A DNA stretch of 64,000 nucleotides from an uncultured Candidatus Binatia bacterium (lineage in GTDB: Bacteria > Desulfobacterota > Binatia > UBA9968 > CAXXLF01). Below the pieces are notes generated by a model. The model was not told the origin of the DNA, searched no databases, and worked only from the letters and a program-made list of their open reading frames with translations. Shown in pieces: positions 1 to 64,000 of the stretch. Every line of letters begins with the position of its first letter. Positions within the stretch are counted from its first letter, which is position 1. The translations under genes and the position numbers were made by a program. The stretch lies in NCBI GenBank assembly GCA_965218425.1, contig OZ244621.1, positions 4,288,001 to 4,352,000 on the forward strand. The letters are read 5' to 3'.

Positions 1-10
1 TATTCTCCAT
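1..10 (-). CDS. Probable 5' start of a further minus-strand CDS running off the left edge
   Basis: Minus-strand ATG at 10 preceded by AGGAGG (rc of cctcct, 21-26). Only three codons are visible. Confidence 0.35.
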
Positions 11-115
11 CAACGATCGGCCTCCTGTGGAGGCAATCGGCCTCTATCGTGAGGAGAGTGGGTAGGTTGCCGCAAAAGCCAAACTTCAGATAAGAAAACT
101 TAGCGGACGACTCTG

Positions 116-1075
116 TTACGCAGTTATCCGCGTCTCATGTTTCGGACGATACTTCTCGCACAGATCCTTCCAGTAGGCGGCTTTCTTTTGCGAGTTTTCA
201 ATGACCGCTTGAGGAATAACGGTGAATGGCGGCCGGAGTGGTCCCGGTTTGCAATATCCCGCGAAATTCATGGTAAGTTTGCTTCCGGGTTCGCGCCAGC
301 TTTCACTGACTGGACCACCTCCACCACCCCTTAGCTCTCTGATTATTTGACTCGCTTTTTCATAATCGCCTGCTCCGACGGCGTCGCGCAGGGCAAGCAC
401 CGGCCAAGGGCCTAACCATGAGTCAATGGACCAGCAACCTGAAGCTCCCAGGAGCGCGTAGGGGTAATACTGCCATTGGCTACAAAAAATCGCTATTTTA
501 CCTTTCACTGTTGAGACGAATTCAATGAATGCAGGTGTGGGCCGGTGACTGTCCTTAATGCCAACAATGTTAGACTTCTCTGTGATTTTTTTGAAGGCTG
601 GTACGGGAAGACTTACCCGATGGAGCGGAGGATTATGATAGATCATGATCCCTAGCTTTGGGAAAAGATCCGCAATATCGTGGTAGAATCGAATAGCGTT
701 GTCTACGGTGGACGGAATGTAATAGGGCACCCCTGCGAGGACCCCGTCCGCACCGGCTTCTTCAACCACCTTCATTTTGTTCACCACCTCGCGGGTGTGA
801 GGGCTGGTTACGCCGATGAACACTGGAACCCGTTTTTTAGCCGCCTCAGTAGTCGCTCGGGTCAGAGTCACAAATTCATTCCAGAGAAGATTGTAGCATT
901 CTCCGAAGCTGCCGGTGGTCGCAATCACATCGATTCCATCGTTGATAATCCGGTCGACAGCGTCTTGGAGATGATTTACATCAACGGTTTCTGTGGCCTG
1001 TACTGAGCCCCCATTTTCAGTTGTAAATGAGGGCATCATCGCACAAACGCCTTTAAGGTCTTGAGATCGTATCAT
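116..1075 (-). CDS. DHDPS/NAL-family hydratase-aldolase, NahE/PhdJ-like
   Basis: TGSFGEC (GxxGE motif of the NahE subgroup), IYHNP Tyr, GIKDS Schiff-base Lys, C-terminal GPLRPPF, SD upstream. Confidence 0.8.
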   Translation of the reverse strand: MIRSQDLKGVCAMMPSFTTENGGSVQATETVDVNHLQDAVDRIINDGIDVIATTGSFGECYNLLWNEFVTLTRATTEAAKKRVPVFIGVTSPHTREVVNKMKVVEEAGADGVLAGVPYYIPSTVDNAIRFYHDIADLFPKLGIMIYHNPPLHRVSLPVPAFKKITEKSNIVGIKDSHRPTPAFIEFVSTVKGKIAIFCSQWQYYPYALLGASGCWSIDSWLGPWPVLALRDAVGAGDYEKASQIIRELRGGGGGPVSESWREPGSKLTMNFAGYCKPGPLRPPFTVIPQAVIENSQKKAAYWKDLCEKYRPKHETRITA

Positions 1076-1245
1076 AATAAGTCTCCTTTCATCGCCTACT
1101 TTATTGACCGTAATGATTTTCGACCAAGGTGTTTATAGCGCTCATAACGCCGCCTCTCTTTAGAAGCTTGATCGATAATGGAATCATACGCTGGCAAAAT
1201 TTCTACCCGCAACTCGTAACGTCTTGGCCGTTACCTATGCCTCAG

Positions 1246-2217
1246 CTACTGAAACTTGGCTGGGACATGCGAAGCGAAAAACTCGTCGATTGTCAGGTGA
1301 CGCTTTGTTAGGCCTTGTGCGTGCGCATCGTCCAGGAACGCGTCGAGCGCTCTCCGGTTAGGCGTGATCCCGTACGGGAGCGGATCCGGCCCAAATAGCC
1401 TTTCCGTCTCCTCTAGACTGAGCCCAACAATCGGTTCCCTTGGGAACTCGGATGATTCCGCTGGTCCCCTCTGGACTTGCTTCCGGCTCAACTCCTTCGC
1501 AGTCTGGAACGAATCGCAGAGGTTTCCGACCAACCAAGGCTCTCGGCGTGCCAGATCCTCCTTGATGGCAACAATATGATGAGCGGGATACACACCTGTG
1601 CGCTTATAGTAATCGACCTGGGCGGCTACCGGATCCGAGAACAGGGCCACACTCCCTTCGGGACCGAGGCCTCCGGGGACCGTAATGGCGTCGACATCGC
1701 CCGCCAGGAAGAGTTCGCGAGGGTTATTGACTCCCCGCGGGGAACGCTTTGCGTTCGGCGGAAGTTCCAGGGTATCAAGTCGCTCCGGCTGACACGTAAT
1801 CCAGTTGATGTCGTGCAGGGAGATTCCGTACTCCTGGCGCATGACCAACCGATTCCAGATTGAGGCCGACATCCAGAACTGGCGCACCCCGACCCGTTTA
1901 CCGCGCAGATCAGAAGGCTGCTTGATACCCGCGGTTGGCGAGACAAACACACCCCGATGAGGGAACATCCGAACGAACAAGATCGGCAACGCTGCCAGCG
2001 GGATCCCTTGATCCCGGGCCTTAGTGAAACTGCCAATTGACATTTCTCCGACGTCGTACTTGAGCGCGAGCATCGCCTCAGTAATGGTATCCGTGTCCTT
2101 CTCTCGCCTCGCGTGGGCGACGGCTCCCGCGATCGGCACTTCACCGCTCAGCAACTCTGGGGTGCCCGGTGAGCTTTGGCGACCCAGTAAAGACATAGTG
2201 AACTCAAAGTCTGCCAT
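1246..2217 (-). CDS. 4,5-dihydroxyphthalate decarboxylase-like protein (Pht5/OphC, PBP2 fold)
   Basis: YDVGEMS, PSDLRGKRVGV, YYKRTGVYPAHH, GPDPLPYGITPNRRAL motifs. No signal peptide. Confidence 0.7.
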   Translation of the reverse strand: MADFEFTMSLLGRQSSPGTPELLSGEVPIAGAVAHARREKDTDTITEAMLALKYDVGEMSIGSFTKARDQGIPLAALPILFVRMFPHRGVFVSPTAGIKQPSDLRGKRVGVRQFWMSASIWNRLVMRQEYGISLHDINWITCQPERLDTLELPPNAKRSPRGVNNPRELFLAGDVDAITVPGGLGPEGSVALFSDPVAAQVDYYKRTGVYPAHHIVAIKEDLARREPWLVGNLCDSFQTAKELSRKQVQRGPAESSEFPREPIVGLSLEETERLFGPDPLPYGITPNRRALDAFLDDAHAQGLTKRHLTIDEFFASHVPAKFQ

Positions 2218-2282
2218 GTTCTCTCCCTCCTCCGAACGGTAAGGATTTCTATATTTGCGTTAGTTGTTGATATCGCATTACC

Positions 2283-2460
2283 CTGGTTCAACCGTTGCGG
2301 ATCAATTATCCCGAAGCGTCCTACCATGTTATCTGTCGGGGCAACGAACGGCGCGATACTTCTCGGAATGACCGAGATCGCACGGTATTTTTAAAAACCC
2401 TTCAGATCTCGCTAAAGTTCCGGTCGGTAAGGTTGCACTGCTACGTTTTGATGAACAGCC
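2283..2460 (+). pseudogene. Truncated REP-associated (RAYT/Y1) tyrosine transposase remnant
   Basis: LVQPLRINYPEASYHVICRGNERR...RDRTVFL...LHCYVLMN matches the RAYT N-terminus (MARPLRIEYPGAxYHVxxRGN...AYVLMxNH). No ATG, and similarity ends just before the HUH motif. Confidence 0.75.
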
Positions 2461-2487
2461 GCCTGTCGCGCCCTAATGATCTTAGGC

Positions 2488-3294
2488 TTACGTAGGCCTC
2501 AACATTGAGCGAGTAAGCCTCCCCGCTTTTACATCGTCACTGAACTTCTGAACAGCCTCAAAAAGCGAAACCGCAACTGGACCGTAGGTGGCCCGTGGGT
2601 GATCCAACTCCCCCAGATTAAATCCGACCGTGTTTGGTGTGACGCCTAAACGACCATCGCCATCTCCCGCACCGGCAACCATCGTCAATACACTGAGCTC
2701 TTGGGCCATCTTTCCAACGGTCTCCGGCGGCACTCGAGTAAGAAGCAACGAGAATGCCCCTGCGGCTATTAGAGCACGCGCATCACGCCATACTTTGTCT
2801 TCCTCAATGTAGGCGTCTTTAGCGTCCGCGGGTCGATCCCTCCTACCGGTTCCTATGGTGGCCTGTGGTGTCAATCCTATATGCCCCATGACTGGGATGC
2901 CCGCTTTAACTATGGCCTCTACCGTAGAAGCGTGATCGGCCCCCACTTCTAACTTCGCAGCCTGAGCTCCACCCTCCTGAATCAATCGAGCGCTGTTGAA
3001 AATCGCCTTTTCCTTGCTTATTTGATATGTCATAAAGGGCATGTCACCTATCACAAAAGCTCGCTTCGCCGCACGACTTACTGCCCGAGTCATCAGCACC
3101 ATTTCATCCATGGTCACCCAATTATTGTTTTCGTGTCCCAGGAGATAACGTCCGCCACTGTCTCCTATAAGAATAATTTCCACACCCGCCCGGTCGATAA
3201 TGCCAGCCGTTGTATAATCATAGGCCGTCATCGCCACAACTTTTTTCTTGTCCCGCTTCATATCCAGCAATTCCGATATAGTGAGTCTTGCCAT
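2488..3294 (-). CDS. PanB-fold (ketopantoate hydroxymethyltransferase-like) protein, divergent active site
   Basis: TAYDY, IGDSGGR, GDMPF, AKLE, GHIGLTPQ. LLLTRVP replaces canonical VLECVP. Confidence 0.85.
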   Translation of the reverse strand: MARLTISELLDMKRDKKKVVAMTAYDYTTAGIIDRAGVEIILIGDSGGRYLLGHENNNWVTMDEMVLMTRAVSRAAKRAFVIGDMPFMTYQISKEKAIFNSARLIQEGGAQAAKLEVGADHASTVEAIVKAGIPVMGHIGLTPQATIGTGRRDRPADAKDAYIEEDKVWRDARALIAAGAFSLLLTRVPPETVGKMAQELSVLTMVAGAGDGDGRLGVTPNTVGFNLGELDHPRATYGPVAVSLFEAVQKFSDDVKAGRLTRSMLRPT

Positions 3295-3306
3295 ATAGTC
3301 TCCCTA

Positions 3307-4308
3307 TCAATCGCTATTTGAATCCCCCACCAGGTTTTTTGGAAATAGGCTCTCCACGAACAGGTGGTTGCGGATAAGGCCCTCTTGAAGAGCGCCTTCT
3401 ATAAAGTCTTCCAGGGTGTGCTGGTTCGCCTTTATACCGTACGGCCATGGATCGTCTCCTACGAGGTCGTAGAGGTCTTTGACAGTGCCCTTTTTGAGCG
3501 GCCAATGCCCGGTGGGAAGGAGAAATTCAACCGCTTTAGCTTGGCCCACCTTTTCTTTTGCCTGCCGGAACATCTCATAGAGACTCTCGGCGATCCAAGG
3601 GTGGTCAGAGAGCAAGGTCTCGCGCATTACAACCACATTCGTTAATGGCAGAACTCCTGTTTTCCTGTAATAGGTCCTCTGCGCCTCTAAAACGTCAGGA
3701 TAGGCATCCCGCCGGACGCTCTCAACAGCCTCTTCCGGTAGTTCCCGCTCGGGTCGGCCTCCTGGACCTAGGCCGATGACTGCATCGACAGCTCCTTCCA
3801 CCAGAAGTCGTGGCGTGTCTCGTCCGAGTTCGTCGGTCTTCACTTGCACCCCCGACGGGTATGTTTGACTCGAAAGGCGTTCCGGCCTGGAGGTAATCCA
3901 GACAATGTCGTGCGGTGCAATACCGTGCATCTGCCACAAGAGACGCCGCCCCCAGAGCGATGATGTGGTCCAGTACAGATGCAGGCCGATCCGCTTACCC
4001 TTCAACTCGTTGAGGTCGCGCGCCTCGGTGTTCTTGTACAAGTGAATATGGGGCTGTATGAAGCGTCTCGTCGTAAAGACAGGCAAAGCGAGCACGGGAT
4101 ACCCTTGGTCACGGGCGGCAATGAATGTCGCAAGGGATGTCTCTCCAACGTCGAGACTGCCCTCAAGTACGCTCTCAAGGGCACCATCGTGACCTTTGTG
4201 CTTGTGCAGCTCGAGATCGATTCCACTCGGAGTTACATTTCCCTGAAGAATTGGCCAGTGATAAGGCGTGTTGGCGCTTATGGATAAGGTGATTTTGGTC
4301 AGTGCCAT
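3307..4308 (-). CDS. 4,5-dihydroxyphthalate decarboxylase-like protein, second copy
   Basis: LDVGETS, LPVFTTR, ELKGKRIG, YYRKTGVLP, GDDPWPYGIKAN. Start moved from 4359 to ATG 4308 (4314 possible). Confidence 0.7.
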   Translation of the reverse strand: MALTKITLSISANTPYHWPILQGNVTPSGIDLELHKHKGHDGALESVLEGSLDVGETSLATFIAARDQGYPVLALPVFTTRRFIQPHIHLYKNTEARDLNELKGKRIGLHLYWTTSSLWGRRLLWQMHGIAPHDIVWITSRPERLSSQTYPSGVQVKTDELGRDTPRLLVEGAVDAVIGLGPGGRPERELPEEAVESVRRDAYPDVLEAQRTYYRKTGVLPLTNVVVMRETLLSDHPWIAESLYEMFRQAKEKVGQAKAVEFLLPTGHWPLKKGTVKDLYDLVGDDPWPYGIKANQHTLEDFIEGALQEGLIRNHLFVESLFPKNLVGDSNSD

Positions 4309-4484
4309 GGTCATCAATCTCTTATTCAGAATTTTTGACCTGTAAACGGCGCACACCACTTTTGCGGCCAGTGGTAAGATAAAAGATAACAGGACCGGTT
4401 TGAAGAGCCGTTCGGTAGTTTAATAATTGATGCATTCTTACCTTAGAGATGCTGAAGGTGTATGGCAAACGCATCGCGTATTGG

Positions 4485-5657
4485 TTACCGCCAGCCTCCT
4501 GGCCTGGAGAGGATTTCCGGGGGAATTGGGTCGGTACGGTAAACCACGGAGGGCATCGTACACTCCACGCCCTCCTTTGCGTTGGCCTCAATAAAATATC
4601 GCCGAACCTCTGGATCCTCGTCTTCATACTCAATGAGCCGGCCACCCTCACGAACAGTCGTAACGACACCGCCATCGTCACGATCACGCGCCACTGCCAG
4701 CGGATTAGAACCTCCGTAGCATGCCACGTGGCGCGCGGGTGTCTCTCCCGTGCTCATGTGCTGATGGAACCAGCCGTCCGGAGGTGCGTAAATACTGTTC
4801 GGTCCCCATTGGACCTGGACAACTTCGTCACCGTGCCCATCTCGCCATGGGTACAACCCTAGCTCCTTGGGCCATAGGTTGACGTAGCCATTTCCCTTGA
4901 GGCCCACGAGTACAGCGCCGGGGCCATGGTAATGGGCCTTGTGGTATCTGCCGACGGGCCACTCGGAGATATGGCCGCTGGGAAACCCTCCTGCCATCCG
5001 GTAGAGCGTATGATGGCCGCCCGCCACCTTTTGTTCGTAGTCGTCTAAGAACTCCCTCTTCACGTCACTGATGAAGTTCGTGTACCACATTGCAGTGTTA
5101 TATCGCCCTCGTCGAACACGGTTCTGGGTTTGGTTGAAGTAATCGTCCTGGCCGCCATAATCTTCCGTAAAGTCATGCTTGCAGTTGAAGACAAATCCGA
5201 TCTCGTTTAATCCGTTCATTACCTTCGGTGCTGTGGTTATGGCAAAAAAAATCACCGGCTCTTGTCCGCCGTTGTAAAGCCGGTAGTACGTATTCTTGGG
5301 TGGAGCAAAGAGGCTTCCAGGTTCCCACTCGAATGTCTTCTTGGACCCCTTCTCCTGCCAAACCTCGGCTGCTCCTCGACCTTGCAAAATCAGTGTAAAT
5401 TGCTCGTATAGGTGGTGTTGGACCTCGAGCGCTTTGCCGCTGGGAATCTCGCACACGAACATACCGCGCTCGGATTGAAATGTCCCCTTGAGTTCGATGA
5501 AAGTCCCCAGACCGCCAGTGCGAGCCCAGGGCCGACGGGGCAGTGCCGTTATGTCCGCTACGCCTGTCACGTCATAATGGATGGGGATACCTTCGCCTTG
5601 AATGAACTCTTGGTATTTGAACTCTTTTTGGATATTACTATTCTTCTGCTCCTGCAT
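4485..5657 (-). CDS. Bicupin protein (distant gentisate-dioxygenase-like cupin)
   Basis: HHLYEQ...G.G..EVW...FEWEPGSLFAPP N-domain; HKAHYHGPG...WFHQH C-domain His motif. Confidence 0.75.
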   Translation of the reverse strand: MQEQKNSNIQKEFKYQEFIQGEGIPIHYDVTGVADITALPRRPWARTGGLGTFIELKGTFQSERGMFVCEIPSGKALEVQHHLYEQFTLILQGRGAAEVWQEKGSKKTFEWEPGSLFAPPKNTYYRLYNGGQEPVIFFAITTAPKVMNGLNEIGFVFNCKHDFTEDYGGQDDYFNQTQNRVRRGRYNTAMWYTNFISDVKREFLDDYEQKVAGGHHTLYRMAGGFPSGHISEWPVGRYHKAHYHGPGAVLVGLKGNGYVNLWPKELGLYPWRDGHGDEVVQVQWGPNSIYAPPDGWFHQHMSTGETPARHVACYGGSNPLAVARDRDDGGVVTTVREGGRLIEYEDEDPEVRRYFIEANAKEGVECTMPSVVYRTDPIPPEILSRPGGWR

Positions 5658-6081
5658 AACTAGCTCCTCTTGCTAGCGGATTTCAAGACTTTGGGTGCCA
5701 GTTCGTCAGCCTCCTTGCAATAGCATCGATTTTAATCCGACCTCAACGTTCCGCCATCAACCAAGTTGCCCAACGACTCTATCCAGCGCTGGAAGGCTTG
5801 GATGGGACGGTATCAACTGCCACAAATCTGGGATTTTTACCTTTGCCACTTTTCTTAGATCTCCGTATATTCTACAATCCCTAATCACAAATTTGTTGGT
5901 CACCACTTTATTCCATATCGGCATCTCCATGATCAGTTCTAATAGGGCTCACTTGCTGTAACGGCAATCCCGATGGGATGTCTTCCTACAACGGCATACT
6001 CGCTTAACCTGTGCGGCACGGCCGCTGAGACTTATGACAACGGAGTTACAAAGATCGTCACCAAAAGCACTAGCCAAACTT

Positions 6082-7263
6082 TTACTGGTTCCTTTTTGCC
6101 TTCCTGGTCTCCTCGCGAATAATCTTTAAAACAGGTCGCAAATTGTTCAGTTCAGGGGTCTCCACCTCCATGTAATTCACCTCCTTCCTGAGCCGATAGT
6201 GGGGTAAGACCATGTCCTTCGGGATGTCGACCCGTCGTGAATTTACCTGTGATGTCCTCTGGGAGGTAAGCTGACCCTCACGGGTTAAAATCCAGTTGAT
6301 GAAAACCTTGGCTGCATTGGGATGCGGGGCTTTATTCACAAGAGCCATAGCGCCAGCGTGCGAAGTAATCGCGGCCCCTTCTTTCAAGATATGACTCAAA
6401 GGCGCCACCGGTAATCCCTGCTCTTGAGCTGGCAGTATCCTTCGCGACGAGCAGAAAAAGCAGAAGGCATACTTTCCACCGGCAAGCCAGTCCACCCCCT
6501 GACGTATATTGCTGTAAAGCTTAAGATCCATCTCCCCGTATAGACGCCTCAGGTATTTAGGACCTAAGGCCGGGTTGTGATAGAAAAAAATCAAGTTCAG
6601 ACTTCCAGTTCCTGGTGTTCTTATATCTCTGGCCTCAATTTTTCCCTTCCACTTGGGCTGGAGAAAGTCCCAAAAAGATTTGATTTCCTTTATATTCACA
6701 AGGTTGGTGTTGTACCCAATACTCCCTATCTGGGGATTACCTGTGTATATGAAAACATATTCTTGTTCACGATCATTATACTTGTGCTTTCCCCCCAACC
6801 ATTTTGACTCGTCCAGGACCTCAGGCAAAACCAGTACAGGTTTAATTGGGTCCAGGGCTTTGGCTCTGTGCAACCTAAGGGGAGAGGTAGCACCTGCTAT
6901 GTAAAGATCCGCAAGGTATCTACCTGCCCTCCGCTCTGCCATGAGGCGTTGGAAAGCCAGTCCAAACCCTGTCGATCCTGTGACCACTTTAATCCCGGGA
7001 TAAGCCTTCTGAAATACCCTTGCCTCCGCAATCAATCTTGGGGGAGTGGTGCTGTAGAGATTAACCCGCCCTTCCTTTTTGGCCGCTGCCACTGTCTTTT
7101 TCCATTCTGCTTGCCAACCGGGTTTGGCCTCAGCAGCGAAAGATGAGCCCAGCCTTAAGAGCCCCAGCATCATAATCAATGCCATGCTCAATGTTCGAGG
7201 CCAATTCGCCTTCTGATCCGTAGACATCCGAATCTCAAAATTAAATAAGGATATTTTTTTCAT
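6082..7263 (-). CDS. ABC transporter substrate-binding protein (AfuA/FbpA-like family)
   Basis: Hydrophobic N-terminal signal, AAAKKEGRV, YNTNLV, LQPKWKGKI, APHPNAAKVFINWIL. Confidence 0.85.
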   Translation of the reverse strand: MKKISLFNFEIRMSTDQKANWPRTLSMALIMMLGLLRLGSSFAAEAKPGWQAEWKKTVAAAKKEGRVNLYSTTPPRLIAEARVFQKAYPGIKVVTGSTGFGLAFQRLMAERRAGRYLADLYIAGATSPLRLHRAKALDPIKPVLVLPEVLDESKWLGGKHKYNDREQEYVFIYTGNPQIGSIGYNTNLVNIKEIKSFWDFLQPKWKGKIEARDIRTPGTGSLNLIFFYHNPALGPKYLRRLYGEMDLKLYSNIRQGVDWLAGGKYAFCFFCSSRRILPAQEQGLPVAPLSHILKEGAAITSHAGAMALVNKAPHPNAAKVFINWILTREGQLTSQRTSQVNSRRVDIPKDMVLPHYRLRKEVNYMEVETPELNNLRPVLKIIREETRKAKRNQ

Positions 7264-7311
7264 CGTTACCTCTCTTTTATGGTCAAAGATTCTGGGGATT
7301 TCATCACCTCA

Positions 7312-8367
7312 TCATACAGGGAAAACCACTAGCATCCGGTTGGAATTGAAAAGCCAGGCCTCCGAGAGAGAGAGAAGCTCGGGCTTCCTTCCTTCCATTG
7401 CGCCGGCCAAGCAGATCCAGTTTAGAAACTCATGCTGTCCTGAATCGATGATCTGCTTGGGATCCAAATCCCGCCACTTATATTGCTGTCCCGCAAACAG
7501 CTCCGCACGTCGTGCCCGGTCCGCCTCCATGTCTGGCCACAGGTAATGATGCTTTGTGGTGAGAGACCCATGGGACCAGCTCGCAGAGCCAATTACCACT
7601 GCTCGCCAAGGGCTCTCCTTAATGATCTGAGATACCGCCTTTCCCATGTCATAGCAGCGCCACGGCAGAGGAGACGGCGGAGGCGTTACCGGCATGCCTT
7701 CGAGCTTGCGCCCGATCTGCTTGGTATCCTCGATCTTGACACCCGGGGGCGGTATCCGAAGGTCGACCCCGTAGCAGTTGACCGCAATGGGCACTACCGG
7801 GTGAGGAAATTTTACATGCTCTGTTTCGTCAAGATCCATATAATCAACCGTCCACGTGAACGCGTGTCCATAGGACGGCCCGTGCCCAAGCTTCCACGAG
7901 CAACCGACTTCAAACCCTTTGTAGATCAGCTCGCGCACGATGTGGTTCGCCGCCTGTGGATGCCCTTTAATTGTAACCTTGGGCTTGTACCGGGAGCCAC
8001 CTCCGGCAACGCGCTCATCGCAGAGAACTTCATCAATGGCAAATACGGTGAAAGGCGTGAGCAGGTCGTCCTGGACGTTCTCGTACTGATCATCGGCAAA
8101 AATCAGGACGAAGTCCGGCTTAAAATCGTCGATTGCTTTGCGCGCTAGCCGGAACCCCTTTTGAAGCTCGTCCTTGTATTTCTGCGCCGCTTCGCGTCCC
8201 TCGTCATCGCCCCACTCCTTTCTCATCTCCTCCGGCCAGTTCTTCGGATCCCGTAATTCCACTGGCGTGTCCGGATGCGCGAGGTTCTTGCGAAGATAGT
8301 TATCCATTCGGCCAATGGAGGCTCGAACTAAAGTATGTGTGCAACCGATTCCTAATATCTCACCCAT
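7312..8367 (-). CDS. LigB-family (class III) extradiol ring-cleavage dioxygenase, divergent type
   Basis: GIGCTH, ADDQYE, GHAF, SASWSH, GQHEFLNW motifs. Confidence 0.8.
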   Translation of the reverse strand: MGEILGIGCTHTLVRASIGRMDNYLRKNLAHPDTPVELRDPKNWPEEMRKEWGDDEGREAAQKYKDELQKGFRLARKAIDDFKPDFVLIFADDQYENVQDDLLTPFTVFAIDEVLCDERVAGGGSRYKPKVTIKGHPQAANHIVRELIYKGFEVGCSWKLGHGPSYGHAFTWTVDYMDLDETEHVKFPHPVVPIAVNCYGVDLRIPPPGVKIEDTKQIGRKLEGMPVTPPPSPLPWRCYDMGKAVSQIIKESPWRAVVIGSASWSHGSLTTKHHYLWPDMEADRARRAELFAGQQYKWRDLDPKQIIDSGQHEFLNWICLAGAMEGRKPELLSLSEAWLFNSNRMLVVFPV

Positions 8368-8522
8368 ACGCGTTCCTCCTTTTATTCTACAGGGTTATTG
8401 AATCGATTCATTAATACACAGCCGGCAGTAGACGGCCTCGGGCAAGGCTTGGGAGACGGTTATAGCCATCCAAACACGCTCATTTCGACCATCTCAAATT
8501 CGTAACCGCCATTGACAAACCA

Positions 8523-9311
8523 TCATTCGGAGCGAGAGGAAGGAGCCTTGCCCGCCCGAGCTTCTGCGACATATTCACACATGGCATCGTAAATGATGCG
8601 AGCCACAGGTCCATAGCGAGAGGTCGGTTTGTCGATCTGACTTGCGGCGATGCCAAGCATATTTGAGGTTCCGCCAATTGGGGGACCGTCTGCGTTATAC
8701 TGTCCTACGGTAAATATCGATAACTCTTTCGTAATGCGTGCAGCGATAGGGGGAGGAATTCGGGAGAGGACAATACCGAATGCCCCGGCATCTTGGATGG
8801 CATGGGCGTCGCCCAGCATTGCTTCTTCGTCCATATCGTAGACCTGATCGGTGCTAATCGTTGCCATCCCCATGCTCATCATCGGGGTGGCTCCGATGTG
8901 GCCCAGGACGGGAATACCGGCATTTACGATCGCCTCCACAACTGGCGCAAACCGTTTCCCTCCCTCTAGCTTGACTCCGTCTGCGCCGGCTTCTTGAATG
9001 AAGCGTCCTGCGTTCCGGACCGCTTCGTCAATGTTGACCTGGTAGGACATAAAGGGCAGATCGCCGACGACAAAGGCGCGCTCGACTCCACGAGCCACCG
9101 AGCGCGTCATGATCAACATCTCCTCCATCGTGCAGGACTGGTTGTTCGTATGGCCGAGGACGACACGTCCGCCACTATCGCCAACTAGAATCAGGTCGAT
9201 CCCGGCGCGGTCCATGATGCTCCCCATCTGATAGTCGTACACAACGGCCGTCACGATCGCTTTTTTCTCCCGTTTCATTCGCCACAGATCCGGGATCTTT
9301 ACCTTATCCAT
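8523..9311 (-). CDS. PanB-fold protein, divergent active site
   Basis: VYDY, VGDSGGR, GDLPF, VKLEGG, GHIG. VLSRIP replaces VLECVP. Confidence 0.85.
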   Translation of the reverse strand: MDKVKIPDLWRMKREKKAIVTAVVYDYQMGSIMDRAGIDLILVGDSGGRVVLGHTNNQSCTMEEMLIMTRSVARGVERAFVVGDLPFMSYQVNIDEAVRNAGRFIQEAGADGVKLEGGKRFAPVVEAIVNAGIPVLGHIGATPMMSMGMATISTDQVYDMDEEAMLGDAHAIQDAGAFGIVLSRIPPPIAARITKELSIFTVGQYNADGPPIGGTSNMLGIAASQIDKPTSRYGPVARIIYDAMCEYVAEARAGKAPSSRSE

Positions 9312-9375
9312 TAGCTAACCCTCCTGTCGCTCCGGGGCATGTGTGTTCTTGTGGATCTCAATATCTCCATCCGGC

Positions 9376-10596
9376 CTATCCGGGCATTGCTGGTGCCATC
9401 ATCAGGACCGGGGATGATGTCTGCTGTCGCAAATGGACTTCTTGTCTTTTTCGTGAGGACTCCATAATGGCCAGGCAGGCCTCAAGGCTTGCTCGACCCC
9501 AGGCGGCATCGGGAAACACCGGGCGGTTCTCCTCAAGGCTAGCCTTGATTTCCGCCACTTCCGGCGCCCCCCTACCAATCGATGCCGGAGGAAGAAGAAT
9601 TTCTTCTCGCCCCTTTTCCGTATTGACGTAGAGACCGTGCTCCGATTGCCGTATATCCCCCCGCTCACAACTCACAATGGTCACGCCAAAAAAGTCCTGG
9701 GCCACGTCGCCCTTCGCAGCAGCCATCTCCCTCCGTTCGAGATCTTTCATGCCAGTCGCCTCCAGCTTCCGATAGAATTCCTCTGATTGAACCGGAGCTG
9801 TCGGAGTACGCCGAGGCCCGTAGATAACTTCCTGAGGCATCTTCGCCCCGCTCTCTCCACGGTCCCATGTGATCTCAAAAGTGGTGAAATGGCCGTAGCC
9901 GCTGAAGTACATGAGGGCGGTAACGCCCGACTCGAAATCCAACAACGCACCGTAATTCCCTTCGACATCAAAGTAAGGATACCAACGGCCAGTCACTCCC
10001 CGTACTGAACGAATTATACCGCCAGCCAAATAGCGGACGATGTCCATTTGGTGCGGTCCCTGCCGAAAAACCACGCCACCGCCACGGTCGGGGTCCAAAG
10101 TCGCCGCCTCCCAGGGCAATCGTATCCAACTGTTGTAATTCAACGTGTTGATATGATACACACGCCCCAGTCGGCCGCTTGCAATGAGCTCTGCCATGGC
10201 CTTGATGCTGGGACGATGGATTTTGCTATGCCCTTGAACATAGCGTACCCCATACCGCTCCACAGCCTCCACCATGCGGTTCGCCTCATCCATAGTGATC
10301 GCCATAGGCTTTTCGCAAATAACATGCTTGCCGCATTCGGCAGCAATGATAGTGTGCTCTGCATGAAGATGGTTTGGCGTGGCGATATAGACTACATCCA
10401 CCTCACCCTTCCGGCACATCTCCTCCACACTCGTGAAAGTGGCGATACCGAACTTATCTTTGAATAGCTTTAGGGCCTTCGGCCGAATGTCTGCCGCTGC
10501 TGTGAACTTCACTCCGTCAACTTTGTTGAAACCGGGTACAACCTGATAAGAGGCCGCCCCTAACCCGGCCATTCCGACCCGTAACTCTAGACCCAC
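9376..10596 (-). CDS. Gfo/Idh/MocA oxidoreductase, cis-dihydrodiol dehydrogenase-like (Pht4/OphB)
   Basis: GMAGLG Rossmann motif, CEKPM, RQGPHQMD, CERGDIRQS. GTG start with GGAGGG SD. Confidence 0.85.
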   Translation of the reverse strand: MGLELRVGMAGLGAASYQVVPGFNKVDGVKFTAAADIRPKALKLFKDKFGIATFTSVEEMCRKGEVDVVYIATPNHLHAEHTIIAAECGKHVICEKPMAITMDEANRMVEAVERYGVRYVQGHSKIHRPSIKAMAELIASGRLGRVYHINTLNYNSWIRLPWEAATLDPDRGGGVVFRQGPHQMDIVRYLAGGIIRSVRGVTGRWYPYFDVEGNYGALLDFESGVTALMYFSGYGHFTTFEITWDRGESGAKMPQEVIYGPRRTPTAPVQSEEFYRKLEATGMKDLERREMAAAKGDVAQDFFGVTIVSCERGDIRQSEHGLYVNTEKGREEILLPPASIGRGAPEVAEIKASLEENRPVFPDAAWGRASLEACLAIMESSRKRQEVHLRQQTSSPVLMMAPAMPG

Positions 10597-10644
10597 CCTT
10601 TGCGCCCTCCATCAAGCCTGCAACGAAACGAGCCTGATTTACTT

Positions 10645-11889
10645 CTATTTACTGACCGGCCGCCTCGCAGCACCAAACGGAACCTCAAAAACCTCGTGAT
10701 GATCGTCGTCGAAAAGTTGCTCGAATCGCTCTCCCCTCGGTGGTATATCCTTTCCCCCAAAGCCATAGATATTTCCCCCGTCCGTCCCCATCCACTGCCA
10801 AACGTCGATCATCTTGTTCTCTTCGGGATCCCGGACCAACCCAATGGGATCCCCCCCCTCCTGCACGGACTGGATCTGCTCCTGAAGCATCTTCCGAAAG
10901 ATCGAGATTCCGAGGTCCGACGCTCCCAGTCGCTCCTGTGTCCTGTCGAATACAGGGCCTGGGGACTCCCATGACATGGCATCCTGCCCGTAGGTCGAAT
11001 CAAGCAAATATTTGCCCTGCTCGTCCTGATGTGAAATGAATTTAACCGGCACCTCCCCTTGTTCTACCTTGCTCCCGTCGGGGGTCGGCTTGAAGTTTAA
11101 CCCAATGGTCGCCGTGTGGGTGTCGTCCTCTGGCACCCGCCATTGAATCTCATCGCCCATACGCAGGATGGTCGGAAAAATGAATGGCCGGGCATACTGG
11201 CGTACAGGGTTTTCCTCACCGAAGAACATGCTTTTCAGTATCCCCCATTCGAACACCTGGAACCCGTAGCGCACCATAGGTACAGGCATGAAATCCACAC
11301 CCGCCTTCTGCCCCTTTGCATTCTGGCGATAGTACTGGTGCAGAAAATAGATATGGGTGGAATCCAAAATATTCTCCGTAGGCTGAAGCCAGTTGCAGTT
11401 TAGCGTGGCCCGAACATTAACCTCCCGGCTCCCGTCTTCTCGCACCAACGAATCCCACCGAGGAAGTAGCGGCTTCCGCTCTGGCGGTCCCAAATAGGCG
11501 AACACAATCCCGCCGAGCTCCTGGGCAGGGTAGGCCTTCAGACGCACCGTATGCTTAAAGCTTTTAGGCTCAAATGGCTGCTCTTGACATTGGCCGCTCA
11601 AATCATAAAGCCACCCATGATAGGCACATCGAATTCCCTCACTTTCGCAGAACCCGTAGACAAGGGATACGCCACGATGGCGACAATGCTCCTCTACTAG
11701 CCCATAGCGTCCATCGGGCAACCGAAACACCACTAGGTCCTCTCCCAAGATTCTGATTCGCTTTTTCGGCTCTTCCGGCGTGAGCTGCGCAGCGGCGCAT
11801 AGAGGGTGCCAGTAACGGCGCAGTAACTCGCCACATGGGGTCCCCGGCCCTACTCGTGCTAACGATTCATTCTCTTCTTTGCTCAGCAT
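10645..11889 (-). CDS. Rieske non-heme iron oxygenase large subunit (phthalate 4,5-dioxygenase/LigXa family)
   Basis: MLS..EN..L.RVGPGTP.GELLRRYWHP; CRH...CAYH Rieske motif; ENILDSTH...H and QD iron ligands. Confidence 0.9.
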   Translation of the reverse strand: MLSKEENESLARVGPGTPCGELLRRYWHPLCAAAQLTPEEPKKRIRILGEDLVVFRLPDGRYGLVEEHCRHRGVSLVYGFCESEGIRCAYHGWLYDLSGQCQEQPFEPKSFKHTVRLKAYPAQELGGIVFAYLGPPERKPLLPRWDSLVREDGSREVNVRATLNCNWLQPTENILDSTHIYFLHQYYRQNAKGQKAGVDFMPVPMVRYGFQVFEWGILKSMFFGEENPVRQYARPFIFPTILRMGDEIQWRVPEDDTHTATIGLNFKPTPDGSKVEQGEVPVKFISHQDEQGKYLLDSTYGQDAMSWESPGPVFDRTQERLGASDLGISIFRKMLQEQIQSVQEGGDPIGLVRDPEENKMIDVWQWMGTDGGNIYGFGGKDIPPRGERFEQLFDDDHHEVFEVPFGAARRPVSK

Positions 11890-12063
11890 TATAGCCTCCC
11901 AGATCGCAAGCCAGTCTTATTCCGATCTTGTTCCAAAAGCCCGTTTTTCGCTAAGCTAGTTTTAATCCTTTCGCTGTTCTACGCCATCTGCCATGATGCT
12001 TGGGCCCTTACGAAGGGAATATTCCTTCAGCAAAAGTTTGTCCAATACTATTTCGGAATACCC

Positions 12064-12072
12064 CTTATAGCA
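12064..12072 (-). promoter_or_regulatory. Putative extended -10 promoter (TGCTATAAG) upstream of Rieske gene 11889
   Basis: TGnTATAAN match within an ATAGCA-N4-TGCTAT inverted repeat. Confidence 0.4.
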
Positions 12073-12229
12073 TTTTTGCTATGAACATGAAGACTTCGTT
12101 TGCTCTATCTCAATTCCGCGTCGAAATCTTTTATATTTAAGGAGGTTGCAGCGAAAGTTTAGTCGAACCCGGCGACCAGCTTAGGACAAGGACGCAGGCT
12201 CCCTGCCGGTCCGGACCCCGGCCGAGGGC

Positions 12230-13177
12230 CTAGGTCCAGTACGCAAATCCCCCAGCACAGCCGGTGCCCGCAGGAGAGCGGTAGTAGGGCACATAGCTAA
12301 CCTCGGTCATGTTGAGGTGCTCCAGCGCTGCCGCACCAATGATCCAGTTCCGGATCTCCGAGGTTCCGCGGATCAACCGCTCGACGGGAAGTGAGCGTAA
12401 AAATGTGGCATCCTTACGCTGCATGGCGTCGAGAACACTTCGGTCTAGGTCTTCCTCGATCACGGAATGGCTCAAGCCACCCGATGCCACGATAGCAACC
12501 TGCTTGTCGGCATCCCACGATTCCACCGCCTCGCGCAATGCTCGCCCCAGCGCGTAGCACCGCTCCGGTGTCGGTTGGTTCGGGGGGAAGTAGGTGTTCA
12601 CCATGATGGGCACCATAGTGATTGTCCGGTCAGGGAAATACCGCCAATAGGGGTTCACGAACGCATGCCCTAGGCCGATTTCACGGCGCAGGTTATTACA
12701 ACGGGCCAGGTCGAAGCCCTTCGCGCAAAGACGCTGGAGCAGGTGGTTGGCTAGCGCAGGCTCACCCGGAATCGAGGTGCGGGGGTCTTGTGCTTCCCAG
12801 TCCCATTTTGGGTCGGACCAGGCGTACTTGCGGTGCGTGATAGGCATGTCCTGCCCGTTGAAGATCCCGAACATTGGCAGATTATCGTCTAGGAACTGCT
12901 CGTGCTGATCGTCGCCAATTACAATGATAACATCAGGGTTCACCTTGCGGAATACCCGATCCAGCTCCGCAACCCCCGCCAGGCATTCCTCGTAATGCTG
13001 CTGCATCTTTTCTTCACTGATCTCGTCAGCGATCCATGGCGGTGCCACTTGAAGGAGCGCGGCGTAGTCAATCCGTGGATCGTGCACATCCTTCTCGGCG
13101 ACTTTCTTCACCTGGCTTGGATGGGTTCCCAACGTCGAAGCGTGGCCAGTCCCTATACCCAATACGATCCGTGCCAT
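12230..13177 (-). CDS. LigB-family extradiol dioxygenase, DesZ/LigZ-like
   Basis: IVLGIGTGH, GDDQHE, GHAF, NTYFPPNQP, SGGLSH, GTSEIRNW, YRSPAGTG. Confidence 0.9.
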   Translation of the reverse strand: MARIVLGIGTGHASTLGTHPSQVKKVAEKDVHDPRIDYAALLQVAPPWIADEISEEKMQQHYEECLAGVAELDRVFRKVNPDVIIVIGDDQHEQFLDDNLPMFGIFNGQDMPITHRKYAWSDPKWDWEAQDPRTSIPGEPALANHLLQRLCAKGFDLARCNNLRREIGLGHAFVNPYWRYFPDRTITMVPIMVNTYFPPNQPTPERCYALGRALREAVESWDADKQVAIVASGGLSHSVIEEDLDRSVLDAMQRKDATFLRSLPVERLIRGTSEIRNWIIGAAALEHLNMTEVSYVPYYRSPAGTGCAGGFAYWT

Positions 13178-13360
13178 ATGCTCCTCCTCTCAGAAGGGTT
13201 TGATCCCTTCGAACAACAGGGCCCACTTCTCCTGCAACTGCCCGTGAAATTTTTTACTTTTCATGTTCACCTCGCCGAATTGCCATAGGGCCGTCTTCTT
13301 CGGGAACCCTCGCCGTTTTTACCGGTCTTCACCGAGCCGCGTTTTCCGCCTTGGTGCCGT

Positions 13361-14572
13361 TCAACCATCACCAGGGCTAGGAACCTGATGAGACATGTAG
13401 ACCTCACGACGCTCGCGTGCGGACTGCATAATGCCGAGAACCACCTCCAGGGTGGCCTCACCCCACCGACCATCGTGGGACACGGGGCGGTCATGGACCA
13501 CCGCCTGGTACAGTTCCTCGAGCTCCGCTTCCCGGCCCCGGTCGGTCTTCGGCACCGGGACCTCCCACTTCTCCCTGTCTCCGTAGATGTACAGCCCGTG
13601 GGGCGACTGCCGGATGTCCCCGTGCTCACAGCTAACGACGGTGATACCGAAGTGGGCATGGGGGTGGTCCTCGTCCCGTATCCGGGCGTTCTCCTGTCCT
13701 CCCCCGTAACGCCTGACCGACTTGAGCTGTGCCTCTTCCTCAGGGGACTGGAGGGAGGCGATGCGGGCACGGGAGCGCAGATTCTGGTCGGGAGGCCGGA
13801 TCCCTTCCCCGATCCAAGAGGTGAACTCGGCCGTGTCGAAGTGGGCATAGCCGGTAAACACGTCGGTAGCAGGGGTGCCATTCTCGAACTCGATGTAGGT
13901 CACCCAGGCTCCCTCTGCGCGCCTGGCAGGATCCCACATCCCTGTCATACCCCGCACACTCCGTACCATTCCGCCACCCAGCAATCGCACGATATCGACA
14001 GAATGGGGGGCCTGCCTGTACAAGACGTTACCACCCAGGCTGGGGTCTAGCTCGGTGGGGTTACGAGAGCGGTACAGCCAGTCCTGGTAATGCCAGGTAT
14101 TGATCATGCAGAGATCGCCGAGCTCGCGGCTGCGCACGATCTCGTGCATCTTGCGGATAGGGGCGTCGAAGCTATGGGTGTGGCCACACAGCAGCTTGAC
14201 ACCGTTGCGCTCCACAGCGGCGTTCATGGCCTCGCACTCCTCAATGGTGAGGCCCATGGGTTTTTCGACGATGATGTGCTTGCCATGTTCGGCCGCCATG
14301 ATAACGTGCTCGGCGTGGAACGGGTTAGGGGTGCAGACATAGACTGCGTCCACGTTGGGGCTTGCGCACAGCTCCTCGGCCGTGTTGAAAACCTCGCCAC
14401 CGTATTCCCGGATGAATTTGTCGCGCGCCGCCTGACGAGGCTCCGCGGCGGCGGCGACGCGCAAGTGGGGATGCTTGGCAATAGCCGGCACGATCTGCGC
14501 CGCCGCTACCCCAAGCCCCACGACGCCAAACCTGAGTTCTTTGTGTGACGGTTCTACCAAGGCCATAGTCAA
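13361..14572 (-). CDS. Gfo/Idh/MocA oxidoreductase, cis-dihydrodiol dehydrogenase-like
   Basis: GVVGLG, VEKPM, GHTHSFD, HDGRWGEATLEV. Confidence 0.9.
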   Translation of the reverse strand: MTMALVEPSHKELRFGVVGLGVAAAQIVPAIAKHPHLRVAAAAEPRQAARDKFIREYGGEVFNTAEELCASPNVDAVYVCTPNPFHAEHVIMAAEHGKHIIVEKPMGLTIEECEAMNAAVERNGVKLLCGHTHSFDAPIRKMHEIVRSRELGDLCMINTWHYQDWLYRSRNPTELDPSLGGNVLYRQAPHSVDIVRLLGGGMVRSVRGMTGMWDPARRAEGAWVTYIEFENGTPATDVFTGYAHFDTAEFTSWIGEGIRPPDQNLRSRARIASLQSPEEEAQLKSVRRYGGGQENARIRDEDHPHAHFGITVVSCEHGDIRQSPHGLYIYGDREKWEVPVPKTDRGREAELEELYQAVVHDRPVSHDGRWGEATLEVVLGIMQSARERREVYMSHQVPSPGDG

Positions 14573-14667
14573 ACCTCCTCAACTCGCTGACAACCTCTCA
14601 CTATCATCACGCCACTCGGTGCTTTAATCACTTCATATATTGTTTAAGAGCCGTATCGGCACCTTTT

Positions 14668-16410
14668 TTAACGGTGCTGCACACCAAAACCGATTCCAAA
14701 GGTCCTCGCCACGATTGCCACGCCGGCAGTCATGGCGATCATTGTCAGACTGTATATTCCAGCCTTTTCCAGCTCTACAGTCGACGGATCAGACATCATC
14801 GTCAATATCAAAATAGAGATCGTTTGCGTTTCCTCAGCCGCCAGCAGAATAATGCTCGACGTCGTACTGGCAGCTAGAGTGAAGTTGAAGATACCCATCA
14901 TCACCAGGGTGGGCATCACGAGAGGAATCCAGACCTTGAAGTACGTCCGTAACCAGCCCGCCCCCGACACCCGGGCCTGCTCCTCTAGATCGGCACCCAC
15001 CTGCAGGATTGTCCCCTTTGAGATCTGCGTACTCAACAGCTTCCCCTGCATGATCACTACCAAAACCAAAGCATAGATCGTGCCGTACAAAGGTGCCAGG
15101 ATTGGCGTGCCCAAAAATAGCCATAGTAGGCCTAGGCCTGACAGCATCCCCGGGATAGCGCTAGACGTCCAGAACACATAGTCCAAAAGCGTCCGTCCTG
15201 GCCATCGGGTACGCACGATGACATACGCTATCATGGAAAAGACTAGCGGAGAAACCACGGCGGTTGTCGCGCTCAGCACAAAGGTTGTACGCGCCGCGTC
15301 CAGAAACTCCCCAATCTGCAGGGCATCAATCCAATGAGACACTGTGAACGTTGGAGTCGCTGCGAATATGCCGACCCTTGTCATGAAACTCCCGCCAAGC
15401 AGCGTAATCGCCGGAACGATCGTCAACAAACTGGCGACCCCAACGATAACCGCGATGACCATCGGCTGCGCCCACCCAAGATCTATCAGCCCTAGGCGAA
15501 ACTGCCCAGTCACTGTCGTATACCGTCGGCGCGCCAGCATCCAGCGCTGAAGGGGGACGATTATCGCGATAATGATCAGCGTTACGCTAGCTAAGGCAGT
15601 TGCCTGCCCGTAGAGCGGAGGAAAATTCACCCGAACCATCTCATAGATCAAAGTAGAGTAGACGAAAAACCCGACCGCTTTACCCAGTAGCTGTTCTATC
15701 TCGAAGCTCTGGAATAACCTAACAAAGTTCAACAAAAAGACGAGCAGCATGGCCGGCATCATTACCGGCAATGTCACTCTCATCATTGCCCGCAGCTTGG
15801 AAGCACCTGAAACCGCCGCCGCCTCCTCGAGAGCCAGATCCATGTTCCGGAAAGCCGGTGTCAGCAACATCACCTTCTGCGATATCCCATTCCCCATCAG
15901 GTGAGCCCAGACAATTCCCGGGAGGCCATATATATTGAAGGGGCCCTGATCTATGAATGGCAGGGCCTCGGCCAACCTGTTGAGCAAACCCATCCGTGGG
16001 TCGAGCAGAAAGATCCACCCCATAGTGGTGGCCATCGCCGGCATCACAAAGGACACCCAGAATAAAAACTCCAATCCATGGGAGAAGGGCATTTTCGTAC
16101 GAGCCAAAGCCCAAGCGATAAGAACCGCAATAGGAAACCCGATGCCTGTGTAGAGAACGAAAACGAAAAGTGTGTTTCCGATAGCGCTGAAGATCGCAGG
16201 CTCCGAGAATGCGATGCTCCAGTTATTCAGCGAAAAATCATACGGCTGTCCAATCTCCGCAACGTTGAAGCTATTGAACACGAGTAGAATAACCGGCGCA
16301 AGCACCCAAAAACCAAAAACGAGGACGAGCAGCGCCACTATGAACAAACCCACTGGGGCCCGAGGCGAGTAGCGTTGCCAAATGTTTTCGACCGTACTAT
16401 CCAGGTTCAT
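14668..16410 (-). CDS. ABC transporter permease (FbpB-like, two fused TM domains)
   Basis: Multiple TM segments and two EAA loops (LEEAAAVSGAS; LEEQARVSGAG). Confidence 0.9.
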   Translation of the reverse strand: MNLDSTVENIWQRYSPRAPVGLFIVALLVLVFGFWVLAPVILLVFNSFNVAEIGQPYDFSLNNWSIAFSEPAIFSAIGNTLFVFVLYTGIGFPIAVLIAWALARTKMPFSHGLEFLFWVSFVMPAMATTMGWIFLLDPRMGLLNRLAEALPFIDQGPFNIYGLPGIVWAHLMGNGISQKVMLLTPAFRNMDLALEEAAAVSGASKLRAMMRVTLPVMMPAMLLVFLLNFVRLFQSFEIEQLLGKAVGFFVYSTLIYEMVRVNFPPLYGQATALASVTLIIIAIIVPLQRWMLARRRYTTVTGQFRLGLIDLGWAQPMVIAVIVGVASLLTIVPAITLLGGSFMTRVGIFAATPTFTVSHWIDALQIGEFLDAARTTFVLSATTAVVSPLVFSMIAYVIVRTRWPGRTLLDYVFWTSSAIPGMLSGLGLLWLFLGTPILAPLYGTIYALVLVVIMQGKLLSTQISKGTILQVGADLEEQARVSGAGWLRTYFKVWIPLVMPTLVMMGIFNFTLAASTTSSIILLAAEETQTISILILTMMSDPSTVELEKAGIYSLTMIAMTAGVAIVARTFGIGFGVQHR

Positions 16411-16609
16411 TGACTCTTCGCTTACGCGCCTCTTATACGGCTCATCTTGTTAATAATGAAGGTCAGATTTGCGCCTTCGCTTGCATGGAAGGGACCCGCA
16501 CTTATGATACAGAGATGTTACCCTCGATGCCCCTCGCCCAACAGATTGAGGGACACCGAGGATTGACCGGCACATGTCTCTGCCCTTTACGCCATATCCC
16601 GGCGGGTTA

Positions 16610-17701
16610 CTATTGGCCGCGTAGAATTTTCGCCCATATTGCGGTCGACTTGTTGAGCTTGTCGGCAAAACCGGGCAGCCTCTCCATAAAGATGTAATTC
16701 CTACCCTTTATGCGAAGTCTCCCCGGCCCTACGTTGTCTTTGGGGATATCGACCCGGAAGGTGTCATAGTGGGTGATCTCCTGCACCACCGACATTCCAT
16801 CCTTTGATAGCAACCAGTTCACGAACAGCTTCTGGGCGTTCGGATGCGGTGCACGATTCATCGCCATAACGGTGTGACCACCGACACTAATCTGTTCTCC
16901 CTCTTTCATCCCCTTCCTCAAATTGCGAATCGGCAGTCCTTGCCTGCGCGCCGCCCGGATCTCACTAGCGGAGCACCAAGGGCAGAGGTGCATCTTGCCA
17001 GTGCCTACCAAGTCTATCCCTTGCCTTAAATTTGGTGGAATGAACGACTTTTTGGCGAGCGCACGCATGTAGTCGGGGCCCATGACCTCCCACATAAACA
17101 AGACGCTTTGGGATCGCGGTAACAGCGTTGTCTTGTATTTCGGGTCCAGAAAGTCGCGGAAGGAATGCAAATCATCGGGTTTCACTAAATCGGTGTTGTA
17201 GCCCGTGTCCCCTCCTCCAGGTGTACCTATGAACCCCAAGCTCCAACGTTTCTCCCGGTCCATCCAGGGCATGGAACCCAGGAACCACGCGGACTCGTCA
17301 AGGATTTCAGGGTGGATCAATAGCGGCTTGATGGGGTCCATGGCCTGCGCGGGTATAAGAAGTTGGTTGGAAACGCTGGAACCACCTAACCAGACGTCGA
17401 TCCTGTACAATCCGGCGCGGCGCTCCGCCCGTACCTTCTCCCATTTCTGCGTCGAAGTTCCTCTGATACTCGCCTTCATATTGATCTTAAACCGCTTTTC
17501 AAAGGCCTTTTCAAACGCCCGTGCATTCTTGCTCCGAGATAGCCGATGACTGAGAAAGATGACGAGTTCCCCCTCCTTTTCTGCCGCCGTTACCAGCTCG
17601 TCCCATTGCTGCTGAAAGCTAGAAGCTGCCCACCCGCTGGGCACGAACACCATCATGGCACTAATCACGAAAACCAACGTTAGTCCTATATGCTTCACCA
17701 T
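16610..17701 (-). CDS. ABC transporter substrate-binding protein
   Basis: Start moved to ATG 17701 (AAGGAGGG SD, signal peptide MVKHIGLTLVFV...). AAEKEGEL, APHPNAQKLFVNWLL. Confidence 0.85.
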   Translation of the reverse strand: MVKHIGLTLVFVISAMMVFVPSGWAASSFQQQWDELVTAAEKEGELVIFLSHRLSRSKNARAFEKAFEKRFKINMKASIRGTSTQKWEKVRAERRAGLYRIDVWLGGSSVSNQLLIPAQAMDPIKPLLIHPEILDESAWFLGSMPWMDREKRWSLGFIGTPGGGDTGYNTDLVKPDDLHSFRDFLDPKYKTTLLPRSQSVLFMWEVMGPDYMRALAKKSFIPPNLRQGIDLVGTGKMHLCPWCSASEIRAARRQGLPIRNLRKGMKEGEQISVGGHTVMAMNRAPHPNAQKLFVNWLLSKDGMSVVQEITHYDTFRVDIPKDNVGPGRLRIKGRNYIFMERLPGFADKLNKSTAIWAKILRGQ

Positions 17702-17820
17702 TACGTTTCCCTCCTTATCGTTTGAGATTTCCTCGTAGGCACGAACCTCATCTTGTTTCACCGAGTCTTGAAGTGCTTCCCGTTCATCAATTCCGGCGGA
17801 GATCCGCATCCCTGCTCTCT

Positions 17821-19563
17821 TCAATGGTGCCGCAAACCCATACGGATTCCAAAGGCTCTCGCCACTAATGCAACTCCCGCAGTCATGAGGATCATAAAGA
17901 GACTAACGATCCCTGCCTGCTCCAGCTCTTGCGTGGCCGGGTCTCGCATGAACTGCAAGACCACCAGCGATAGTGTCAGCGTGTCACGCGAAGCCAGCAA
18001 AATGATACTTGATGTTGCTCCCGCCGCAACGACGAAATTGAACGTTCCAATGGTCACCAGCGTGGGCATCATAATGGGGATCCAGATCTTAAAATAAGTG
18101 CGCCACCAACCGGCCCCTGACACACGCGCCTGCTCCTCTATGTCAGCTCCAACTTGGAGTATCACGCTTTTCACCATCTGGGTACTCAACAGCTTCCCTT
18201 GCAACACGACCACCAACATCAGTGCGTACATCGTTCCAAAGAGGGGCACGAGGAACGGCACACTGAGGAACATCCACAGTAACCCGAGTCCTGACAGGAT
18301 TCCCGGGATCGCACTCGACATCCAGAACACGGCGTCCAATAGTCCCCGAGCCGGCCATCGTGTTCGCACCAGTATATATGCAACAAGCGAAAACAATAGC
18401 GGAGAAATTACTCCGGTGGTCGCTCCCAGCAAAAGGGTAATACGCGCGGCCGACAGTATAAAAGAATCTCCCAAAACGGCCGCCCAGTGATCGAGAGTGA
18501 AAGGCGGCGTCGCGATGAAAAAGCCCAGCCTCGTCATAAAGCTCCCGCCCACCAAAGTGACGGTCGGAACTAACGTGAGCAAGGCCGCAAACGTCAAAAT
18601 AGCGACGAAAACCACTGGTAGTGCTCTGCCCAAATCGATAAGACCTGGACGAAACTGGCCGCTTACAGTCGTGTACTGGCGGCGGCTTAACAGCCAACGC
18701 TGAAGCGGAACGATGAGCAAGATAATGATCAGCGTCACGCTGGCGAGCGCTGTTGCCTGTCCGTATAATGGAGGGATTATACTACGCACATAGGAATGAA
18801 TCAGTGTTGAATACACGAAAAAGCCCGTTGGAGTACCAAGCAATTGCTCGATCTCAAAAGTCTGAAAAATCCTTATACTATTCAGCAGGAATACAAGGAC
18901 AATCGCCGGCATCATCACCGGCAATGTCACCCTCATCATGGTCCGTAGCTTGGAGGCACCTGAAACCGATGCCGCTTCTTCAAGAGCTGAGTCCATATTG
19001 CGGAAGGCTGGGGTTAGCAGCATGACTTTCATGGAGACCGTATTTCCCATAATATGGGCCCACACGATGCCGGGTACGGTGTAAATATTGAACGGACTGT
19101 CCGCTACAAACGGGAGCATCTCAATCAGTCTATTCAGTACACCCAACCTGGGATCCAAAAGGAAAATCCAACCCAAGGTGGTTGCCAGCTCAGGCATGAT
19201 ATAAGAAATCCAAAAGAGAAACTCGAGGCCATGGGAGAATGGCATCTTTGTCCGGGCGAGGCACCACGAGATGAGGACAGCGATGGGAAACCCGATTACG
19301 CTATACAGCGCAAACACTAAGATAGTGTTCCCAATAGCCCTAAATATCTCCGGCTCAGAGAACGCGATGCGCCAGTTATCCAACGAGAATTGGTACGGCT
19401 CTCCAATCCCGGCTATGTTGAAGCTATTGATAAAAATAAGCAGCAGGGGATATATGACCCAGGTGCCAAACACCACCAGTACCAACAGCATGACAAATGC
19501 GGGCACTATTAGCCGAGATGAGAATGAGCGGGACAGAGTCAATTGAGCCGGAATAAATCCCAT
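17821..19563 (-). CDS. ABC transporter permease (FbpB-like), paralog of 14668-16410
   Basis: Same length (580 aa) with long shared stretches and two EAA loops. Confidence 0.9.
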   Translation of the reverse strand: MGFIPAQLTLSRSFSSRLIVPAFVMLLVLVVFGTWVIYPLLLIFINSFNIAGIGEPYQFSLDNWRIAFSEPEIFRAIGNTILVFALYSVIGFPIAVLISWCLARTKMPFSHGLEFLFWISYIMPELATTLGWIFLLDPRLGVLNRLIEMLPFVADSPFNIYTVPGIVWAHIMGNTVSMKVMLLTPAFRNMDSALEEAASVSGASKLRTMMRVTLPVMMPAIVLVFLLNSIRIFQTFEIEQLLGTPTGFFVYSTLIHSYVRSIIPPLYGQATALASVTLIIILLIVPLQRWLLSRRQYTTVSGQFRPGLIDLGRALPVVFVAILTFAALLTLVPTVTLVGGSFMTRLGFFIATPPFTLDHWAAVLGDSFILSAARITLLLGATTGVISPLLFSLVAYILVRTRWPARGLLDAVFWMSSAIPGILSGLGLLWMFLSVPFLVPLFGTMYALMLVVVLQGKLLSTQMVKSVILQVGADIEEQARVSGAGWWRTYFKIWIPIMMPTLVTIGTFNFVVAAGATSSIILLASRDTLTLSLVVLQFMRDPATQELEQAGIVSLFMILMTAGVALVARAFGIRMGLRHH

Positions 19564-19853
19564 CGAAACCTACACTCTGACATTTCGGCGAGAACAAGGA
19601 GTTACAATAGGTCGAGCAACTGTCTGACGAATCATGATTCTGGCAACTCTCCGTTCCAGGACCCCACTAGGCTGTCCAGTCCACTGTGAGCCTCACCAAG
19701 ATCTCGTCTCGCCAGATTAGACCACCCTGCGCAGTCGGGATAATTACGCTGGGCGGCAAAGAGTATCTGCATCATTTTACTGAAAGCCGATAATCCCGTC
19801 ACCCGACCGCAGGGCGCCGGATTCGGCTCCGTCCACTTGAGGCAACCCAGTAA

Positions 19854-20963
19854 TCAGCGGCTCCGCATTGCCTTCTGCCAGAACGCTGTCGCTTCGTTGA
19901 TGCTCTCGGCAACATCCGGTAGACTCTCGAGGAAGAAGTAGTTTCTCCCCTTCTTTCGGCGATCCTCCGGATCCACGTTGTCCTTTGGGATGTCTACGCG
20001 GAGCGAATCGGCCTTCGTTACCTTTTGGACCACTGACATCCCTTCCTTGGAAAGAAGCCAATTGACGAACAGCTTCGCCGCATTGGGGTGAGGCGCCCGG
20101 TTCAGGACTTGAACCGTGTGACCACCGATGCCCAGCCTCTCACCTTCCTTGAAGCCTTTGTCCAAGTTGGTCACCGGGAGTCCTTGTCTCTTTGCTTTTC
20201 GAACTTCGCTCCGAGAGCACCAGGGACAGATGGCAAAATCACCGCTACCTAACAGATCCACGGACTGTCGCGTGCTGGTTGCAATAAATGACGCCTTGAC
20301 GAGCTTACGCAGATAGTCCTTCCCGAGGACCTTCCATATGAACAAGAGGCTGGATGATCCCCCCCCACCACCGAGGTTCCGCACCACGAGCTTTCCCTTC
20401 CACTGGGGGTCAAAAAAGTCGGTATAGGAGTTCAGCTTACCCGGGTCCACCAGGCCAGTGTTGATGCCCGCGTCCGAACCCCCAGGGGTCGCAATGAAGG
20501 CAGCGGTCCATCGCTTTTCCTCATCAACCCAAGGGAACTTGCCCAGATACCACCCTTTTGCGTCAAGGACCTCCGGATTGATGAGCAGCGGCTTCAGGGG
20601 AGTAATCGCATTTGCTGGCCTTAACAAAGTGAGCGCGATATTTGATCCGCCTGTCCAGATATCAATCGTATTTTTCCCTGCACCACGCTCTGCCTTCACA
20701 CGCTCCCAGTTCTGCGTAGAGGAACCTGTGATGTTCATCTTTAGGTCGATTTTGAAGCGGGATTCAAATGCCTTCTCGAACTTCCTGGCATTTTTGCTGC
20801 GCGAGAGTAGATGACTAAAGAACCCATCGAGCTGACCCTCCTTCTCTGCTGCCGCTACCAGCTCGGCCCATTGCTGCTGAAAGCTAGCAGTGAACCCGCG
20901 CGGCACGAATACGATCATCGTACTAACTACCATAATCAATGTTAGTGCTAGTCGCGTTATCAT
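19854..20963 (-). CDS. ABC transporter substrate-binding protein, paralog of 16610-17701
   Basis: Signal peptide, SFQQQW.ELV.AAEKEG, SRSKNAR.FEKAFE, APHPNAAKLFVNWLL. Confidence 0.88.
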   Translation of the reverse strand: MITRLALTLIMVVSTMIVFVPRGFTASFQQQWAELVAAAEKEGQLDGFFSHLLSRSKNARKFEKAFESRFKIDLKMNITGSSTQNWERVKAERGAGKNTIDIWTGGSNIALTLLRPANAITPLKPLLINPEVLDAKGWYLGKFPWVDEEKRWTAAFIATPGGSDAGINTGLVDPGKLNSYTDFFDPQWKGKLVVRNLGGGGGSSSLLFIWKVLGKDYLRKLVKASFIATSTRQSVDLLGSGDFAICPWCSRSEVRKAKRQGLPVTNLDKGFKEGERLGIGGHTVQVLNRAPHPNAAKLFVNWLLSKEGMSVVQKVTKADSLRVDIPKDNVDPEDRRKKGRNYFFLESLPDVAESINEATAFWQKAMRSR

Positions 20964-21135
20964 CTTTTTCCCCTCCCTTTTATATTATGTTTTATGTATT
21001 GTAGCCACGAACCGCTCTTTTCTAACTGCTTCACGAAAAATCCCCGTCCATCATTATCCCCAACATCATATGGATTGTCGCCTGCCCTTAACGCCCGTCA
21101 TGAAACGGCAGTCATTCCTCCACCCCCACCCACCG

Positions 21136-21144
21136 ACTATAGCA
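21136..21144 (-). promoter_or_regulatory. Putative extended -10 promoter (TGCTATAGT) for the ABC genes
   Basis: TGnTATAnT match about 170 nt upstream of ATG 20963. Confidence 0.45.
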
Positions 21145-21200
21145 AAGCGTTGCTCTGTCTCTCTCCTCTGTTCTATCACTATGGGTTCCGCCAGGACTTC

Positions 21201-22280
21201 TTAGGGAGCACGCTTGTAGCGGGGGCGCGGCAGTATTACCTCGGCCCCGCTCGCCGCGCACTCTCGAGCATACATTTCGTATATCTCGGTGTCTTCCTCT
21301 TCGTAGGCGATACCCATCATTTCGCTTTCAGTGTTGTAGCCTTGGTTTGGTTTTTTTCTCGTATCGAGGGAACCCAAACGAATCGCTATGTACCGGGCGG
21401 AATGGGGGCTCGAGTTGAAATGTTGGTGGAATTGCCCCTCTTTGGGTGAGATGACAGAGCCTTCTTTCCAGTCCACTCGCTGGCGACGGTCCTCCTCACC
21501 CTCATACCACAGAAGGGAATAGCCCTTGCCGTCCACGATGATTACGTGTGCTCCAATCCCATGTCGGTGCGCCCGTTTGTAAGTACCAGGTGGGAAGGCG
21601 CTGCAGTGGCCTTCGCTCAGATTGTTCGACAACATCCAGAGCCGCCCTACCGCATCCTTGCCTCGACGCGACGGAAAAAGCTCCATGGTGCGAACGTCGG
21701 GGATAAAGTTGGTCTTCCACATGTTGTGGCTGATCATCTTGCCCTGGCCTCTGAAGAATTCCGGCGATCCATCAAATCTGTCCTCGAAAACATAAGGGTT
21801 CGAGAAAACAAACCCATTATTTCTGTAGATGTTGATGACCATGGGTGCATTGGTCACTGCAAATAGCCGGGTCGCCTCAGCCCCGTTCCCGTTGAACAAC
21901 TGGTAGTGGCAGTTAATGGGCGGAGAAAACACGCTGCCTGTCTGCCACTCAACGGTCTGTTGATCACCACCTTGCTGCCAAAACATCGTAGCGCCCCGGC
22001 CCTCAACAACATAATAGGAAGCCTCGAAGCAGTGGTGCAGCACTTCCGTCTTGCCGGCCGGCGCCAGCTCCAGCACCCACCCGTCGTCCTCCTGCTGGTC
22101 CGCCAAGTTCACGAAGGCACCCCGCTGGCCGATGCGCGGCCATGGAGCGAGCTCCGTGGTATGCAGGTCCGGCAAAAACGCGCCGGTGTGCACAGGGATG
22201 CCTTCAGCCTTTTGCCACTGCTGATAGGGGGTTTCCCATTTCCGATAACGCGGAATGTATTCGCTTTGCTCCTCTGCCAT
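21201..22280 (-). CDS. Bicupin protein, second copy
   Basis: HHCFEA, VEWQTGSVFSPP, RAHRHG, FHQHFN. Confidence 0.75.
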   Translation of the reverse strand: MAEEQSEYIPRYRKWETPYQQWQKAEGIPVHTGAFLPDLHTTELAPWPRIGQRGAFVNLADQQEDDGWVLELAPAGKTEVLHHCFEASYYVVEGRGATMFWQQGGDQQTVEWQTGSVFSPPINCHYQLFNGNGAEATRLFAVTNAPMVINIYRNNGFVFSNPYVFEDRFDGSPEFFRGQGKMISHNMWKTNFIPDVRTMELFPSRRGKDAVGRLWMLSNNLSEGHCSAFPPGTYKRAHRHGIGAHVIIVDGKGYSLLWYEGEEDRRQRVDWKEGSVISPKEGQFHQHFNSSPHSARYIAIRLGSLDTRKKPNQGYNTESEMMGIAYEEEDTEIYEMYARECAASGAEVILPRPRYKRAP

Positions 22281-22430
22281 ATACCATTCTCCTTGAAGAT
22301 TCCTTTTTCAGGCGCCTAGATACCAGTAGTAGCGAAGAAAGACCCCGCCTGAAGCTGTGGACCCGATCTATGTCAAAATTTGTTCTTATCCTATGTCAGC
22401 ATACGGCCATTCCCTGCCTGACGTTGGGCG

Positions 22431-23390
22431 CTATTGCCAATAGGCAAATGCGCAGGCGCAACCTGTGCCGGCCCGGGAGCGGTAGCATGGCTCATAGGCC
22501 ACCAGATTCATCGAAGCTTCACTTTCGTGAACCGCCCCCGCAGTCACGATCCAGTTGCGAATTTCGCCGTTACCAAAGTTGAAGCGATTCTCTGGAAGGC
22601 GGGTGAGTCGTACCTCGTCCTTCTCCTGCATGACCGAGAGCACCTCATGATCCAGCTCTTCATCGATAACCATATGGCTGAGCCCCCCTGTCCCAATGAC
22701 TGCCACTGTTTTCTCACTGTCCCAGGATTCGATGGCCCGACGCAGTCCCTTGCCCAAACTATAACACCGGCTGAGTGTGGGTTGGTTAGGGGCGTAGTAG
22801 GTATTCAAGAAAATTGGCACATGGGGTGGAACTCTGTTTTCCATGATGCGGGCATAAACAAAGTCAAACGCGTGACCTATGGAGCGACCCTCGGGTATTA
22901 CCCGCGTGTGGGACACGTCGAACGACTCAGCGTTTAAAGACGCAATAATATGCCGGCCTAAGTCCGGCTCACCTTGCCAAACGTTAGGACTTTTTTGAGC
23001 AGGCCGGCCACGGCTGCCGTGGGGAAAATGGCGCAACTCCTTACCCCAAAACACATCCACAGCCGGAATGTGATCCTCGGGCATGAAAACTTCGTGGGTG
23101 TCATCCCCCACAATCACCACAACATCCGGCGACACATGCTTCAGTGTCTCACTGAGGGTTGCAATGGCTTTCTGACAAACGTTGTGCCGTCGGTCAAATA
23201 CCTCTTGCTTGAGCTCTTTGTCTATCCAGGATTCTCGTTCTCGGACCATCGCATCGAGGTCCAAGTTCATGGGCATGCCTCCTCCAGTGGGACCCCGCAT
23301 ATCTCGCTCGCCAGATGCAGTCCACCGGTCAGAAGAGCCATTGAGACCTGGCGCATGAGAGGTCGCCATGCCTAGCACCATTTTCGCCAT
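22431..23390 (-). CDS. LigB-family extradiol dioxygenase, DesZ/LigZ-like
   Basis: LGMATSH, GDDTHE, GHAF, TGGLSH, GEIRNW, YRSRAGTG. Confidence 0.9.
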   Translation of the reverse strand: MAKMVLGMATSHAPGLNGSSDRWTASGERDMRGPTGGGMPMNLDLDAMVRERESWIDKELKQEVFDRRHNVCQKAIATLSETLKHVSPDVVVIVGDDTHEVFMPEDHIPAVDVFWGKELRHFPHGSRGRPAQKSPNVWQGEPDLGRHIIASLNAESFDVSHTRVIPEGRSIGHAFDFVYARIMENRVPPHVPIFLNTYYAPNQPTLSRCYSLGKGLRRAIESWDSEKTVAVIGTGGLSHMVIDEELDHEVLSVMQEKDEVRLTRLPENRFNFGNGEIRNWIVTAGAVHESEASMNLVAYEPCYRSRAGTGCACAFAYWQ

Positions 23391-23541
23391 GTTTTCCTCC
23401 TTTGGTCGCCTTTCCCGTCACCGGCTCGGGCAGGCGACAGCCCATTTTATCTCTTGCATCTTCTCCAGGCGTAAAGTTGCCGAAATCAAAATTTCCGCGT
23501 TGTACATAGAATTCAGAGCTCCCTTTTTTTAATAACCGCCA

Positions 23542-23994
23542 TCAATCACCAAGCGCCAGAGCCACTACCGCCTGGATGCGCTCGTGGCGAAGCCCGGCTG
23601 GGGCGACGTTCAGCACGTGGTAGGTGGGTCGCCGCGCTGGGTCAGGGAAGTTCTTAGCTATCTGGTTGTGTGCCGTAGGCCGGTAAGCGTCATCCATCAC
23701 ATAAAGGGTGAGACAGATGATATCCGACAGAGTCCCTCCGGCGGCTTCCGCAAATTGGCGGATGTGGCGGAATAGAACTTCCGCCTCCTCCTCCACTCGC
23801 TCAGGCAAGCGACGCTTCGGATCGCGCGCATTCTCGTCGTGGCCGGACATCATTGAAGAGAATGCAAGGCTACCTTTTGCCTGACGCTTCACCTTCATTG
23901 CGGGTGGGATCACACCACGGGCGATCTGGCCGGTACTTTCCGCCGCTCCCTCGGGACGCCGGACAAACTCTACAAGCTCACGAACATTGCCCAT
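23542..23994 (-). CDS. RidA/YjgF-family protein, single domain, lacking the catalytic Arg
   Basis: LF.HI..F.EAAGGTLSDI..LT.YV, FPDPARRPTYH. Confidence 0.75.
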   Translation of the reverse strand: MGNVRELVEFVRRPEGAAESTGQIARGVIPPAMKVKRQAKGSLAFSSMMSGHDENARDPKRRLPERVEEEAEVLFRHIRQFAEAAGGTLSDIICLTLYVMDDAYRPTAHNQIAKNFPDPARRPTYHVLNVAPAGLRHERIQAVVALALGD

Positions 23995-24030
23995 TTAATT
24001 AGACCTCCGTGTTAAATTTCCAACAGCTCA

Positions 24031-24813
24031 TTAATAGCGGCGGACCTCTCGCACCGCCTTGATATACTCCTCTGCACCGTCGTACATAACTTTCGCAAGG
24101 TTAAGACCATGGCGAGGTGGCCCATCCAGGGTTGCCACGCTGTAGGTGAAGCCGGTAATTCGCCCATCTGCCTCGGGCCCGGCGTGGGACGACCCGCCAA
24201 GCACGGGAATGGCGACCTTGCGAGATACCTCGGCGTAGATCTCCGGGTTCTTCACATGCGTGAGGTCGAGCAAGGAAGCACCAATCTCCTCCAGCAGTCT
24301 GGCCTCCTCGAGGATGCGGTTGTGCTCGCGGTTAGCGTCTGCTTCGGAAACATTGTCGAAACTGCCGATCTTTAACGTCGACTGAGGTGAGAAACCGAAC
24401 TGCGTCCAGACGGGGATGCCGGTCTTGACGATGGCTCGCACCGAGTCAATGTTAGCCACGGCGTTGTCGATTTTGACCATCTCGGCGTGACCCTCCTTGA
24501 CCAACCGGATTGCGGCACGCACCGCTGCATCCGGCCCCTCTTGGGGCGGTCCAAACGGCATGTCGCAATTCACTAGGGCCCGCTTCGCGCCACGGCTAAC
24601 GGCACCACAAGCCAATACCATGAGGTCAACGGTGGTTTCGTGGTGAGTTAGCTGGCCAAAGCGGTTGCGGCCGATGCTATCGCCTACAGTCAGGATATCG
24701 ATGCCGACCCGGTCGAGGATCTGGGCTTGCTGAAAGTCGTATGTAATGGCCGCCGCGATCTTCACTCCGTCGCGCTTCATCCGCTGAATATCAGCAACAT
24801 TAAGCTTTGCCAT
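24031..24813 (-). CDS. PanB-fold protein, divergent active site (subtype 2)
   Basis: ITYDF, VGDSIGRN, CDMPF, MVKIDN, VWTQFG, LDLTHV. Confidence 0.85.
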   Translation of the reverse strand: MAKLNVADIQRMKRDGVKIAAAITYDFQQAQILDRVGIDILTVGDSIGRNRFGQLTHHETTVDLMVLACGAVSRGAKRALVNCDMPFGPPQEGPDAAVRAAIRLVKEGHAEMVKIDNAVANIDSVRAIVKTGIPVWTQFGFSPQSTLKIGSFDNVSEADANREHNRILEEARLLEEIGASLLDLTHVKNPEIYAEVSRKVAIPVLGGSSHAGPEADGRITGFTYSVATLDGPPRHGLNLAKVMYDGAEEYIKAVREVRRY

Positions 24814-24855
24814 CCTTCACCTCCCGTGCTCCATGCTCTGTGCTGGGATAATCTC

Positions 24856-26079
24856 CTACACCGACGTTGCCCAAAATCGGCGCCAATCCACAGACTGTGG
24901 AACCAAATCGGACCGTACAACCAGTTCGTTCAATGACGAAAACGATGCCTCATCGGTGAGCGGGGGAGGCTTACCTTCCTGAATTTCGAGTATAGCGTTA
25001 AGCAGCTTTTTGCGAGTGACAATGATGGCTTTGTCGCAATAGCCCAAGTGTTCCTCCGTCCGATCTTGAATAGCACCCTCACCCTCAGTCGCCCACAAAT
25101 CCTGTGCCTGGAACGAAGGTCCCATCCCGGTAAATGTCTTAGTTTTCATCTCCTCTGGATCCTGGAGATACCGATTGTGCTTTCCTCGATCCAACCGGTA
25201 AAACGCATCCACAGGGTTTCGGTCCCAAGCCACAGCAGCCTTGTCCAAGGGCGCGCTCCGGCGAAACATAAGAACATACTTCCAGTGATGTTCATCATCA
25301 ACCGGCACATGCCAATTTACCGTGTATCCATCCGCCAAACCGGTCCCAATGGCACAGAGACTTGGAAAAACAAAATAGGTTATCCGAACATAATGCTTGT
25401 CCGGAGGTACTGCCCGTACCGAAAAAACACGGACACCAAAAGGGGTTTCTTCCGCCTCGACAATGGCAGAGGGATCGCCCCAAATATATCTGATATATTT
25501 GGGAGTCGATTCGGACTCTAATTGGCGATGAAGATAGGTGCTATGGACGGGGTCGATATTGCCTTCGGCAGCCTGCAAATAATTACAGTCATGCCATATC
25601 TTGCTACTGAATCGATATTCTTCCTTAGCTTCCAGAAACTCAAAGGGAGGTATGGGCGGTGGCTGACCCAGACCCATATAGGTCAGGATTAACCCGCCAA
25701 CTTCTCTGCAGGGAAAACTTTTTTGTCTGATTTTGTCTTGGAAGCGGCTCCCCTCTGGTTCACCTGGCTGTTCGAGACACCTGCCGTTCGTGTCGTAGAG
25801 CCACCCGTGATAAAGGCACCGTAAGCCGCCGTTCTCAATTCGCCCGTAGCTCAAATCTGCGCCCCTGTGCGCACAGTGGATCCCAAGAAGCCCGATCCGA
25901 TTACGGTCATCGCGAAAAAGAGCTAGATCTTCCCCAAGAAGCCGGACGGCCAATGGCCGACCTCCCGATGGCAACTCGTCCGCTAACGCGACGGGTTGCC
26001 AATACCGTCGCATGAATTCGCCAGCAGGAGTACCCGGACCTACGCGTGTAACGAGGTCGTTGTCGTGACGGCTAAGCAT
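24856..26079 (-). CDS. Rieske oxygenase large subunit (phthalate 4,5-dioxygenase-like)
   Basis: CAH...CLYH, EGNIDPVH...LH, AQD. Confidence 0.9.
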   Translation of the reverse strand: MLSRHDNDLVTRVGPGTPAGEFMRRYWQPVALADELPSGGRPLAVRLLGEDLALFRDDRNRIGLLGIHCAHRGADLSYGRIENGGLRCLYHGWLYDTNGRCLEQPGEPEGSRFQDKIRQKSFPCREVGGLILTYMGLGQPPPIPPFEFLEAKEEYRFSSKIWHDCNYLQAAEGNIDPVHSTYLHRQLESESTPKYIRYIWGDPSAIVEAEETPFGVRVFSVRAVPPDKHYVRITYFVFPSLCAIGTGLADGYTVNWHVPVDDEHHWKYVLMFRRSAPLDKAAVAWDRNPVDAFYRLDRGKHNRYLQDPEEMKTKTFTGMGPSFQAQDLWATEGEGAIQDRTEEHLGYCDKAIIVTRKKLLNAILEIQEGKPPPLTDEASFSSLNELVVRSDLVPQSVDWRRFWATSV

Positions 26080-26193
26080 ATACTACCCCCCTCTTACGTG
26101 GAGCTGTCTAGACGAATCCTTCCGTGAACATTCCCTCCAAATAATACCAATGAAACTGCCTCAGAATAACAAAGACCGAACAAAACGGGGCGG

Positions 26194-26222
26194 ACTATAA
26201 ACCCGCACTAAATCTTTGTCAA
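26194..26222 (-). promoter_or_regulatory. Sigma70 promoter TTGACA-N17-TATAGT
   Basis: Near-consensus -35/-10 with 17-nt spacer, about 115 nt upstream of ATG 26079. Confidence 0.7.
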
Positions 26223-26517
26223 CCAAAATGGCGCCAAGTACCTAAAAGTCTTCAAATAGGGCAGCCGAGAAGCGACTGGCAGGCCAGATTCTTGTGAGCA
26301 CTTGCGGCGTCTGAGCGCGGCAAATGTCTTGCATGGGGACTATATCAGGCTGCGAAGTGACAGCATCCTATGCCCATCTGCGGAGATGAACCGACAGGGA
26401 GAAATTTCAGTTCAAGACATACACGATATTCTTTCTTCCGTAGTATCGAGAAGGGGTTCCCAGCGTACTTACATACATCAATGAAGCCATGGCATCACCG
26501 TAATTTTTTTCGACGTC

Positions 26518-27519
26518 CTAGTTTGGCGCCGCTATGGGTCTATCTAACTTAAAGAGCTTCCTGGCATTATCCTCGAAAATCTTCCGCCGATCCTGCTCCG
26601 TCAACCACTCAATTTCCTCGATAACGGGTTTTAAATCGTCCATCTGGCGGCCAGTATCGGGATGAGTTTTACTACCCGTGCCCGGATTCTCCGTCGAAAA
26701 CATGCACCGGTCAGGTCCCATCACTTTGAACAAGAGTTCCAACGACTCTTTGGTATAAATGCAAGTATCGTAATGCAGTTTTTTGACCGCGTCCTCAAAA
26801 CGTTCCGGAGAACGCCCATATCTCGATGCCATAAACCGACCCATTTGATAAGGGATAGCTCCCCCTCCATGGGAAATAATTAGCTTGAGGCTTGGAAAAT
26901 CTTTAAAAACCTGTGAGTCCAGCAAGGACATGATCGCGATACTCTCCTCAGTAATGAAGTGTAAACTGTAACTCATACGGCTGGACTGGCAACTGGATGA
27001 GTGCACCAATGCAGGGATGTCCAATTCCACCAGCTTCTCGTAGAGCGGGTACCAGAACTCATCTCCCATAGCTGGAGTCTCCTCACCACCCATTTCCCCG
27101 GGGTCCGGGTTGATAAGGCAACCGATAAAGCCAAACTCCTTGACGCAGCGCTCCAGCTCCTCGAAGCAGTTTTTTGGACTTTCCCCGGGGGACTGCGGCA
27201 AGCCACAAACACCCCTAAACTTGTCGGGGTGCAATTTTACCTGCCTGGCAATGATATTGTTGGTTTCTTCCATCCACCACCGTACGAGCTTCTCAGGTTT
27301 GGCATAGTGCATCATCAGGTTCGGCCGAGGCGATATGAATTGCATGTCGGTTCCAGCCTCATGAATACGACTCAGGTGGCGCTGAAGGGCCGATTCCAAC
27401 TCCTCGTCGCTCGCGTTCACACCACCACGTCCGTGATTCCCGCGGTGACCAAGCAACATAGACCGGTAGTAGTGCCACTTGCGTGGTGCGCTGACATGAG
27501 CATGAATATCGATAACCAT
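26518..27519 (-). CDS. ligY: Amidohydrolase-fold meta-cleavage-product C-C hydrolase, LigY-like
   Basis: IDIHAHVSAP...HRGNHGRGG...TDMQFISPRP...YSLHFI.EE...SHGGGAIPYQMGRF...TENPG.GS follows the recalled Sphingobium LigY pattern more closely than LigJ. Start at ATG 27519 (GAGGAGG SD). Confidence 0.75.
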   Translation of the reverse strand: MVIDIHAHVSAPRKWHYYRSMLLGHRGNHGRGGVNASDEELESALQRHLSRIHEAGTDMQFISPRPNLMMHYAKPEKLVRWWMEETNNIIARQVKLHPDKFRGVCGLPQSPGESPKNCFEELERCVKEFGFIGCLINPDPGEMGGEETPAMGDEFWYPLYEKLVELDIPALVHSSSCQSSRMSYSLHFITEESIAIMSLLDSQVFKDFPSLKLIISHGGGAIPYQMGRFMASRYGRSPERFEDAVKKLHYDTCIYTKESLELLFKVMGPDRCMFSTENPGTGSKTHPDTGRQMDDLKPVIEEIEWLTEQDRRKIFEDNARKLFKLDRPIAAPN

Positions 27520-27715
27520 TGAAATCAACCTCCTCGTTATTTCGATTTCTACCGGAACTCACTCAGTGGTTGCATGTTAGAGATATAGGTTATTCGTCAA
27601 AGAACATGAAAGTGTAAAAAGTGTTGTCCTCCCCTGCATGTGGTTTTAGTTGGCACAGTCCGCCGAAGAGACTTGTGGCAGTGGGTGATCGATTGGGCTG
27701 TTATCGATTGTTTCG

Positions 27716-28138
27716 TCATGGACTCTTGACGCAGGCAACGACCACGGCGGCAAACCGCCCCTCTTTCAAACCAACAGGCGCGGCATTGAATACGTGGGAT
27801 GACGGCCGGCTGTCGGGGTCCGCGAAGATCCGGTGGAATTCCTTCCGAACTAGCGCGGAGTGGGCTATCTCATCCGCCACATAGAAGGTGAGGTCGATGA
27901 TTTCTTTTACGGACCCGCCTGCCGCTTTCATGAAGCCTGTGATATGGCGAAAGAGCATGGCTACCTCGCCCTCAGCAGACGCAGGATAACTGGATGTGAA
28001 CTCGTCACGACCAGCCAGTAGAGATGAATGAACCAGTTGCCCTTGACCCCGCCACGGAATCTTGACCCCTGACGGAACTTCTAACCCAATATTCGCTACT
28101 CCCGCACGGTAGTCGATCACGCGTCTTTCGCTTGCCAT
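27716..28138 (-). CDS. RidA/YjgF-family protein, single domain, lacking the catalytic Arg
   Basis: LFRHI..FMKAAGGSV..I..LTFYV, FADPDSRPSSH. Confidence 0.72.
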   Translation of the reverse strand: MASERRVIDYRAGVANIGLEVPSGVKIPWRGQGQLVHSSLLAGRDEFTSSYPASAEGEVAMLFRHITGFMKAAGGSVKEIIDLTFYVADEIAHSALVRKEFHRIFADPDSRPSSHVFNAAPVGLKEGRFAAVVVACVKSP

Positions 28139-28205
28139 TTAGCACCTCGTGAAGATGTTTCCCCCCTACGCTTTGCTGCGCCTCCATGGAGCCACCGGAT
28201 TCGAG

Positions 28206-28961
28206 CTACAGAACCGCCATGGCCACTACAGAGAAAAACTCGCCAGCGTGCAGTGCCTGTGGTCGCACGTACGTCTGGCGGGCCGGCAGGTTCATGACGT
28301 CAGGCCACAGCCGGGCCCAGGGCTCATCGAATGCCTTGCGACAGCTCTCGGAGTGAAGCAAACCCGACACGTTGAGGATGCTATCCAGCGTACCGTCGTG
28401 GGCTTCCACCCATTTTCTGATCTGGTCGAACATGGTCGTGGACTGTTCGAAAGGACTGGTTGATAGGGCCCCGGTTGCAGGATCACGGCCTGTGAAGGTC
28501 GGAGAGTATATTAGCCTTCCTTTGGCGTCTCCAGACGCCGCGCGACCCGGTAACACAGCCATCGCGGTTGCAGCCATGGGCCAGTGACGGTGAACACCCT
28601 CTGGATAGACGTTGAGGATACGACAGGCTGGTCGATTGCTAGGGTCTTGGAACATCGCCTGCCATTGTCGCCGAATCGATGATGTTACATTGCCATCGGT
28701 ATCATCTCGGTTGAGGTAGATGGCGAAGTCGATAATATGGTCGACTGTTCCACCGGCTGCCTCAACGTTGCGGCGTATGCGTCGAAAGAGCCACTCGGCG
28801 TCCTCTTCTAGAGTACCCTCGCCAACCTTTGTTGGCCGCGCGTTACTGGTGGGTCCGCATAGCGAAGTATACAGGAGGTCGCCGACGATGGTTAACTCCG
28901 GCACTGGGGACCCAGGACGCCGGTGACCCTCTACCTCCAGGACCTCTCTCATTACGGTCAT
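28206..28961 (-). CDS. RidA/YjgF-family protein, tandem two-domain
   Basis: Two repeats: EAAGGTVDHI...FQDPSNRPACR and EAHDGTLDSI...WPDVMNLPARQ. Confidence 0.75.
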   Translation of the reverse strand: MTVMREVLEVEGHRRPGSPVPELTIVGDLLYTSLCGPTSNARPTKVGEGTLEEDAEWLFRRIRRNVEAAGGTVDHIIDFAIYLNRDDTDGNVTSSIRRQWQAMFQDPSNRPACRILNVYPEGVHRHWPMAATAMAVLPGRAASGDAKGRLIYSPTFTGRDPATGALSTSPFEQSTTMFDQIRKWVEAHDGTLDSILNVSGLLHSESCRKAFDEPWARLWPDVMNLPARQTYVRPQALHAGEFFSVVAMAVL

Positions 28962-28976
28962 CTGTCCTCCTCCTAG

Positions 28977-30140
28977 CTAGCGAGTGCGACGTACCAGACG
29001 TAAGCCTTCTGACAGGTTGGTGTCGATGATCTCATGATCTGGGTCTCTCACCACCGCCAGCGGATCAAGCCCTTGTCTGACCTTCTCGATGTTATCTTTT
29101 AACATATGACGGTACAGTACGATGCCACGATCAGAACCGCCCAAATGCTCCGCTGTTCGGTTCGAGATAGGCCCCTGGGTCTCCCACGCCATATGATCTT
29201 GTGCAGCAAAAACCCTGGATTCGGGTGGTAACTTGAACCGCGTATTGGGGTGTATCCCATACGGGGGATCTTTGTATGCAGGATTATACGTGACCGCCGA
29301 CTCTTGGTTCTCCGTCAATTCGCGGTCATCTGATGGAATAAATTGAACACGAAAGATCATCGTTTGGGTATCATCCACCGGCACTCTTATCTGGGTCCCA
29401 TCACCTTGCCTAAGAACGTTGGGAAAGATCAGAGGATGATCGTCACCGGCACCAGCACCCGTACCCTCCTTCCACACACGGCGCTTCATAATTCCGTACG
29501 GGACCAGATAGAATTCGAATTCCTCCACCAACTCAGTGAGGCCTACCGTCGTATCCCTCGCTTTTCCCCTGGTTCGAATTAACTCTTGGTGCAGTACAGA
29601 TGAGTGGGCAGGATCTACAGAGTTTTCCATGGCCTGGAGCCAGTTACAGTCCAGATGGGGATCCACTTGGATGTGGCGGTGGCCATCAGATCGGGCCCAA
29701 ACATCGTATTTAGGAATCACCGGCGCAGGCAGTGGACCCATGTAGGCCCAATACAGCCCGATATGCTTTTTCACTGGATAGGCCTTTTGTCGAACCGAAT
29801 CCATAATCCCCGTGTTTCGCTCTGCCGGTGTCGCAATGATTTTTCCCTCTGTATCATACAGCCATCCGTGGTACGCACATGCGAGCCCCCGCTCCTCAAC
29901 TCGCCCGTACAGCAGGGACGCGCCTCGATGTGCACAGTGCTCAGCGAGCAAGCCGACACGTCCGCGCTTGTCCCGGAAAAGCACCAGGTCTTCTCCAAGC
30001 ACCCGGACGAACCTCGTCGGATGCTCTTCATTCAACTCTTGTGCAACAGCAATGGGATGCCAGTAACGGCGCAGGAGCTCTCCCGCAGGTGTGCCCGGGC
30101 CGATCTGGGTTAACAATTCGTTTTCTTCTCTTGTCAACAT
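28977..30140 (-). CDS. Rieske oxygenase large subunit (LigXa-like subtype)
   Basis: CAH...CAYH, QAMENSVDPAH...LH, AQDHMAWETQG. Confidence 0.9.
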   Translation of the reverse strand: MLTREENELLTQIGPGTPAGELLRRYWHPIAVAQELNEEHPTRFVRVLGEDLVLFRDKRGRVGLLAEHCAHRGASLLYGRVEERGLACAYHGWLYDTEGKIIATPAERNTGIMDSVRQKAYPVKKHIGLYWAYMGPLPAPVIPKYDVWARSDGHRHIQVDPHLDCNWLQAMENSVDPAHSSVLHQELIRTRGKARDTTVGLTELVEEFEFYLVPYGIMKRRVWKEGTGAGAGDDHPLIFPNVLRQGDGTQIRVPVDDTQTMIFRVQFIPSDDRELTENQESAVTYNPAYKDPPYGIHPNTRFKLPPESRVFAAQDHMAWETQGPISNRTAEHLGGSDRGIVLYRHMLKDNIEKVRQGLDPLAVVRDPDHEIIDTNLSEGLRLVRRTR

Positions 30141-30229
30141 TTAAGCCTCCCAGGTCTGTATTATCTGGAGAACGAAGGTTCGGTATTTAATCGCATGGCC
30201 ATGCAGGGCCTCTTCCGACCACGTCTGAT

Positions 30230-31246
30230 CTAACTCCAGTGTGCGAAAGCCATGGCACAGCCGGTACCCGCCGTTGTCCGGTAGCAGGGAACATAGTCGA
30301 CCATCTCCATCTCACGGTTGTCGTTTCCCATGGCCCCTCCCAAAACTACCCAAGCCTTGGTTTCGGAGGTTCCATCGACAAAAATTTCCTCTGGGAAACT
30401 GGTGAGCCTGGCCTCATCGCGATTTCGCATCGCTGAGAGAAAGTCGCGATCGAACTCCTCGTTAATAACCATGTGACTCAGGCCTCCCGAACCCACAATG
30501 GCAACTCTCGCATCGCTTTCCCATGATTCGATAGCGCCGCGGAGCGTCTTACCGAGGGCATAACATCGCTTGACGGTCGGCTGATTAGGTGGGTAGTAGG
30601 TATTAATGTGAATGGGCACTAGCGGGATCTTGCTACTCATCATACGTCTACATAAAAACTCAAAGCTATTGCTTATGCTGATTCCCTCTTGCAAAGCGTT
30701 AGTATGGGAGATATCAAACCCGTCATTGACCAGCTTTTCCACCATATGCCTACCTAGGTCCGGGCAGCCCGGATAAACATAATTGGCCATGCTCTTGCCC
30801 CTCGCAGACTCCCCCGTAGCAGCGCTGGCGTCATCAGATCCTTGTCCAGACGGGGTACCGCGCAACGGGAGGACGGTCATAGAATCACCCCAATAGATGT
30901 CAATTGCCGGCATGTGATCCGAGGAGAAAACCTCTTTGTGGTCTTCGCCAATCACCACAAGAACATCAGGTGAGACCCGCTCCATCTTTTCCCTCAGCAT
31001 CGTTATCGCCCGCTGGCAAGCGGCATGTCTCATGGCCACCTTCTCAGGAGTAATCTCCGCACCAATCCATCCCGCTTTTTGTCGAGAGAGTTCTTCAAAA
31101 TCTCCAAGTCCGACTCCGCCTCGCTCTTTCGCTAAAGCAAGACGCCTTTTGTCCAGTTCGAGCCCCTTGGTGGACAACCAAACCTGTACTGAACTATGAA
31201 GTGATGGACTGTGGGACGTTCCAATACCAAGCACTACTGTAGCCAT
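30230..31246 (-). CDS. LigB-family extradiol dioxygenase, DesZ/LigZ-like
   Basis: LGIGTSH, GEDHKE, NTYYPPNQP, SGGLSH, GTSETKAW. GHAF is replaced by SNSF. Confidence 0.88.
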   Translation of the reverse strand: MATVVLGIGTSHSPSLHSSVQVWLSTKGLELDKRRLALAKERGGVGLGDFEELSRQKAGWIGAEITPEKVAMRHAACQRAITMLREKMERVSPDVLVVIGEDHKEVFSSDHMPAIDIYWGDSMTVLPLRGTPSGQGSDDASAATGESARGKSMANYVYPGCPDLGRHMVEKLVNDGFDISHTNALQEGISISNSFEFLCRRMMSSKIPLVPIHINTYYPPNQPTVKRCYALGKTLRGAIESWESDARVAIVGSGGLSHMVINEEFDRDFLSAMRNRDEARLTSFPEEIFVDGTSETKAWVVLGGAMGNDNREMEMVDYVPCYRTTAGTGCAMAFAHWS

Positions 31247-31298
31247 TGTAATCTTCTCCTTCGATTAACGAAGCTTCGCTGGCTTTGAGACGGCAAGG

Positions 31299-32471
31299 TC
31301 AAGCGCCACTTCGGGCCCTATGGCCGGAGCCCAAACGCAGGGTCCCTGTCAGGCCGGTATCAATAATCTCATGATGAGGGTCTCTAACAATGCCTATTGG
31401 ATCCTGGCCGTTTTTTATTTTCTCGATCTCTCGCTTTAGCAATTCACGAAATATGACGACTCCGCGGTCTCCTGTCCCAAGCCGCTCATGTTCCCGATCG
31501 GCAATTGGCCCTTGGGTTTCCCACGCCATAAAGTCCTGAGCCGCTATATCACGCAACATGTCAAAACGCGTCCAGGGATGCAGGGCGTTAGCTGGTTCCT
31601 TGTACGGCGCGTCATAATTGACAGTTATCTGTTCGTCTGTCTCATAGACGATTTCGCCGTCCTCACTGGGGCTGAAACCGATTCGAATATACCAGGTATG
31701 CTCGTCGTCGATGGGGACTCGGATCTGTGTGTTGCTCCCCTGGCGAAGCATGTTGGGGAAGATGAGCGGGTGGGATTCGGCGCGCCCGTTCTTCCAGACT
31801 CGGGTCTTCATAATACCGATGGGAACCTCGTCGTATCGCCACTCGGCTATCCCTTCGGTGAATCCTCGTGTGGATCCACTCGGTGTCGTGCTTGCGTGAT
31901 GCCGAAGGAATTCCTGGTGCAGTATGTAGGCGTGAGGCCCGTCAACGGAGTTCTCCATCGCTTGCATCCAGTTGCAATCGAGAATCGGCTGGACGACGAC
32001 GCTGTGGCAGCCATCTCTACGCGCCCATACGTCGTACCTCGGTATTACCGGAATCGGCGCCGGCCCCATGTATGCCCACAGCAGGCCCACGAATTTTTGC
32101 ACGGGGTACGCCTTGTGCTTTATGGTGAGGCGAAACTTGCTATCCGCAGGCTCAGGCGGTGTTTCCAGACAATTTCCTTCGGTGTCGTAGAGCCAACCGT
32201 GATAAGCGCAGGCGATGCCCCGTTCCTCAACCCGGCCGTACAGGAGCGAAGCCCCCCGGTGTGAGCAGCGGTCTGCAAGAAGGCCGAATCGGCCGCTCTT
32301 GTCCTTGAACAGGACGAGGTCCTCTCCCAGGATCCTGACGAACCGTGTAGGGGAATTGTCCGTAAGCTCTTTCGCAACGGCGACGGGATACCAATAGCGG
32401 CGTAACAACTCGCCTGCGGGTTTGCCCGGGCCAACCTCCGTGAGCATCCGATTCTCCTCTTTGGTAAGCAT
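31299..32471 (-). CDS. Rieske oxygenase large subunit (LigXa-like subtype)
   Basis: Start moved to ATG 32471 (MLTKEEN, AGGAGG SD). CSH...CAYH, ENSVDGPH...LH, AQD. Confidence 0.9.
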   Translation of the reverse strand: MLTKEENRMLTEVGPGKPAGELLRRYWYPVAVAKELTDNSPTRFVRILGEDLVLFKDKSGRFGLLADRCSHRGASLLYGRVEERGIACAYHGWLYDTEGNCLETPPEPADSKFRLTIKHKAYPVQKFVGLLWAYMGPAPIPVIPRYDVWARRDGCHSVVVQPILDCNWMQAMENSVDGPHAYILHQEFLRHHASTTPSGSTRGFTEGIAEWRYDEVPIGIMKTRVWKNGRAESHPLIFPNMLRQGSNTQIRVPIDDEHTWYIRIGFSPSEDGEIVYETDEQITVNYDAPYKEPANALHPWTRFDMLRDIAAQDFMAWETQGPIADREHERLGTGDRGVVIFRELLKREIEKIKNGQDPIGIVRDPHHEIIDTGLTGTLRLGSGHRARSGA

Positions 32472-32583
32472 GACTATCTCCTCCTTGCCGTCTTCCCTCC
32501 TGTTCTTTGGAGGGGCCGAAACCCTCGGAAGGTGCTTGTCAGCAGCTTGCACACAGAATGAGTGTGACGTCCGTCATCACCCA

Positions 32584-33537
32584 TTATTCCCAGTAGGCGA
32601 AGGCGTTGCCGCAACCAGTGCCAGCAGGAGACCGGTAGCACGGAGAGTAGTTCACTAACTTCATCTGAAGATCGCCCTCGGCCATTGCGCCGGCCACCAC
32701 CAGCCATACCTTAATCTCGGACGTGCCATCAACGAATAATTCCTCTGGGAAATCCGTGAGCTCATCTTCAGCCTTCCGCTGCATGGCGGTCAGAATGGCA
32801 CGGTCCATTCGTTCGTCCACAATGTGATGAGTCAGTCCTCCTGTCCCAATTATTGCCACGCGTTTGTCACTTTCCCAACATTTCACAGCCCGACGCAACG
32901 CTTTACCGAACTCGTAACACCGCTTGAGGGTGGGCCGATTGGGCGGATAATAGGTGTTGAGCAAGATGGGCACTTGCGGGATGACGTTGCCATTCATGAT
33001 GCGGCGGCATACAAAATCAAAAGCGTGTCCCAGGCCACGCTCCCCTGTAAGAGTCCTGGAGTAAGACACGTCGAATTGGTCGGCGGTGACCGAGAGCACC
33101 AGGTGTCGAGCCATCTCGGCATCCCCAGGATAGACATGACTCTCCCCATGGATGGCCTGGCCGTTGCGTTGTTGCGGGAACGGTGGGACGAACATCGAGT
33201 CAGCCCAATGAATATTCATCGAGGGCATGTGCTCTGACGAAAATACCTCTCGGTGGTCATCACCAACGACAAGCAACACATCTGGTCGCACACGGGTAAG
33301 CGTTTCTTGTAGCGTGAGGATAGCCTGCTGACAGGCAGTATAGCGTTCCCGGATCTTCTCCTCCTTGATTTCCTCGCCGATCCAGGATGCTCTTTGCCGG
33401 GCGAGATCGTCGTAGTCTGCAAGTCCATGGATTTTTAGATGGCGCTTGTCCGCCTCTGCTTTCGTGAACCACTGCTCCACCGGGTTGTTGAGGCCGGGCA
33501 TGTGCGAAGTTCCCATTCCTAACGTGAGGGTTGCCAT
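32584..33537 (-). CDS. LigB-family extradiol dioxygenase, DesZ/LigZ-like
   Basis: LGMGTSH, GDDHRE, GHAF, TGGLTH, GTSEIKVW. Confidence 0.9.
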   Translation of the reverse strand: MATLTLGMGTSHMPGLNNPVEQWFTKAEADKRHLKIHGLADYDDLARQRASWIGEEIKEEKIRERYTACQQAILTLQETLTRVRPDVLLVVGDDHREVFSSEHMPSMNIHWADSMFVPPFPQQRNGQAIHGESHVYPGDAEMARHLVLSVTADQFDVSYSRTLTGERGLGHAFDFVCRRIMNGNVIPQVPILLNTYYPPNRPTLKRCYEFGKALRRAVKCWESDKRVAIIGTGGLTHHIVDERMDRAILTAMQRKAEDELTDFPEELFVDGTSEIKVWLVVAGAMAEGDLQMKLVNYSPCYRSPAGTGCGNAFAYWE

Positions 33538-33676
33538 GGTGCTTCTCCTGTGGTTCTTTCCAGGCCTGCCGGCCTCGGGACAAAGGACTCCCAGAGTTTA
33601 GATGGGGAGGGTGAATGTCATACATACTGGGTATGTTCTCACTGCCACTCCCGTACATCAACGGCCTATACGCGAT

Positions 33677-34624
33677 CTACAAATATCCCTGCTCACGCCA
33701 GAATGCTGCAGCGGCGGGGTGGAGCGGGGCACAGAGCGGGGTATCCGGCCCATCCTTGCACATCCGGTGGAGTGGGAGCATGGGACCACCCTCCCAGGGA
33801 ATGCGGTCCTTGCGCGCTTCCAGCGCTTGGCAGAACTGGCGGACAAGGTCGTCAGGCGTGTCAACATGAGTGTAGATGGGCCAGCCGCTAAAGTCGGGGG
33901 AAAGTACGTCCTCGTCAAGCTGGTGGAACTGGGCCTTGGTGATGGGCGAGCAGCGCCAGCCAATCACTTCAAGTCGCTGGGCCAACGGCGGATCCACAGG
34001 CAGCAGGCGCATTCCCGCGTCCAGTGCCTTTCCTACCCAGATGTGGACGGCTTCCTCGAAGTACGCGTCAAACTCGCCACGTTGGAGCGCTTCGACATCG
34101 ATTGCCAAGCCCCGGCGAGGCAAGATCTTACCACCCCAAGAGACAAATTCATCTAAGGAAAACCCGAGGAGCTTGAACACTTCATTGGCGACCATGTAGT
34201 CGGCATGATCGGTTCGTTCGCGCATGGAGATGCGCAGGGGGTAGCGCTTGGCACCAATGTCGGCCAGGGAGGTGATGCCAGTGCTCTCGTGTACGGCCAT
34301 ACCGAACTGGTCCAGCGACGGAATCGTTGTGATCACCCGCAGTGGCATGGGTTCCTTATAGGGGCCCGTTCCTTGTACGGCCATCCCCAGTGGCTCGGCC
34401 GGATTGACCATAGCCAACTGTACCTCTTTGCGCAGCACATCATCGAAGGAATCCGGAGCATCACTGGCAAACAGGCAGTATTGCCAGGGATTGCTGGAGC
34501 CCTGCTTGCGCATCTGCAATAGGGTCTGCGTGGCCGGCCATTTCCGGTCCCACATCAACTCGGATGCCATCTCCAACAGTAGGATCGGACGGATCTGATC
34601 GGCGCGCACATGCCTAGTTTCCAT
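33677..34624 (-). CDS. TAXI-like PBP2-fold protein without a signal peptide
   Basis: G.GPYKEPMPLRVITTIPS.D...AV....GITSLADI...RYPLRIS, DFSGWPIYTH, PLHPAA..FW.E.GY. Polar N-terminus. Confidence 0.65.
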   Translation of the reverse strand: METRHVRADQIRPILLLEMASELMWDRKWPATQTLLQMRKQGSSNPWQYCLFASDAPDSFDDVLRKEVQLAMVNPAEPLGMAVQGTGPYKEPMPLRVITTIPSLDQFGMAVHESTGITSLADIGAKRYPLRISMRERTDHADYMVANEVFKLLGFSLDEFVSWGGKILPRRGLAIDVEALQRGEFDAYFEEAVHIWVGKALDAGMRLLPVDPPLAQRLEVIGWRCSPITKAQFHQLDEDVLSPDFSGWPIYTHVDTPDDLVRQFCQALEARKDRIPWEGGPMLPLHRMCKDGPDTPLCAPLHPAAAAFWREQGYL

Positions 34625-34680
34625 TTTGGTTCCTCCTGGGATTTCCCTAGCCCTTTCAGTCCGTTTGCAATCCCAAAAAG

Positions 34681-35124
34681 TTATCCGGACACACGCGCAA
34701 CCACAACCGCCTCAACTCGTTCTCCACGCAGGCCCAAGGGAGCTACGTTAAGAAAATGGTAAGGGGGCTGGCGCATTGCGTCAGGAAAAAGTTGTCCCCA
34801 CTCTTTTAATACCGTGGCACGATAGACATCGTCCATAACATAAAACGTCACGTTGACCAGATCATTAGCGGTTCCCCCTGCAGCCTCCAAGAAGCCGCGA
34901 ATTCGTCGAAACAAAATTTTTAATTCTCGTTCGGGCTCAGCAGGAAGTTCATGGACGGGAGACTCATCATCATGCCCCGACAGCATCGATGAAAAGACGA
35001 ATGCATCTTTGCCGGACCGAAGCACTTTTATCCCGGGTGGTATCACCCCCTTTAGTATTTGCCCCCGGTCCGGAGCATTTGGATGCCGCGGTATGTAGTC
35101 GACCTTCTCCAGTCTATTTGCCAT
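34681..35124 (-). CDS. RidA/YjgF-family protein, single domain, lacking the catalytic Arg
   Basis: Start moved to ATG 35124 (GGGAGG SD). Close paralog of 23542 (GVIPP..KV.R...FSSM.SGHD). FPDAMRQPPYH. Confidence 0.75.
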   Translation of the reverse strand: MANRLEKVDYIPRHPNAPDRGQILKGVIPPGIKVLRSGKDAFVFSSMLSGHDDESPVHELPAEPERELKILFRRIRGFLEAAGGTANDLVNVTFYVMDDVYRATVLKEWGQLFPDAMRQPPYHFLNVAPLGLRGERVEAVVVARVSG

Positions 35125-35304
35125 AAAGCCTCCCTTGCAGTTGCTTGATCTAGAGTAAACCCCGTACCACGGAATTATTCCCGTGGCTTTGGGGCGTTTC
35201 CCTTTGGGGAAGTTCGGAACACTCATCTCCAGAATCACGTCCGCGGCGTTCTGTGGTTCGGGCTGAATCTTCGCGGGACAAGTCAATCAAATGCATGATA
35301 CGCC

Positions 35305-36771
35305 TTACCGGTGGGCTTGGACATGAGCAAAGAGTGTTTTCCATTTTTTTTCGATATCCCTGCGCAACTCTCGGCTATTCATATTAACTTCAGGGAACTT
35401 GTCTTTCCACTCGTAAGGTCGGCAGGCGTTAATTACGAGGTTGTGCGCGTTGTATTTTTCCCTACCTTTCATGGATGGATCCGATGCCTGGCCAGGTGGT
35501 ATCCTTGGGTCCAATTGCCACACTGCCGTACCCGGAACGATGGTAACCCCCGATTCTGGGATGCAGCGGCTGGCAATGGCCCAGAGCACCTCTTCTGTGT
35601 ACAGCAGATCAATGTCTTCATCCACCAGCACCCAAATATGATTTCCACTATGTTGATCTCCCCCAGGCTCTAATTGGCGGATCACGTCTTCAACGTGTCC
35701 TGCGTACATTTGCTTCACCTTTACCACCCGAAAACCTGGGGCAACCACGGTAACCACTTCTTGAACGCCCTGAATACCGGCTTGTTCAAGTCGTCTTCGC
35801 ACACGAAAATCAATGTTCGTGAGCTCTTTATAAGCTCGAATGTGCCGAATAGGAGGAGAGCCGAAGATTATACAGCCCTCCCGGTAGTGAATGGCTGCCA
35901 CTTCAATGACCGTTTCGAGTCTGCGACCATGTCCATAGTAGCCCGTCCACTCGCCGAAGGGACCTTCGGGTAATAATTTTTCCTCGGGCGAAGGAATAAA
36001 GCCCTCAATAGCTATCTCTGCTGTGGCAGGGATTGGGAGGCCGGTAATAGGTCCTTTGACCACTGGATACGGACTTTTGTGAAGGTAACCTGCCACTTCA
36101 AACTCGGAGACCCCATTGGGGCAGTGATAGACACTGCCTCCGGAGAGCAGTGTCAGGATGGGTTCCTGCCCTACGGAAACCACCACTGGGCATTTTTCCC
36201 CACGGCTCCAATGCTTGCGTCGGATAAAATCACCGTGCCGATTCGGTTCCATGAAGAGGCCGCAGGTATTTTTGTCGGCGATGCAAACCCGGTATGAGCC
36301 CGAGTTGACAAATCCAGTGTCAGGGTCCCGTTGAATAACGCATAGTCCCGTCCCTATGTATCGATCAATGTCTTTGTCATGCCATCTCGGGGTGGGAAAG
36401 TGAAAAAGGTCGACATCTCCACCCTTGAGAGTATTGTCGAACACAGGGCCAGAGTAAACTTCGCACATGGGTATGGGTTGAATTTCACCGATCACGCGGT
36501 TCCACTCTTCAGCCATCTCCACAAGAGGACGCTCATGATTGAGGCCTAGGGCAAGCGCCGTTCGCTCCGGTCTTGTACAGAGGTTGGCAGCCAACCCAAA
36601 ACTCTTGGGATAATCAGGGACCTCATCGAAGAGGAGTGCCGGCCCGCCTCTTTCCACCATCAATTCGGTAATAACCCCAATTTCCAGATCCCAATGAGCA
36701 CCTCGAACTCGTTCCAGCATTCCTAACTGATCGAGCTTTTTTAGGTAATCCCTTAAATCATTCCACAACAT
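35305..36771 (-). CDS. UbiD-family prFMN-dependent (de)carboxylase
   Basis: DLRDYL..L...G.L, GPALLFD, NSGSYR, EIAIEG, PEGPFGEWTGYY, VDEDID. Confidence 0.9.
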   Translation of the reverse strand: MLWNDLRDYLKKLDQLGMLERVRGAHWDLEIGVITELMVERGGPALLFDEVPDYPKSFGLAANLCTRPERTALALGLNHERPLVEMAEEWNRVIGEIQPIPMCEVYSGPVFDNTLKGGDVDLFHFPTPRWHDKDIDRYIGTGLCVIQRDPDTGFVNSGSYRVCIADKNTCGLFMEPNRHGDFIRRKHWSRGEKCPVVVSVGQEPILTLLSGGSVYHCPNGVSEFEVAGYLHKSPYPVVKGPITGLPIPATAEIAIEGFIPSPEEKLLPEGPFGEWTGYYGHGRRLETVIEVAAIHYREGCIIFGSPPIRHIRAYKELTNIDFRVRRRLEQAGIQGVQEVVTVVAPGFRVVKVKQMYAGHVEDVIRQLEPGGDQHSGNHIWVLVDEDIDLLYTEEVLWAIASRCIPESGVTIVPGTAVWQLDPRIPPGQASDPSMKGREKYNAHNLVINACRPYEWKDKFPEVNMNSRELRRDIEKKWKTLFAHVQAHR

Positions 36772-36812
36772 TTATTCGACCTTTAAGACGACGCGAATTA
36801 ACTATCTCCTCA

Positions 36813-38012
36813 TCATTCAGGGCTCGGCACCTGGTGCGACATGAAGATTTCTTTCCTTTCCCTTGCTGACTGCATGATGGCGAGCACCACTTCCAGGGTC
36901 GCCTCTCCCCATCTCCCATCGTGGAACACTGGCCGGTCTTCAGTTACCGAACGGTACAACTCGTCGAGTTCTGCTTTACGGCTTCGGGCCGTTTTTGGCA
37001 CTGGGACTTCCCAGGTCTTCTCATCACCATAAATGATCAGACCGTCAAGGGACTGCCGAATATCACCGTGTTCACAGCTGACGATTGTGATCCCGAAATG
37101 GGAGTGGGGATAATCGTCGCTTCGGATCCGGGGATCTTCCTTTCCGCCTCCAAATCTCTTGCCTTCTTTAATGACCCATTCGTCTTCGGGGGATTTTAAA
37201 TTTCTGATAACGGCCCGTGCCGCTATATTCTGATCCGGCGTCCGTTTTGCCTCACCCATCCAGGAAGTGAACTCTGCCGTATCAAAATGGGCATAGCCAG
37301 TAAATACGACTGTGGCTGGCGTACCGTCCTCAAACTCGAGATAGCAGACCCAGGCACCTTCAGCCCTGCGCGATGCATCCCAGACACCTGTCATGGCTCT
37401 TACGCTCCGTATCATACCGCCCCCTAACAACCGAATTATATCGACGATATGGGGCCCTTGGTTATAAATGATATTGCCCCCTTTAGTGGCATCCAGCTCT
37501 TGGGGCATCCGGGGCCGATACATGAAATCCTGATAATGCCAATTGTTGATCATACACAGGCGACCAAGCTCCCCACCTTTGATGATCGTTCTCATCTTAC
37601 GGACAGGTGGATCAAAGCTATGCGTATGCCCGCACAGGAGTTTTACTCCGTTGCGTTCGCAGGCTGCGTTCATGGCTTCACATTCTTCGATTGTGAAAGC
37701 CATTGGCTTTTCTACAATCACATGCTTTTTTGCCTCTGCTGCCAGAATCACATGTTCTGCGTGGTATTGGTTTGGGGTACAAACGTAGATCGCATCGACG
37801 TTAGGGCTCTTGCACAGATCCTCCACCTTCTCATAAGCCTCACTGCTGAATTCACGTGTGAATTTTTCCCGGGCCTGAGCCCGAGGATCGGCTGCCCCAG
37901 TCAATTCCAAATGAGGGTGGGCAATGATTTGCGGCGATAGTTGCGCCGCCGCTACACCAAGGCCGGCTATGCCAAATCGAAGCGTTGGTTCCTTGCCTAA
38001 CATTCCCGCCAT
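36813..38012 (-). CDS. Gfo/Idh/MocA oxidoreductase, cis-dihydrodiol dehydrogenase-like
   Basis: GIAGLG, VEKPM, GHTHSFD. Very similar to 13361-14572. Confidence 0.9.
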   Translation of the reverse strand: MAGMLGKEPTLRFGIAGLGVAAAQLSPQIIAHPHLELTGAADPRAQAREKFTREFSSEAYEKVEDLCKSPNVDAIYVCTPNQYHAEHVILAAEAKKHVIVEKPMAFTIEECEAMNAACERNGVKLLCGHTHSFDPPVRKMRTIIKGGELGRLCMINNWHYQDFMYRPRMPQELDATKGGNIIYNQGPHIVDIIRLLGGGMIRSVRAMTGVWDASRRAEGAWVCYLEFEDGTPATVVFTGYAHFDTAEFTSWMGEAKRTPDQNIAARAVIRNLKSPEDEWVIKEGKRFGGGKEDPRIRSDDYPHSHFGITIVSCEHGDIRQSLDGLIIYGDEKTWEVPVPKTARSRKAELDELYRSVTEDRPVFHDGRWGEATLEVVLAIMQSARERKEIFMSHQVPSPE

Positions 38013-38064
38013 CTAAGCCACCTGTATCAAAATCACAAGATTAAAAACTCGATTGGTCTGCAAA

Positions 38065-38073
38065 TTTATAGCA
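38065..38073 (-). promoter_or_regulatory. Putative extended -10 promoter (TGCTATAAA)
   Basis: TGnTATAAA about 55 nt upstream of ATG 38012. Confidence 0.4.
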
Positions 38074-38085
38074 ATCGCTTAATCC

Positions 38086-38814
38086 CTACATCAAAGCGGT
38101 GACGATTGCGCCGAACAAGCCCTCGTTCAGCCCAGCTGGAGCTACGTTCCAAGTTTGCCGTGCAGGAAGATTACTTCGGTCAGGGAATATTTTTTTCCAT
38201 GCCTCGTTCGTCACGCCACGGTAATCATCACTCATCAGATAGAGCATCACGTCGACGATATTGTCGACGCTCCCACCCGTGGACTCGGCCCATGTCTTGA
38301 CCTGCTGAAAAAGAGCATGGGCCTGCTCTTGCGGGTCCGCCGGAAGGGTTTTTGACCCAGGCAACCGTCCAACAAGTAATGGAGAATAAACCAGGTCTCC
38401 TCGATTTCCGGAGGGAGCGGATGGATCATCAAGGATAGCAGTGAAATGTGCCGCAAAACGCCAGTGGGTCCCGTGAGGGGAAACGTTTAGAATATGACGG
38501 GCAGGACGAACCGCGGGATCCGGAAACATCTTGAGCCATTCCTGATTGATGGCCTGACGGTCCTTGTCATCAAATACGTAGACAGCCATCGTAGCGATAT
38601 CGGCGGGAGTTCCCCCACCGGCTTCCACAAGACCTCGGATTCGTCCAAATAACAGAGCCGCGTCTTCAGAAGCATCGGCCCCTTGCTCCCTGTTGGGCCC
38701 CACTGGGCCTAGGAGCGATGAAAATATAAATTCCTCCGCCCTGATGCCTTCGGGTACCGGTGAGTGAACACGGTCTCGCCCTGGGACATGAATCGACTGT
38801 CTTTTTGGTATCAT
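38086..38814 (-). CDS. RidA/YjgF-family protein, tandem two-domain
   Basis: EAGGGTPADI...FPDPAVRPARH and ESTGGSVDNI...FPDRSNLPARQ. Confidence 0.78.
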   Translation of the reverse strand: MIPKRQSIHVPGRDRVHSPVPEGIRAEEFIFSSLLGPVGPNREQGADASEDAALLFGRIRGLVEAGGGTPADIATMAVYVFDDKDRQAINQEWLKMFPDPAVRPARHILNVSPHGTHWRFAAHFTAILDDPSAPSGNRGDLVYSPLLVGRLPGSKTLPADPQEQAHALFQQVKTWAESTGGSVDNIVDVMLYLMSDDYRGVTNEAWKKIFPDRSNLPARQTWNVAPAGLNEGLFGAIVTALM

Positions 38815-38892
38815 GCGAAATCCTTCCTTTAATCCAAGAATTTGCTTTCAAATTTACCGAACCTTTACAATCCAAACTGATCCCAAGCAGGC

Positions 38893-40125
38893 CTACTGCG
38901 ATTGACCGCCATTTTCAGTACGATTTTTTTCTTTGGAGTATTTTCGCCAGTCTTCAGAGGCAGGGATACGCGCACGCCACACCGGGATTCGGAACCTGTC
39001 CGGATAGGGTACTACACGACTCTCAGCCATTTGCCGAATAATACGAAGCATTAGGTTCCGCGCTACAACGATGGCCCGGTCGGTGGAACCCAAGTGCTCT
39101 TTAGTCCGGTCCTGGATGGGGCCCTCACCTTCGGTGGCCCAAGCGTCATGGACCTGAAACGCGCTACCCATCCCAATAAATGTTCTGAGATTCATCTCGT
39201 CCGGCTCCTGTAGATACCGATTGGCCCGGTTCCGCACCAACCGGTAGTCGGGTGTTAGGTCAGAACGTTCCGACTGCACCTTTTTCTTCTCCATGGGTTT
39301 TTCTTGTGTGAACATTATTACGTATTTCCAATGGTGGGTGTCGTCAATCGGTACATGCCAATTCACCGTATAGCCATCATCTGTGCCCGAAGGAAATGCA
39401 CACAGGTTGGGGAGTATAAAGTTGGTAGTCCTAATATAAGTTGTGCTGCTACCCGCGGTCTCTGCCCTTATAACCCGCACACCAAAGGGGGCCTCTTCCA
39501 CCTCCATGTCTATAAACCAACGCTGGCTCGCAGGTGGAGGTGGGGGTGCGTTCAGTCTTCCACCATAGGTCCTGTGGAGAAACGGTACATGGATGGGGTC
39601 TATATTTCCTTCGTTGGCCTGTTGGTAGTTACATTCTTGGTAAATTTTGCTGTTAAAGCGATAGTCGTCTGATGCTTTCAGAAATTCGAACTCTGGAGTG
39701 GGAGGGGGGTCGCCCGGCCCCAGGTAGGCCAAAACAATTCCCCCCATCTCAATGCATGGATACCAAGGATGGCGTATGGTTTTGTGAAAGGTGCTAGCTT
39801 CCGGTTCGCCAGGCTGCTCAAGACACCTGCCGCGAATATCATAGACCCAACCATGATAGAGACAGCGCAGACCGCCGTTTTCGATACGGCCATAGCTCAA
39901 ATCCGCCCCACGATGGGAGCAGTGTAATTCCAGAAGCCCCACTCGGTTGAACTCATCACGAAAAAGTACCAGGTCTTCCCCCAAAAGACGGACGGGTCGA
40001 GGACGGCTGCCAGGTGGAAGCTCTTCTGCCAATGCTACCGGCTGCCAGTACCGACGTAGAAAATGACCGCAAGGAGTACCGGGGCCAATTCTTGTCAGCA
40101 AATCATTTTCGTCTTGCGATAACAT
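38893..40125 (-). CDS. Rieske oxygenase large subunit (phthalate 4,5-dioxygenase-like)
   Basis: Start moved to ATG 40125 (GGAGG SD). CSH...CLYH, EGNIDPIH...LH, VHD. Confidence 0.9.
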   Translation of the reverse strand: MLSQDENDLLTRIGPGTPCGHFLRRYWQPVALAEELPPGSRPRPVRLLGEDLVLFRDEFNRVGLLELHCSHRGADLSYGRIENGGLRCLYHGWVYDIRGRCLEQPGEPEASTFHKTIRHPWYPCIEMGGIVLAYLGPGDPPPTPEFEFLKASDDYRFNSKIYQECNYQQANEGNIDPIHVPFLHRTYGGRLNAPPPPPASQRWFIDMEVEEAPFGVRVIRAETAGSSTTYIRTTNFILPNLCAFPSGTDDGYTVNWHVPIDDTHHWKYVIMFTQEKPMEKKKVQSERSDLTPDYRLVRNRANRYLQEPDEMNLRTFIGMGSAFQVHDAWATEGEGPIQDRTKEHLGSTDRAIVVARNLMLRIIRQMAESRVVPYPDRFRIPVWRARIPASEDWRKYSKEKNRTENGGQSQ

Positions 40126-40144
40126 CGATCCAAGCCTCCGAGCA

Positions 40145-41106
40145 TCATTGCCAGTAGGCGAATGCGCACCCACAGCCTGTTCCAGCGGGCGAGCGGTAGC
40201 ACGGTTCGTAGGCCAAGAGGTTCATGGCCATGTCGGCCTCCTCCATGGCGCCAGCCACCACAGTCCAGTTACGAATCTCGCCGGTGCCCCAGTTGAACAA
40301 CTCTTCGGGGTGGCTAACCAGTTTTTTCTCATCCTTCGCCTGCATGGCCTCCAGAACGGAGCGGTCCAGGGCTTCATCGATCACCGTATGGGATAGACCG
40401 CCGCTGCCAATTAAAGCAACAGTCTTATCGCTATCCCAGGACACTACGGCACGTTTCAAAGCTCTTCCTAAACTGTAGCATCGTTTTAAGGTTGGTTGAT
40501 TGGGGGCATAGTATGTGTTCAGAATCACAGGCACTTGGGGAGGGACCGATCCTTTCATAATTCGTCCGTAAATAAAGTCAAAGGCATGGCCGATAGAACG
40601 CCCTTGCTGTACATTGCGGCAGCTGGCGATATCGAAGCCCTCGGCATTCAAATACCCTATCACATGCCGCCCGAGAGCGGGTTCGCCATATAATTGCAGG
40701 CAATCCTCCTTTTTTGGGGTGCGAATGCGACTGGAATGGGGAACATGGGGTATCCGTTCACCCCAAAAAACTCCGATAGCGGGAATTTCGTCTTCAGGCA
40801 TGAAAATTTCGTGAGTATCGTCGCCAACAATAATAACCACCTCCGGAGCTACCTGTTTAAGCAGCTCTCCAAGTTGGTCAATGCTCTTCTGGCAGGCCTC
40901 GTGCCGGCGCTGCCACACCTCCGGTGTTAGCTCTTTTCCGATCCAGCTATCCCTCTCCCGGATCATCTGCTCGATATCGAGCTTCATGGGTATACCGCCC
41001 CCTTTGGGATTCGCCATGTCCCTCTTCCCAGCCTCAGCCCACCTGTCTACTGTCCCATTTAGGCTGGGTGCATGACTCGCACATACTCCAGGACCATATG
41101 TGCCAT
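40145..41106 (-). pseudogene. DesZ/LigZ-like extradiol dioxygenase with a 1-nt frameshift near codon 7 (pseudogene or sequencing error)
   Basis: ATG 41106 has an AGGAGG SD. Adding one G at 41088-41089 restores MAHMVLGVCASHAPSLNGTVDRW..., collinear with paralog 22431. Confidence 0.8.
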
Positions 41107-41481
41107 AGGGACCTCCTGGTTTCTGTTCAAGGTTCGTCAGTTCGCGCTGCTTGGTCTGTCACAAGGCCAACATTACAAGGTTTAGAAATGACCCTGAGTG
41201 CCTTTGGCTCAGGCAGAAGAGCTTAACAAGGGAAGTAAGTCATGAGCCACGATAAAAAAATAAAATTTTTGCTGTGGCAATCAGAGCTTATCACTTGTAC
41301 TACCGGCACTTACACATCGATCTATATGCTAGTCAATGACAACCTGTCAAGAGACCGTAATGATGAGTAAATCTGAGACCGAGCGAAGGGATGATGCCCC
41401 TGGTTGAAGATATTGCACGGAGGTAAGGTAATTTCAGGGATTGACGACAAGGCAGCCAACGAAAACCAAGCTGCCGACACC

Positions 41482-42273
41482 TTAGAAGGGACGAGCCGCA
41501 CGCACGTCATCGACATACTTTTTAGCAAGCTCAAGAACCAACTTGGCAACCTCGTCCCCGCGACCTGGAATACGCCCGCCTTGAAGAAACGTAGCCCTAT
41601 AGGTGAACCCGGAAATGCGTCCGTCCGCCTCAGGGCCCGCAGTCGACGATCCGCCCAAGACGGGAATTCGACATTTCTCCGCCACTTCGGCATAGATACT
41701 GTGATCCCTGACATGGGTCAAATCCAACATGGTTGCACCTGCCTCCTCCAGAGCTTTCGCCTCGCTGAGGATCTTTTCTCGCATTCGTTTCGCCATATCC
41801 TCTGTGGACGTGTCCAATGACCCGGCGCTCAGGGTACTCTGTGGAGAAAACCCAAACTGAGTCCAAACAGGAATTCCACCTCCGGCAATTCGTCGAACGG
41901 CATCTAAGTTACTTGCAGCATTATCCAATTTTACCATCTCCGCGTGCCCTTCCTTCACCAAGCGAATTGCCGCCCTGACAGCTGACTCGGGTCCTTCTTG
42001 CACTGGGCCAAAAGGCATATCGCAACTCGCCACGGCCCGTTTCACCCCACGGGTCACGGCGAGGCATACAATAATCATTTGCTCCACGGTCACATCGTGA
42101 TGGGTCGCCTGCCCCCACATGTTCCGCCCCACACTGTCACCCACAGTGAGGATGTCCACCCCTGCAAGGTCCATGATTTGCGCCATTTGATAATCGTAGG
42201 TGATTGCGGCGGAGATTTTTTTCTTCTCACGTTTCATTTGTTGCAAATCTGCTACCGTTAATTTCTCTGCCAT
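41482..42273 (-). CDS. PanB-fold protein, divergent active site (subtype 2)
   Basis: ITYDY, VGDSVGRN, CDMPF, MVKLDN, VWTQFG, LDLTHV. Close paralog of 24031. Confidence 0.85.
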   Translation of the reverse strand: MAEKLTVADLQQMKREKKKISAAITYDYQMAQIMDLAGVDILTVGDSVGRNMWGQATHHDVTVEQMIIVCLAVTRGVKRAVASCDMPFGPVQEGPESAVRAAIRLVKEGHAEMVKLDNAASNLDAVRRIAGGGIPVWTQFGFSPQSTLSAGSLDTSTEDMAKRMREKILSEAKALEEAGATMLDLTHVRDHSIYAEVAEKCRIPVLGGSSTAGPEADGRISGFTYRATFLQGGRIPGRGDEVAKLVLELAKKYVDDVRAARPF

Positions 42274-42952
42274 TGCCGTTCCTCCTTTTCAAAAACGGTT
42301 ATTGTCCGAGGACCCGTGTTCGCGCAGGCTAGGCACGCCTGTGATCAGACCCAAACACGACTCCAACACTCCTCTTTTTCCACCTCGCTCTTATAATATC
42401 TCCATTCCAATGCGAAACTGTCTCGCAAAGTTCCTTCTACGACGTGACCCCGAAGTTTTTTTACACCCTCTCCCATCTGGTTCATGAATTCCGGTCCTTC
42501 ACTCTAAAACCCTAGAATATTTGCTATGGCCATCATCTTGGCAGTCCGCTCTAGGTAAGGCGCATACATGCATGCCTCTTTGATACTCTTCTCCGCAATT
42601 TCCACGCCTATCCCGTGTCGCCTTCCTATAAGAGGATGCAAATCGTCGCGACTCTTAACACCGACTCTGGATGGAAGTCAAGTCTGGTCTCATTAATCTC
42701 GTTGAAGGTGAAGACATGAAAAGGCTAGTCATCGTAGAGCCGGGCGGAATCGACCCACCGGTCTAACGGAACGAACCCACAATCGGCAAAGGACAACGAG
42801 CACCAAAGTCGGTGCCTTCGAAAACCAAGACCAATTACCACTCTCATATTATTAAGGGAGCCTTTCGCCGCGTGCCTGTCGTACGCATAACGCTGGGATC
42901 CGGTATAGACTTAAGCCTGCAAGCAAATGGCAAAGCGTGCGGCTACCGGAAT

Positions 42953-42988
42953 AAAGAAGCCGTGTTTCCTGCGAAACACGGCTTCTTT
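42953..42988. terminator. Intrinsic terminator downstream of tRNA-Asn, probably bidirectional
   Basis: Perfect 16-bp inverted repeat aaagaagccgtgtttc-ctgc-gaaacacggcttcttt. Confidence 0.8.
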
Positions 42989-42994
42989 CCGAGA

Positions 42995-43070
42995 TGGCTC
43001 CCCGGGAGGGACTCGAACCCCCGACACGGTGGTTAACAGCCACCCGCTCTACCGACTGAGCTACCGGGGA
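42995..43070 (-). tRNA. tRNA-Asn(GTT)
   Basis: 76-nt cloverleaf: tccccggtagctcagtcggtagagcg-ggtgg-ctGTTaa-ccacc-gtgtcgggggttcgagtccctcccggggagCCA. Confidence 0.97.
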
Positions 43071-43217
43071 ATTGAATGATTGAACTCTATTTTTTCGGTT
43101 ATTTACGGCTTCAGTAAATGCTGATTGGCCTCTTACTAAAATGGGGATATCTACAGTTTATATCAAGGATCTGGAATTATTGCCAGCCTCGGCCTTAGGC
43201 CTACAAACGCCATCCCT

Positions 43218-43697
43218 CTAAGTTTTACTACCCGGGCTCTTCAACTCCTCCAGCATCTTGTGCAGGTGGGTGGCGGGCCAGTAGACCCGTTGGCAGTGCC
43301 GGCAGACACTGAACCTCTCTTGTGTTGAGAAAACGTAAGGGGGGACCTTCTTCTGAACCGCCTCTTTGGGGATCGGATCGAGGAGATCATTACACTCCAC
43401 GCACCGGGTGAAGGCGTTCTTTACAGGATCCAAACCATAGGCATGGATCACCTGCTTGAGCTGCTCACGGAACCGGGTACTCTCGATGAGCAGATAGTCG
43501 GGAGGGCCTTTCTTACGGATTCCACGGTCGCGGGTCAGGATCAAGCGGTCTTCTTTCCGTGCGGTGCGGATCAACCCATAGCCCGCCAGATGGGAACCGT
43601 AGGCCACATCGTGGCCTATGATGCGAAGCCACTTGGCCAGCCTCCCCAGCATTCTGTCCGCTGCGAATTTCACCGATTCGGCCCGATGATCAACCAT
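43218..43697 (-). CDS. Mut7-C RNase (PIN-like) domain protein with Zn ribbon
   Basis: F.AD.MLGRLAKWLR..G.D, LILTRD, TRCVECN, C..CQRVYWPATH. Start at ATG 43697. Confidence 0.85.
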   Translation of the reverse strand: MVDHRAESVKFAADRMLGRLAKWLRIIGHDVAYGSHLAGYGLIRTARKEDRLILTRDRGIRKKGPPDYLLIESTRFREQLKQVIHAYGLDPVKNAFTRCVECNDLLDPIPKEAVQKKVPPYVFSTQERFSVCRHCQRVYWPATHLHKMLEELKSPGSKT

Positions 43698-44026
43698 GGA
43701 CTCCCCGTGAGGTTTGAAAAAACCGCCCTCGACATATACCATTAACATAAGGAGCTTCTCCGTCGAACAATTCGGGACATTTATAGCGCATCAGAAACCA
43801 GAAGATAATTATTACTCCGACATGGATCCCTGGTATGTCATTTGCAGTCTTGCAACTTCAAGACATGTCAGGATGAAAGGAAGGCGAATGTTGGCACGAC
43901 CTCACGCAGCTTCCGATATCGTCTCCAAAACGCTTGCGCTCCTTGTCAACAGGATAGTTGACCGTAATCGATGAAGGATCGTTAGGGCGATAAATCAGAT
44001 CTCAGATGGCAGGCCCTTCGAGCGAT

Positions 44027-44056
44027 TTGACAATGGATTAACCTCGGAGTTATGAA
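44027..44056 (+). promoter_or_regulatory. Putative sigma70 promoter TTGACA-N18-TATGAA
   Basis: About 70 nt upstream of ATG 44129. Confidence 0.45.
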
Positions 44057-44128
44057 AGCTTCGTCCTTCGGAGAATTTTTCTTAAAAAAATTTGATGGTC
44101 GGTCTCTAGAAGATAAAGGAAAATTAAA

Positions 44129-45106
44129 ATGGAAGCGGAAAAAGAACGAGCCTTTGCCATACCGGTAACCACACGATCCCTGGTGGTCCTAGAAGTCGCC
44201 TCAGAACTGGTGTCACGCAAACGAAAAGAGTGGGCCTACCCGCAGGCAAAGGTGAGCTTGCGCAATCAAGGCGATGAGGATTGGAAGGTCTGCTTTTTTG
44301 GCAGCGATACCCCTGGCGCCATTGATGCGGTTGCCAGCGGTGAAGTTCAAGTGGCCATCATTAACCCTGCCGAGCCACTGAACCTGGCGGTGCGGGGTAC
44401 TGGTCCATACAAAGAACCTATCCCGCTGAGGATCATTTCGGTTATTCCCTCCTTCGATCAATTGGGTTTCGCCGTTACTGAAAAAACCGGTTTGACTTCA
44501 CTGGCACAGATTCGAGAGCGGCGTTTTCCGCTCAAGGTTTCACTGCGCGGCCAAAAGGACCACTCCCTTCATTTTATGGTGCGACACGTGCTATCCGCCT
44601 ATGATTTCACACTGGAGGACATTGTCTCCTGGGGAGGAGAGGTGCGTTACGATCCTGGTTTGCCGGACGAAGGCTCCAATCGCCTAGGAGCAGTGGGGCG
44701 CGGAGAGGTCGATGCGATCTTCGACGAGGCCATCAACGTTTGGGTCAATCAGGGGCTGGACTTGGGAATGCGGTTTTTAGAGCTGGAGGAACCTTACCTG
44801 CAAAAGCTGGAAAAGATGGGCTACCACCGGGCGCCCATTACCAAGGCGGAGTTTCCCAGAATCGGCCGGGATATCATGACCATCGATTTCAGTGGTTGGC
44901 CCATCTTCACCCATGTCAACGTTTCCAGTGACATAATTACATCCTTCTGCTCGGCCCTGGAGGCGCGCAAGGACCGCATCCCGTGGCAAGGTGAGGGTCC
45001 CCTACCCCTAGAGCGGATGTGTAAAGATAGTCCCGATTCACCTTTGGACGTCCCGCTGCACCCGGCGGCTGAGCGATATTGGTGTGAGCGCGGCTACCTT
45101 CCCTAA
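44129..45106 (+). CDS. TAXI-like PBP2-fold protein without a signal peptide, paralog of 33677
   Basis: LEVASEL, GTGPYKEPIPLRII, DFSGWPIFTH, LEARKDRIPW, PLHPAAERYW. Confidence 0.68.
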   Translation: MEAEKERAFAIPVTTRSLVVLEVASELVSRKRKEWAYPQAKVSLRNQGDEDWKVCFFGSDTPGAIDAVASGEVQVAIINPAEPLNLAVRGTGPYKEPIPLRIISVIPSFDQLGFAVTEKTGLTSLAQIRERRFPLKVSLRGQKDHSLHFMVRHVLSAYDFTLEDIVSWGGEVRYDPGLPDEGSNRLGAVGRGEVDAIFDEAINVWVNQGLDLGMRFLELEEPYLQKLEKMGYHRAPITKAEFPRIGRDIMTIDFSGWPIFTHVNVSSDIITSFCSALEARKDRIPWQGEGPLPLERMCKDSPDSPLDVPLHPAAERYWCERGYLP

Positions 45107-45190
45107 CTGATGCTTAATTTAGTGGAACAAACAAACCAATGGGATGGTACGTAACTTTATTTTTCATTCATTCCCTCCAAGGAGGAAACC

Positions 45191-46867
45191 ATGCGGGTCA
45201 TTGATGCCATCTCAGAGGCGATGAAGCGTGAAGGAATTGAGTTCATAAGCTGCTATCCCACCAACCCCATCATCGAAGCTGCCGCGGTTGCCGGCATACG
45301 GCCCATCGTATGTCGCCAAGAGAGAGTCGGTGTGGGTTTTGCCGATGGCTTCAGTCGCGTCACAAATGGGCGGCGCATCGGCGCCTTTACGATGCAGGCG
45401 GGCCCCGGAGCCGAGAACGCCTATTCCGGCATTACTACAGCCTATTCCGATTCTGTACCGATCCTTGTTTTGGCAGCTGGATATCCCAGAGATACGGCGC
45501 AGGTCTTTCATTTTTTCAGATCCTCCAGTGCCTATTCGTCGGTTTGCAAATGGACAGAAGAAATCAACGTGGCGGATCAAGCCCTGGATGTCATGAGACG
45601 CGCATTTAGCCTTTTAAAAATGGGCCGGCCGGGTCCCGTCATCATTGAGATACCACGCGATGTGCAGACTGAGGATTTTGGTGGAGACCCTGCCAAATAT
45701 AAACCAGTGAAATCTACCCGGGCAGGTGCCAACGCCCATGACGTTGCTGAAGCGGCCCGTGTTCTTTTGGAGGCACGGTGTCCAGTGATTTACGCCGGGC
45801 AAGGCGTCCTGTATGCCGAGGCGACCGAGAAACTCATAGCGCTGGCAGAGCTTGTGCAAGCGCCGGTCCTGACGACCTTGGAAGGAAAGAGCGCGTTTCC
45901 TGAGGATCACCCCTTGGCACTAGGAACCGCCGCCTCGGGTGTCACCAGGGCGGCCTACCAATTCTTACAAAAGGCCGATGTCGTTCTTGCCGTGGGCACC
46001 AGCTTGACTCGCCATGGTATTACCGCAGCGCCCGTACCGCCAGGAAAAGTTTTAATTCACTGCACTAACGATGAGAGAGAGATCAACAAGCAGTATCAAG
46101 TGGACTATCCCATATTAGGAGATGCCGGCCTCGTATTGTCTCAGTTCATCGAGGCGGCAAAGGACCTGTTGGGCAACCGTCAACGGGAATCGAACGGTGC
46201 CATAGCAGGAGAGATTAAGAAAATAAAAGAGGAGTGGCTCGCCCAGTGGATGCCTAAACTAACCTCGAATGAAGTCCCCATTACCCCCTATCGCGTCATC
46301 TGGGAATTTATCCAAGCGGTAGATCCGAAACAAACCATTGTCACCCATGATTCAGGGAGCCCGCGCAACCAGCTGGTCCCCTTTTATCCGGCAACGACCC
46401 CCCGAGGCTATCTGGGTTGGGGAAAATCTCACGCCCTGGGCGCCGGCCTGGGGCTCATTATTGGTGCGAAGCTCGCGGCACCGGACAAGTTCTGCGTCAA
46501 CTTCATGGGCGACTCTGCCTTTGGCATGACTGGGCTAGACTTTGAAACCGCAGCGCGCTGCAACATACCCATTTTAACCATTGTACTTAACAACTTCTCA
46601 ATGGCTGTGGAGACCCAAAGTATGGCCAAGTCCCACCAGCTATTTAACACCCGTGATGTAACAGGAAACTACGCCGAAATTGGTCGTGCCTTGGGCGGTT
46701 ACGCCGAAAGAATCGAAAAGCCGGAAGAGATAGGGGCGGCCATCCGACGGGCAAAGAAAGCGAACGAGGAAGGCAAGGCAGCGTTATTGGAATTCATCAC
46801 CAGCCAGGAGATTTCCTACTCCAACCTGCCAGCGATGGAAACAGATGGAAAACAGCAAAGCGCATAG
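45191..46867 (+). CDS. Thiamine-diphosphate-dependent enzyme (acetolactate-synthase-like superfamily)
   Basis: RQER Glu, GPG, GRPGPV, MGDSAFGM...LNN ThDP motif. Confidence 0.85.
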   Translation: MRVIDAISEAMKREGIEFISCYPTNPIIEAAAVAGIRPIVCRQERVGVGFADGFSRVTNGRRIGAFTMQAGPGAENAYSGITTAYSDSVPILVLAAGYPRDTAQVFHFFRSSSAYSSVCKWTEEINVADQALDVMRRAFSLLKMGRPGPVIIEIPRDVQTEDFGGDPAKYKPVKSTRAGANAHDVAEAARVLLEARCPVIYAGQGVLYAEATEKLIALAELVQAPVLTTLEGKSAFPEDHPLALGTAASGVTRAAYQFLQKADVVLAVGTSLTRHGITAAPVPPGKVLIHCTNDEREINKQYQVDYPILGDAGLVLSQFIEAAKDLLGNRQRESNGAIAGEIKKIKEEWLAQWMPKLTSNEVPITPYRVIWEFIQAVDPKQTIVTHDSGSPRNQLVPFYPATTPRGYLGWGKSHALGAGLGLIIGAKLAAPDKFCVNFMGDSAFGMTGLDFETAARCNIPILTIVLNNFSMAVETQSMAKSHQLFNTRDVTGNYAEIGRALGGYAERIEKPEEIGAAIRRAKKANEEGKAALLEFITSQEISYSNLPAMETDGKQQSA

Positions 46868-47050
46868 CGCAAGGCATGCTCAGTACTGAGTGCTGAGTGT
46901 TCGGAATAGGTCTTCGGTGTTGAGAGCAGGGTTTAACACCAAACACTGATAGCACTTTACACTGTTCTAACTGCTTACAGGTTGCTCGATCTTCTCTCCT
47001 CAATCCTCGATTTTCTTTGCTCAGCACTCGTCACTAGGTACTATGCCGAG
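46861..47050. repeat. Degenerate heptamer and inverted-repeat (REP-like) element between convergent genes
   Basis: tactgag-tgctgag vs ctcagca-ctcgtca; ggtgtt...aacacc-aaacact; cctcaat-cctcgat. Confidence 0.45.
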
Positions 47051-47076
47051 TGCCTCTTCGCGTTGTTGTCACAGGC

Positions 47077-48207
47077 TCAATTGGCCCCGTTTCCCATGGC
47101 ATGGAGCTTTGGAAGGACTTCCTTGCTAAACATTCGGACGTTGTTAAGCACCAACTCCTGCGGCATGGCCCCCATGCGCACAATCGCCATAAAGGTGCCG
47201 AACCCACCAAGCTCCTCATACTGCGCCTTGAGGTCGCTCAGGACTCGATCCGGCGTCCCCACCAGCACGAACCCGTCGTCGCGCATCTTTTCCATTGGGG
47301 TCACATCAAAAGGATACGGCGTTTTTACCTGATCCCGTGTCAGGTCGGGGTTCTGCGCCAGCAATTTGTCGATGGCCGCGTTGTTGATCTCTCCCAACAG
47401 GTTCTGGAAGTAGTACTCGAAGTGTTTCTTGCAGAGCTTCTCCGCCTCCTTTTGACTTTCCGCCACGAAGACGTGGCGCGCTAGCAGGATGTCCCTTTCG
47501 GTAACCTTGCGGCCCGCCTCGGCACATGCCTCACGGAAAAAATCCAACTGCTTTTTGATGAATGCGGTGGGTGTAAAGGTCACACAAAGGGTCACTCCAG
47601 GTCTCCGGGCAACGTTCCTGGTTGGCTCAGGGCCAATGGCACCTACCCACACTGGCGGGTGGGGTTTCTGATACGGGCGTGGCCACATATCGACTTCCTG
47701 GTAATGGTAGTATTTTCCATGGTGGGTGAATATTTCACTGTTCCAAGCATTGATGATAACGTCCAGGGCCTCTTCGAACCGGGGACGACCTTCACTTACC
47801 GGAATACAATAGGGAAGGTACTCGCGGGGTATGCCGCGTACGAAGCCAGCGATCACTCGGCCCCGGGACAGGTTGTCCAGCATGGCCAGCTCCTCGGCGA
47901 CGCGCATCGGATGCCCATGGAGCGGAAGAAGATTCCCTGCCACAGCAAGTTTGAGGCGACTGGTCTTGGCGGCAATGTAGGAAAGGAACAAATTGGGTGA
48001 GTTATCCAGGCTGTAGGGACTCCCGTGGTGTTCGTTGAGGCAAACCCCGTCGAAGCCCAACTCTTCCATGAGCAGGAACTGTTCGACGTGGTTCTCGTAG
48101 GTCTTCGCCGCCATCTCTGGCTCATAGTTCTTTATACCTACCGGGTAGCCCAGGCGTCCCGTAAGATCTTTCATATAGGGAACAAAATCAAAGGTAAAAA
48201 CTTGCAT
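47077..48207 (-). CDS. LLM-class (luciferase-like) flavin-dependent oxidoreductase
   Basis: EELGFDGVCLNEHH, HPMRVAEELAMLDNLSRGR, PRPYQKPHPPVW. Confidence 0.9.
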   Translation of the reverse strand: MQVFTFDFVPYMKDLTGRLGYPVGIKNYEPEMAAKTYENHVEQFLLMEELGFDGVCLNEHHGSPYSLDNSPNLFLSYIAAKTSRLKLAVAGNLLPLHGHPMRVAEELAMLDNLSRGRVIAGFVRGIPREYLPYCIPVSEGRPRFEEALDVIINAWNSEIFTHHGKYYHYQEVDMWPRPYQKPHPPVWVGAIGPEPTRNVARRPGVTLCVTFTPTAFIKKQLDFFREACAEAGRKVTERDILLARHVFVAESQKEAEKLCKKHFEYYFQNLLGEINNAAIDKLLAQNPDLTRDQVKTPYPFDVTPMEKMRDDGFVLVGTPDRVLSDLKAQYEELGGFGTFMAIVRMGAMPQELVLNNVRMFSKEVLPKLHAMGNGAN

Positions 48208-48267
48208 ATTCTTTCTTCCTTCCGTTTGAAGCTTTTATAAATTTTCTTCGTTCATTCCGACCTTCGT

Positions 48268-48936
48268 TTACTCAGAACCTTGATTCTTTGTCTTGGAGCG
48301 GCTCATCAACCCCGCAAGTGAAAATCGGGTAATATGATCCGCCAGCTTTTCAATATCCTCCACAGAAAATTTCTGAATGGAGTACAACCGGCTGATCACC
48401 GCCCTGGAATGGTGATAGAAGCCGCATTGACTCACCACGCTCAACATGTTCAGGCGTACCAACTCATCATCAGCGTCAGGCCCAAGAAGCTCTCTGACAA
48501 TGGACTCCAGTTCTTGACTCAGAGGACGAATGGCCTCTTCTACAATTACATCCAGGGCGGGTGTCGGTTCGATCAACTCTCGTGCCGCCAACTTCATATG
48601 CCAGTTCGGACGTCCCTCACCCAGGAGGCGATTCAGCAACGAACGAATAAAGGCGCGAAGCCTATCCTCCGCGCCGGCCCCGCGTTTCAAACCGAAACTT
48701 GGCGGATACAAATCTGTGGCGGTGGAATGCAGGTAACGCATCACCGCAAGGTAGAGTCCATCCTTGTCCCTGAAGTAGTAATTGACAGCGGCCAGATTCG
48801 CCCTGGCCTTTTCGCAGATTTGCCGTACCGTGGCGCCGCGATAACCATACTCTGCAAAGATTTCACCCGCCGCCTCCAGAAGACGTTCCTCTGTTCCTAA
48901 ATTATTCGAAGATTCTCTCCGTGCTTCCCTAACCAT
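48268..48936 (-). CDS. TetR-family regulator (CecR/YbiH-like)
   Basis: RLLEAAGEIFAEYGYRGATVRQICEKA.ANLAAVNYYF.DKDGLY HTH; RELIEPT; HITRFSLAG. Confidence 0.9.
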   Translation of the reverse strand: MVREARRESSNNLGTEERLLEAAGEIFAEYGYRGATVRQICEKARANLAAVNYYFRDKDGLYLAVMRYLHSTATDLYPPSFGLKRGAGAEDRLRAFIRSLLNRLLGEGRPNWHMKLAARELIEPTPALDVIVEEAIRPLSQELESIVRELLGPDADDELVRLNMLSVVSQCGFYHHSRAVISRLYSIQKFSVEDIEKLADHITRFSLAGLMSRSKTKNQGSE

Positions 48937-48948
48937 GATGATAAAACG

Positions 48949-48977
48949 CTTGTATTAAACAAACGTATGGTTGTCAA
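48949..48977 (-). promoter_or_regulatory. Sigma70 promoter TTGACA-N17-TACAAG overlapping two imperfect palindromes (likely TetR operators)
   Basis: -10 lies only about 12 nt above ATG 48936; aaacgcttgtat and aaacaaacgtat repeats overlap the promoter. Confidence 0.55.
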
Positions 48978-49133
48978 CTACTGTCTTGTTAGTGGCAAGC
49001 ACAACCTACTTAAGCATCTAATTCTACAGAGTTAATTATGTTGGGGACTGGCAGGGGATGGGCAAGACCACAGTGATGTAAAGCCCCCCGGTCATTTGAA
49101 TAAAATTATCTGCCGCGTCTTTGCTGCCCACAC

Positions 49134-50273
49134 TCAAGGAATGACAGTTTTCTTCTGTGCGGTGGCCCGGCGATATTTAATCGGAGGCATTCCAATGGGA
49201 ATTCCTTCCTTTGCCAATTCCGCCTCGTATATGGATCGGACCTCCCGAGGCTCATCCTCATGCTCCATAATATGACCGCCTTCCAGCTCGCTGGTGGTGG
49301 GCAGCCAGATGGTTCCCACGCCACGGAGTCCGCTACGAAGCGCGAGGTGTCGGGCCGGTTCCTTGCTGGTGGTGAAATGGGAATGGTACCACCCCTCGGG
49401 TGGGACCAGGAGACTACCCCTGCGCCAATCAACTTTAACGAACTCTCCGCCTGGCGGCCACATGAGACTGTACCCCTTTCCGCCAAGAACGACGACTTGC
49501 GCCCCTGGGCCATGCCGGTGAGGTTTTCTGTACGTCCCGCTTTCGATCTGCATGATGTGGCCGATCATCGCAGTGTTATTGGAACCGCTGATTCCAAGAC
49601 GACTGAATCCTGCACCGCGGGTGGGATACTTGGTTAGTTGGACCGCCTCCGCATCGGGAATAAAGTTGACGGATGTATCTTCCAGTATCCCCGGTTTCAT
49701 TTCGGCACTGAAATAATCGCTCTCACCTGAAAAACGATCGGCAAATTCATAGGGGGCATTAAAGATAAAATCCGTCGAGCCGAAGATATTGAAGATCAAG
49801 GGCGCGTTGTTAGCCGCCACAAACCGCACGGCCTCCGATGCCGAGCCATTGAAGTGCTGGAATTTGGTGTTCAAGGGCGGGGAAAAGATGCTGCCGGGTT
49901 GCCACTCCACGGTGGTTGCTTGATTGGTCCTGTCACACCAGATCTGGGTGGCCCCGTGGCCTTCCAGAATGAGAATCAATTCCTCATACATATGACGCAT
50001 GGGCTGAAGGCTCTGGCCAGGGGGTATCTCCGCCACCAGGGAACCCACATACCCCTGGGACCCCGCCAGATGACAGTAAGCGGCAGGACCTCCAAGCCGG
50101 TCCCACGGTTTCAATGGCGCAGTTCGCAGATCCTCTACGCCGTAACCGGCGATTACGGAAAGTCCCTCGTCCTCGCAAAACTTCAAAAATTGAGATTTTA
50201 CCAGGAATCTGCTTTTCGCCTCTGCCTCCAGATCAGTTAATGATCGGTTACTCGTCTTTGCCTCAACTGCCAT
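49134..50273 (-). CDS. Bicupin protein, third copy
   Basis: Start at ATG 50273 (AGGAGG SD). RHMYEE, VEWQPGSIFSPP, KPHRHGPG, WYHSHF. Confidence 0.75.
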   Translation of the reverse strand: MAVEAKTSNRSLTDLEAEAKSRFLVKSQFLKFCEDEGLSVIAGYGVEDLRTAPLKPWDRLGGPAAYCHLAGSQGYVGSLVAEIPPGQSLQPMRHMYEELILILEGHGATQIWCDRTNQATTVEWQPGSIFSPPLNTKFQHFNGSASEAVRFVAANNAPLIFNIFGSTDFIFNAPYEFADRFSGESDYFSAEMKPGILEDTSVNFIPDAEAVQLTKYPTRGAGFSRLGISGSNNTAMIGHIMQIESGTYRKPHRHGPGAQVVVLGGKGYSLMWPPGGEFVKVDWRRGSLLVPPEGWYHSHFTTSKEPARHLALRSGLRGVGTIWLPTTSELEGGHIMEHEDEPREVRSIYEAELAKEGIPIGMPPIKYRRATAQKKTVIP

Positions 50274-50283
50274 TGATTCCTCC

Positions 50284-50868
50284 TTACTTTTTACCCCAGT
50301 AATCGGGATGCTGGAGCACCGCATTTACAAAGGCCTCTTTCATGGGCCGGCCAGAGGTAACCCGCGGATCCCTTTTGATTCGCACCGTCTCCGCCTCAAC
50401 CTTGACCACGAAGAAATGCGGCCCTGGTTCTTTTACCGCCGGCTGTACGATCTTGATGAACTCGTCCAAGGTGCGGATGATTGCGGTCTTTTGGATACCC
50501 GCGCCCTGAGCCATCTTTTCCAGGTCCGTCCTCCGGGAGGTGAACGTGGGCCCCATCCTCGCATAGGATTCATTATCGAAAACGAAGACCATCAGGTTGG
50601 TCGGGTTGGCATCCGCCATGGTAATCACCGAGCTTGTATCGATCATGAAGCTTCCATCGGAGTCCAGGGCAATCACTTTCCGCTTGGGAAAAGCAAAACT
50701 GAGCCCTACTGAAAAACCGACGGTGAGTCCCATGTTCCAGGCATAGAAGTTTGCCCCCTTATCCCGCAGGGCAGGCCAGATGGCCGAGTTGGAAGACAGG
50801 CTCGTCACTACAGGGTCATTCACATCCACCCATTTAACAAGCTCCGCAAGACATTCAGCGCGATTCAC
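50284..50868 (-). CDS. ThDP-dependent decarboxylase beta subunit (ComE/phosphonopyruvate-decarboxylase-like)
   Basis: MGL.....GL...FP.RKVIALDSDGS...DNESY (GDG variant SDG). GTG start overlaps the alpha-subunit stop. Confidence 0.75.
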   Translation of the reverse strand: MNRAECLAELVKWVDVNDPVVTSLSSNSAIWPALRDKGANFYAWNMGLTVGFSVGLSFAFPKRKVIALDSDGSFMIDTSSVITMADANPTNLMVFVFDNESYARMGPTFTSRRTDLEKMAQGAGIQKTAIIRTLDEFIKIVQPAVKEPGPHFFVVKVEAETVRIKRDPRVTSGRPMKEAFVNAVLQHPDYWGKK

Positions 50869-51380
50869 CAGAGCACCTCCCCCGTTAAAAGCACCACCAC
50901 CGGCGAGTTATAATCATGGGCGGCAAAATTGGCATCCCGAAGGGCGCGCTGCAGATCGTTTTTCTTGCTCACCACGCGATACGGAACCTGGAGAGCGTTC
51001 AAGAGAGGCTCAGCCACTTGCCTGAAAAGTAAAAGCTGGGAGCCGGGAATGCCGCTGTGATCTCCAATATCCCCTCGATAGGATGCCAAAATCAAAAACG
51101 GGATTCCGTAACTGATGGCCGTTGACTGAGCTAGAGCCCAGGTACCCACCATGAGACCAGCGATGCCGGTAACGAATACGACTTTTCGTCCCCCCAGTGC
51201 AGCCCCCGCGCAGAGGGCGATGCCGTTTCCTTCCGCCGCCACCGTAAGGGAAGTAAAACTAGAGTCCTTGCGTATGGCCTCAGTTAGGGAGGAAGTGGGC
51301 TCCTCCGGCAGGGTCACCACCATATCGATCCCTTCTTCCTTGAAGGTCTCGATGATCAACCGACCTGATTCATTATCCAT
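50865..51380 (-). CDS. ThDP-dependent decarboxylase alpha subunit (ComD-like)
   Basis: GI..V.TLPE, EG.GIALCAGAALGG, IP.LIL.SYRG..G, EPLL.AL.VPY. Confidence 0.75.
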   Translation of the reverse strand: MDNESGRLIIETFKEEGIDMVVTLPEEPTSSLTEAIRKDSSFTSLTVAAEGNGIALCAGAALGGRKVVFVTGIAGLMVGTWALAQSTAISYGIPFLILASYRGDIGDHSGIPGSQLLLFRQVAEPLLNALQVPYRVVSKKNDLQRALRDANFAAHDYNSPVVVLLTGEVLW

Positions 51381-51449
51381 GATTCTCTTCCATCCTCGCT
51401 TTGGTAAATAAAATCAGTAAATTCTTTGAGTTATATCTGAGGTTAGAAT

Positions 51450-52859
51450 CTAAGGTCCTTTCCCTGGGGAGGGTGCCAGGGAAATCCCATAACGATCCCA
51501 TTCACGGCTAACCTTTTCCATGGCCTCCGGAGTCGGCTGACACACGGCAGGAAAATCCTTGGCGTTATAGCGGGTCGCATCGATGATCATCTTTGAACAA
51601 CGCGCGGGGCCAGCCTGTTCTTCTGGCGGTAAGGATGGGTCCAGAAAGATACCGGTGACCTCGCGCAGGATCTCCACATCCCGATGGGCCTGTACCCGCG
51701 TGGAAACCGCCCACTCCACCGCCACTGGGTCGGCGGGGTCCACGTCATGGTCCACCACCGTCACGTGTTTAATGTGGCGGCCGCTGGGAGAACCGAGCAC
51801 GGCCATGCCAACCATCTTGCCGTATCCCTCGAACAGTTTTTCCACGGAGAGTACAGCATGGAAAACACCGCATCCCCCTTCAGGGAGATGGATTGCTTTG
51901 ACTCCAGGCAATTTGATGGCGCGCAGGATCTCCGATTCCTTACCTACAGCCGTTAGCACGTCCGTCTCATGGGGCGGCGCCCCCTGGTAGGCCAGATGCT
52001 GAATGAAACCTTTGCGGTGCGTGATTGCGGTGACGTGAATGGTGGACCGGGGTAGTCTCGGTCCCCCGTAATGGCCGGTAAACTCGCCGAAGGGACCCTC
52101 TTCTCGCTTTTCAGCAGGCCTCACCTCTCCTTCGATCACCACTTCTGCATCGGCTGGCACCTCAAGGGGGACTGTCTTGCAAGGTACCGTTTCAATGGGT
52201 TTGCCGCGAAGCGCACCTGCCATGGCCAACTCGTCCGCCCCAAAGGGAAATGGGGAGCAAGCCGCCATGATCACCCGTGGGTCGGGCCCCATGACGATGG
52301 CCACGGGGAACGGTTCATTGGGCGATGTACGGTGCTGCAACATAATATGGGTGTAAGGACCGGAAAGGAGGCCCAGGGTGTGCTTGTCATGAACCATGTT
52401 GCGATAGACCCCTACGTTGCGCACCCCGGTGGTCAGGTCCCTGGTGATGTGGCAGGAAAGGGTGAGGTAGGGGCCGCCGTCACGGGCATTCAAGATGGGC
52501 GCGATAAGCCGGTTCAGGTCTGCCTCCTCTCCCAGCCAAACCTCTTCCTGACATTTCCCACTCTCAACCATAATAGGAGGCAACGGGTTACTTGCCCGCC
52601 GGTTCCATTCCGCGTGCATCTCCTCTTGCTTGCACTGCATGGCCAGCGCGTAGCGACGGCGCGTTGCTAACAGGTTGATCACCACCGGGATATCCCTTCC
52701 TCCCGGTTTTTCGAATAGCAATGCCGGACCGTAATTCTTGAGGCTTTTGACGCAAACAGCGCCAAACTCCTGGTTCAGATCCACGGGTACCTTCACCCGT
52801 GCAAGCTCTCCTTCTTTTTCCAGCAGTTCTATGAACTCACGCAAACCATTAAAGGACAT
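51450..52859 (-). CDS. UbiD-family decarboxylase
   Basis: LREFIELLEKEGEL, GPALLFE, DGGPY, NVGVYR, EGPFGEFTGHY, VDHDVD. Confidence 0.9.
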   Translation of the reverse strand: MSFNGLREFIELLEKEGELARVKVPVDLNQEFGAVCVKSLKNYGPALLFEKPGGRDIPVVINLLATRRRYALAMQCKQEEMHAEWNRRASNPLPPIMVESGKCQEEVWLGEEADLNRLIAPILNARDGGPYLTLSCHITRDLTTGVRNVGVYRNMVHDKHTLGLLSGPYTHIMLQHRTSPNEPFPVAIVMGPDPRVIMAACSPFPFGADELAMAGALRGKPIETVPCKTVPLEVPADAEVVIEGEVRPAEKREEGPFGEFTGHYGGPRLPRSTIHVTAITHRKGFIQHLAYQGAPPHETDVLTAVGKESEILRAIKLPGVKAIHLPEGGCGVFHAVLSVEKLFEGYGKMVGMAVLGSPSGRHIKHVTVVDHDVDPADPVAVEWAVSTRVQAHRDVEILREVTGIFLDPSLPPEEQAGPARCSKMIIDATRYNAKDFPAVCQPTPEAMEKVSREWDRYGISLAPSPGKGP

Positions 52860-52897
52860 GGATTCCTCTCCTCTAATCCCCGTTAACCACGCCGAGT

Positions 52898-54007
52898 CTA
52901 ACGAGGCATAACCTTTTTTATCAGTCCAACCACTTCTTTGCGCCGTTTTACAAAGGACTCATCCGAGGTCACCGGGAACTGATTGTTTTCCTTGGGCACC
53001 AGGATATTCAACACATGTTTCGTCGATACATCCTTTCGCATGGATGGCACGCCAGCCCCCTTACTCCAGCTCAGTTGACCCTCACGGGAAAGAACATAGT
53101 CGAGGTAAACCCTGGTGGCGTTGGGATGGGGGGCATTCCTTACCACCGAAATGTTACCGGCCCCCGCGGTAATGTAAGTACCTTCTTTCATGGTATTTGG
53201 ATCCGCCTGCTGGAGTGGCAATCCCTTGCCAACCATTTCAGTAGTCAAGACATCACTGGGGCCAATGGCAATGGGATATTTTCCCTTTGCCACAAAGTCC
53301 AAAATCTGGCGGTCGTTTCTCGCAACGATCAGGTTCTTGGCCAGCTTTCGAATAAAATTCGCCCCCAGTACATCATTGAAATACCAGAAGGTGGCCGTGC
53401 CGAGGCCGCCACCCGGTCTCGTGGGATCGCGAATGACGATTTTCCCCTTCCACTTGGGATCAAGCAATTCCTTCCAGGAGGTTATTTCTCCTGCGGACAC
53501 CATCTTTGGATTGAACACGAAAGGCGCCTTTACATAAGCGCTCATCACCAACGTGTATTTCCCGGCGGTGTCAGAGAATTTCAACTTTCCTCCACGCTAT
53601 TTCGATGGGTCCTTCGTACTGGGTCCACTAAGGTAAGGTGTGATGGGCACAATAGCGCCCGCCGGCAATAACCCCGTGAGTGCTGTGGTGGAGCCTCCGA
53701 TAAAAATGTCCGTTAGAAATTTCCTCGCCCCGTGTTCGTTCAGCATCTTTGGCAGGACTCGTGAGCCCCTCATGCCGCTGAATTCCACCTGGATCTCAGG
53801 ATGCTTTTTATTAAATTCCAGGGTCAGGGCGTCCTTGGTCCACGTCCCCTGGGGCCCGATGATCACCACCCTCCCCTCTTTTTCCGCCGCTGCCACAACC
53901 TGCTCCCAGTCAGATGCAGCGTATGCCGTGTCGGCAACAAACGAAACAACAGTTGTTACAAACAATACCGCCGCCATCAGAATGCCTGGAAAAATATTTC
54001 TCTTCAT
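52898..54007 (-). pseudogene. ABC substrate-binding protein interrupted by an in-frame TAG at 53597-53599
   Basis: The two ORFs share one frame: DPSK*RGGKLKFSD aligns with DESKWLGGKHKYND in paralog 6082. Start at ATG 54007 with signal peptide. Confidence 0.8.
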
Positions 54008-54088
54008 GGTCATGCCTCCTGCCAAAATCTAATCACCAACGGAATTCGAACTCAGGTTTTCCAAAATCATGGAATTAGTATTTCGGCC

Positions 54089-55735
54089 TTAACGGCCAAT
54101 GACGATATCTTTCTTTTCAGTGTCAGATGTGACTTTCTTCTGACGCTTCGCCGTTTTCTCCCCAACCTCCCGATATTTTCCTTCCACGATGAGCTTGGCA
54201 AATTCATCGTTATCCTTGGTCCAGTTTCCCAGGCTGTACCCATGCCACGGCTCCCGCAGCCTGGGTTGCGGCAGTTCGCTATGTTCGGCCCACATGGCCA
54301 TGGCTCGTTCCATGTACTTCCGGTCCGGCAATCCAACAGGGGGGTAGGCCCATTTTCGCGTTGCATTAAATAACAGCCGGCTGTGGTGGTAGTTCTGCAG
54401 CAACGATGCCCCGTAAACCATCTCCCCATGTCCTGATCCCGGCGGTGTCCCCGACGGATCCAGAGCGGGATTACGACCATGAACCACCTCGACATCGAGC
54501 TCAGGACGACACCGGTAGGCCATGGCCCAAAGCACGGCATCCCGGTCCCGAACGTCGATATCATGGTCCACGAGGACAATGTATTTTGATCCCCCCATCA
54601 ACCCTGCCGCCGCATGGAGCACGGTCCAGGGGTCCACTCCCCTCTGGCTCCGCAAGCGTATGAGGCACCACTCGCGCCCGCCGGCGCTATCGGGAAAGTG
54701 AATGTCCTCGATGGGATAGCCTGCTCCGTAGCAGAGGTGATCGTACAGCATGGTTGCATAGGTATAGCTCAAGATCGTGTTGGAGTCGCTGGGATACATT
54801 CCCACGGTTATGGGAGTAAATATTGCGTTCTTGCGGTGGGTGATGGCGGTCACCTGGATCACCGGAAAGTACGTAGATTCAGTTGACATATAACCCGGAT
54901 ACTCGCCAAAAGGCGTTAACTCTTCTGTGGTCTCAGTGGACATGAGCCCTTCGATAACAATCTCAGCCGATGCCGGCACCTCGAGGGGGATCGTCTTGCA
55001 CTTTACCAACTCCACTGGCTCACCCATGATTCCACCGGCCACCGCCAGTTCGTCGTATCTCCCATAGGGGATCGGAGCCGAAGCTACGATCATGACAACG
55101 GGGGTGGACCCTACGACGATGGCCACGGGCAATGGCTCTTTACGCTGTCTCGCCTTTGGCCAGTGATGGGCCATGGCATCGTGGAAAACGGCAGAGCCTG
55201 AGACGATCCGATCCCGGTCCCGGAAAAATCCGTTATAGGCCCCGAGATTACGCATTCCCGTCTCGGGATCCTTCGTAAGCATCGCGGTGCCTGTACGAAT
55301 CATGCAGCTAAAACCGGGTTCTTCCACCGGAGCCGGCAATTCATCCAGTCCCAACTCCTTTAGCTCTTTGCCAGTATGCACTTCCTCATGTACGGGACCG
55401 TTCTTGACAACCACCGGATCGATGGGATGCGCCATGCCATCATGCCACCGGTCCATAGCCTCCCGAACGGACTCGCAGCCCAAACCCCAGGCTACAAAAT
55501 CCGGCGCGGCCCCGTAAACCCCGGCCGCAACCCTCATGGGAAAGCGTTTTCCGTTGGCTCCTCGCACGTCGTCGAACTGCAGGATCTTCCGCTCTTCCTC
55601 AGGGAGCCCGCGCATCTCAACCCGAAAGAGCGGCATCAACTCCGTTTCTTTATTGACTGGTTCCGTGAACCTGTGAAGCCGACCTCGGCGCTGTACTTCG
55701 GCCATGAACTCCCGAAGATCCTTGAAGTACGCCAT
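54089..55735 (-). CDS. UbiD-family protein with an altered catalytic triad
   Basis: UbiD fold motifs present (DLREF, EIVIEG, PFGEYPGY, VDHDID), but NLGAYN and LTPFGE replace NxGxYR and EGPFGE. Confidence 0.85.
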   Translation of the reverse strand: MAYFKDLREFMAEVQRRGRLHRFTEPVNKETELMPLFRVEMRGLPEEERKILQFDDVRGANGKRFPMRVAAGVYGAAPDFVAWGLGCESVREAMDRWHDGMAHPIDPVVVKNGPVHEEVHTGKELKELGLDELPAPVEEPGFSCMIRTGTAMLTKDPETGMRNLGAYNGFFRDRDRIVSGSAVFHDAMAHHWPKARQRKEPLPVAIVVGSTPVVMIVASAPIPYGRYDELAVAGGIMGEPVELVKCKTIPLEVPASAEIVIEGLMSTETTEELTPFGEYPGYMSTESTYFPVIQVTAITHRKNAIFTPITVGMYPSDSNTILSYTYATMLYDHLCYGAGYPIEDIHFPDSAGGREWCLIRLRSQRGVDPWTVLHAAAGLMGGSKYIVLVDHDIDVRDRDAVLWAMAYRCRPELDVEVVHGRNPALDPSGTPPGSGHGEMVYGASLLQNYHHSRLLFNATRKWAYPPVGLPDRKYMERAMAMWAEHSELPQPRLREPWHGYSLGNWTKDNDEFAKLIVEGKYREVGEKTAKRQKKVTSDTEKKDIVIGR

Positions 55736-55948
55736 GCTTTCCGTCTCCTTATTATTTGAGAGATACTTTCCTCTAACCCGCGTGAACTACCTGCGACGCA
55801 AAAATCACGGGAAGGATCTCCCTGAACGGGCTCTAAACTAGGTATGTTCAGAGGGTCATAGTATAGTTGCCCCAGCATGTCAAATTGACTCACGGCATGG
55901 GTGGTGTTCGAACCGTGTTACACCAAATCCAGTGAAAACCACTTCCTC

Positions 55949-55978
55949 TTGACAAACAGAGCCCGGTCCCCGTAGTTT
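55949..55978 (+). promoter_or_regulatory. Putative sigma70 promoter TTGACA-N18-TAGTTT in a divergent intergenic region
   Basis: About 35 nt upstream of ATG 56013. Confidence 0.45.
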
Positions 55979-56012
55979 CTGCAGTGACGAAACCACAAAA
56001 GGGCGCACAACC

Positions 56013-57314
56013 ATGGACGACTACAATGTATTGACCCGGACCGGACCAGGGACTCCTTGTGGCGACTTGATGCGTCGCTATTGGCAGCCAGTATCCCTCT
56101 CCGAGGAACTGCCAACAGGAGGTTCATCTTTGTCCATCAGGTTACTCGGGGAGGACTTGGTTCTCTTCCGGGATGACAAGGACCGTCCGGGTCTTTTGGC
56201 CCTCCACTGCTCTCACAGGGGAGCCGACTTGAGCTACGGGCGCGTGGAGGACGGCGGATTGAGGTGCATCTATCATGGCTGGCTTTACGACATTCATGGA
56301 AACTGTCTGGAACAACCCGGCGAGCCCCTGGGAAGCAAGACATGTGAAAAAATTCGCCACAGGGCGTACCCCTGCCAAGAACGCAATGGTCTTATCTTCG
56401 CCTACCTCGGCCCTGGGGAACCTCCAGAACTGCCGAATTATGAGTTTTTGACCAACCCCGAGGAACATGTGTTCGTCACCAAGATCTTCAGCGAGTGCAA
56501 CTACCTCCAGGGCAACGAAGGGAACATTGACCTCCTCCACGTTTCGTTCCTCCATTACAGTGATAGGGATTTGCGCGAGGAGGGAGGTGCAAACAAACCT
56601 GGTGTGGCTGGAACCTCGGAGGCGTTATGCACCAGGGGTTCCGCGCCCCAGTTGGAGAGGTGTGAAGCGGAGATCGTCGACGTTGGACTCCGGGTCTGCA
56701 AGCTTCGCACCATCGGACCCGACAGGGAATACATCCGAGTCGGGACGTTGGTCCTCCCGAACCTCTACGCCTTCCCGGCAGGAGGTCTCAACTGGCATGT
56801 ACCCATTGACGATACCCACCACTGGAAATACATCGTCGCATTCGACCGGAACAAGCCCTACGATAAGCAAGCGCTTCGTCGCAGCCGAGACCGGTTTACC
56901 CCACCACCCCACTACATACCGGTCCTGAACAAGGCCAACCGTTACCAGCAGCATCGTGATTCCATGAGGTCGGGGAGTTACAGCGGAATCGATAAATGGA
57001 ATTTTCCTGCCCAGGACCTTTGTGTGACGGAAGGGGCCGGCCAGATCCAAGACCGCACACGTGAGCATCTCATGCCCTCCGACCAACCCCTCGTGATCGG
57101 CCGCAAGCTGCTGCAAGGCGCCATCCACGACGTACTAGACGGACGTGACCCTCCCGCCCTGGTGCGTGACCCGAAACGGAACCGTTTTCCAACCATTGTG
57201 GCAACCAATGGTATAATCCCGAGCTCGCTGGATTGGAGGGAGCATTGTCGCAAACTGGTTGACGAAGGCCGAGGTTGGGTTGGTAGACCGGCCACTGCGA
57301 ATACCGCAAGCTGA
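56013..57314 (+). CDS. Rieske oxygenase large subunit (phthalate 4,5-dioxygenase-like)
   Basis: CSH...CIYH, EGNIDLLH...LH, AQD. Confidence 0.9.
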   Translation: MDDYNVLTRTGPGTPCGDLMRRYWQPVSLSEELPTGGSSLSIRLLGEDLVLFRDDKDRPGLLALHCSHRGADLSYGRVEDGGLRCIYHGWLYDIHGNCLEQPGEPLGSKTCEKIRHRAYPCQERNGLIFAYLGPGEPPELPNYEFLTNPEEHVFVTKIFSECNYLQGNEGNIDLLHVSFLHYSDRDLREEGGANKPGVAGTSEALCTRGSAPQLERCEAEIVDVGLRVCKLRTIGPDREYIRVGTLVLPNLYAFPAGGLNWHVPIDDTHHWKYIVAFDRNKPYDKQALRRSRDRFTPPPHYIPVLNKANRYQQHRDSMRSGSYSGIDKWNFPAQDLCVTEGAGQIQDRTREHLMPSDQPLVIGRKLLQGAIHDVLDGRDPPALVRDPKRNRFPTIVATNGIIPSSLDWREHCRKLVDEGRGWVGRPATANTAS

Positions 57315-57357
57315 ATCATGAAGTAACATAGGTGAACCCTACGGAAGGAGTTTTAGC

Positions 57358-58584
57358 ATGGCAGATGTTTTAAGGTTGGGCATCGTGGGCCTGGGAATGG
57401 GAGCTGGCCGGGTCATACCGGAGATCGCTCACCTTCCTTTTATCAAGCTGACGGCCGGGGCAGACGTTCGCCCACATGCGCTTAACCAGTTCCGAGAAGA
57501 GTTTGGAGCAGAGACGTATCAGAGCGTGGAAGAGATGTGCCAGAGCCCGAATGTGGACGCCGTTTATGTTTGCACGCCACATAATTACCACTGTGAGCAC
57601 ACCATCACGGCACTGACAAATAAGAAGCATGTCATTGTTGAAAAGCCCATGGCCCTTTCCATCGAAGAATGTGAGGCCATGAACCAGGCAGCGGAAGCCA
57701 ATGGAGTCAAACTCCTGTGCGGTCATACCCACAGTTTCGACCCGCCTATTCAAAAGATGGCCGAAGTGGTTCGCAGCGGACAATTGGGCCGAACACTGAT
57801 GATCAACAGTTCCTATTACAAAAACTTTATCTACCGACCGTTCTCAGATCAAGATGTGGGCATGAGCCGAGGCGTCGTCTTGAATCAAGGGCCCCACCAG
57901 GTAGACATTGTACGTCTCCTGGGCGGCGGCAAGGTTCGAAGCGTTCGGGCCATGGCCGGAGTCGGTGATCCTACGCGAGGAGAACCCAGACCGGCAGAAG
58001 GGCATTACGTTTGTTATCTCGAGTTTGAAAACGGCGTCCCAGCCAGTTTAGTTTTTAGCGGGTATGCCTACCTGGACACTGCCGAACTCGTCTGGGGCAT
58101 CGGTGAGGGAGGACAGCCGATTGATCCCCAGTCCTTCGTCAATGCCCATCGGTTTTTCAAGGAGGTCGGCACCGGACTGGACCGCAAAAAGAAAATGGAG
58201 CAGCTCCTGGAATCATGGCGGTATGGGGGAACCAACGTGGGCGAGTGGTTCCACAGCGGTAGTTCCGGTCAACTACCAGGGAAGCGACATCAACCCTTCT
58301 TTGGGCTTAACATCGTGACCTGCGAGAAAGGCGATATCCGTCAATCACCGGATGGAATTTACCTTTACACCGACCAGGGACGCAATGAGGTCCCCATACC
58401 TGCGGGGGCCCATGGCCGGGAGGCTGAAATACGTGAACTCTACGAAGGCGTCGTGAACGGCCACCCGGTGTTCCATGATGGCCGGTGGGGTGAGGCCACA
58501 CTGGAGGTTAGCCTGGCCATTCTCCAGTCAGCGGAGGAAAGACGAGAGATTCCGATGTCCCATCAAGTGGCGGTACCGAACTAA
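57358..58584 (+). CDS. Gfo/Idh/MocA oxidoreductase, cis-dihydrodiol dehydrogenase-like
   Basis: GIVGLG, VEKPM, GHTHSFD, NQGPHQVD, HDGRWGEATLEV. Confidence 0.9.
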   Translation: MADVLRLGIVGLGMGAGRVIPEIAHLPFIKLTAGADVRPHALNQFREEFGAETYQSVEEMCQSPNVDAVYVCTPHNYHCEHTITALTNKKHVIVEKPMALSIEECEAMNQAAEANGVKLLCGHTHSFDPPIQKMAEVVRSGQLGRTLMINSSYYKNFIYRPFSDQDVGMSRGVVLNQGPHQVDIVRLLGGGKVRSVRAMAGVGDPTRGEPRPAEGHYVCYLEFENGVPASLVFSGYAYLDTAELVWGIGEGGQPIDPQSFVNAHRFFKEVGTGLDRKKKMEQLLESWRYGGTNVGEWFHSGSSGQLPGKRHQPFFGLNIVTCEKGDIRQSPDGIYLYTDQGRNEVPIPAGAHGREAEIRELYEGVVNGHPVFHDGRWGEATLEVSLAILQSAEERREIPMSHQVAVPN

Positions 58585-58630
58585 GCAAGAACCGAAAAGA
58601 AGGCTAGCCGAACACAAGAGGAGAACTCGT

Positions 58631-60073
58631 ATGATTCCTGACCTGAGGAAGTTCCTTGAGAAACTTGAAGCCATGGGCGACCTGAAGCGAATCAGTGACG
58701 CAGACTTGAAATTTGAAATCGGTGCCATTTCCGAACTCGCCTTTCAGAACCACGGGCCGGCCCTCCTGTTCGACCGAATCCATCAGTATCCACCCAACTA
58801 CCGAATCGCATCGAACGTTTGCAGCACAAAGAAGAGATCCCTGCTGGCCGTAGGCATGGACCCTGAGCTAACCGAGAACGAGGCAATGGCGCTGTTCAAG
58901 CAGAGATGGGATGACTACAAGCCCATTCCTCCGGTAAAAGTCCATAGCGGCCCGGTGATGGAAAATATTCAAAATGGCGAAGAAGTGGACCTCATGAAGA
59001 TCCCCGTACCTGTGTGGCATGAACTGGACAGTGGGCCTTACATCGGAACCGGCCTAGCCGTTATCGTCAAGGACCCCGAAATCGGCTGGGTCAATTTGGG
59101 AAGCTATCGACTTCAGCGTCATGACCGCTACACAACGGGCGTATTCAGTGAGCCGGCCAACGATGGAACCAAAATAATGCAGAAGTACTGGGCTCAGGGT
59201 GAAGCCTGTCCTGTGGCTGTTTCCCTGGGTCCGGAGCCGATTATTTTTCTCACGGCTTCCGGCTGCACCGGATGTCCCAAGGGAGTCCCCGAGTATGATT
59301 ATGCAGGCTTTCTCTTAAGAGAACCCATCTCCATCGTAGAAGGACCTTTGACAGGGCTACCCATTTCCGCGAATTCTGAAATCGCAATTGAGGGAGAGAT
59401 ACCGCCGCCTCAATCCGAGTCGAGGCCCGAAGGGCCTTTTGGTGAATGGACCGGTTACTACATGGGTGGTTCCGTACCTGAACCGGTCATTCGGGTGAAA
59501 GCACTGTACCATCGAACTGATCCCATTCTTTTCGGGGCCTCACCACTGAAACCCAATGAAGAAGCCTACTCCTTCTCTCTTCCGATGATCTTGGTCACCG
59601 GGATTTTGAGCCGTTTACAGAAACAGGGGATACCCGTCCGCCGCGTGGCCAATCCGGTGAAGATGGGGGTGACCGTAATTACCATCCAGCAGCAAAAAGA
59701 AGACGACGTGGAGCGGGCCATGAAGGCCATCGACAAAGTTCCGGGGCCCCAGCGGCTTTTTATTCTCGTGGACGACGACGTTGACCTTGAGGATCCTCGG
59801 GACGTCCTGTGGGCCGTCAGCACACGCTATGATCCCACAACGGGGGCTCGGGTCAGCACCATCGAAAGTGAGTGGCTATTGGATCCATTGCGTAAGGTGG
59901 AGGAAAGAGCGCAGCGACCCTCTCTGCCTTACGAGCGACTCATACTCAATGGTTGTCGTCCGTTCGATCGCATAAAAGATTTCTCTGCGGTAAACCTGCT
60001 AAGCGACACGCGGCGCAATGAGACATGGAACAAGTGGCAGATGGAAAAGTGGGCCTCTCGTCCAGTGAGGTAA
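58631..60073 (+). CDS. UbiD-family decarboxylase
   Basis: Start moved to ATG 58631 (GAGGAG SD). NLGSYR, PEGPFGEWTGYY, VDDDVD. Confidence 0.9.
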   Translation: MIPDLRKFLEKLEAMGDLKRISDADLKFEIGAISELAFQNHGPALLFDRIHQYPPNYRIASNVCSTKKRSLLAVGMDPELTENEAMALFKQRWDDYKPIPPVKVHSGPVMENIQNGEEVDLMKIPVPVWHELDSGPYIGTGLAVIVKDPEIGWVNLGSYRLQRHDRYTTGVFSEPANDGTKIMQKYWAQGEACPVAVSLGPEPIIFLTASGCTGCPKGVPEYDYAGFLLREPISIVEGPLTGLPISANSEIAIEGEIPPPQSESRPEGPFGEWTGYYMGGSVPEPVIRVKALYHRTDPILFGASPLKPNEEAYSFSLPMILVTGILSRLQKQGIPVRRVANPVKMGVTVITIQQQKEDDVERAMKAIDKVPGPQRLFILVDDDVDLEDPRDVLWAVSTRYDPTTGARVSTIESEWLLDPLRKVEERAQRPSLPYERLILNGCRPFDRIKDFSAVNLLSDTRRNETWNKWQMEKWASRPVR

Positions 60074-60090
60074 TTTGAAGGGAGTTGATC

Positions 60091-61539
60091 ATGGGGCACA
60101 AGTCTTTAGGCGAGTTTATTGAAGCGGCTCGGGCCATTGGTGAGGTGAAAAATGTGCACGGCGCCGATCTTGACATGGAGGTTGGCTGTTTGACTGAACT
60201 GTCAGCCGAACAGAATGGGCCCATGCTGCTTTTCGACCGGTTTAAGGGTTTTCCCGACGACTTCCGTGTGGCCAGCAACGTCGTTCGAAACAGCCGACGC
60301 CGATATGCGTTGGCCATGGGTCTCCCCGTAGATGCCCATGCCATCGAAATGGTCAAGCAGCTAAGAGAGCGGCGGAAAAGGAAAGAGCCAACACCCCCGG
60401 TTCAGGTGAGTGATGGACCCGTCCTGGAAAATATACTTTCGGGTCAAGATGCGGACGTGGGGAAATTTCCGGCACCAAAGTGGCACTCGGCGGACGGCGG
60501 ACACTACATTGGCACAGGGGACATTGTTCTCATGCGTGACCCGGACACCGGGTGGATTAATTTCGGCACCTATCGCGCATGCGTGCAGGGGCATAATTTA
60601 ATAAGCATCTGGATCATCAAGCACAAGCGCGGCCGCATCATAGCTGAAAAGTACTGGGCTCAAGGCAAGGCATGTCCCGTGGCTGTGGTCCTCGGATGCG
60701 ACCCATTGACCTTCATGGCTGGAACAAGCCGGTTAAAATACGAAGAGGCGGGCGCCCTTCACGGTGCCCCGGTTGAAGTCGTCAAGGGGCCCTTCACGAG
60801 TCTTCCCATCCCTGCCCATGCCGAGATCGTCCTCGAAGGCGAAATTCCATCGCCCAATGAGGAGACTGCGGTGGAAGGACCCTTTGGTGAATGGCCGGGG
60901 TACTACTCCCACACCGGCCCCGAATGCGTGGTCCGAATAAAGCAGATCCTGCACCGAAGTTCTCCGATTATTAATGGCAACCCACCATTGAGACCTTTGC
61001 TAGGGTTACGTGATGACCTGCCGGGAACGGCTGTAAACATGTGGGATCACCTGGAAAGCTCGGGGATCTCTGACGTCGTTGGAGTCTGGGGGTATTGTAA
61101 CTCGCTTATGATAGTCATCTCGTTGAAACAGCGCTACCCGGGCCATGCCCAACAGGCGCTTTTGGCCGCGGCCGGTTTGCGCAGCTCGGCCAGTATGAAT
61201 ACCTACTTCGTGGCAGTGGACGAGGATATTGATCCCTCCGAGTTGAACGATGTGGTCTGGGCGCTATGCACACGGGTGAATCCCACCACGGCCCTGGACG
61301 TACTTCATAACGCATGGACAAGCGACCTGGACCCCAGACTAACACCGGAACAAAAGTCTTCGGGTGACTACACCATGGGGCGTTTACTGATCAATGCCTG
61401 CAAGCCTTTTTCGTGGAAGGATTCCTTCCCCAAGACAAACATTTTTTCCACTGAAGAGCGGCGGCAGGTTGCAGAGCGGTGGAGCAGTTTGCTAAGTGAA
61501 ATCACAAGTTTAGCAAAACGTCCCGCGCCCCTGGGATAG
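60091..61539 (+). CDS. UbiD-family decarboxylase
   Basis: GPMLLFD, DGGHYIGTG, NFGTYR, EGPFGEWPGYY, VDEDIDP. Confidence 0.9.
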   Translation: MGHKSLGEFIEAARAIGEVKNVHGADLDMEVGCLTELSAEQNGPMLLFDRFKGFPDDFRVASNVVRNSRRRYALAMGLPVDAHAIEMVKQLRERRKRKEPTPPVQVSDGPVLENILSGQDADVGKFPAPKWHSADGGHYIGTGDIVLMRDPDTGWINFGTYRACVQGHNLISIWIIKHKRGRIIAEKYWAQGKACPVAVVLGCDPLTFMAGTSRLKYEEAGALHGAPVEVVKGPFTSLPIPAHAEIVLEGEIPSPNEETAVEGPFGEWPGYYSHTGPECVVRIKQILHRSSPIINGNPPLRPLLGLRDDLPGTAVNMWDHLESSGISDVVGVWGYCNSLMIVISLKQRYPGHAQQALLAAAGLRSSASMNTYFVAVDEDIDPSELNDVVWALCTRVNPTTALDVLHNAWTSDLDPRLTPEQKSSGDYTMGRLLINACKPFSWKDSFPKTNIFSTEERRQVAERWSSLLSEITSLAKRPAPLG

Positions 61540-61573
61540 GGAACCCTACCCCAGATGAAATGCTCAAAACCTC

Positions 61574-61602
61574 TTGACTAGACTCCAAAAGCCACATAGG
61601 AT
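61574..61602 (+). promoter_or_regulatory. Putative sigma70 promoter TTGACT-N17-TAGGAT
   Basis: About 55 nt upstream of the tctC-like start. Confidence 0.55.
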
Positions 61603-61659
61603 GCCTCCTTTCTCGGCGGAGACTGAATGTGGAGGGAAACTTCACCAAAGGGGAGTCCT

Positions 61660-62711
61660 ATGAGAACATTATATAGATCAAGCACGGTTAGCGCCTTTGT
61701 GATTCTTCTTGCAACGGCGTTCGCAATTTTATCGCAGCCTGCGGTATCCAATGCCTTCACCGAAGGCAAAACCATTCGGCTTTTGGTCTTTGCAACTCCA
61801 GGTGGTGGCTATGACTACTACTCCAGGATAGTCATGCGTCACATACCAAAGTATCTTCCCGGCAATCCGAAAATCCTCGTTCAGAACATGCCCATCGGAT
61901 ATCTGGCCGCCAACACCCTTTGGCGATCCAAGCCAGATGGCATTACCTGGGGTGTATTGGGCCGGGAAGGCTATCTAAACAACATGCAGGTGAGAAAGCA
62001 CAACAGTTCGATTTCAGCAAAGGCATTCCCATTGGCAGCACCGCAGATGAAAATACGTTGATCTATATTCGTACCGACAGCGGGATTTCTTCTTTGAAAG
62101 ATTTGTCCGCTGCCATTAAGGCGGGAAAAAGGCCTCCCATTATGGCTAGCACCACCCGGTCTGGCTCGAGTTACGTTATGGGCGAGGTCCTGGAGTATTT
62201 GTCGCCCAATATGAGGTTTAAACAGGTCCTGGGTTATCCTGGCGGTTCTGAGGTGGACCTGGCGATCCGAAGGGGGGAAGCCCAAGCGGCCGGGCGTAGC
62301 AAAAATTCATTCTTTGCGCGCACGAAGGATCTTCTTGACAAGGGAGAGATCGCAGTCATCTTGCAAACCGGCACCGTCGATGGAAAACGTGACCCGGACT
62401 TCGAGAATGTGCCCACCCTTGGCGAGTTCGCCGACAGCCGTGAGGATAGGCAACTCCTAAACCTAGTGCTCCTCAATCAGATTGTTGCGAGACCCTTCTG
62501 GCTGCCTCCGGGAGTACCCCAGGATAGAGTTAAATTAATCCGGGAGGCATTCCGAAAAACGGTCAATGACCCCAAGCTAATCGCCCGAGCCAAGAAGGCG
62601 CGACGTCATATCGGACCCGTATACGGTGACCGCATGGCCAAGTTGTACGCTGATGCCTTCGCTGCGCCTGAGGGTATGAAAGACCGAATAAGAAAAATCC
62701 TTGGAAAATAG
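61660..62711 (+). pseudogene. tctC: Tripartite tricarboxylate transporter substrate-binding protein (Bug/TctC) split by a frameshift near 61980
   Basis: N-part: signal peptide, GKTIRLLV..TPGGGYDYYSR, PGNP.ILVQNMP, KPDG. C-part in another frame: FDF, GYPGGSEV.LAI.RGE, VPT, PPGVP.DRV..IR.AF. Confidence 0.8.
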
Positions 62712-62741
62712 CCTAGTGACGAGGCAACTAGAGTTGTTTCC

Positions 62742-64000
62742 ATGCCTCCACTTGACGCTTTTATCGCGGGTCTAACCGGCGTCTTCCAGATTCCCGCGTT
62801 TCCCCTGATGCTCCTGGGGATCGTAATTGGGTTCGTCGTGGGACTATTGCCGGGATTGGGAGGAGCCACGACCCTCGCCTTGATGCTCCCCTTTGTCTTC
62901 GACATGCCGCCCATCGCGGCGTTTTCTTTTCTGTTGGGCATGCACGCGGTGGTGTCTACGACCGGAGACATCACCTCGGTCCTCTTCGGCGTTCCTGGAG
63001 AGGGAACGGCGGCAGCTACAATTGTAGACGGCCACCCCATGGCCAAAAGGGGAGAGGCAGGTAGGGCCCTTGGCGCCGCCCTATTCAGTTCCTTGATTGG
63101 AGCGGTTGTCGGTGCCTTTGTTCTTGCAGCGTCCATTCCCATAGTAACCCCACTAGTGCTTTCCCTGGGTTCGCCTGAATTTTTCATGTTGGCGCTTCTC
63201 GGTATAAGCTTCATTGCCGCCCTAAGCGGTGGTTCGTTAACCCGCGGGCTGATCGCCGGCTGCGCGGGCTTGCTGTTGGCCACCATCGGTCTGGACCCGC
63301 GAACGGGTGCCATGCGGTTCGGCTTCGACATGCCTTACCTGATGAATGGCATCAGCCTGGTTCCCGTAGGTATCGGGTTATTTGCTATTCCCGAGATTAT
63401 CGACCTTGCGGTGCGAGGGACCAGCATCGCCGAGAACAACGTGGGCAAATTGGGTGGAGTATGGGAGGGGGTTAAGGATACCTTCCGGCATTGGGGAGTG
63501 ACCGTTAGAAGCAGCCTCCTTGGCACATTCATCGGTATTATCCCCGGGTTGGGAGGCGGAGTAGCGCAGTGGATCGCCTACGGGCATGCGGTGCAGAGTG
63601 CGGACGACAAGAGTCAGTTCGGCAAAGGCGATGTGCGCGGCGTTCTGGGACCAGGGGCGGCCAATAACTCTAAAGAGGGCGGGAGTCTGATTCCCGCCGT
63701 AGCCTTTGCGGTCCCGGGTAGCTTGAGCATGGCCATCCTCCTCGGTGCATTCTTGATCCTGGGTCTAAATCCCGGTCCGGAAATGCTGACGAAGGATCTG
63801 CACATCACCTTCTCTATGGTTTGGGTGATCGTCATCTCCAACATCATCACGGTTCTCATCAGCCTGGCCTTCCTGAATCAGCTGGCAAAAATCACCACCG
63901 TACGGGGAGCACTGTTAATCCCGTTTCTCCTGATGCTGATTTATCTCGGCGCGTTTGCCACCAACAACCACATCGGCGATATGCTCGTGATGGTTCTGTT
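62742..64000 (+). CDS. tctA: Tripartite tricarboxylate transporter permease TctA (partial, runs off the right edge)
   Basis: Hand translation: MPPLDAFIAGLTGVFQ...IGFVVGLLPGLGGATTLALMLPF...VPGEG...DGHPMAKRGEAGRAL...AANNSKEGG.LIP. Confidence 0.9.
   Translation, partial: MPPLDAFIAGLTGVFQIPAFPLMLLGIVIGFVVGLLPGLGGATTLALMLPFVFDMPPIAAFSFLLGMHAVVSTTGDITSVLFGVPGEGTAAATIVDGHPMAKRGEAGRALGAALFSSLIGAVVGAFVLAASIPIVTPLVLSLGSPEFFMLALLGISFIAALSGGSLTRGLIAGCAGLLLATIGLDPRTGAMRFGFDMPYLMNGISLVPVGIGLFAIPEIIDLAVRGTSIAENNVGKLGGVWEGVKDTFRHWGVTVRSSLLGTFIGIIPGLGGGVAQWIAYGHAVQSADDKSQFGKGDVRGVLGPGAANNSKEGGSLIPAVAFAVPGSLSMAILLGAFLILGLNPGPEMLTKDLHITFSMVWVIVISNIITVLISLAFLNQLAKITTVRGALLIPFLLMLIYLGAFATNNHIGDMLVMVL

Follow-up and report, generated by a model that had tools for sequence, protein, structure and literature searches.

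Making vitamin B5 is the usual role of the PanB fold, which raises the question of what four PanB homologues do among aromatic-degradation genes in an uncultured Candidatus Binatia bacterium. A first-pass annotation had placed them at positions 2488, 8523, 24031, and 41482 of a 64,000-nucleotide stretch of its genome (assembly GCA_965218425.1, contig OZ244621.1, positions 4,288,001 to 4,352,000; hereafter, the window) and proposed that they form one repurposed enzyme family. All four are present, on the minus strand, as full-length members of Pfam family PF02548; we refer to them as W1 to W4 (Table 1).

Four PanB-like genes with altered active-site residues

Pfam profile searches gave nearly full-length matches of W1, W2, W3, and W4 to PF02548 at 231, 235, 178, and 188 bits, respectively. 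All four fall below the NCBIfam equivalog cutoffs for PanB, NF001452 (272) and TIGR00222 (207.55), against which W1, for example, scored 231.8 and 192.7. W1 and W2 also have a weak PF13714 match, and the Pfam scan found no match to PF03328 or PF03737 in any of the four. Every homologue to which any source in our searches gives a name is called PanB.

We read the motifs from a seven-way alignment and from residue-by-residue alignments to Mycobacterium tuberculosis and Escherichia coli PanB. All four proteins retain the metal and carboxylate ligands (Asp45, Ser46, Asp84, Lys112, and Glu/Asp114). Position 181 is Thr (as in W1) or Ser instead of Glu, and position 49 is Arg throughout; aligned to E. 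coli 1m3u, W2 carries Met49 to Arg, Glu181 to Ser, and Cys182 to Arg. The alignments thus agree with each motif described previously: GDS, D(M/L)PF, and Lys kept, Glu lost, Arg gained, and KxD and TQFG in two proteins. AlphaFold models of W3 (pLDDT 91.4) and W1 (pLDDT 88.4) have PanB as their top structural matches (TM about 0.8), PanB structures being the best Foldseek matches of W3; a second tier at TM about 0.6 consists of members of the isocitrate-lyase/PEP-mutase superfamily, namely Mg-dependent lyases and decarboxylases that act on 2-oxo acids.

Table 1. PanB-like genes of the window and the genes of their modules
Feature	Positions	Strand	Evidence
DHDPS-family protein (class I pyruvate-aldolase/lyase fold), end of W1 module	116..1075	-	PF00701, 114 bits
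Second 4,5-dihydroxyphthalate-decarboxylase-like NMT1-fold protein, downstream of W1	1246..2217	-	PF09084; 33% identical to 3307-4308, E 9e-55
W1, PanB-like, subfamily T1	2488..3294	-	268 aa; GDSGGR, DMPF, KLE, GHIG, LLTRVP
NMT1-fold protein, homologue of 4,5-dihydroxyphthalate decarboxylase, 12 bp upstream of W1	3307..4359	-	PDB 9jp7, E 8.8e-37, residues 5-323 of 333; PF09084
Cupin protein upstream of W1 module	4485..5657	-	PF07883, weak
Divergent LigB-family protein downstream of W2	7312..8367	-	PF02900, 50 bits; 22-25% identical to other window LigBs
W2, PanB-like, subfamily T1	8523..9311	-	262 aa; GDSGGR, DLPF, KLE, GHIG, VLSRIP
GFO/IDH/MocA oxidoreductase, homologue of 4,5-dihydroxyphthalate (cis-diol) dehydrogenase, 64 bp upstream of W2	9376..10596	-	PDB 7wzd 222 bits, 3moi 245 bits, both full length
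Rieske/LigXa_C oxygenase, first gene of W2 module	10645..11889	-	Pfam
LigB-type extradiol dioxygenase, W3 module	22431..23390	-	PF02900, 78 bits; best PDB match protocatechuate 4,5-dioxygenase beta chain
RidA-like protein, 36 bp downstream of W3	23542..23994	-	50% identical to RidA-family ORF 34681-35286, E 1e-43
W3, PanB-like, subfamily T2	24031..24813	-	260 aa; GDSIGR, CDMPFG, KID, TQFGFSPQ, LLDLTHV
Rieske/LigXa_C oxygenase, phthalate-4,5-dioxygenase-like, 42 bp upstream of W3	24856..26079	-	PDB 9ina, 7fhr, 7fjl at 211-215 bits
Amidohydro_2 protein, close LigY homologue	26518..27528	-	PDB 5vn5/6e6i, 378 bits, full length
UbiD-family decarboxylase, W4 module	35305..36771	-	PF01977, 167 bits; below all NCBIfam equivalog cutoffs
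GFO/IDH/MocA oxidoreductase, W4 module	36813..38012	-	Pfam; 39% identical to 9376-10596
RidA-family protein, W4 module	38086..38814	-	PF01042
Rieske/LigXa_C oxygenase, W4 module	38893..40173	-	Pfam; 55.7% to 24856..26079, reciprocal best match
LigB-type extradiol dioxygenase, W4 module	40145..41017	-	Pfam; 64% identical to 22431..23390
W4, PanB-like, subfamily T2	41482..42273	-	263 aa; GDSVGR, DMPF, KLD, TQFG, LDLTHV; 62% identical to W3

Two subfamilies outside the canonical PanB clade

The genome contains seven PanB-family genes, one canonical and six variants (W1 to W4 and two further copies). The canonical gene, at the separate panB-panC locus that the first-pass annotation suggested seeking, encodes Glu181 and scores 396 bits; it lies 1.75 Mb from the window and shares a 4-bp overlap with panC. 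The variants never adjoin panC, and exactly one canonical copy accompanies them in 6/6 genomes examined. Two trees (67 and 92 rows, the larger built with the two defining columns dropped) exclude all six variants from the canonical clade with SH-aLRT 99. Instead of a single family, they form two subfamilies, of which T1 is rare and T2 widespread. T2 accounts for at least 543 stretches across species-representative genomes, and its members come from seven named phyla.

Asp45, Asp84, and Lys112 are invariant (100%) in 153 canonical, 53 T1, and 206 T2 sequences. Glu occupies position 181 in 100% of canonical sequences, where T1 has Thr (92%) or Ser (8%) and T2 has Thr in 100%; these figures are circular because this column defined the groups. 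Among columns independent of that definition, T1 has Arg49 in 85% and Arg182 in 62% of sequences, and T2 has Gln136 in 100% and an Asp two residues ahead of position 181 (Asp179) in 92%. In addition, the Gln of the canonical DGQ is Arg in 85% of T2. The Arg after GDSxG, previously taken as a mark of the whole family, therefore distinguishes T1 and not T2, in which only 26% of sequences have Arg49. The exchange of an anionic Glu for new cationic residues is supported. In T2, the nearby Asp may serve as an acid; T1 lacks any such substitute.

Catabolic gene neighborhoods

The Pfam scan of 48 window ORFs detected 6 Rieske/LigXa_C, 6 LigB, 4 GFO/IDH/MocA, 5 UbiD, 3 RidA, and 1 Amidohydro_2 proteins and no panC among the 48, confirming the setting of Rieske, extradiol dioxygenase, and decarboxylase genes reported earlier. 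Profile searches of the window found no FAH, DmpG, PrpF, or HpcH, and an HMM built in this analysis found no RraA-like gene there. The Amidohydro_2 protein near W3 resembles LigY, a hydrolase of the biphenyl meta-cleavage product, more closely than LigJ, the 4-oxalomesaconate hydratase (238 bits). The DHDPS-family protein scores far below the dapA cutoff (111 versus 206), the cupin has no match in a PDB sequence search, and the RidA-like protein beside W3 has no Pfam match at 1e-5. The Rieske, PanB-like, and LigB genes of the W3 and W4 modules encode proteins with 56%, 62%, and 64% identity, respectively, the Rieske and LigB pairs being reciprocal best matches, and by sequence the trio was duplicated as one unit.

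A LigB gene lies within 4.1 kb of five of the six variant copies, compared to 5.3% expected for random positions, so this proximity exceeds chance; the five are not independent, however, because four of them share one 40-kb island. Rieske and LigB genes are both absent within 5 kb of the variant at 4.10 Mb (G7).

Homologues in other genomes likewise sit near genes of aromatic catabolism, and canonical PanB loci do not. A Rieske gene occurs within 5 kb of the PanB-like gene in 46/80 T2 loci, representing at least seven named phyla, and in 0/79 canonical PanB loci, with the qualifications that families were assigned by HMMs made in this analysis from these same clusters and that the control loci are metagenome contigs of other taxa. 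When the count is restricted to T2 loci flanked by 8 kb or more, the proportion is 40/57. LigB genes are near just 7/80 T2 loci; therefore, the ring-cleavage link proposed earlier is lineage-specific, and the strongest T2 partner family-wide is a phthalate-dioxygenase-like Rieske oxygenase rather than an extradiol dioxygenase. T2 neighbors above curated cutoffs include LigK/PcmE aldolase and PhtC 3,4-dihydroxyphthalate decarboxylase, and an RraA-like or HpcH aldolase match lies within 5 kb in 17/80 loci. For T2 clusters carrying LigJ-like and LigK genes, a scan of 80 neighbor proteins from 14 loci found no PrpF. The alpha/beta-hydrolase that often lies beside T2 is not a clear-cut hydrolase of meta-cleavage products, its best PDB matches being esterases (46 bits) and HsaD/BphD (36 bits).

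Proposed reaction and alternatives

From the family assignment, conserved residues, tree placement, and gene neighborhoods observed here, we infer, with modest confidence, that the six variants are neofunctionalized PanB-fold enzymes that would act Mg-dependently on 2-oxo acids in lower aromatic pathways and not as ketopantoate hydroxymethyltransferases. The earlier claim of repurposing agrees with their scores, clades, and context; folate independence and this substrate class are the most likely reading, and the reactions proposed below are candidates. The PanB site that chelates a 2-oxo acid via Mg2+ would be kept, the Glu181 base gone, and cationic residues gained. The substrate would be a Mg2+-bound 2-oxo acid or 2-hydroxy-dienoate enol arising from extradiol cleavage or meta-cleavage-product hydrolysis; without folate, it would yield a metal-stabilized enolate, and the new Arg residues would hold the extra carboxylate of ring fragments. 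Arg49, Arg182, and the T2 Asp may reach the metal site.

The variants are most likely lyases or isomerases. Tentatively, we favor a PanB-type C3-C4 lyase that makes or breaks a 4-hydroxy-2-oxo acid by hydration and/or retro-aldol cleavage, with 4-carboxy-2-hydroxypentadienoate, 4-hydroxy-4-methyl-2-oxoglutarate, and 4-carboxy-4-hydroxy-2-oxoadipate as candidate substrates. According to PMC7610986, E. coli PanB can work without a cofactor as a class II aldolase of 2-oxo acids. A weaker second candidate is an isomerase, enol-keto or allylic, in place of LigU, and a beta-decarboxylase of oxaloacetate-like acids is a rather doubtful third. The 17/80 T2 loci that already have an aldolase match nearby argue against an aldolase role for T2 at those loci and favor the isomerase.

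Comparison with known enzymes frames these choices. PanB/KPHMT (EC 2.1.2.11; PDB 1m3u, 1oy0, 3vav, 1o66) shares with the variants the full-length Pfam family, the TIM-barrel fold, and the residues binding Mg2+ and the 2-oxo acid; the variants differ in Thr/Ser181, in the new Arg49 and Arg182 of T1 and Gln136, Asp179, and DGQ-motif Arg of T2, and in their sub-cutoff scores, separate clades, lack of a panC link, and catabolic context. The class II (metal-dependent) pyruvate aldolases of meta-cleavage pathways, HpaI/HpcH and LigK/HMG-CHA aldolase, would share a Mg-stabilized pyruvate-type enolate, C3-C4 cleavage of 4-hydroxy-2-oxo acids, a putative Arg near the metal, and the same pathway position, but the variants match neither PF03328 nor PF03737, LigK belongs to another fold family, and the co-occurrence with T2 in 17/80 loci indicates that the two are not simply interchangeable. 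LigU/GalD, the 4-oxalomesaconate tautomerase/isomerase, could be analogous to T2 in readying a 2-oxo-enoate for a LigJ-type hydratase, although its PrpF fold is unrelated and metal-independent. The structural second tier (PA4872 oxaloacetate decarboxylase 3b8i, 2,3-dimethylmalate lyase 3fa3, and 2-methylisocitrate lyase) comprises Mg2+ lyases that cleave C-C bonds of oxo or hydroxy acids, their substrates being di- or tricarboxylates, with just 12-18% sequence identity to the variants and different catalytic loops.

It is unlikely that the variants still perform hydroxymethyl chemistry, either by trapping formaldehyde from Rieske-type demethylases (an alternative raised by the first-pass annotation) on a 2-oxo acid or tetrahydrofolate, or by running the PanB reaction in reverse to strip a hydroxymethyl branch that a Rieske methyl hydroxylase had produced. 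The most conserved T2 partner is indeed a LigXa_C-type Rieske oxygenase, a family that also includes O- and N-demethylases and methyl hydroxylases, and the best NCBIfam match of these proteins is the methylsterol monooxygenase SdmA, yet at 49-78 bits against a cutoff of 600. Free formaldehyde is used by PanB in vitro, according to PMC7610986. However, the Rieske protein adjacent to W3 matches phthalate 4,5-dioxygenases far better than the demethylases NdmA and DdmC (about 65 bits only), and the cis-diol dehydrogenase and dihydroxyphthalate decarboxylase homologues of the modules imply ring dihydroxylation, with no formaldehyde. Moreover, the presumed enolization base Glu181 is lost, Pfam scans found no folate-metabolism families among 48, 38, and 80 neighbor proteins, and the genome has 90 Rieske genes versus only 6 variants. 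Marginally less likely still is action before ring cleavage on an aromatic or dihydrodiol acid, for example as a Mg-dependent decarboxylase/tautomerase of a dihydroxyphthalate-type keto tautomer. Decarboxylase homologues on both sides of W1, the diol-dehydrogenase homologue directly preceding W2, and PhtC-like (class II aldolase fold, 19/80) and NMT1-fold decarboxylase (40/80) homologues at T2 loci would fit, but the conserved site suits an alpha-oxo-carboxylate chelate rather than an aromatic acid, and the same modules already have dedicated decarboxylases.

Loss of the catalytic Glu, together with close linkage to Rieske and LigB genes and duplication along with them, might indicate pseudo-enzymes or binding/regulatory subunits of oxygenase modules; we consider this very improbable, given metal- and substrate-binding residues invariant over hundreds of sequences and strongly conserved subfamily-specific residues, as selection on an active site would produce. 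Least probable, to the point of being nearly negligible, are ordinary redundant ketopantoate hydroxymethyltransferases with another base, such as the conserved T2 Asp, which lies on the same strand as position 181. Full-length PF02548 matches, intact metal and carboxylate ligands, and the name PanB fit that explanation, but the sub-cutoff scores, the placement outside the canonical clade, the lack of adjacency to panC, the canonical copy in 6/6 genomes, the missing acid in T1, and the Rieske contrast between T2 and canonical loci argue against it.

Our preferred reading remains a neofunctionalized Mg-dependent enzyme. The PanB-like variants are a new form of a known fold, carried as PanB in the annotations that name them, and they were probably recruited to modules that break down carboxylated aromatics such as those of phthalate or biphenyl-dicarboxylate type.

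PanB-family genes of the window and of the genome

The four PanB-like ORFs of the window (W1 to W4, see the table) were tested as PanB (KPHMT, EC 2.1.2.11). All four span PF02548 over its full length (profile positions 1-255 or similar), and all four miss both curated NCBIfam cut-offs for PanB, with 169 to 232 bits against 272 for NF001452 and 137 to 193 bits against 207.55 for TIGR00222. We aligned them residue by residue to M. tuberculosis PanB and E. coli PanB (1m3u), using E. coli numbering, and every motif named in the first-pass annotation was upheld. Asp45, Ser46, Asp84, and Lys112 are retained in all of W1 to W4. W1 and W2 also keep Glu at position 114 and the GHxG-motif His at position 136, where W3 and W4 have Asp and Gln, respectively. 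All four ORFs have Arg opposite E. coli Met49, and Glu181 is replaced by Thr in W1, W3, and W4 and by Ser in W2. The 2003 structure papers on E. coli PanB reportedly describe Asp45, Ser46, Asp84, Lys112, and Glu114 as the Mg2+ and carboxylate ligands, and Glu181 is said to be the catalytic residue.

Features of the window, with their positions and matches
Feature	Coordinates	Strand	Position	Matches and remarks
W1	2488-3294	-		PF02548 231 bits; NF001452 232; TIGR00222 193
W2	8523-9311	-		PF02548 235 bits; NF001452 232; TIGR00222 186
W3	24031-24813	-		PF02548 178 bits; NF001452 169; TIGR00222 137
W4	41482-42273	-		PF02548 188 bits; NF001452 179; TIGR00222 153
NMT1-fold paralog	1246-2217	-	opposite side of W1	33% identity to the 3307-4359 protein
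NMT1-fold gene	3307-4359	-	12 bp upstream of W1	4,5-dihydroxyphthalate decarboxylase 9jp7, E 9e-37
GFO-family gene			64 bp upstream of W2	4,5-dihydroxyphthalate dehydrogenase 7wzd, 222 bits
ABC permease region	14668-19563	-		BPD_transp_1
404-aa ORF	16610-17824		within the permease region
Rieske gene	24856-26079		42 bp upstream of W3	phthalate 4,5-dioxygenases 211-215 bits; NdmA, DdmC demethylases ~65
Amidohydro_2 gene	26518-27528	-		LigY of Sphingobium SYK-6 (5vn5) 378 bits, full length; LigJ 238 bits
tRNA-Asn (GTT)	42995-43070	-	in 945-bp gap upstream of W4
Mut7-C RNase-domain gene	43218-43748		adjoins tRNA-Asn (GTT)
Split TPP decarboxylase genes	50284-51380	-	flanked by cupin gene and UbiD gene

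AlphaFold models are confident for both W3 (pLDDT 91.4) and W1 (pLDDT 88.4), and the top Foldseek matches are PanB structures (1oy0, TM 0.82 to 0.83). These are followed by the isocitrate-lyase/PEP-mutase superfamily at TM 0.56 to 0.66 (3b8i, 3fa3/3fa4, 3eoo, 2dua, and 9hhy), with matches that include PA4872 oxaloacetate decarboxylase, 2,3-dimethylmalate lyase, 2-methylisocitrate lyase, and phosphonopyruvate hydrolase. The Mg-dependent oxo-acid lyases and decarboxylases of this superfamily share the fold of W1 and W3 (TM ~0.6). An ESM Atlas search leaving out PF02548 gave no usable match, and none of W1 to W4 matched PF03328 (HpcH/HpaI class II aldolase domain) at E <= 0.01.

The window spans positions 4,288,001-4,352,000 of the genome, a single 4.46-Mb contig with seven PF02548 genes. 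One of these, at 2.53 Mb, is a canonical copy (396 bits; GDSLGS, VKLE, GHVG, and VVLEGIP) that overlaps panC (PF02569, 351 bits) by 4 bp; the separate panBC locus for which the first-pass annotation had proposed to look therefore exists. Within the window, panC is absent among the 48 ORFs (Pfam). The remaining six PF02548 genes, namely W1 to W4 and two further copies at 3.96 Mb (G2) and 4.10 Mb (G7), all lack Glu181 and all carry Arg49. In each of five other genomes examined, a single Glu181 copy accompanies one to five variants.

Two subfamilies and their active-site residues

We built two maximum-likelihood trees, one of 67 rows and one of 92 rows that left out the two defining columns, both by quick search, with SH-aLRT support, and unrooted. 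In both trees, canonical PanB (the Glu181 form) makes up one side of a branch with SH-aLRT 99, and all six variants lie outside it; nesting among canonical PanBs, which would have spoken against the first-pass annotation, was thus not seen. One subfamily, T2 (W3, W4, and G7), is a clade with SH-aLRT 100 in both trees. The other, T1 (W1, W2, and G2), is placed between canonical PanB and T2, with weak monophyly (SH-aLRT 73 and 84). The T2 motif set comprises CD[MLF]PFG, K-x-D, x-Q-F-G, L-D-x-T, and DGR, all five of which occur in W3 and W4; the T1 set, GDSG(G/A)R, K-L-E, (G/A)H(M/I)G, and (T/S)-(R/G) at positions 181-182, is present in W1 and W2.

T1 is rare. A homology search listed it in 47 of its 120 top clusters, and five full-length T1 sequences and five fragments with Arg49 were among the 150 best-scoring of 1.84 billion representatives clustered at 50% identity. 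A T1 profile run against 400 genomes sampled from the same phylum detected no T1 beyond the genome of the window, the best other scores being ~300 bits (the canonical level) versus 401 to 472 bits for T1; because these genomes yielded no further T1, its context is known from five loci only (W1, W2, G2, and the loci L121 and L221). T2 is common. Two peptide patterns specific to T2, run against a single genome for each species, gave at least 598 stretches, of which at least 543 were confirmed as T2. For the neighborhood survey we used 80 loci, all retained as T2 by motif: 20 from Acidobacteriota, 20 from Actinomycetota, 16 from Chloroflexota, 14 from Pseudomonadota, 4 from Vulcanimicrobiota, 3 from Ca. 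Binatota, 1 from Myxococcota, and 2 with no phylum assigned. Cultured organisms that carry T2 include Pusillimonas caeni (L085), Acrocarpospora catenulata (L070), and Mycolicibacterium stellerae (L067). Among the homologues in two search listings, those of T1 and T2 named by a public source are always called 3-methyl-2-oxobutanoate hydroxymethyltransferase. A 2.9-Mb genome titled Dehalococcoidia (G402, the source of L022 and L047) holds six T2-type genes (L210, L211, L216, L218, L219, and L225) and one canonical copy; in two of its T2-types, and in two from another genome (G401), the match is interrupted by a single in-frame stop codon (TAG or TGA).

Residues were compared across 153 canonical, 53 T1, and 206 T2 sequences, of which a few repeat copies from the genome itself. 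Because column 181 and the K-x-E/D column served to define the groups, their values are circular; Glu181 is accordingly found in 153/153 canonical sequences by definition of the class. Asp45, Asp84, Pro86, Lys112, Gly140, and Pro143 are invariant in all three groups. T1 sequences have Arg49 in 85% (Lys in 8%), His136 in 100%, Thr181 in 92% and Ser in 8% (the defining column), and Arg182 in 62% or Gly in 32%. In T2, Gln136 occurs in 100%, position 182 is Asn, His, or Gly, and the Gln of the DGQ motif, found in 100% of canonical sequences, is replaced by Arg (85%), Lys (8%), or His (7%). Position 49 of T2 is varied (Val 27%, Arg 26%, Ile 16%, His 10%). The gain of Arg49 noted in the first-pass annotation is therefore real in all four window copies and a hallmark of T1, but it does not extend to T2 at large, where it is a trait of the branch nearest the window.

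Two positions before 181, T2 carries Asp in 92% of sequences and Asn in 8%, and the acid may have been relocated to position 179. Judging by the DSSP strings of the models, T2 residue 179 lies on a beta-strand and should point the same way as 181. In T1 and T2 alike, neutral and cationic residues have taken the place of an anionic one, an exchange that would fit a substrate with an extra carboxylate where ketopantoate carries its hydroxymethyl group.

Gene neighborhoods

We surveyed six-frame ORFs within 5 kb of each homologue locus, using HMMs made from proteins that Pfam had assigned to a family. A Rieske gene lies near 46 of the 80 T2 loci (40/57 where the flank is at least 8 kb), including 17/20 in Actinomycetota, 11/20 in Acidobacteriota, 10/16 in Chloroflexota, and 4/14 in Pseudomonadota, so the link between Rieske and T2 genes holds inside each large phylum. 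Other families near T2 were NMT1-fold (40 loci), Zn-dependent alcohol dehydrogenase (34), alpha/beta-hydrolase (33), Amidohydro_2 (26), class II aldolase fold (19), RraA-like (13), cupin (13), LigB (7), HpcH (7), and GFO (0). Control loci came from a metagenome scan with the T1 alignment and patterns common to canonical PanB, which gave 79 canonical loci and one T1. The canonical loci scored 0/79 for Rieske and for every other family but alpha/beta-hydrolase (1), in a control drawn from other taxa, on contigs many of which are short (flank of at least 8 kb in 21), and with HMMs tuned to the variant clusters. Under this comparison, the association with aromatic-catabolic genes expected in the first-pass annotation extends to homologues elsewhere.

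Some neighbors of T2 score above curated cut-offs: LigK/PcmE 4-carboxy-4-hydroxy-2-oxoadipate aldolase (scores of 362 versus a cut-off of 179 and 338 versus 304.5) and PhtC 3,4-dihydroxyphthalate decarboxylase (309 versus 200). PDB matches of the alpha/beta-hydrolases are weak and mix esterases with meta-cleavage-product hydrolases. At the T1 loci L121 and L221, LigB is directly upstream; UbiD, Rieske, GFO, and cupin genes are nearby. A conserved protein of ~150 to 170 aa, without a Pfam or NCBIfam match, is encoded between the Rieske and T2 genes at L067 (9465-9980), L070 (9464-9970), and L043 (8273-8719); its HMM (~170 aa) matches in 30/80 T2 loci (25/57 well-flanked ones), mainly in Actinomycetota and Acidobacteriota.

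Neighbors in the window were named by Pfam and by searches against solved structures (PDB). The two NMT1-fold genes beside W1 look like transport binding proteins (Pfam NMT1/THI5-like), yet they are homologues of 4,5-dihydroxyphthalate decarboxylase, and many "NMT1-like binding proteins" around these clusters could be decarboxylases. The LigY-like Amidohydro_2 gene adjoins LigXa_C-type Rieske and LigB genes, and a dehydrodivanillate-like biphenyl module may be present around it. LigB genes of the window, among them the one at 22431-23390 in the W3 module, match protocatechuate 4,5-dioxygenase and gallate dioxygenase weakly, all below the NCBIfam equivalog cut-offs. Paralog comparison showed the unannotated ORF directly downstream of W3, at 23542-23994, to be RidA-like; a PDB sequence search with the cupin adjoining W1 gave no match. 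The Rieske/T2/LigB trio is duplicated as a unit (W3-W4 62%, Rieske pair 55.7%, and LigB pair 64% identity), and the two Rieske genes, like the two LigB genes, are each other's best match among the paralogs of the window. No promoter or terminator signal around W4 exceeded shuffled expectation.

Across the 4.46 Mb, our own HMMs (E <= 1e-8) counted ~90 Rieske/LigXa_C, 72 UbiD, 69 cupin, 43 Amidohydro_2, 32 NMT1-fold, 24 LigB, and 19 GFO genes; 72 UbiD genes in one genome is unusual by itself. Conventional lower-pathway enzymes are few genome-wide (6 FAH, 1 DmpG, 1 PrpF, 1 HpcH, and 3 RraA-like), and the HMM search placed none of them inside the window. All three RraA-like (LigK-type) matches are grouped at ~0.05 Mb with LigB, GFO, and Rieske genes, probably a conventional protocatechuate 4,5-cleavage cluster. 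LigB lies within 4.1 kb of 5/6 variants versus 5.3% expected at random, although four of these five share one 40-kb island and are not independent. Rieske genes lie within 5 kb of 4/6 variants versus 18% expected, and the LigB nearest to canonical panB is 790 kb away.

Several other features of the window were recorded. A 404-aa ORF without a Pfam or NCBIfam match lies between two proteins of 580 aa that contain two ABC permease stretches apiece, and two small neighboring genes form a split TPP decarboxylase with separate C-terminal and N-terminal ThDP domains. A 212-nt sponge metatranscriptome contig equals 25257-25468, inside the Rieske gene upstream of W3, with zero differences; no RNA contig covered W3 in the reads searched, from which neither expression nor silence follows. 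Marine metagenome contigs 95 to 99% alike cover parts of 22706-23919. These matches hint that the organism or a near-identical strain is present in marine or sponge samples.

Candidate functions and their implications

Judged by sequence, the variants sit stably in modules resembling phthalate and dehydrodivanillate pathways. (The pathway names LigXa/Z/Y/W, LigU/J/K, and Pht3/4/5 are used from general background, except where PDB or NCBIfam titles give them.) Given an intact Mg/2-oxo-acid site, loss of the proposed enolization base, new conserved cationic residues, catabolic modules, and a canonical PanB coexisting in all genomes examined, we infer a folate-independent enzyme. Such a variant would bind an aliphatic 2-oxo-acid or the corresponding dienol, once ring cleavage or hydrolysis of the meta-cleavage product has set it free, and would turn it over through a metal-stabilized enolate without folate.

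Ketopantoate, the product of PanB, is a 4-hydroxy-2-oxo-acid. According to PMC7610986, E. coli PanB accepts many 2-oxo-acids as a class II aldolase that needs no cofactor. Given these two points, hydration or retro-aldol cleavage is the smallest functional step from PanB, and we tentatively propose that the variants hydrate and/or cleave carboxylated 4-hydroxy-2-oxo-acids. The proposal suits the window, which has LigY-like and LigB genes without a LigJ/LigK-type partner. Counting against an aldolase role for T2 at large, 17/80 T2 loci already have an RraA-like or HpcH aldolase match. A LigU-like enol-keto or allylic isomerase would fit these aldolase-bearing loci better, and by analogy we consider it a somewhat doubtful candidate overall; PrpF was not found among 80 neighbor proteins of 14 T2 loci. 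Beta-decarboxylation of oxaloacetate-like acids is kept as a candidate because it does not need the base and has precedent in the wider superfamily, but as an analogy it would be a rather improbable outcome.

Handling of formaldehyde or one-carbon units is unlikely, since the Rieske partners resemble dioxygenases, the modules contain diol dehydrogenase and decarboxylase homologues, and no folate gene was found among the neighbors scanned. Action on an aromatic acid ahead of ring cleavage has a low probability. We regard a non-catalytic role for proteins that retain the invariant metal-site residues as very unlikely, and it is hardly conceivable that they are true but redundant PanBs, coexisting with a canonical copy and placed outside its branch. 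PcmF of Arthrobacter keyseri was considered as a PanB-like protein and dropped, as a figure legend in PMC8431788 names pcmF as a putative alcohol dehydrogenase.

Returning to the folate-independent enzyme, the variants represent a known fold and a putative new functional variant of it, not a new kind of system. A search of the full-text literature, with subscription journals and supplements outside its scope, turned up no paper that describes PanB-like enzymes in the catabolism of aromatics, and the main text of a SAR202 pangenome paper (PMC6946804) does not mention panB, pantoate, or hydroxymethyltransferase. With Glu181 lost and compensating residues conserved, the variants offer a clear example, open to testing, of an active site rewired on a scaffold that is well studied. 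The PanB scaffold is already in biocatalytic use as an aldolase.

If the vitamin-B5 enzyme label is mistaken, a pantothenate step is being counted in metabolic reconstructions where a catabolic one belongs. Because phthalate-dioxygenase-like oxygenases accompany T2, its function would supply a missing step that recurs wherever phthalate-like, lignin-derived, or plastic-additive aromatics are degraded. In its fullest form, which we put forward only as a possibility, the PanB fold would have given rise, on at least two occasions, to a C-C lyase or isomerase that works without folate and is paired with a co-duplicating Rieske oxygenase, and T2 would be an enzyme so far missing from the picture of how bacteria catabolize aromatic polycarboxylates, widespread across at least seven phyla, replacing or preceding LigU/LigJ/LigK and helping this paralog-rich organism to mineralize carboxyl-rich aromatic dissolved organic matter.

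Follow-up and report, generated by a model that had tools for sequence, protein, structure and literature searches.

Reshuffled paralog sets of Rieske, LigB-type, PanB-like and Rid-like genes in a possible aromatic catabolic island of an uncultured Binatia bacterium

The window analysed here, a stretch of 64,000 nucleotides from the 4.46 Mb genome of an uncultured Binatia bacterium, contains repeated sets of genes for Rieske oxygenases, LigB-type dioxygenases, PanB-like proteins and Rid-like proteins (Table 1). An earlier note on this DNA had described two of these sets, A and B, as each other's closest paralogs, and the genes it named are all present where it placed them, on the minus strand. 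When compared with all paralogs in the whole genome, the two sets were indeed reciprocal best matches gene by gene, with pairwise identities within the window of 64% for LigB (22431/40145), 62% for PanB-like (24031/41482), 56% for Rieske (24856/38893) and 50% for single Rid (23542/34681), the margin being narrow for Rieske, whose next paralogs in the whole genome have 51-54% identity. The third set, with the other PanB subtype, was recovered at 7312-13177 by Pfam and subtype alignment. The sets are more numerous than had been noticed: sets A and B are separated by another set of LigB, Rieske and Rid genes (28206-33537), and a fourth PanB-like set was found beyond the window, at position 3,955,663 of the genome. 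The island is built of repeated paralog sets in reshuffled order.

Table 1. Genes and gene groups of the island, by position in the window
Feature	Position	Strand	Evidence
Two 4,5-dihydroxyphthalate-decarboxylase-family genes (1246, 3307) either side of PanB-like subtype 1 (2488)	1246..4359	-	Pfam
Third set: LigB 7312 (divergent), PanB-like subtype 1 8523, GFO 9376, Rieske 10645, LigB 12230, GFO 13361	7312..14572	-	Pfam, subtype alignment
Bicupin, recurrent neighbour of sets	21201..22280	-	Weak Pfam Cupin_2 match
Set A LigB-type (class III) extradiol dioxygenase, DesZ/LigZ-like subfamily	22431..23390	-	Pfam LigB 9.5e-22
Set A single-domain Rid-like protein	23542..23994	-	Pfam PF01042 22.4 bits, under 27.3 cut-off
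Set A PanB-like protein, subtype 2	24031..24813	-	Pfam PF02548 2.9e-52
Set A Rieske oxygenase alpha subunit, phthalate-dioxygenase/LigXa family	24856..26079	-	Pfam Rieske + LigXa_C
LigY-like C-C hydrolase, amidohydrolase_2 family	26518..27528	-	LigY match 378 bits, full length
Single-domain Rid-like protein, adjoins double Rid 28206	27716..28138	-	39% identity to 23542; RP-SS-H, no Arg
Tandem double-Rid protein	28206..28961	-	Pfam PF01042; Arg in C half only
Rieske oxygenase, middle set	28977..30140	-	Pfam; 93% ortholog in L002
LigB-type dioxygenase, middle set	30230..31246	-	Pfam; in 10-row LigB clade with A and B
Rieske oxygenase, middle set	31299..32552	-	Pfam; 72% identity to Rieske in Chloroflexota operon L103
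LigB-type dioxygenase, middle set	32584..33537	-	Pfam; 55-58% identity to LigBs of L010, L103, L104
TAXI/NMT1-like periplasmic-binding-fold protein	33677..34624	-	Pfam NMT1_3; NCBIfam TRAP_TAXI under cut-off
Single-domain Rid-like protein, closest paralog of 23542	34681..35286	-	50% identity; QP-PY-H, no Arg
UbiD-family decarboxylase	35305..36771	-	Pfam; NCBIfam matches under cut-offs
GFO/IDH/MocA dehydrogenase	36813..38012	-	Pfam; 70% identity to 13361
Set B tandem double-Rid protein, 242 aa	38086..38814	-	Pfam PF01042; Arg in both halves
Set B Rieske oxygenase	38893..40173	-	Pfam; Rieske-tree sister of 24856, support 97
Set B LigB-type dioxygenase, frameshifted	40145..41106	-	64% identity to 22431
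Set B PanB-like protein, subtype 2	41482..42273	-	Pfam; 62% identity to 24031
Rieske-GFO-UbiD-UbiD operon, same island	56013..61539	+	Pfam

The catalytic motifs of the set A LigB are intact, with the N-terminal SHAP histidine, GDDTH, GGLSH and EIRNW all present. Its homologs (46-62% identity) carry the JGI label '3-O-methylgallate 3,4-dioxygenase', and at the family level the LigBs match gallate, protocatechuate and 3-O-methylgallate types best. The four LigBs of A, B and the middle set grouped with Chloroflexota homologs in a single clade that excludes the genome's other LigBs. The set A Rieske protein matched the phthalate-dioxygenase-family structures 9INA, 7FHR and 7FJL in the PDB with E values of about 1e-62 and has the CxH...CxxH and HxxxxH motifs; catalytic motifs were intact in all five Rieske genes.

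The arginine of RidA is reported to be needed for imine deaminase activity (PMC4433059). It is absent from the single-domain Rid copies, 23542 having RP-TY-H at the P-A-R position, and the label 'RidA-like' should therefore not be taken to mean an ordinary imine deaminase. In the Rid tree, 23542 fell into an island-specific clade formed by the island copies, and the halves of the double Rids were split into an N-half and a C-half clade. The Pfam search gave no match for 27716, and the listed frame of 34681..35286 begins at TTG, the true start being probably later. Protein 38086, previously listed together with 34681 as the RidA member of set B, has 28206 (39%) and not 23542 as its closest paralog, and only 43 clusters of relatives were found for it. 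Arginine is kept in three of the four half-domains of the double Rids examined. Some relatives have three or four Rid domains fused in one protein, and fusions of RraA-like and Rid domains tie the latter to the aldolase family of LigK. Single and double Rid genes lie side by side in the window and in loci L001 and L002. In complex predictions, 28206 with 27716 scored 0.88 in three runs (best of three controls, 0.32), with at least 87% of contacts in agreement and a partner pLDDT of at least 84; of 157 solved complexes 116 attained the mark of 0.88, as did two of 215 mismatched pairs, counts that are rough here since own alignments were used. The double Rid and the single Rid without arginine are thereby predicted to form a 2+1 pseudo-trimer, and the score may only mirror the likeness to solved Rid homotrimers. 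This pairing of a rare double Rid with a single Rid and the PanB-fold paralogs are the unstudied parts of the sets.

In the alignment of the PanB-like clade of 24031, D45, D84, K114, D116, Q138, D183 and T185 are invariant, and Q138 and T185 occupy the positions of the PanB histidine and glutamate. The roles of the PanB active-site residues are assumed here, the glutamate being what we take to be the general base; a literature search on these roles did not find a paper naming Glu181. The residue pattern suggests that the metal and 2-oxo-acid site of PanB is kept, and the paralogs, which are not panB, could be interpreted as C-C lyases with 2-oxo acids from ring fission as substrates. E. coli PanB can work as a folate-independent class II aldolase and adds 2-oxo acids to free formaldehyde (PMC7610986). 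The most frequent immediate neighbour of PanB-like genes is a Rieske gene, 1-230 bp away (L001, L013, L016, L020, L021/L022, L026, L053, L081, L086), an adjacency that fits an oxygenase-linked role at least as well as a downstream one. Amidohydrolase_2 genes also adjoin them (L013, L018, L022, L069, L002). In L022, a DmpG/DmpF aldolase pair sits between two PanB-likes, and it is thus not evident that this locus needs a further aldolase.

Sets A and B have orthologs in a second Binatia metagenome-assembled genome, or MAG (L001, L002), where the gene order is unlike that of the studied genome and the set A ortholog includes a double Rid that set A here lacks. Chloroflexota MAGs carry the same subfamilies in operons. 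For example, the operon of L103 runs LigB, Rieske, double Rid, three Rieske, single Rid and LigB. The metagenome contig L010 has a PanB-like gene, two Rid, UbiD, LigB and six Rieske genes inside 17 kb, and in both L103 and L010 the LigB, Rieske and Rid subfamilies are those of the window. Smaller groups occur in L104 (bicupin, single Rid, LigB) and L004 (UbiD, GFO, PanB-like, LigB). The co-retention argued for earlier is supported by these orthologs and joined subfamilies, but the four genes do not make up a fixed module: among 15 informative outside loci, the PanB-like gene had Rieske nearby in nine, LigB in six and Rid in three.

The proposed congruence of gene trees was likewise only partly found. 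Sets A and B were sisters relative to the genome's other paralogs, but with outside homologs included, PanB-like B joined Chloroflexota and not A (AU p 0.027), and the PanB topology forced on LigB was marginally rejected (p 0.043), the groups in both tests having been named post hoc with the trees already seen. For linked pairs, there is thus a mild conflict between the PanB and LigB trees.

The sets had also been said to match no phthalate, protocatechuate or DDVA pathway, yet matches exist at the family level. Gene 26518, which adjoins set A, matched LigY better than LigJ (378 vs 238 bits), and together with the LigXa-type Rieske and DesZ/LigZ-type LigB it completes all three enzyme families of the DDVA pathway. 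The DDVA cluster comprises ligXa, ligZ and ligY, with CHPD and 5-carboxyvanillate as products (PMC6874591). A phthalate likeness is given by the Rieske genes, which have the LigXa_C domain and matched phthalate-dioxygenase-family structures with E values of about 1e-62, and by gene 3307, which matched a 4,5-dihydroxyphthalate decarboxylase (PDB 9JP7) over its full length with an E value of 8e-37. What the island adds to the DDVA pathway is the PanB-like protein and the unusual two-part Rid.

The explanation that we favour, and hold at slightly less than an even chance for island, Rid and PanB-like roles taken together, is that positions 1-62 kb form a single island for the catabolism of aromatic acids of lignin or humus type, of which we infer each substrate and each reaction. 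The LigXa/phthalate-family Rieske paired with a DesZ/LigZ-like LigB in each set would produce a catechol-type ring, by O-demethylation or dihydroxylation, which the LigB would open. Cleavage of the ring-fission product by the LigY-like enzyme would give an aromatic acid together with a 2-hydroxy-dienoate, following the model of the DDVA pathway in Sphingobium sp. SYK-6, while GFO dehydrogenases, UbiD and 4,5-dihydroxyphthalate-decarboxylase-like enzymes could serve dihydrodiol and decarboxylation branches. Both the Rids and the PanB-like protein are placed on the aliphatic product: the putative pseudo-trimer may convert an unstable enol or enamine to a 2-oxo acid, and the PanB-like protein (His to Gln, Glu to Thr) may break a C-C bond through a metal-bound pyruvate-type enolate, in the manner of a class II aldolase or lyase. 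LigK has this role in the known pathway; three RraA-like genes and one PrpF gene are present elsewhere, and the genome therefore does not lack the canonical LigK/LigU types. The loose association of the four genes, the mild conflict of the trees, the frameshifted LigB of set B and the missing double Rid of set A speak against this explanation. The general logic suggested earlier, in which ring activation is followed by extradiol cleavage and then by a C-C step of the PanB-fold protein, is still the best reading.

It is also conceivable, although unlikely, that the PanB-like protein serves the oxygenase step, taking formaldehyde from Rieske O-demethylation onto a 2-oxo acid or via folate, i.e., PanB chemistry with a new acceptor. 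The activity of E. coli PanB on free formaldehyde is in line with this, as is the close spacing to LigXa-type Rieske genes, which is seen also where the contig has no LigB (L020/L026, L053, L081/L086). However, GFO genes beside Rieske or LigB in the 8523, 3955663 and L004 sets point to dihydrodiol or hemiacetal chemistry without formaldehyde, PanB-likes of L003, L004, L009 and L018 are directly beside LigB on contigs where the part examined has no Rieske, and threonine in place of the presumed general base would hinder C-H abstraction.

Degradation of amino-substituted aromatics, with LigB as an aminophenol-type dioxygenase and the Rids as 2-aminomuconate-type deaminases as in the amn pathway, appears quite unlikely. 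LigB and Rid are adjacent in many loci, including Rids of canonical RidA type (L090, L091, L097), and most double-Rid half-domains keep the arginine. Against this stand the single copies without it, the LigB family matches, the strong LigY-like neighbour, which indicates a biaryl-type, oxygen-only pathway, and the five PDB matches of 23542, which are weak (E 5e-4 to 0.01) and none of them named 2-aminomuconate deaminase.

The adjacency could, with low probability, be the by-product of a paralog-dense island with Rieske, LigB, cupin and UbiD neighbours everywhere and no dedicated pathway. The genome has 93 Rieske, 72 UbiD, 71 cupin and 26 LigB matches, 14% of its length is no more than 5 kb from a Rieske gene, and the differing gene order and mildly incongruent trees agree with such an origin. 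On the other hand, four of six PanB-like genes are at most 5 kb from both Rieske and LigB, compared with 2.35% of genome positions (binomial P for at least four of six, 4.4e-6, overstated as three of the four are in one island); five of the nine Rid matches of the genome are in the window, and subfamilies, beyond mere families, recur jointly in Chloroflexota contigs. That the PanB-likes are spare panB copies for pantothenate synthesis is hardly credible in spite of strong Pfam PF02548 matches and a 3955663 copy above the NCBIfam cut-offs (283 and 229 bits), since a separate panB lies in a panB-panC-panD operon (405 and 358 bits), the window copies are under the cut-offs (24031, 137 bits against 207.55) with residues unlike PanB, and the context in two phyla is aromatic catabolism.

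Several minor features accompany the sets. The bicupin 21201 has five invariant histidines in its C-terminal cupin (eight homologs), and its model (pLDDT 83) matched only generic bicupin folds at a TM of about 0.5; its homologs adjoin LigB or PanB-like genes in L001, L020, L021/L022, L023, L025, L026, L053 and L104. Inspection of the N-terminus of the TAXI/NMT1-like protein gave no signal peptide. The shared motifs quoted earlier occur in both members of each pair, except that 'DRW..G.RDM' has three residues between W and G, not two. The set B copy of this stretch is found upstream of the frame's first ATG, owing to a deletion of 1 nt near codon 7 of LigB 40145: the start ATG, at 41106-41104, is preceded by AGGAGG, and one nucleotide is absent between 41091 and 41090, where the intact MAG ortholog has one extra T. 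Contigs from runs X3 and X4, which belong to two studies, contain the frameshifted sequence without gaps, and either may be its source.

The core of the catabolic island is a variant of known LigX/LigZ/LigY-type and phthalate-type catabolism, and its new elements are a PanB-fold partner and a predicted two-chain Rid assembly, neither of which was met in an aromatic catabolic context in the open-access library searched. Little is known of the part played in the turnover of lignin and humus aromatics by Binatia and Chloroflexota, both of them abundant in soil and uncultured; the island shows that these groups possess many diversified copies of DDVA-type and phthalate-type enzyme families. The pipeline labels 'PanB' and 'RidA' mask the catabolic context of the two helper proteins. 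Should the PanB-fold protein prove to be an aldolase or lyase for ring-fission products, it would be a new fold for the lower meta-cleavage pathway and a common misannotation would be corrected. The Rid family is near-universal; if the double and single Rid proteins make a 2+1 pseudo-trimer, this would be a new Rid architecture and a bridge to multi-domain fusions.

The host genome, G000, is a single contig of 4.46 Mb on which the window covers G000:C1:4,288,001-4,352,000, and nearly all genes from 116 to 43,748 of the window lie on its minus strand. The tRNA-Asn gene directly past set B, at the right end of this long array, may mark the boundary of the island; no composition shift was seen there.

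Features of the window and related regions of the host genome (genes are named by their start in the window; totals are from the profile search of the whole genome)
Feature	Copies in window	Genes or coordinates	Source	Genome total
Rieske/LigXa_C oxygenases	6	10645, 24856, 28977, 31299, 38893, 56013	Pfam	93
LigB-type dioxygenases	6	7312, 12230, 22431, 30230, 32584, 40145	Pfam	26
PanB-fold proteins	4	2488, 8523, 24031, 41482	Pfam	7
Rid-like proteins	5	23542, 27716, 28206, 34681, 38086		9
GFO/IDH/MocA dehydrogenases	4		Pfam	19
UbiD decarboxylases	6		Pfam	72
Bicupins	3		Pfam	71 (cupin)
Amidohydrolase_2	1	26518	Pfam	33
DHDPS-like gene			Pfam	
Duplicated ABC-transporter genes			Pfam	
TctA gene			Pfam	
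Set A (LigB, single Rid, PanB-like, Rieske)		22431, 23542, 24031, 24856		
Set B (PanB-like, LigB, Rieske, double Rid, single Rid)		41482, 40145, 38893, 38086, 34681		
Middle set		28206-33537		
Third set		7312-14572		
Array (LigB, Rieske, double Rid, single Rid, LigY-like, Rieske, PanB-like, single Rid, LigB, bicupin)		31246-21201		
Rieske-GFO-UbiD-UbiD operon		56-61.5 kb	Pfam	
NMT1/TAXI-like genes without signal peptide	4	1246-2217, 3307-4359, 33677-34624, 44129-45106		
tRNA-Asn		42995-43070		
Tandem duplicated transporter block		14668-20963		
Split thiamine-diphosphate enzyme, N-terminal domain		50865-51380		
Split thiamine-diphosphate enzyme, C-terminal domain		50284-50868		
Region closer to a canonical protocatechuate-4,5 type (LigB, Rieske, three RraA-like in tandem, two LigJ/LigY-like amidohydrolases)		G000:C1:49,000-65,000		
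Further PanB-like set beyond the window (PanB-like, UbiD, LigB, GFO, Rieske, UbiD, SBP, Rieske, ..., cupin, LigB)		genome 3.95 Mb		

The transporter block contains two 580-aa fused permeases that are 69% identical and two binding proteins that are 58% identical, one of which, 16610, has no Pfam match. The thiamine-diphosphate enzyme split over adjacent ORFs adjoins UbiD and bicupin genes.

The earlier note had taken sets A and B as each other's closest paralogs, gene by gene, and this was borne out. Within the window the pairs are mutual closest paralogs (LigB 64%, PanB-like 62%, Rieske 56%, Rid 23542/34681 50%), and in a genome-wide test, for which 12,761 ORFs were called and searched with profiles from the window paralogs, they were also reciprocal best matches against all paralogs found, the margin of the Rieske pair being small (next paralogs at 51-54%). 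The motifs quoted for these proteins were found in the sequences. The genes of the original set list stand, but Rid 38086 is a tandem double Rid with 28206 as its closest paralog, and the middle set, sited between A and B, had been omitted. Rid-like 27716 was recognised solely through its likeness to the other Rid proteins of the window. The middle Rieske genes 28977 and 31299 were considered as a true duplicate pair and dropped, as they are not mutual best matches genome-wide.

Among the core enzymes, Rieske 24856 is matched at E about 1e-62 by PDB 9INA, 7FHR and 7FJL, which belong to the phthalate dioxygenase family; the CxH...CxxH motif and the HxxxxH pair were found in all five Rieske genes examined, and the LigXa_C domain is present. 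LigB 22431 matches PF02900 and keeps the N-terminal SHAP histidine, GDDTH, GGLSH and EIRNW, the motifs expected for the iron ligands and the catalytic histidine. It matches LigB and gallate dioxygenase structures in the PDB weakly, and its 2,478 database relatives are mainly from metagenomes and Chloroflexota MAGs. Many of its homologs (46-62% identity) carry the automatic JGI label '3-O-methylgallate 3,4-dioxygenase', which is the name of DesZ; it is this label that suggests a LigB of the DesZ/LigZ kind. The decisive new fact is that amidohydrolase 26518 is LigY-like as judged by sequence: it matches the LigY structures PDB 5VN5 and 6E6I over its full length with 378 bits, clearly above the 238 bits obtained with structures of the sister enzyme LigJ.

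In Sphingobium sp. SYK-6, ligXa, ligZ and ligY are reported to make up the cluster for DDVA, 5,5'-dehydrodivanillate (PMC6874591; gene table PMC12997858), with LigY releasing 5-carboxyvanillate and 4-carboxy-2-hydroxypenta-2,4-dienoate, CHPD (PMC6874591). The gene order of the array 31246-21201 places all three DDVA enzyme families within it, and 24856, 22431 and 26518 share a strand and a stretch of no more than 10 kb, as do 28977, 30230 and 26518. The earlier claim that the sets match no DDVA pathway is thus contradicted by a LigXa_C Rieske enzyme, a LigB of putative DesZ/LigZ kind and the LigY-like 26518 side by side. The corresponding claim for phthalate pathways fails on the Rieske matches and on gene 3307, which matches the 4,5-dihydroxyphthalate decarboxylase PDB 9JP7 over its full length (E 8e-37). 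Curated NCBIfam cut-offs were reached by no protein of sets A, B, middle or third, and the set proteins are therefore relatives, not equivalogs, of the named enzymes.

The likeness to the SYK-6 cluster lies in the adjoining genes for the three enzymes, LigZ and LigXa being matched at the family level. However, the island belongs to Binatia or Chloroflexota and not to a sphingomonad, its sets occur in several copies with shuffled order, UbiD or dihydroxyphthalate-decarboxylase-type enzymes are found where LigW would be expected, PanB-like and Rid genes are interposed among the core genes, and the window is without a ferredoxin or reductase gene. The lower pathway of protocatechuate 4,5-cleavage runs in the order LigC, LigI, LigU, LigJ, LigK. 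The island resembles it in having a GFO-family dehydrogenase and a LigJ-related amidohydrolase_2 (26518), and in needing an isomerase and a metal-dependent aldolase for a 4-hydroxy-2-oxo acid, whereas the RraA-like (LigK) and PrpF (LigU) genes are outside the window, elsewhere in the genome, and PanB-like and Rid proteins are proposed in their places. The phthalate pathway has phthalate dioxygenase, dihydrodiol dehydrogenase and 4,5-dihydroxyphthalate decarboxylase among its enzymes. The island is like it in the Rieske matches to phthalate-dioxygenase-family structures, the decarboxylase match of 3307 and Rieske-GFO-UbiD operons, but all its NCBIfam matches are below the cut-off and the reductase type of phthalate dioxygenase is absent from the genome: PF00175, the FNR-type NAD-binding domain of that reductase, had no match in the whole host genome, the control being positive in 11 of 14 genomes. 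Among the window genes, no member of a ferredoxin or reductase family was found as an electron-transfer partner. The host genome combines about 93 Rieske oxygenase matches with zero PF00175 matches.

The four NMT1/TAXI-like genes, of binding-protein fold, were rejected as transport binding proteins on the absence of a signal peptide and on the match of 3307 to 9JP7, which indicates that some of them at least are enzymes. A PDB sequence search with the bicupin gave an auxin-binding protein as the sole match (E 3e-4), and a fold search gave generic bicupins and nothing more specific.

The PanB-like proteins share the PF02548 fold (E 2.9e-52 for 24031, 2.2e-55 for 41482) and the metal- and 2-oxo-acid-binding residues with the PanB (KphMT) of E. 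coli. All four window copies, however, score below the TIGR00222 equivalog cut-off of 207.55 bits (24031, 137; 41482, 153; 2488, 193; 8523, 186) and lack a pan operon, their neighbours being aromatic catabolic genes. The real panB of the host lies in a panB-panC-panD operon at genome 2,533,558 and is well over the cut-offs with 405 and 358 bits, the latter for TIGR00222. The six other PanB-fold genes of the genome fall into two subtypes. Subtype 2 (24031 and 41482) keeps Asp45, Asp84 and Lys114, and in its 32 sequences it differs invariantly from true PanBs in having Asp116 for Glu, Gln138 for His and Thr185 for Glu (with Asp183), at conserved active-site positions of PanB. No ketopantoate hydroxymethyltransferase paper naming Glu181 was found in the open-access library searched, and searches there for this enzyme with extradiol and Rieske enzymes, and for Binatia with Rieske, found nothing; for PanB paralogs with aromatic dioxygenases nothing was relevant by title or abstract. 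The natural product of PanB is a 4-hydroxy-2-oxo acid. For E. coli PanB, a metal-dependent class II aldolase activity that needs no folate has been reported (PMC7610986). Because of this activity and the type of product, a PanB-fold lyase acting on 4-hydroxy-2-oxo acids from ring fission would be chemically reasonable.

The Rid copies of the window form a clade of their own, apart from the canonical RidA-like gene at genome 2,611,932, with three groups: the N halves of the double Rid proteins, their C halves and the single-domain proteins. Arg105 of RidA is reported as required for imine hydrolysis (PMC4433059). This arginine is replaced by Tyr or Ser in the single-domain 23542, 27716 and 34681, and kept in three of the four double-Rid half-domains examined (both halves of 38086, C half of 28206). 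Single and double Rid genes are adjacent in three places, namely in the window (27716/28206) and in L001 and L002, two loci of a related Binatia MAG. They encode one tandem chain of about 245 aa and one chain of about 140 aa, compared with a single chain of about 125 aa in the RidA homotrimer. Complex prediction for 28206 with 27716 scored 0.88 in three runs, against 0.32 for the best of three controls. Of 157 solved complexes 116 attained the mark, and of 215 mismatched pairs 2 did; these counts hold only roughly, as our own alignments were used here. Agreement between the runs extends to at least 87% of contacts, with a partner pLDDT of at least 84, and the interface involves both halves of 28206, as in a closed three-domain ring. 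Based on this model, 28206 and 27716 are predicted to form a 2+1 pseudo-trimer; since Rid homotrimers are solved structures, the score may reflect homotrimer likeness and not the binding of this pair.

The pair shares the Rid fold with RidA and with the 2-aminomuconate deaminase AmnE, and is weakly like solved Rid proteins in sequence. In the 2-aminophenol pathway a Rid-family 2-aminomuconate deaminase is reported beside a LigB-type ring-cleavage dioxygenase (PMC6742747), and the island Rid genes also adjoin such a dioxygenase. Unlike RidA and AmnE, the pair consists of a tandem double chain and an arginine-less single chain, and its predicted form is 2+1 and not a homotrimer or hexamer. Chorismatases of the FkbO/Hyg5 type have three Rid-like domains in one chain. 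Their activity has been counted among those of the Rid family (PMC4433059). Their resemblance to the island pair would lie in Rid-like domains that are arranged as a pseudo-trimer and have a ring-derived carboxylate as substrate, and three-domain fusions occur among the relatives of the island Rid; the triple-Rid relative P0289, however, has no chorismatase structure match, all 36 of its PDB matches being single-domain Rid. The full scan with the single Rid gave 193 representatives at E<=0.001, many with two, three or four Rid stretches, and Pfam confirmed multiple stretches in 12 of the 13 that were scanned. Among further fusions, the metagenome proteins P0162 and P0163 join an RraA-like domain to a Rid domain, and P0296 and P0301 combine an HbpS-like domain with three Rid domains. 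The double Rid is a rare protein, for which the database search gave 43 clusters. Of 201 genomes of the class, three gave a match, two of these matches being weak, partial ones to canonical-type RidA beside LigB; of 66 genomes from the class to which the Chloroflexota MAG G588 belongs, one did.

Close relatives of the PanB-like protein of set A are from Chloroflexi/Chloroflexota and 'Deltaproteobacteria' MAGs and from metagenomes. At E<=1e-60, subtype 2 turned up in a single genome out of 401 from the phylum, that one being the host itself, and at E<=1e-45 in two out of 201 from the class. Like the double Rid, it is thus rare in the genomes that were searched. The scan of genome contigs gave four outside loci. 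The related Binatia MAG has both sets with the order changed. In G588 one contig (L004) carries UbiD, GFO, PanB-like and LigB, and another (L103) a one-strand operon of LigB, Rieske, double Rid, Rieske, two Rieske, single Rid and LigB. In the latter, the first LigB is 65% identical to that of set A, the double Rid 52% to 38086, a Rieske 53% to that of set B, the last Rieske 72% to 31299, the single Rid 57% to 23542 and the end LigB 56% to 32584. In the Chloroflexota MAG G589 (L104), a double Rid truncated by the end of the contig is followed by SBP, NMT1-like, bicupin, single Rid and LigB genes. A 17-kb stretch of the metagenome contig L010 combines a PanB-like gene with both Rid types, UbiD, LigB and six Rieske genes.

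Fifteen outside loci were informative (PanB-like identity >=50%, flank of >=3 kb on one side), with near-duplicates among them (L020/L026 and L021/L022). Within 5 kb of the PanB-like gene, Rieske was found in 9/15, LigB in 6/15, either in 11/15, cupin in 4/15 and Rid in 3/15; at 22 loci of lower identity the counts were 5/22 for Rieske, 1/22 for LigB and 0/22 for Rid. The association is therefore real but flexible. The expected co-occurrence across genomes holds for linked sets in the Binatia MAG, Chloroflexota and a metagenome, but not as a fixed module. The PanB-like loci of 41-46% identity (L029-L088) were set aside as a different subfamily; they share a QFGF(S/T)PQ motif, and their neighbours are mostly unrelated (purC/purE, thiolase, peptidases), with Rieske sometimes alongside.

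Congruence of the gene trees, on which the idea of one co-retained unit also depended, was found in part. Among the paralogs of the host genome, A and B are sisters in the Rieske tree (FastTree, support 97), share a clade with the Chloroflexota homolog of L004 in the LigB tree (99) and share a 13-row clade in the PanB-like tree (97). With outside homologs added, however, PanB-like B joins L003, L004 and L010 and not A (99/95; AU test of A plus B without these three, p 0.027), whereas LigB A and B stay together with two Chloroflexi sequences (90/84), the LigB linked to the PanB-like gene of L004 being in their sister group (PanB topology forced on LigB, p 0.043). Both groups were picked after the trees were seen, and the conflict is therefore mild evidence only. 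It points to an exchange of partners between sets or to separate acquisition of the sets, and argues mildly against one recent block duplication.

The preferred reading is the following proposed sequence of reactions. The Rieske enzyme would produce a catechol-type ring, which LigB would open; the LigY-like enzyme or a related amidohydrolase would cut or hydrate the ring-fission product; the Rid 2+1 assembly would convert an unstable dienol (or enamine) to a 2-oxo acid; and the PanB-like enzyme would cleave that acid. The last two steps fit the RraA-like and Rid fusions, which connect Rid with the aldolase family of LigK, and the amidohydrolase_2 genes beside PanB-like in L002, L013, L018, L022 and L069. 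Against the scheme count Rieske as the commonest immediate neighbour of PanB-like, DmpG/DmpF in L022, and the canonical RraA-like and PrpF genes elsewhere in the host genome. The main alternative, that the PanB-like protein handles a C1 unit freed by O-demethylation, seems less likely. It is tentatively proposed, as a possibility short of an even chance, that Binatia and Chloroflexota have LigX/LigZ/LigY-type biaryl pathways ending with two enzyme types that are not known from aromatic catabolism, a PanB-fold lyase and a Rid 2+1 pseudo-trimer. In such pathways a PanB-fold class II lyase would split the 4-hydroxy-2-oxo acid from ring fission, and the Rid assembly, as a split form of the three- and four-domain fusions, would isomerise, hydrate or deaminate the unstable dienol before C-C cleavage.

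Set B is damaged in its LigB gene. The true start of LigB 40145 is the ATG at 41106-41104 on the minus strand, with AGGAGG upstream, and compared with the intact MAG ortholog a 1-nt deletion lies between 41091 and 41090 (CCTTGG to CCTGG), after codon 6. Translation from the next ATG (41017) loses the N-terminal SHAP histidine, which precedes the frameshift. Contigs from two public runs, each of a different study, show the same deletion state with no gap across the site; either run may be the source of the host assembly. Runs X6 and X7 do not extend across the site. In the related MAG a double-Rid gene lies between the single Rid of set A and LigB (L001:11335-12081); its counterpart in the host is a 150-nt gap (23390-23542), so that set A is without a double Rid. 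Two short opposite-strand Rieske fragments lie between PanB-like B and LigB B of the same MAG (L002:11014-13872) and are probably remnants of a disrupted gene.
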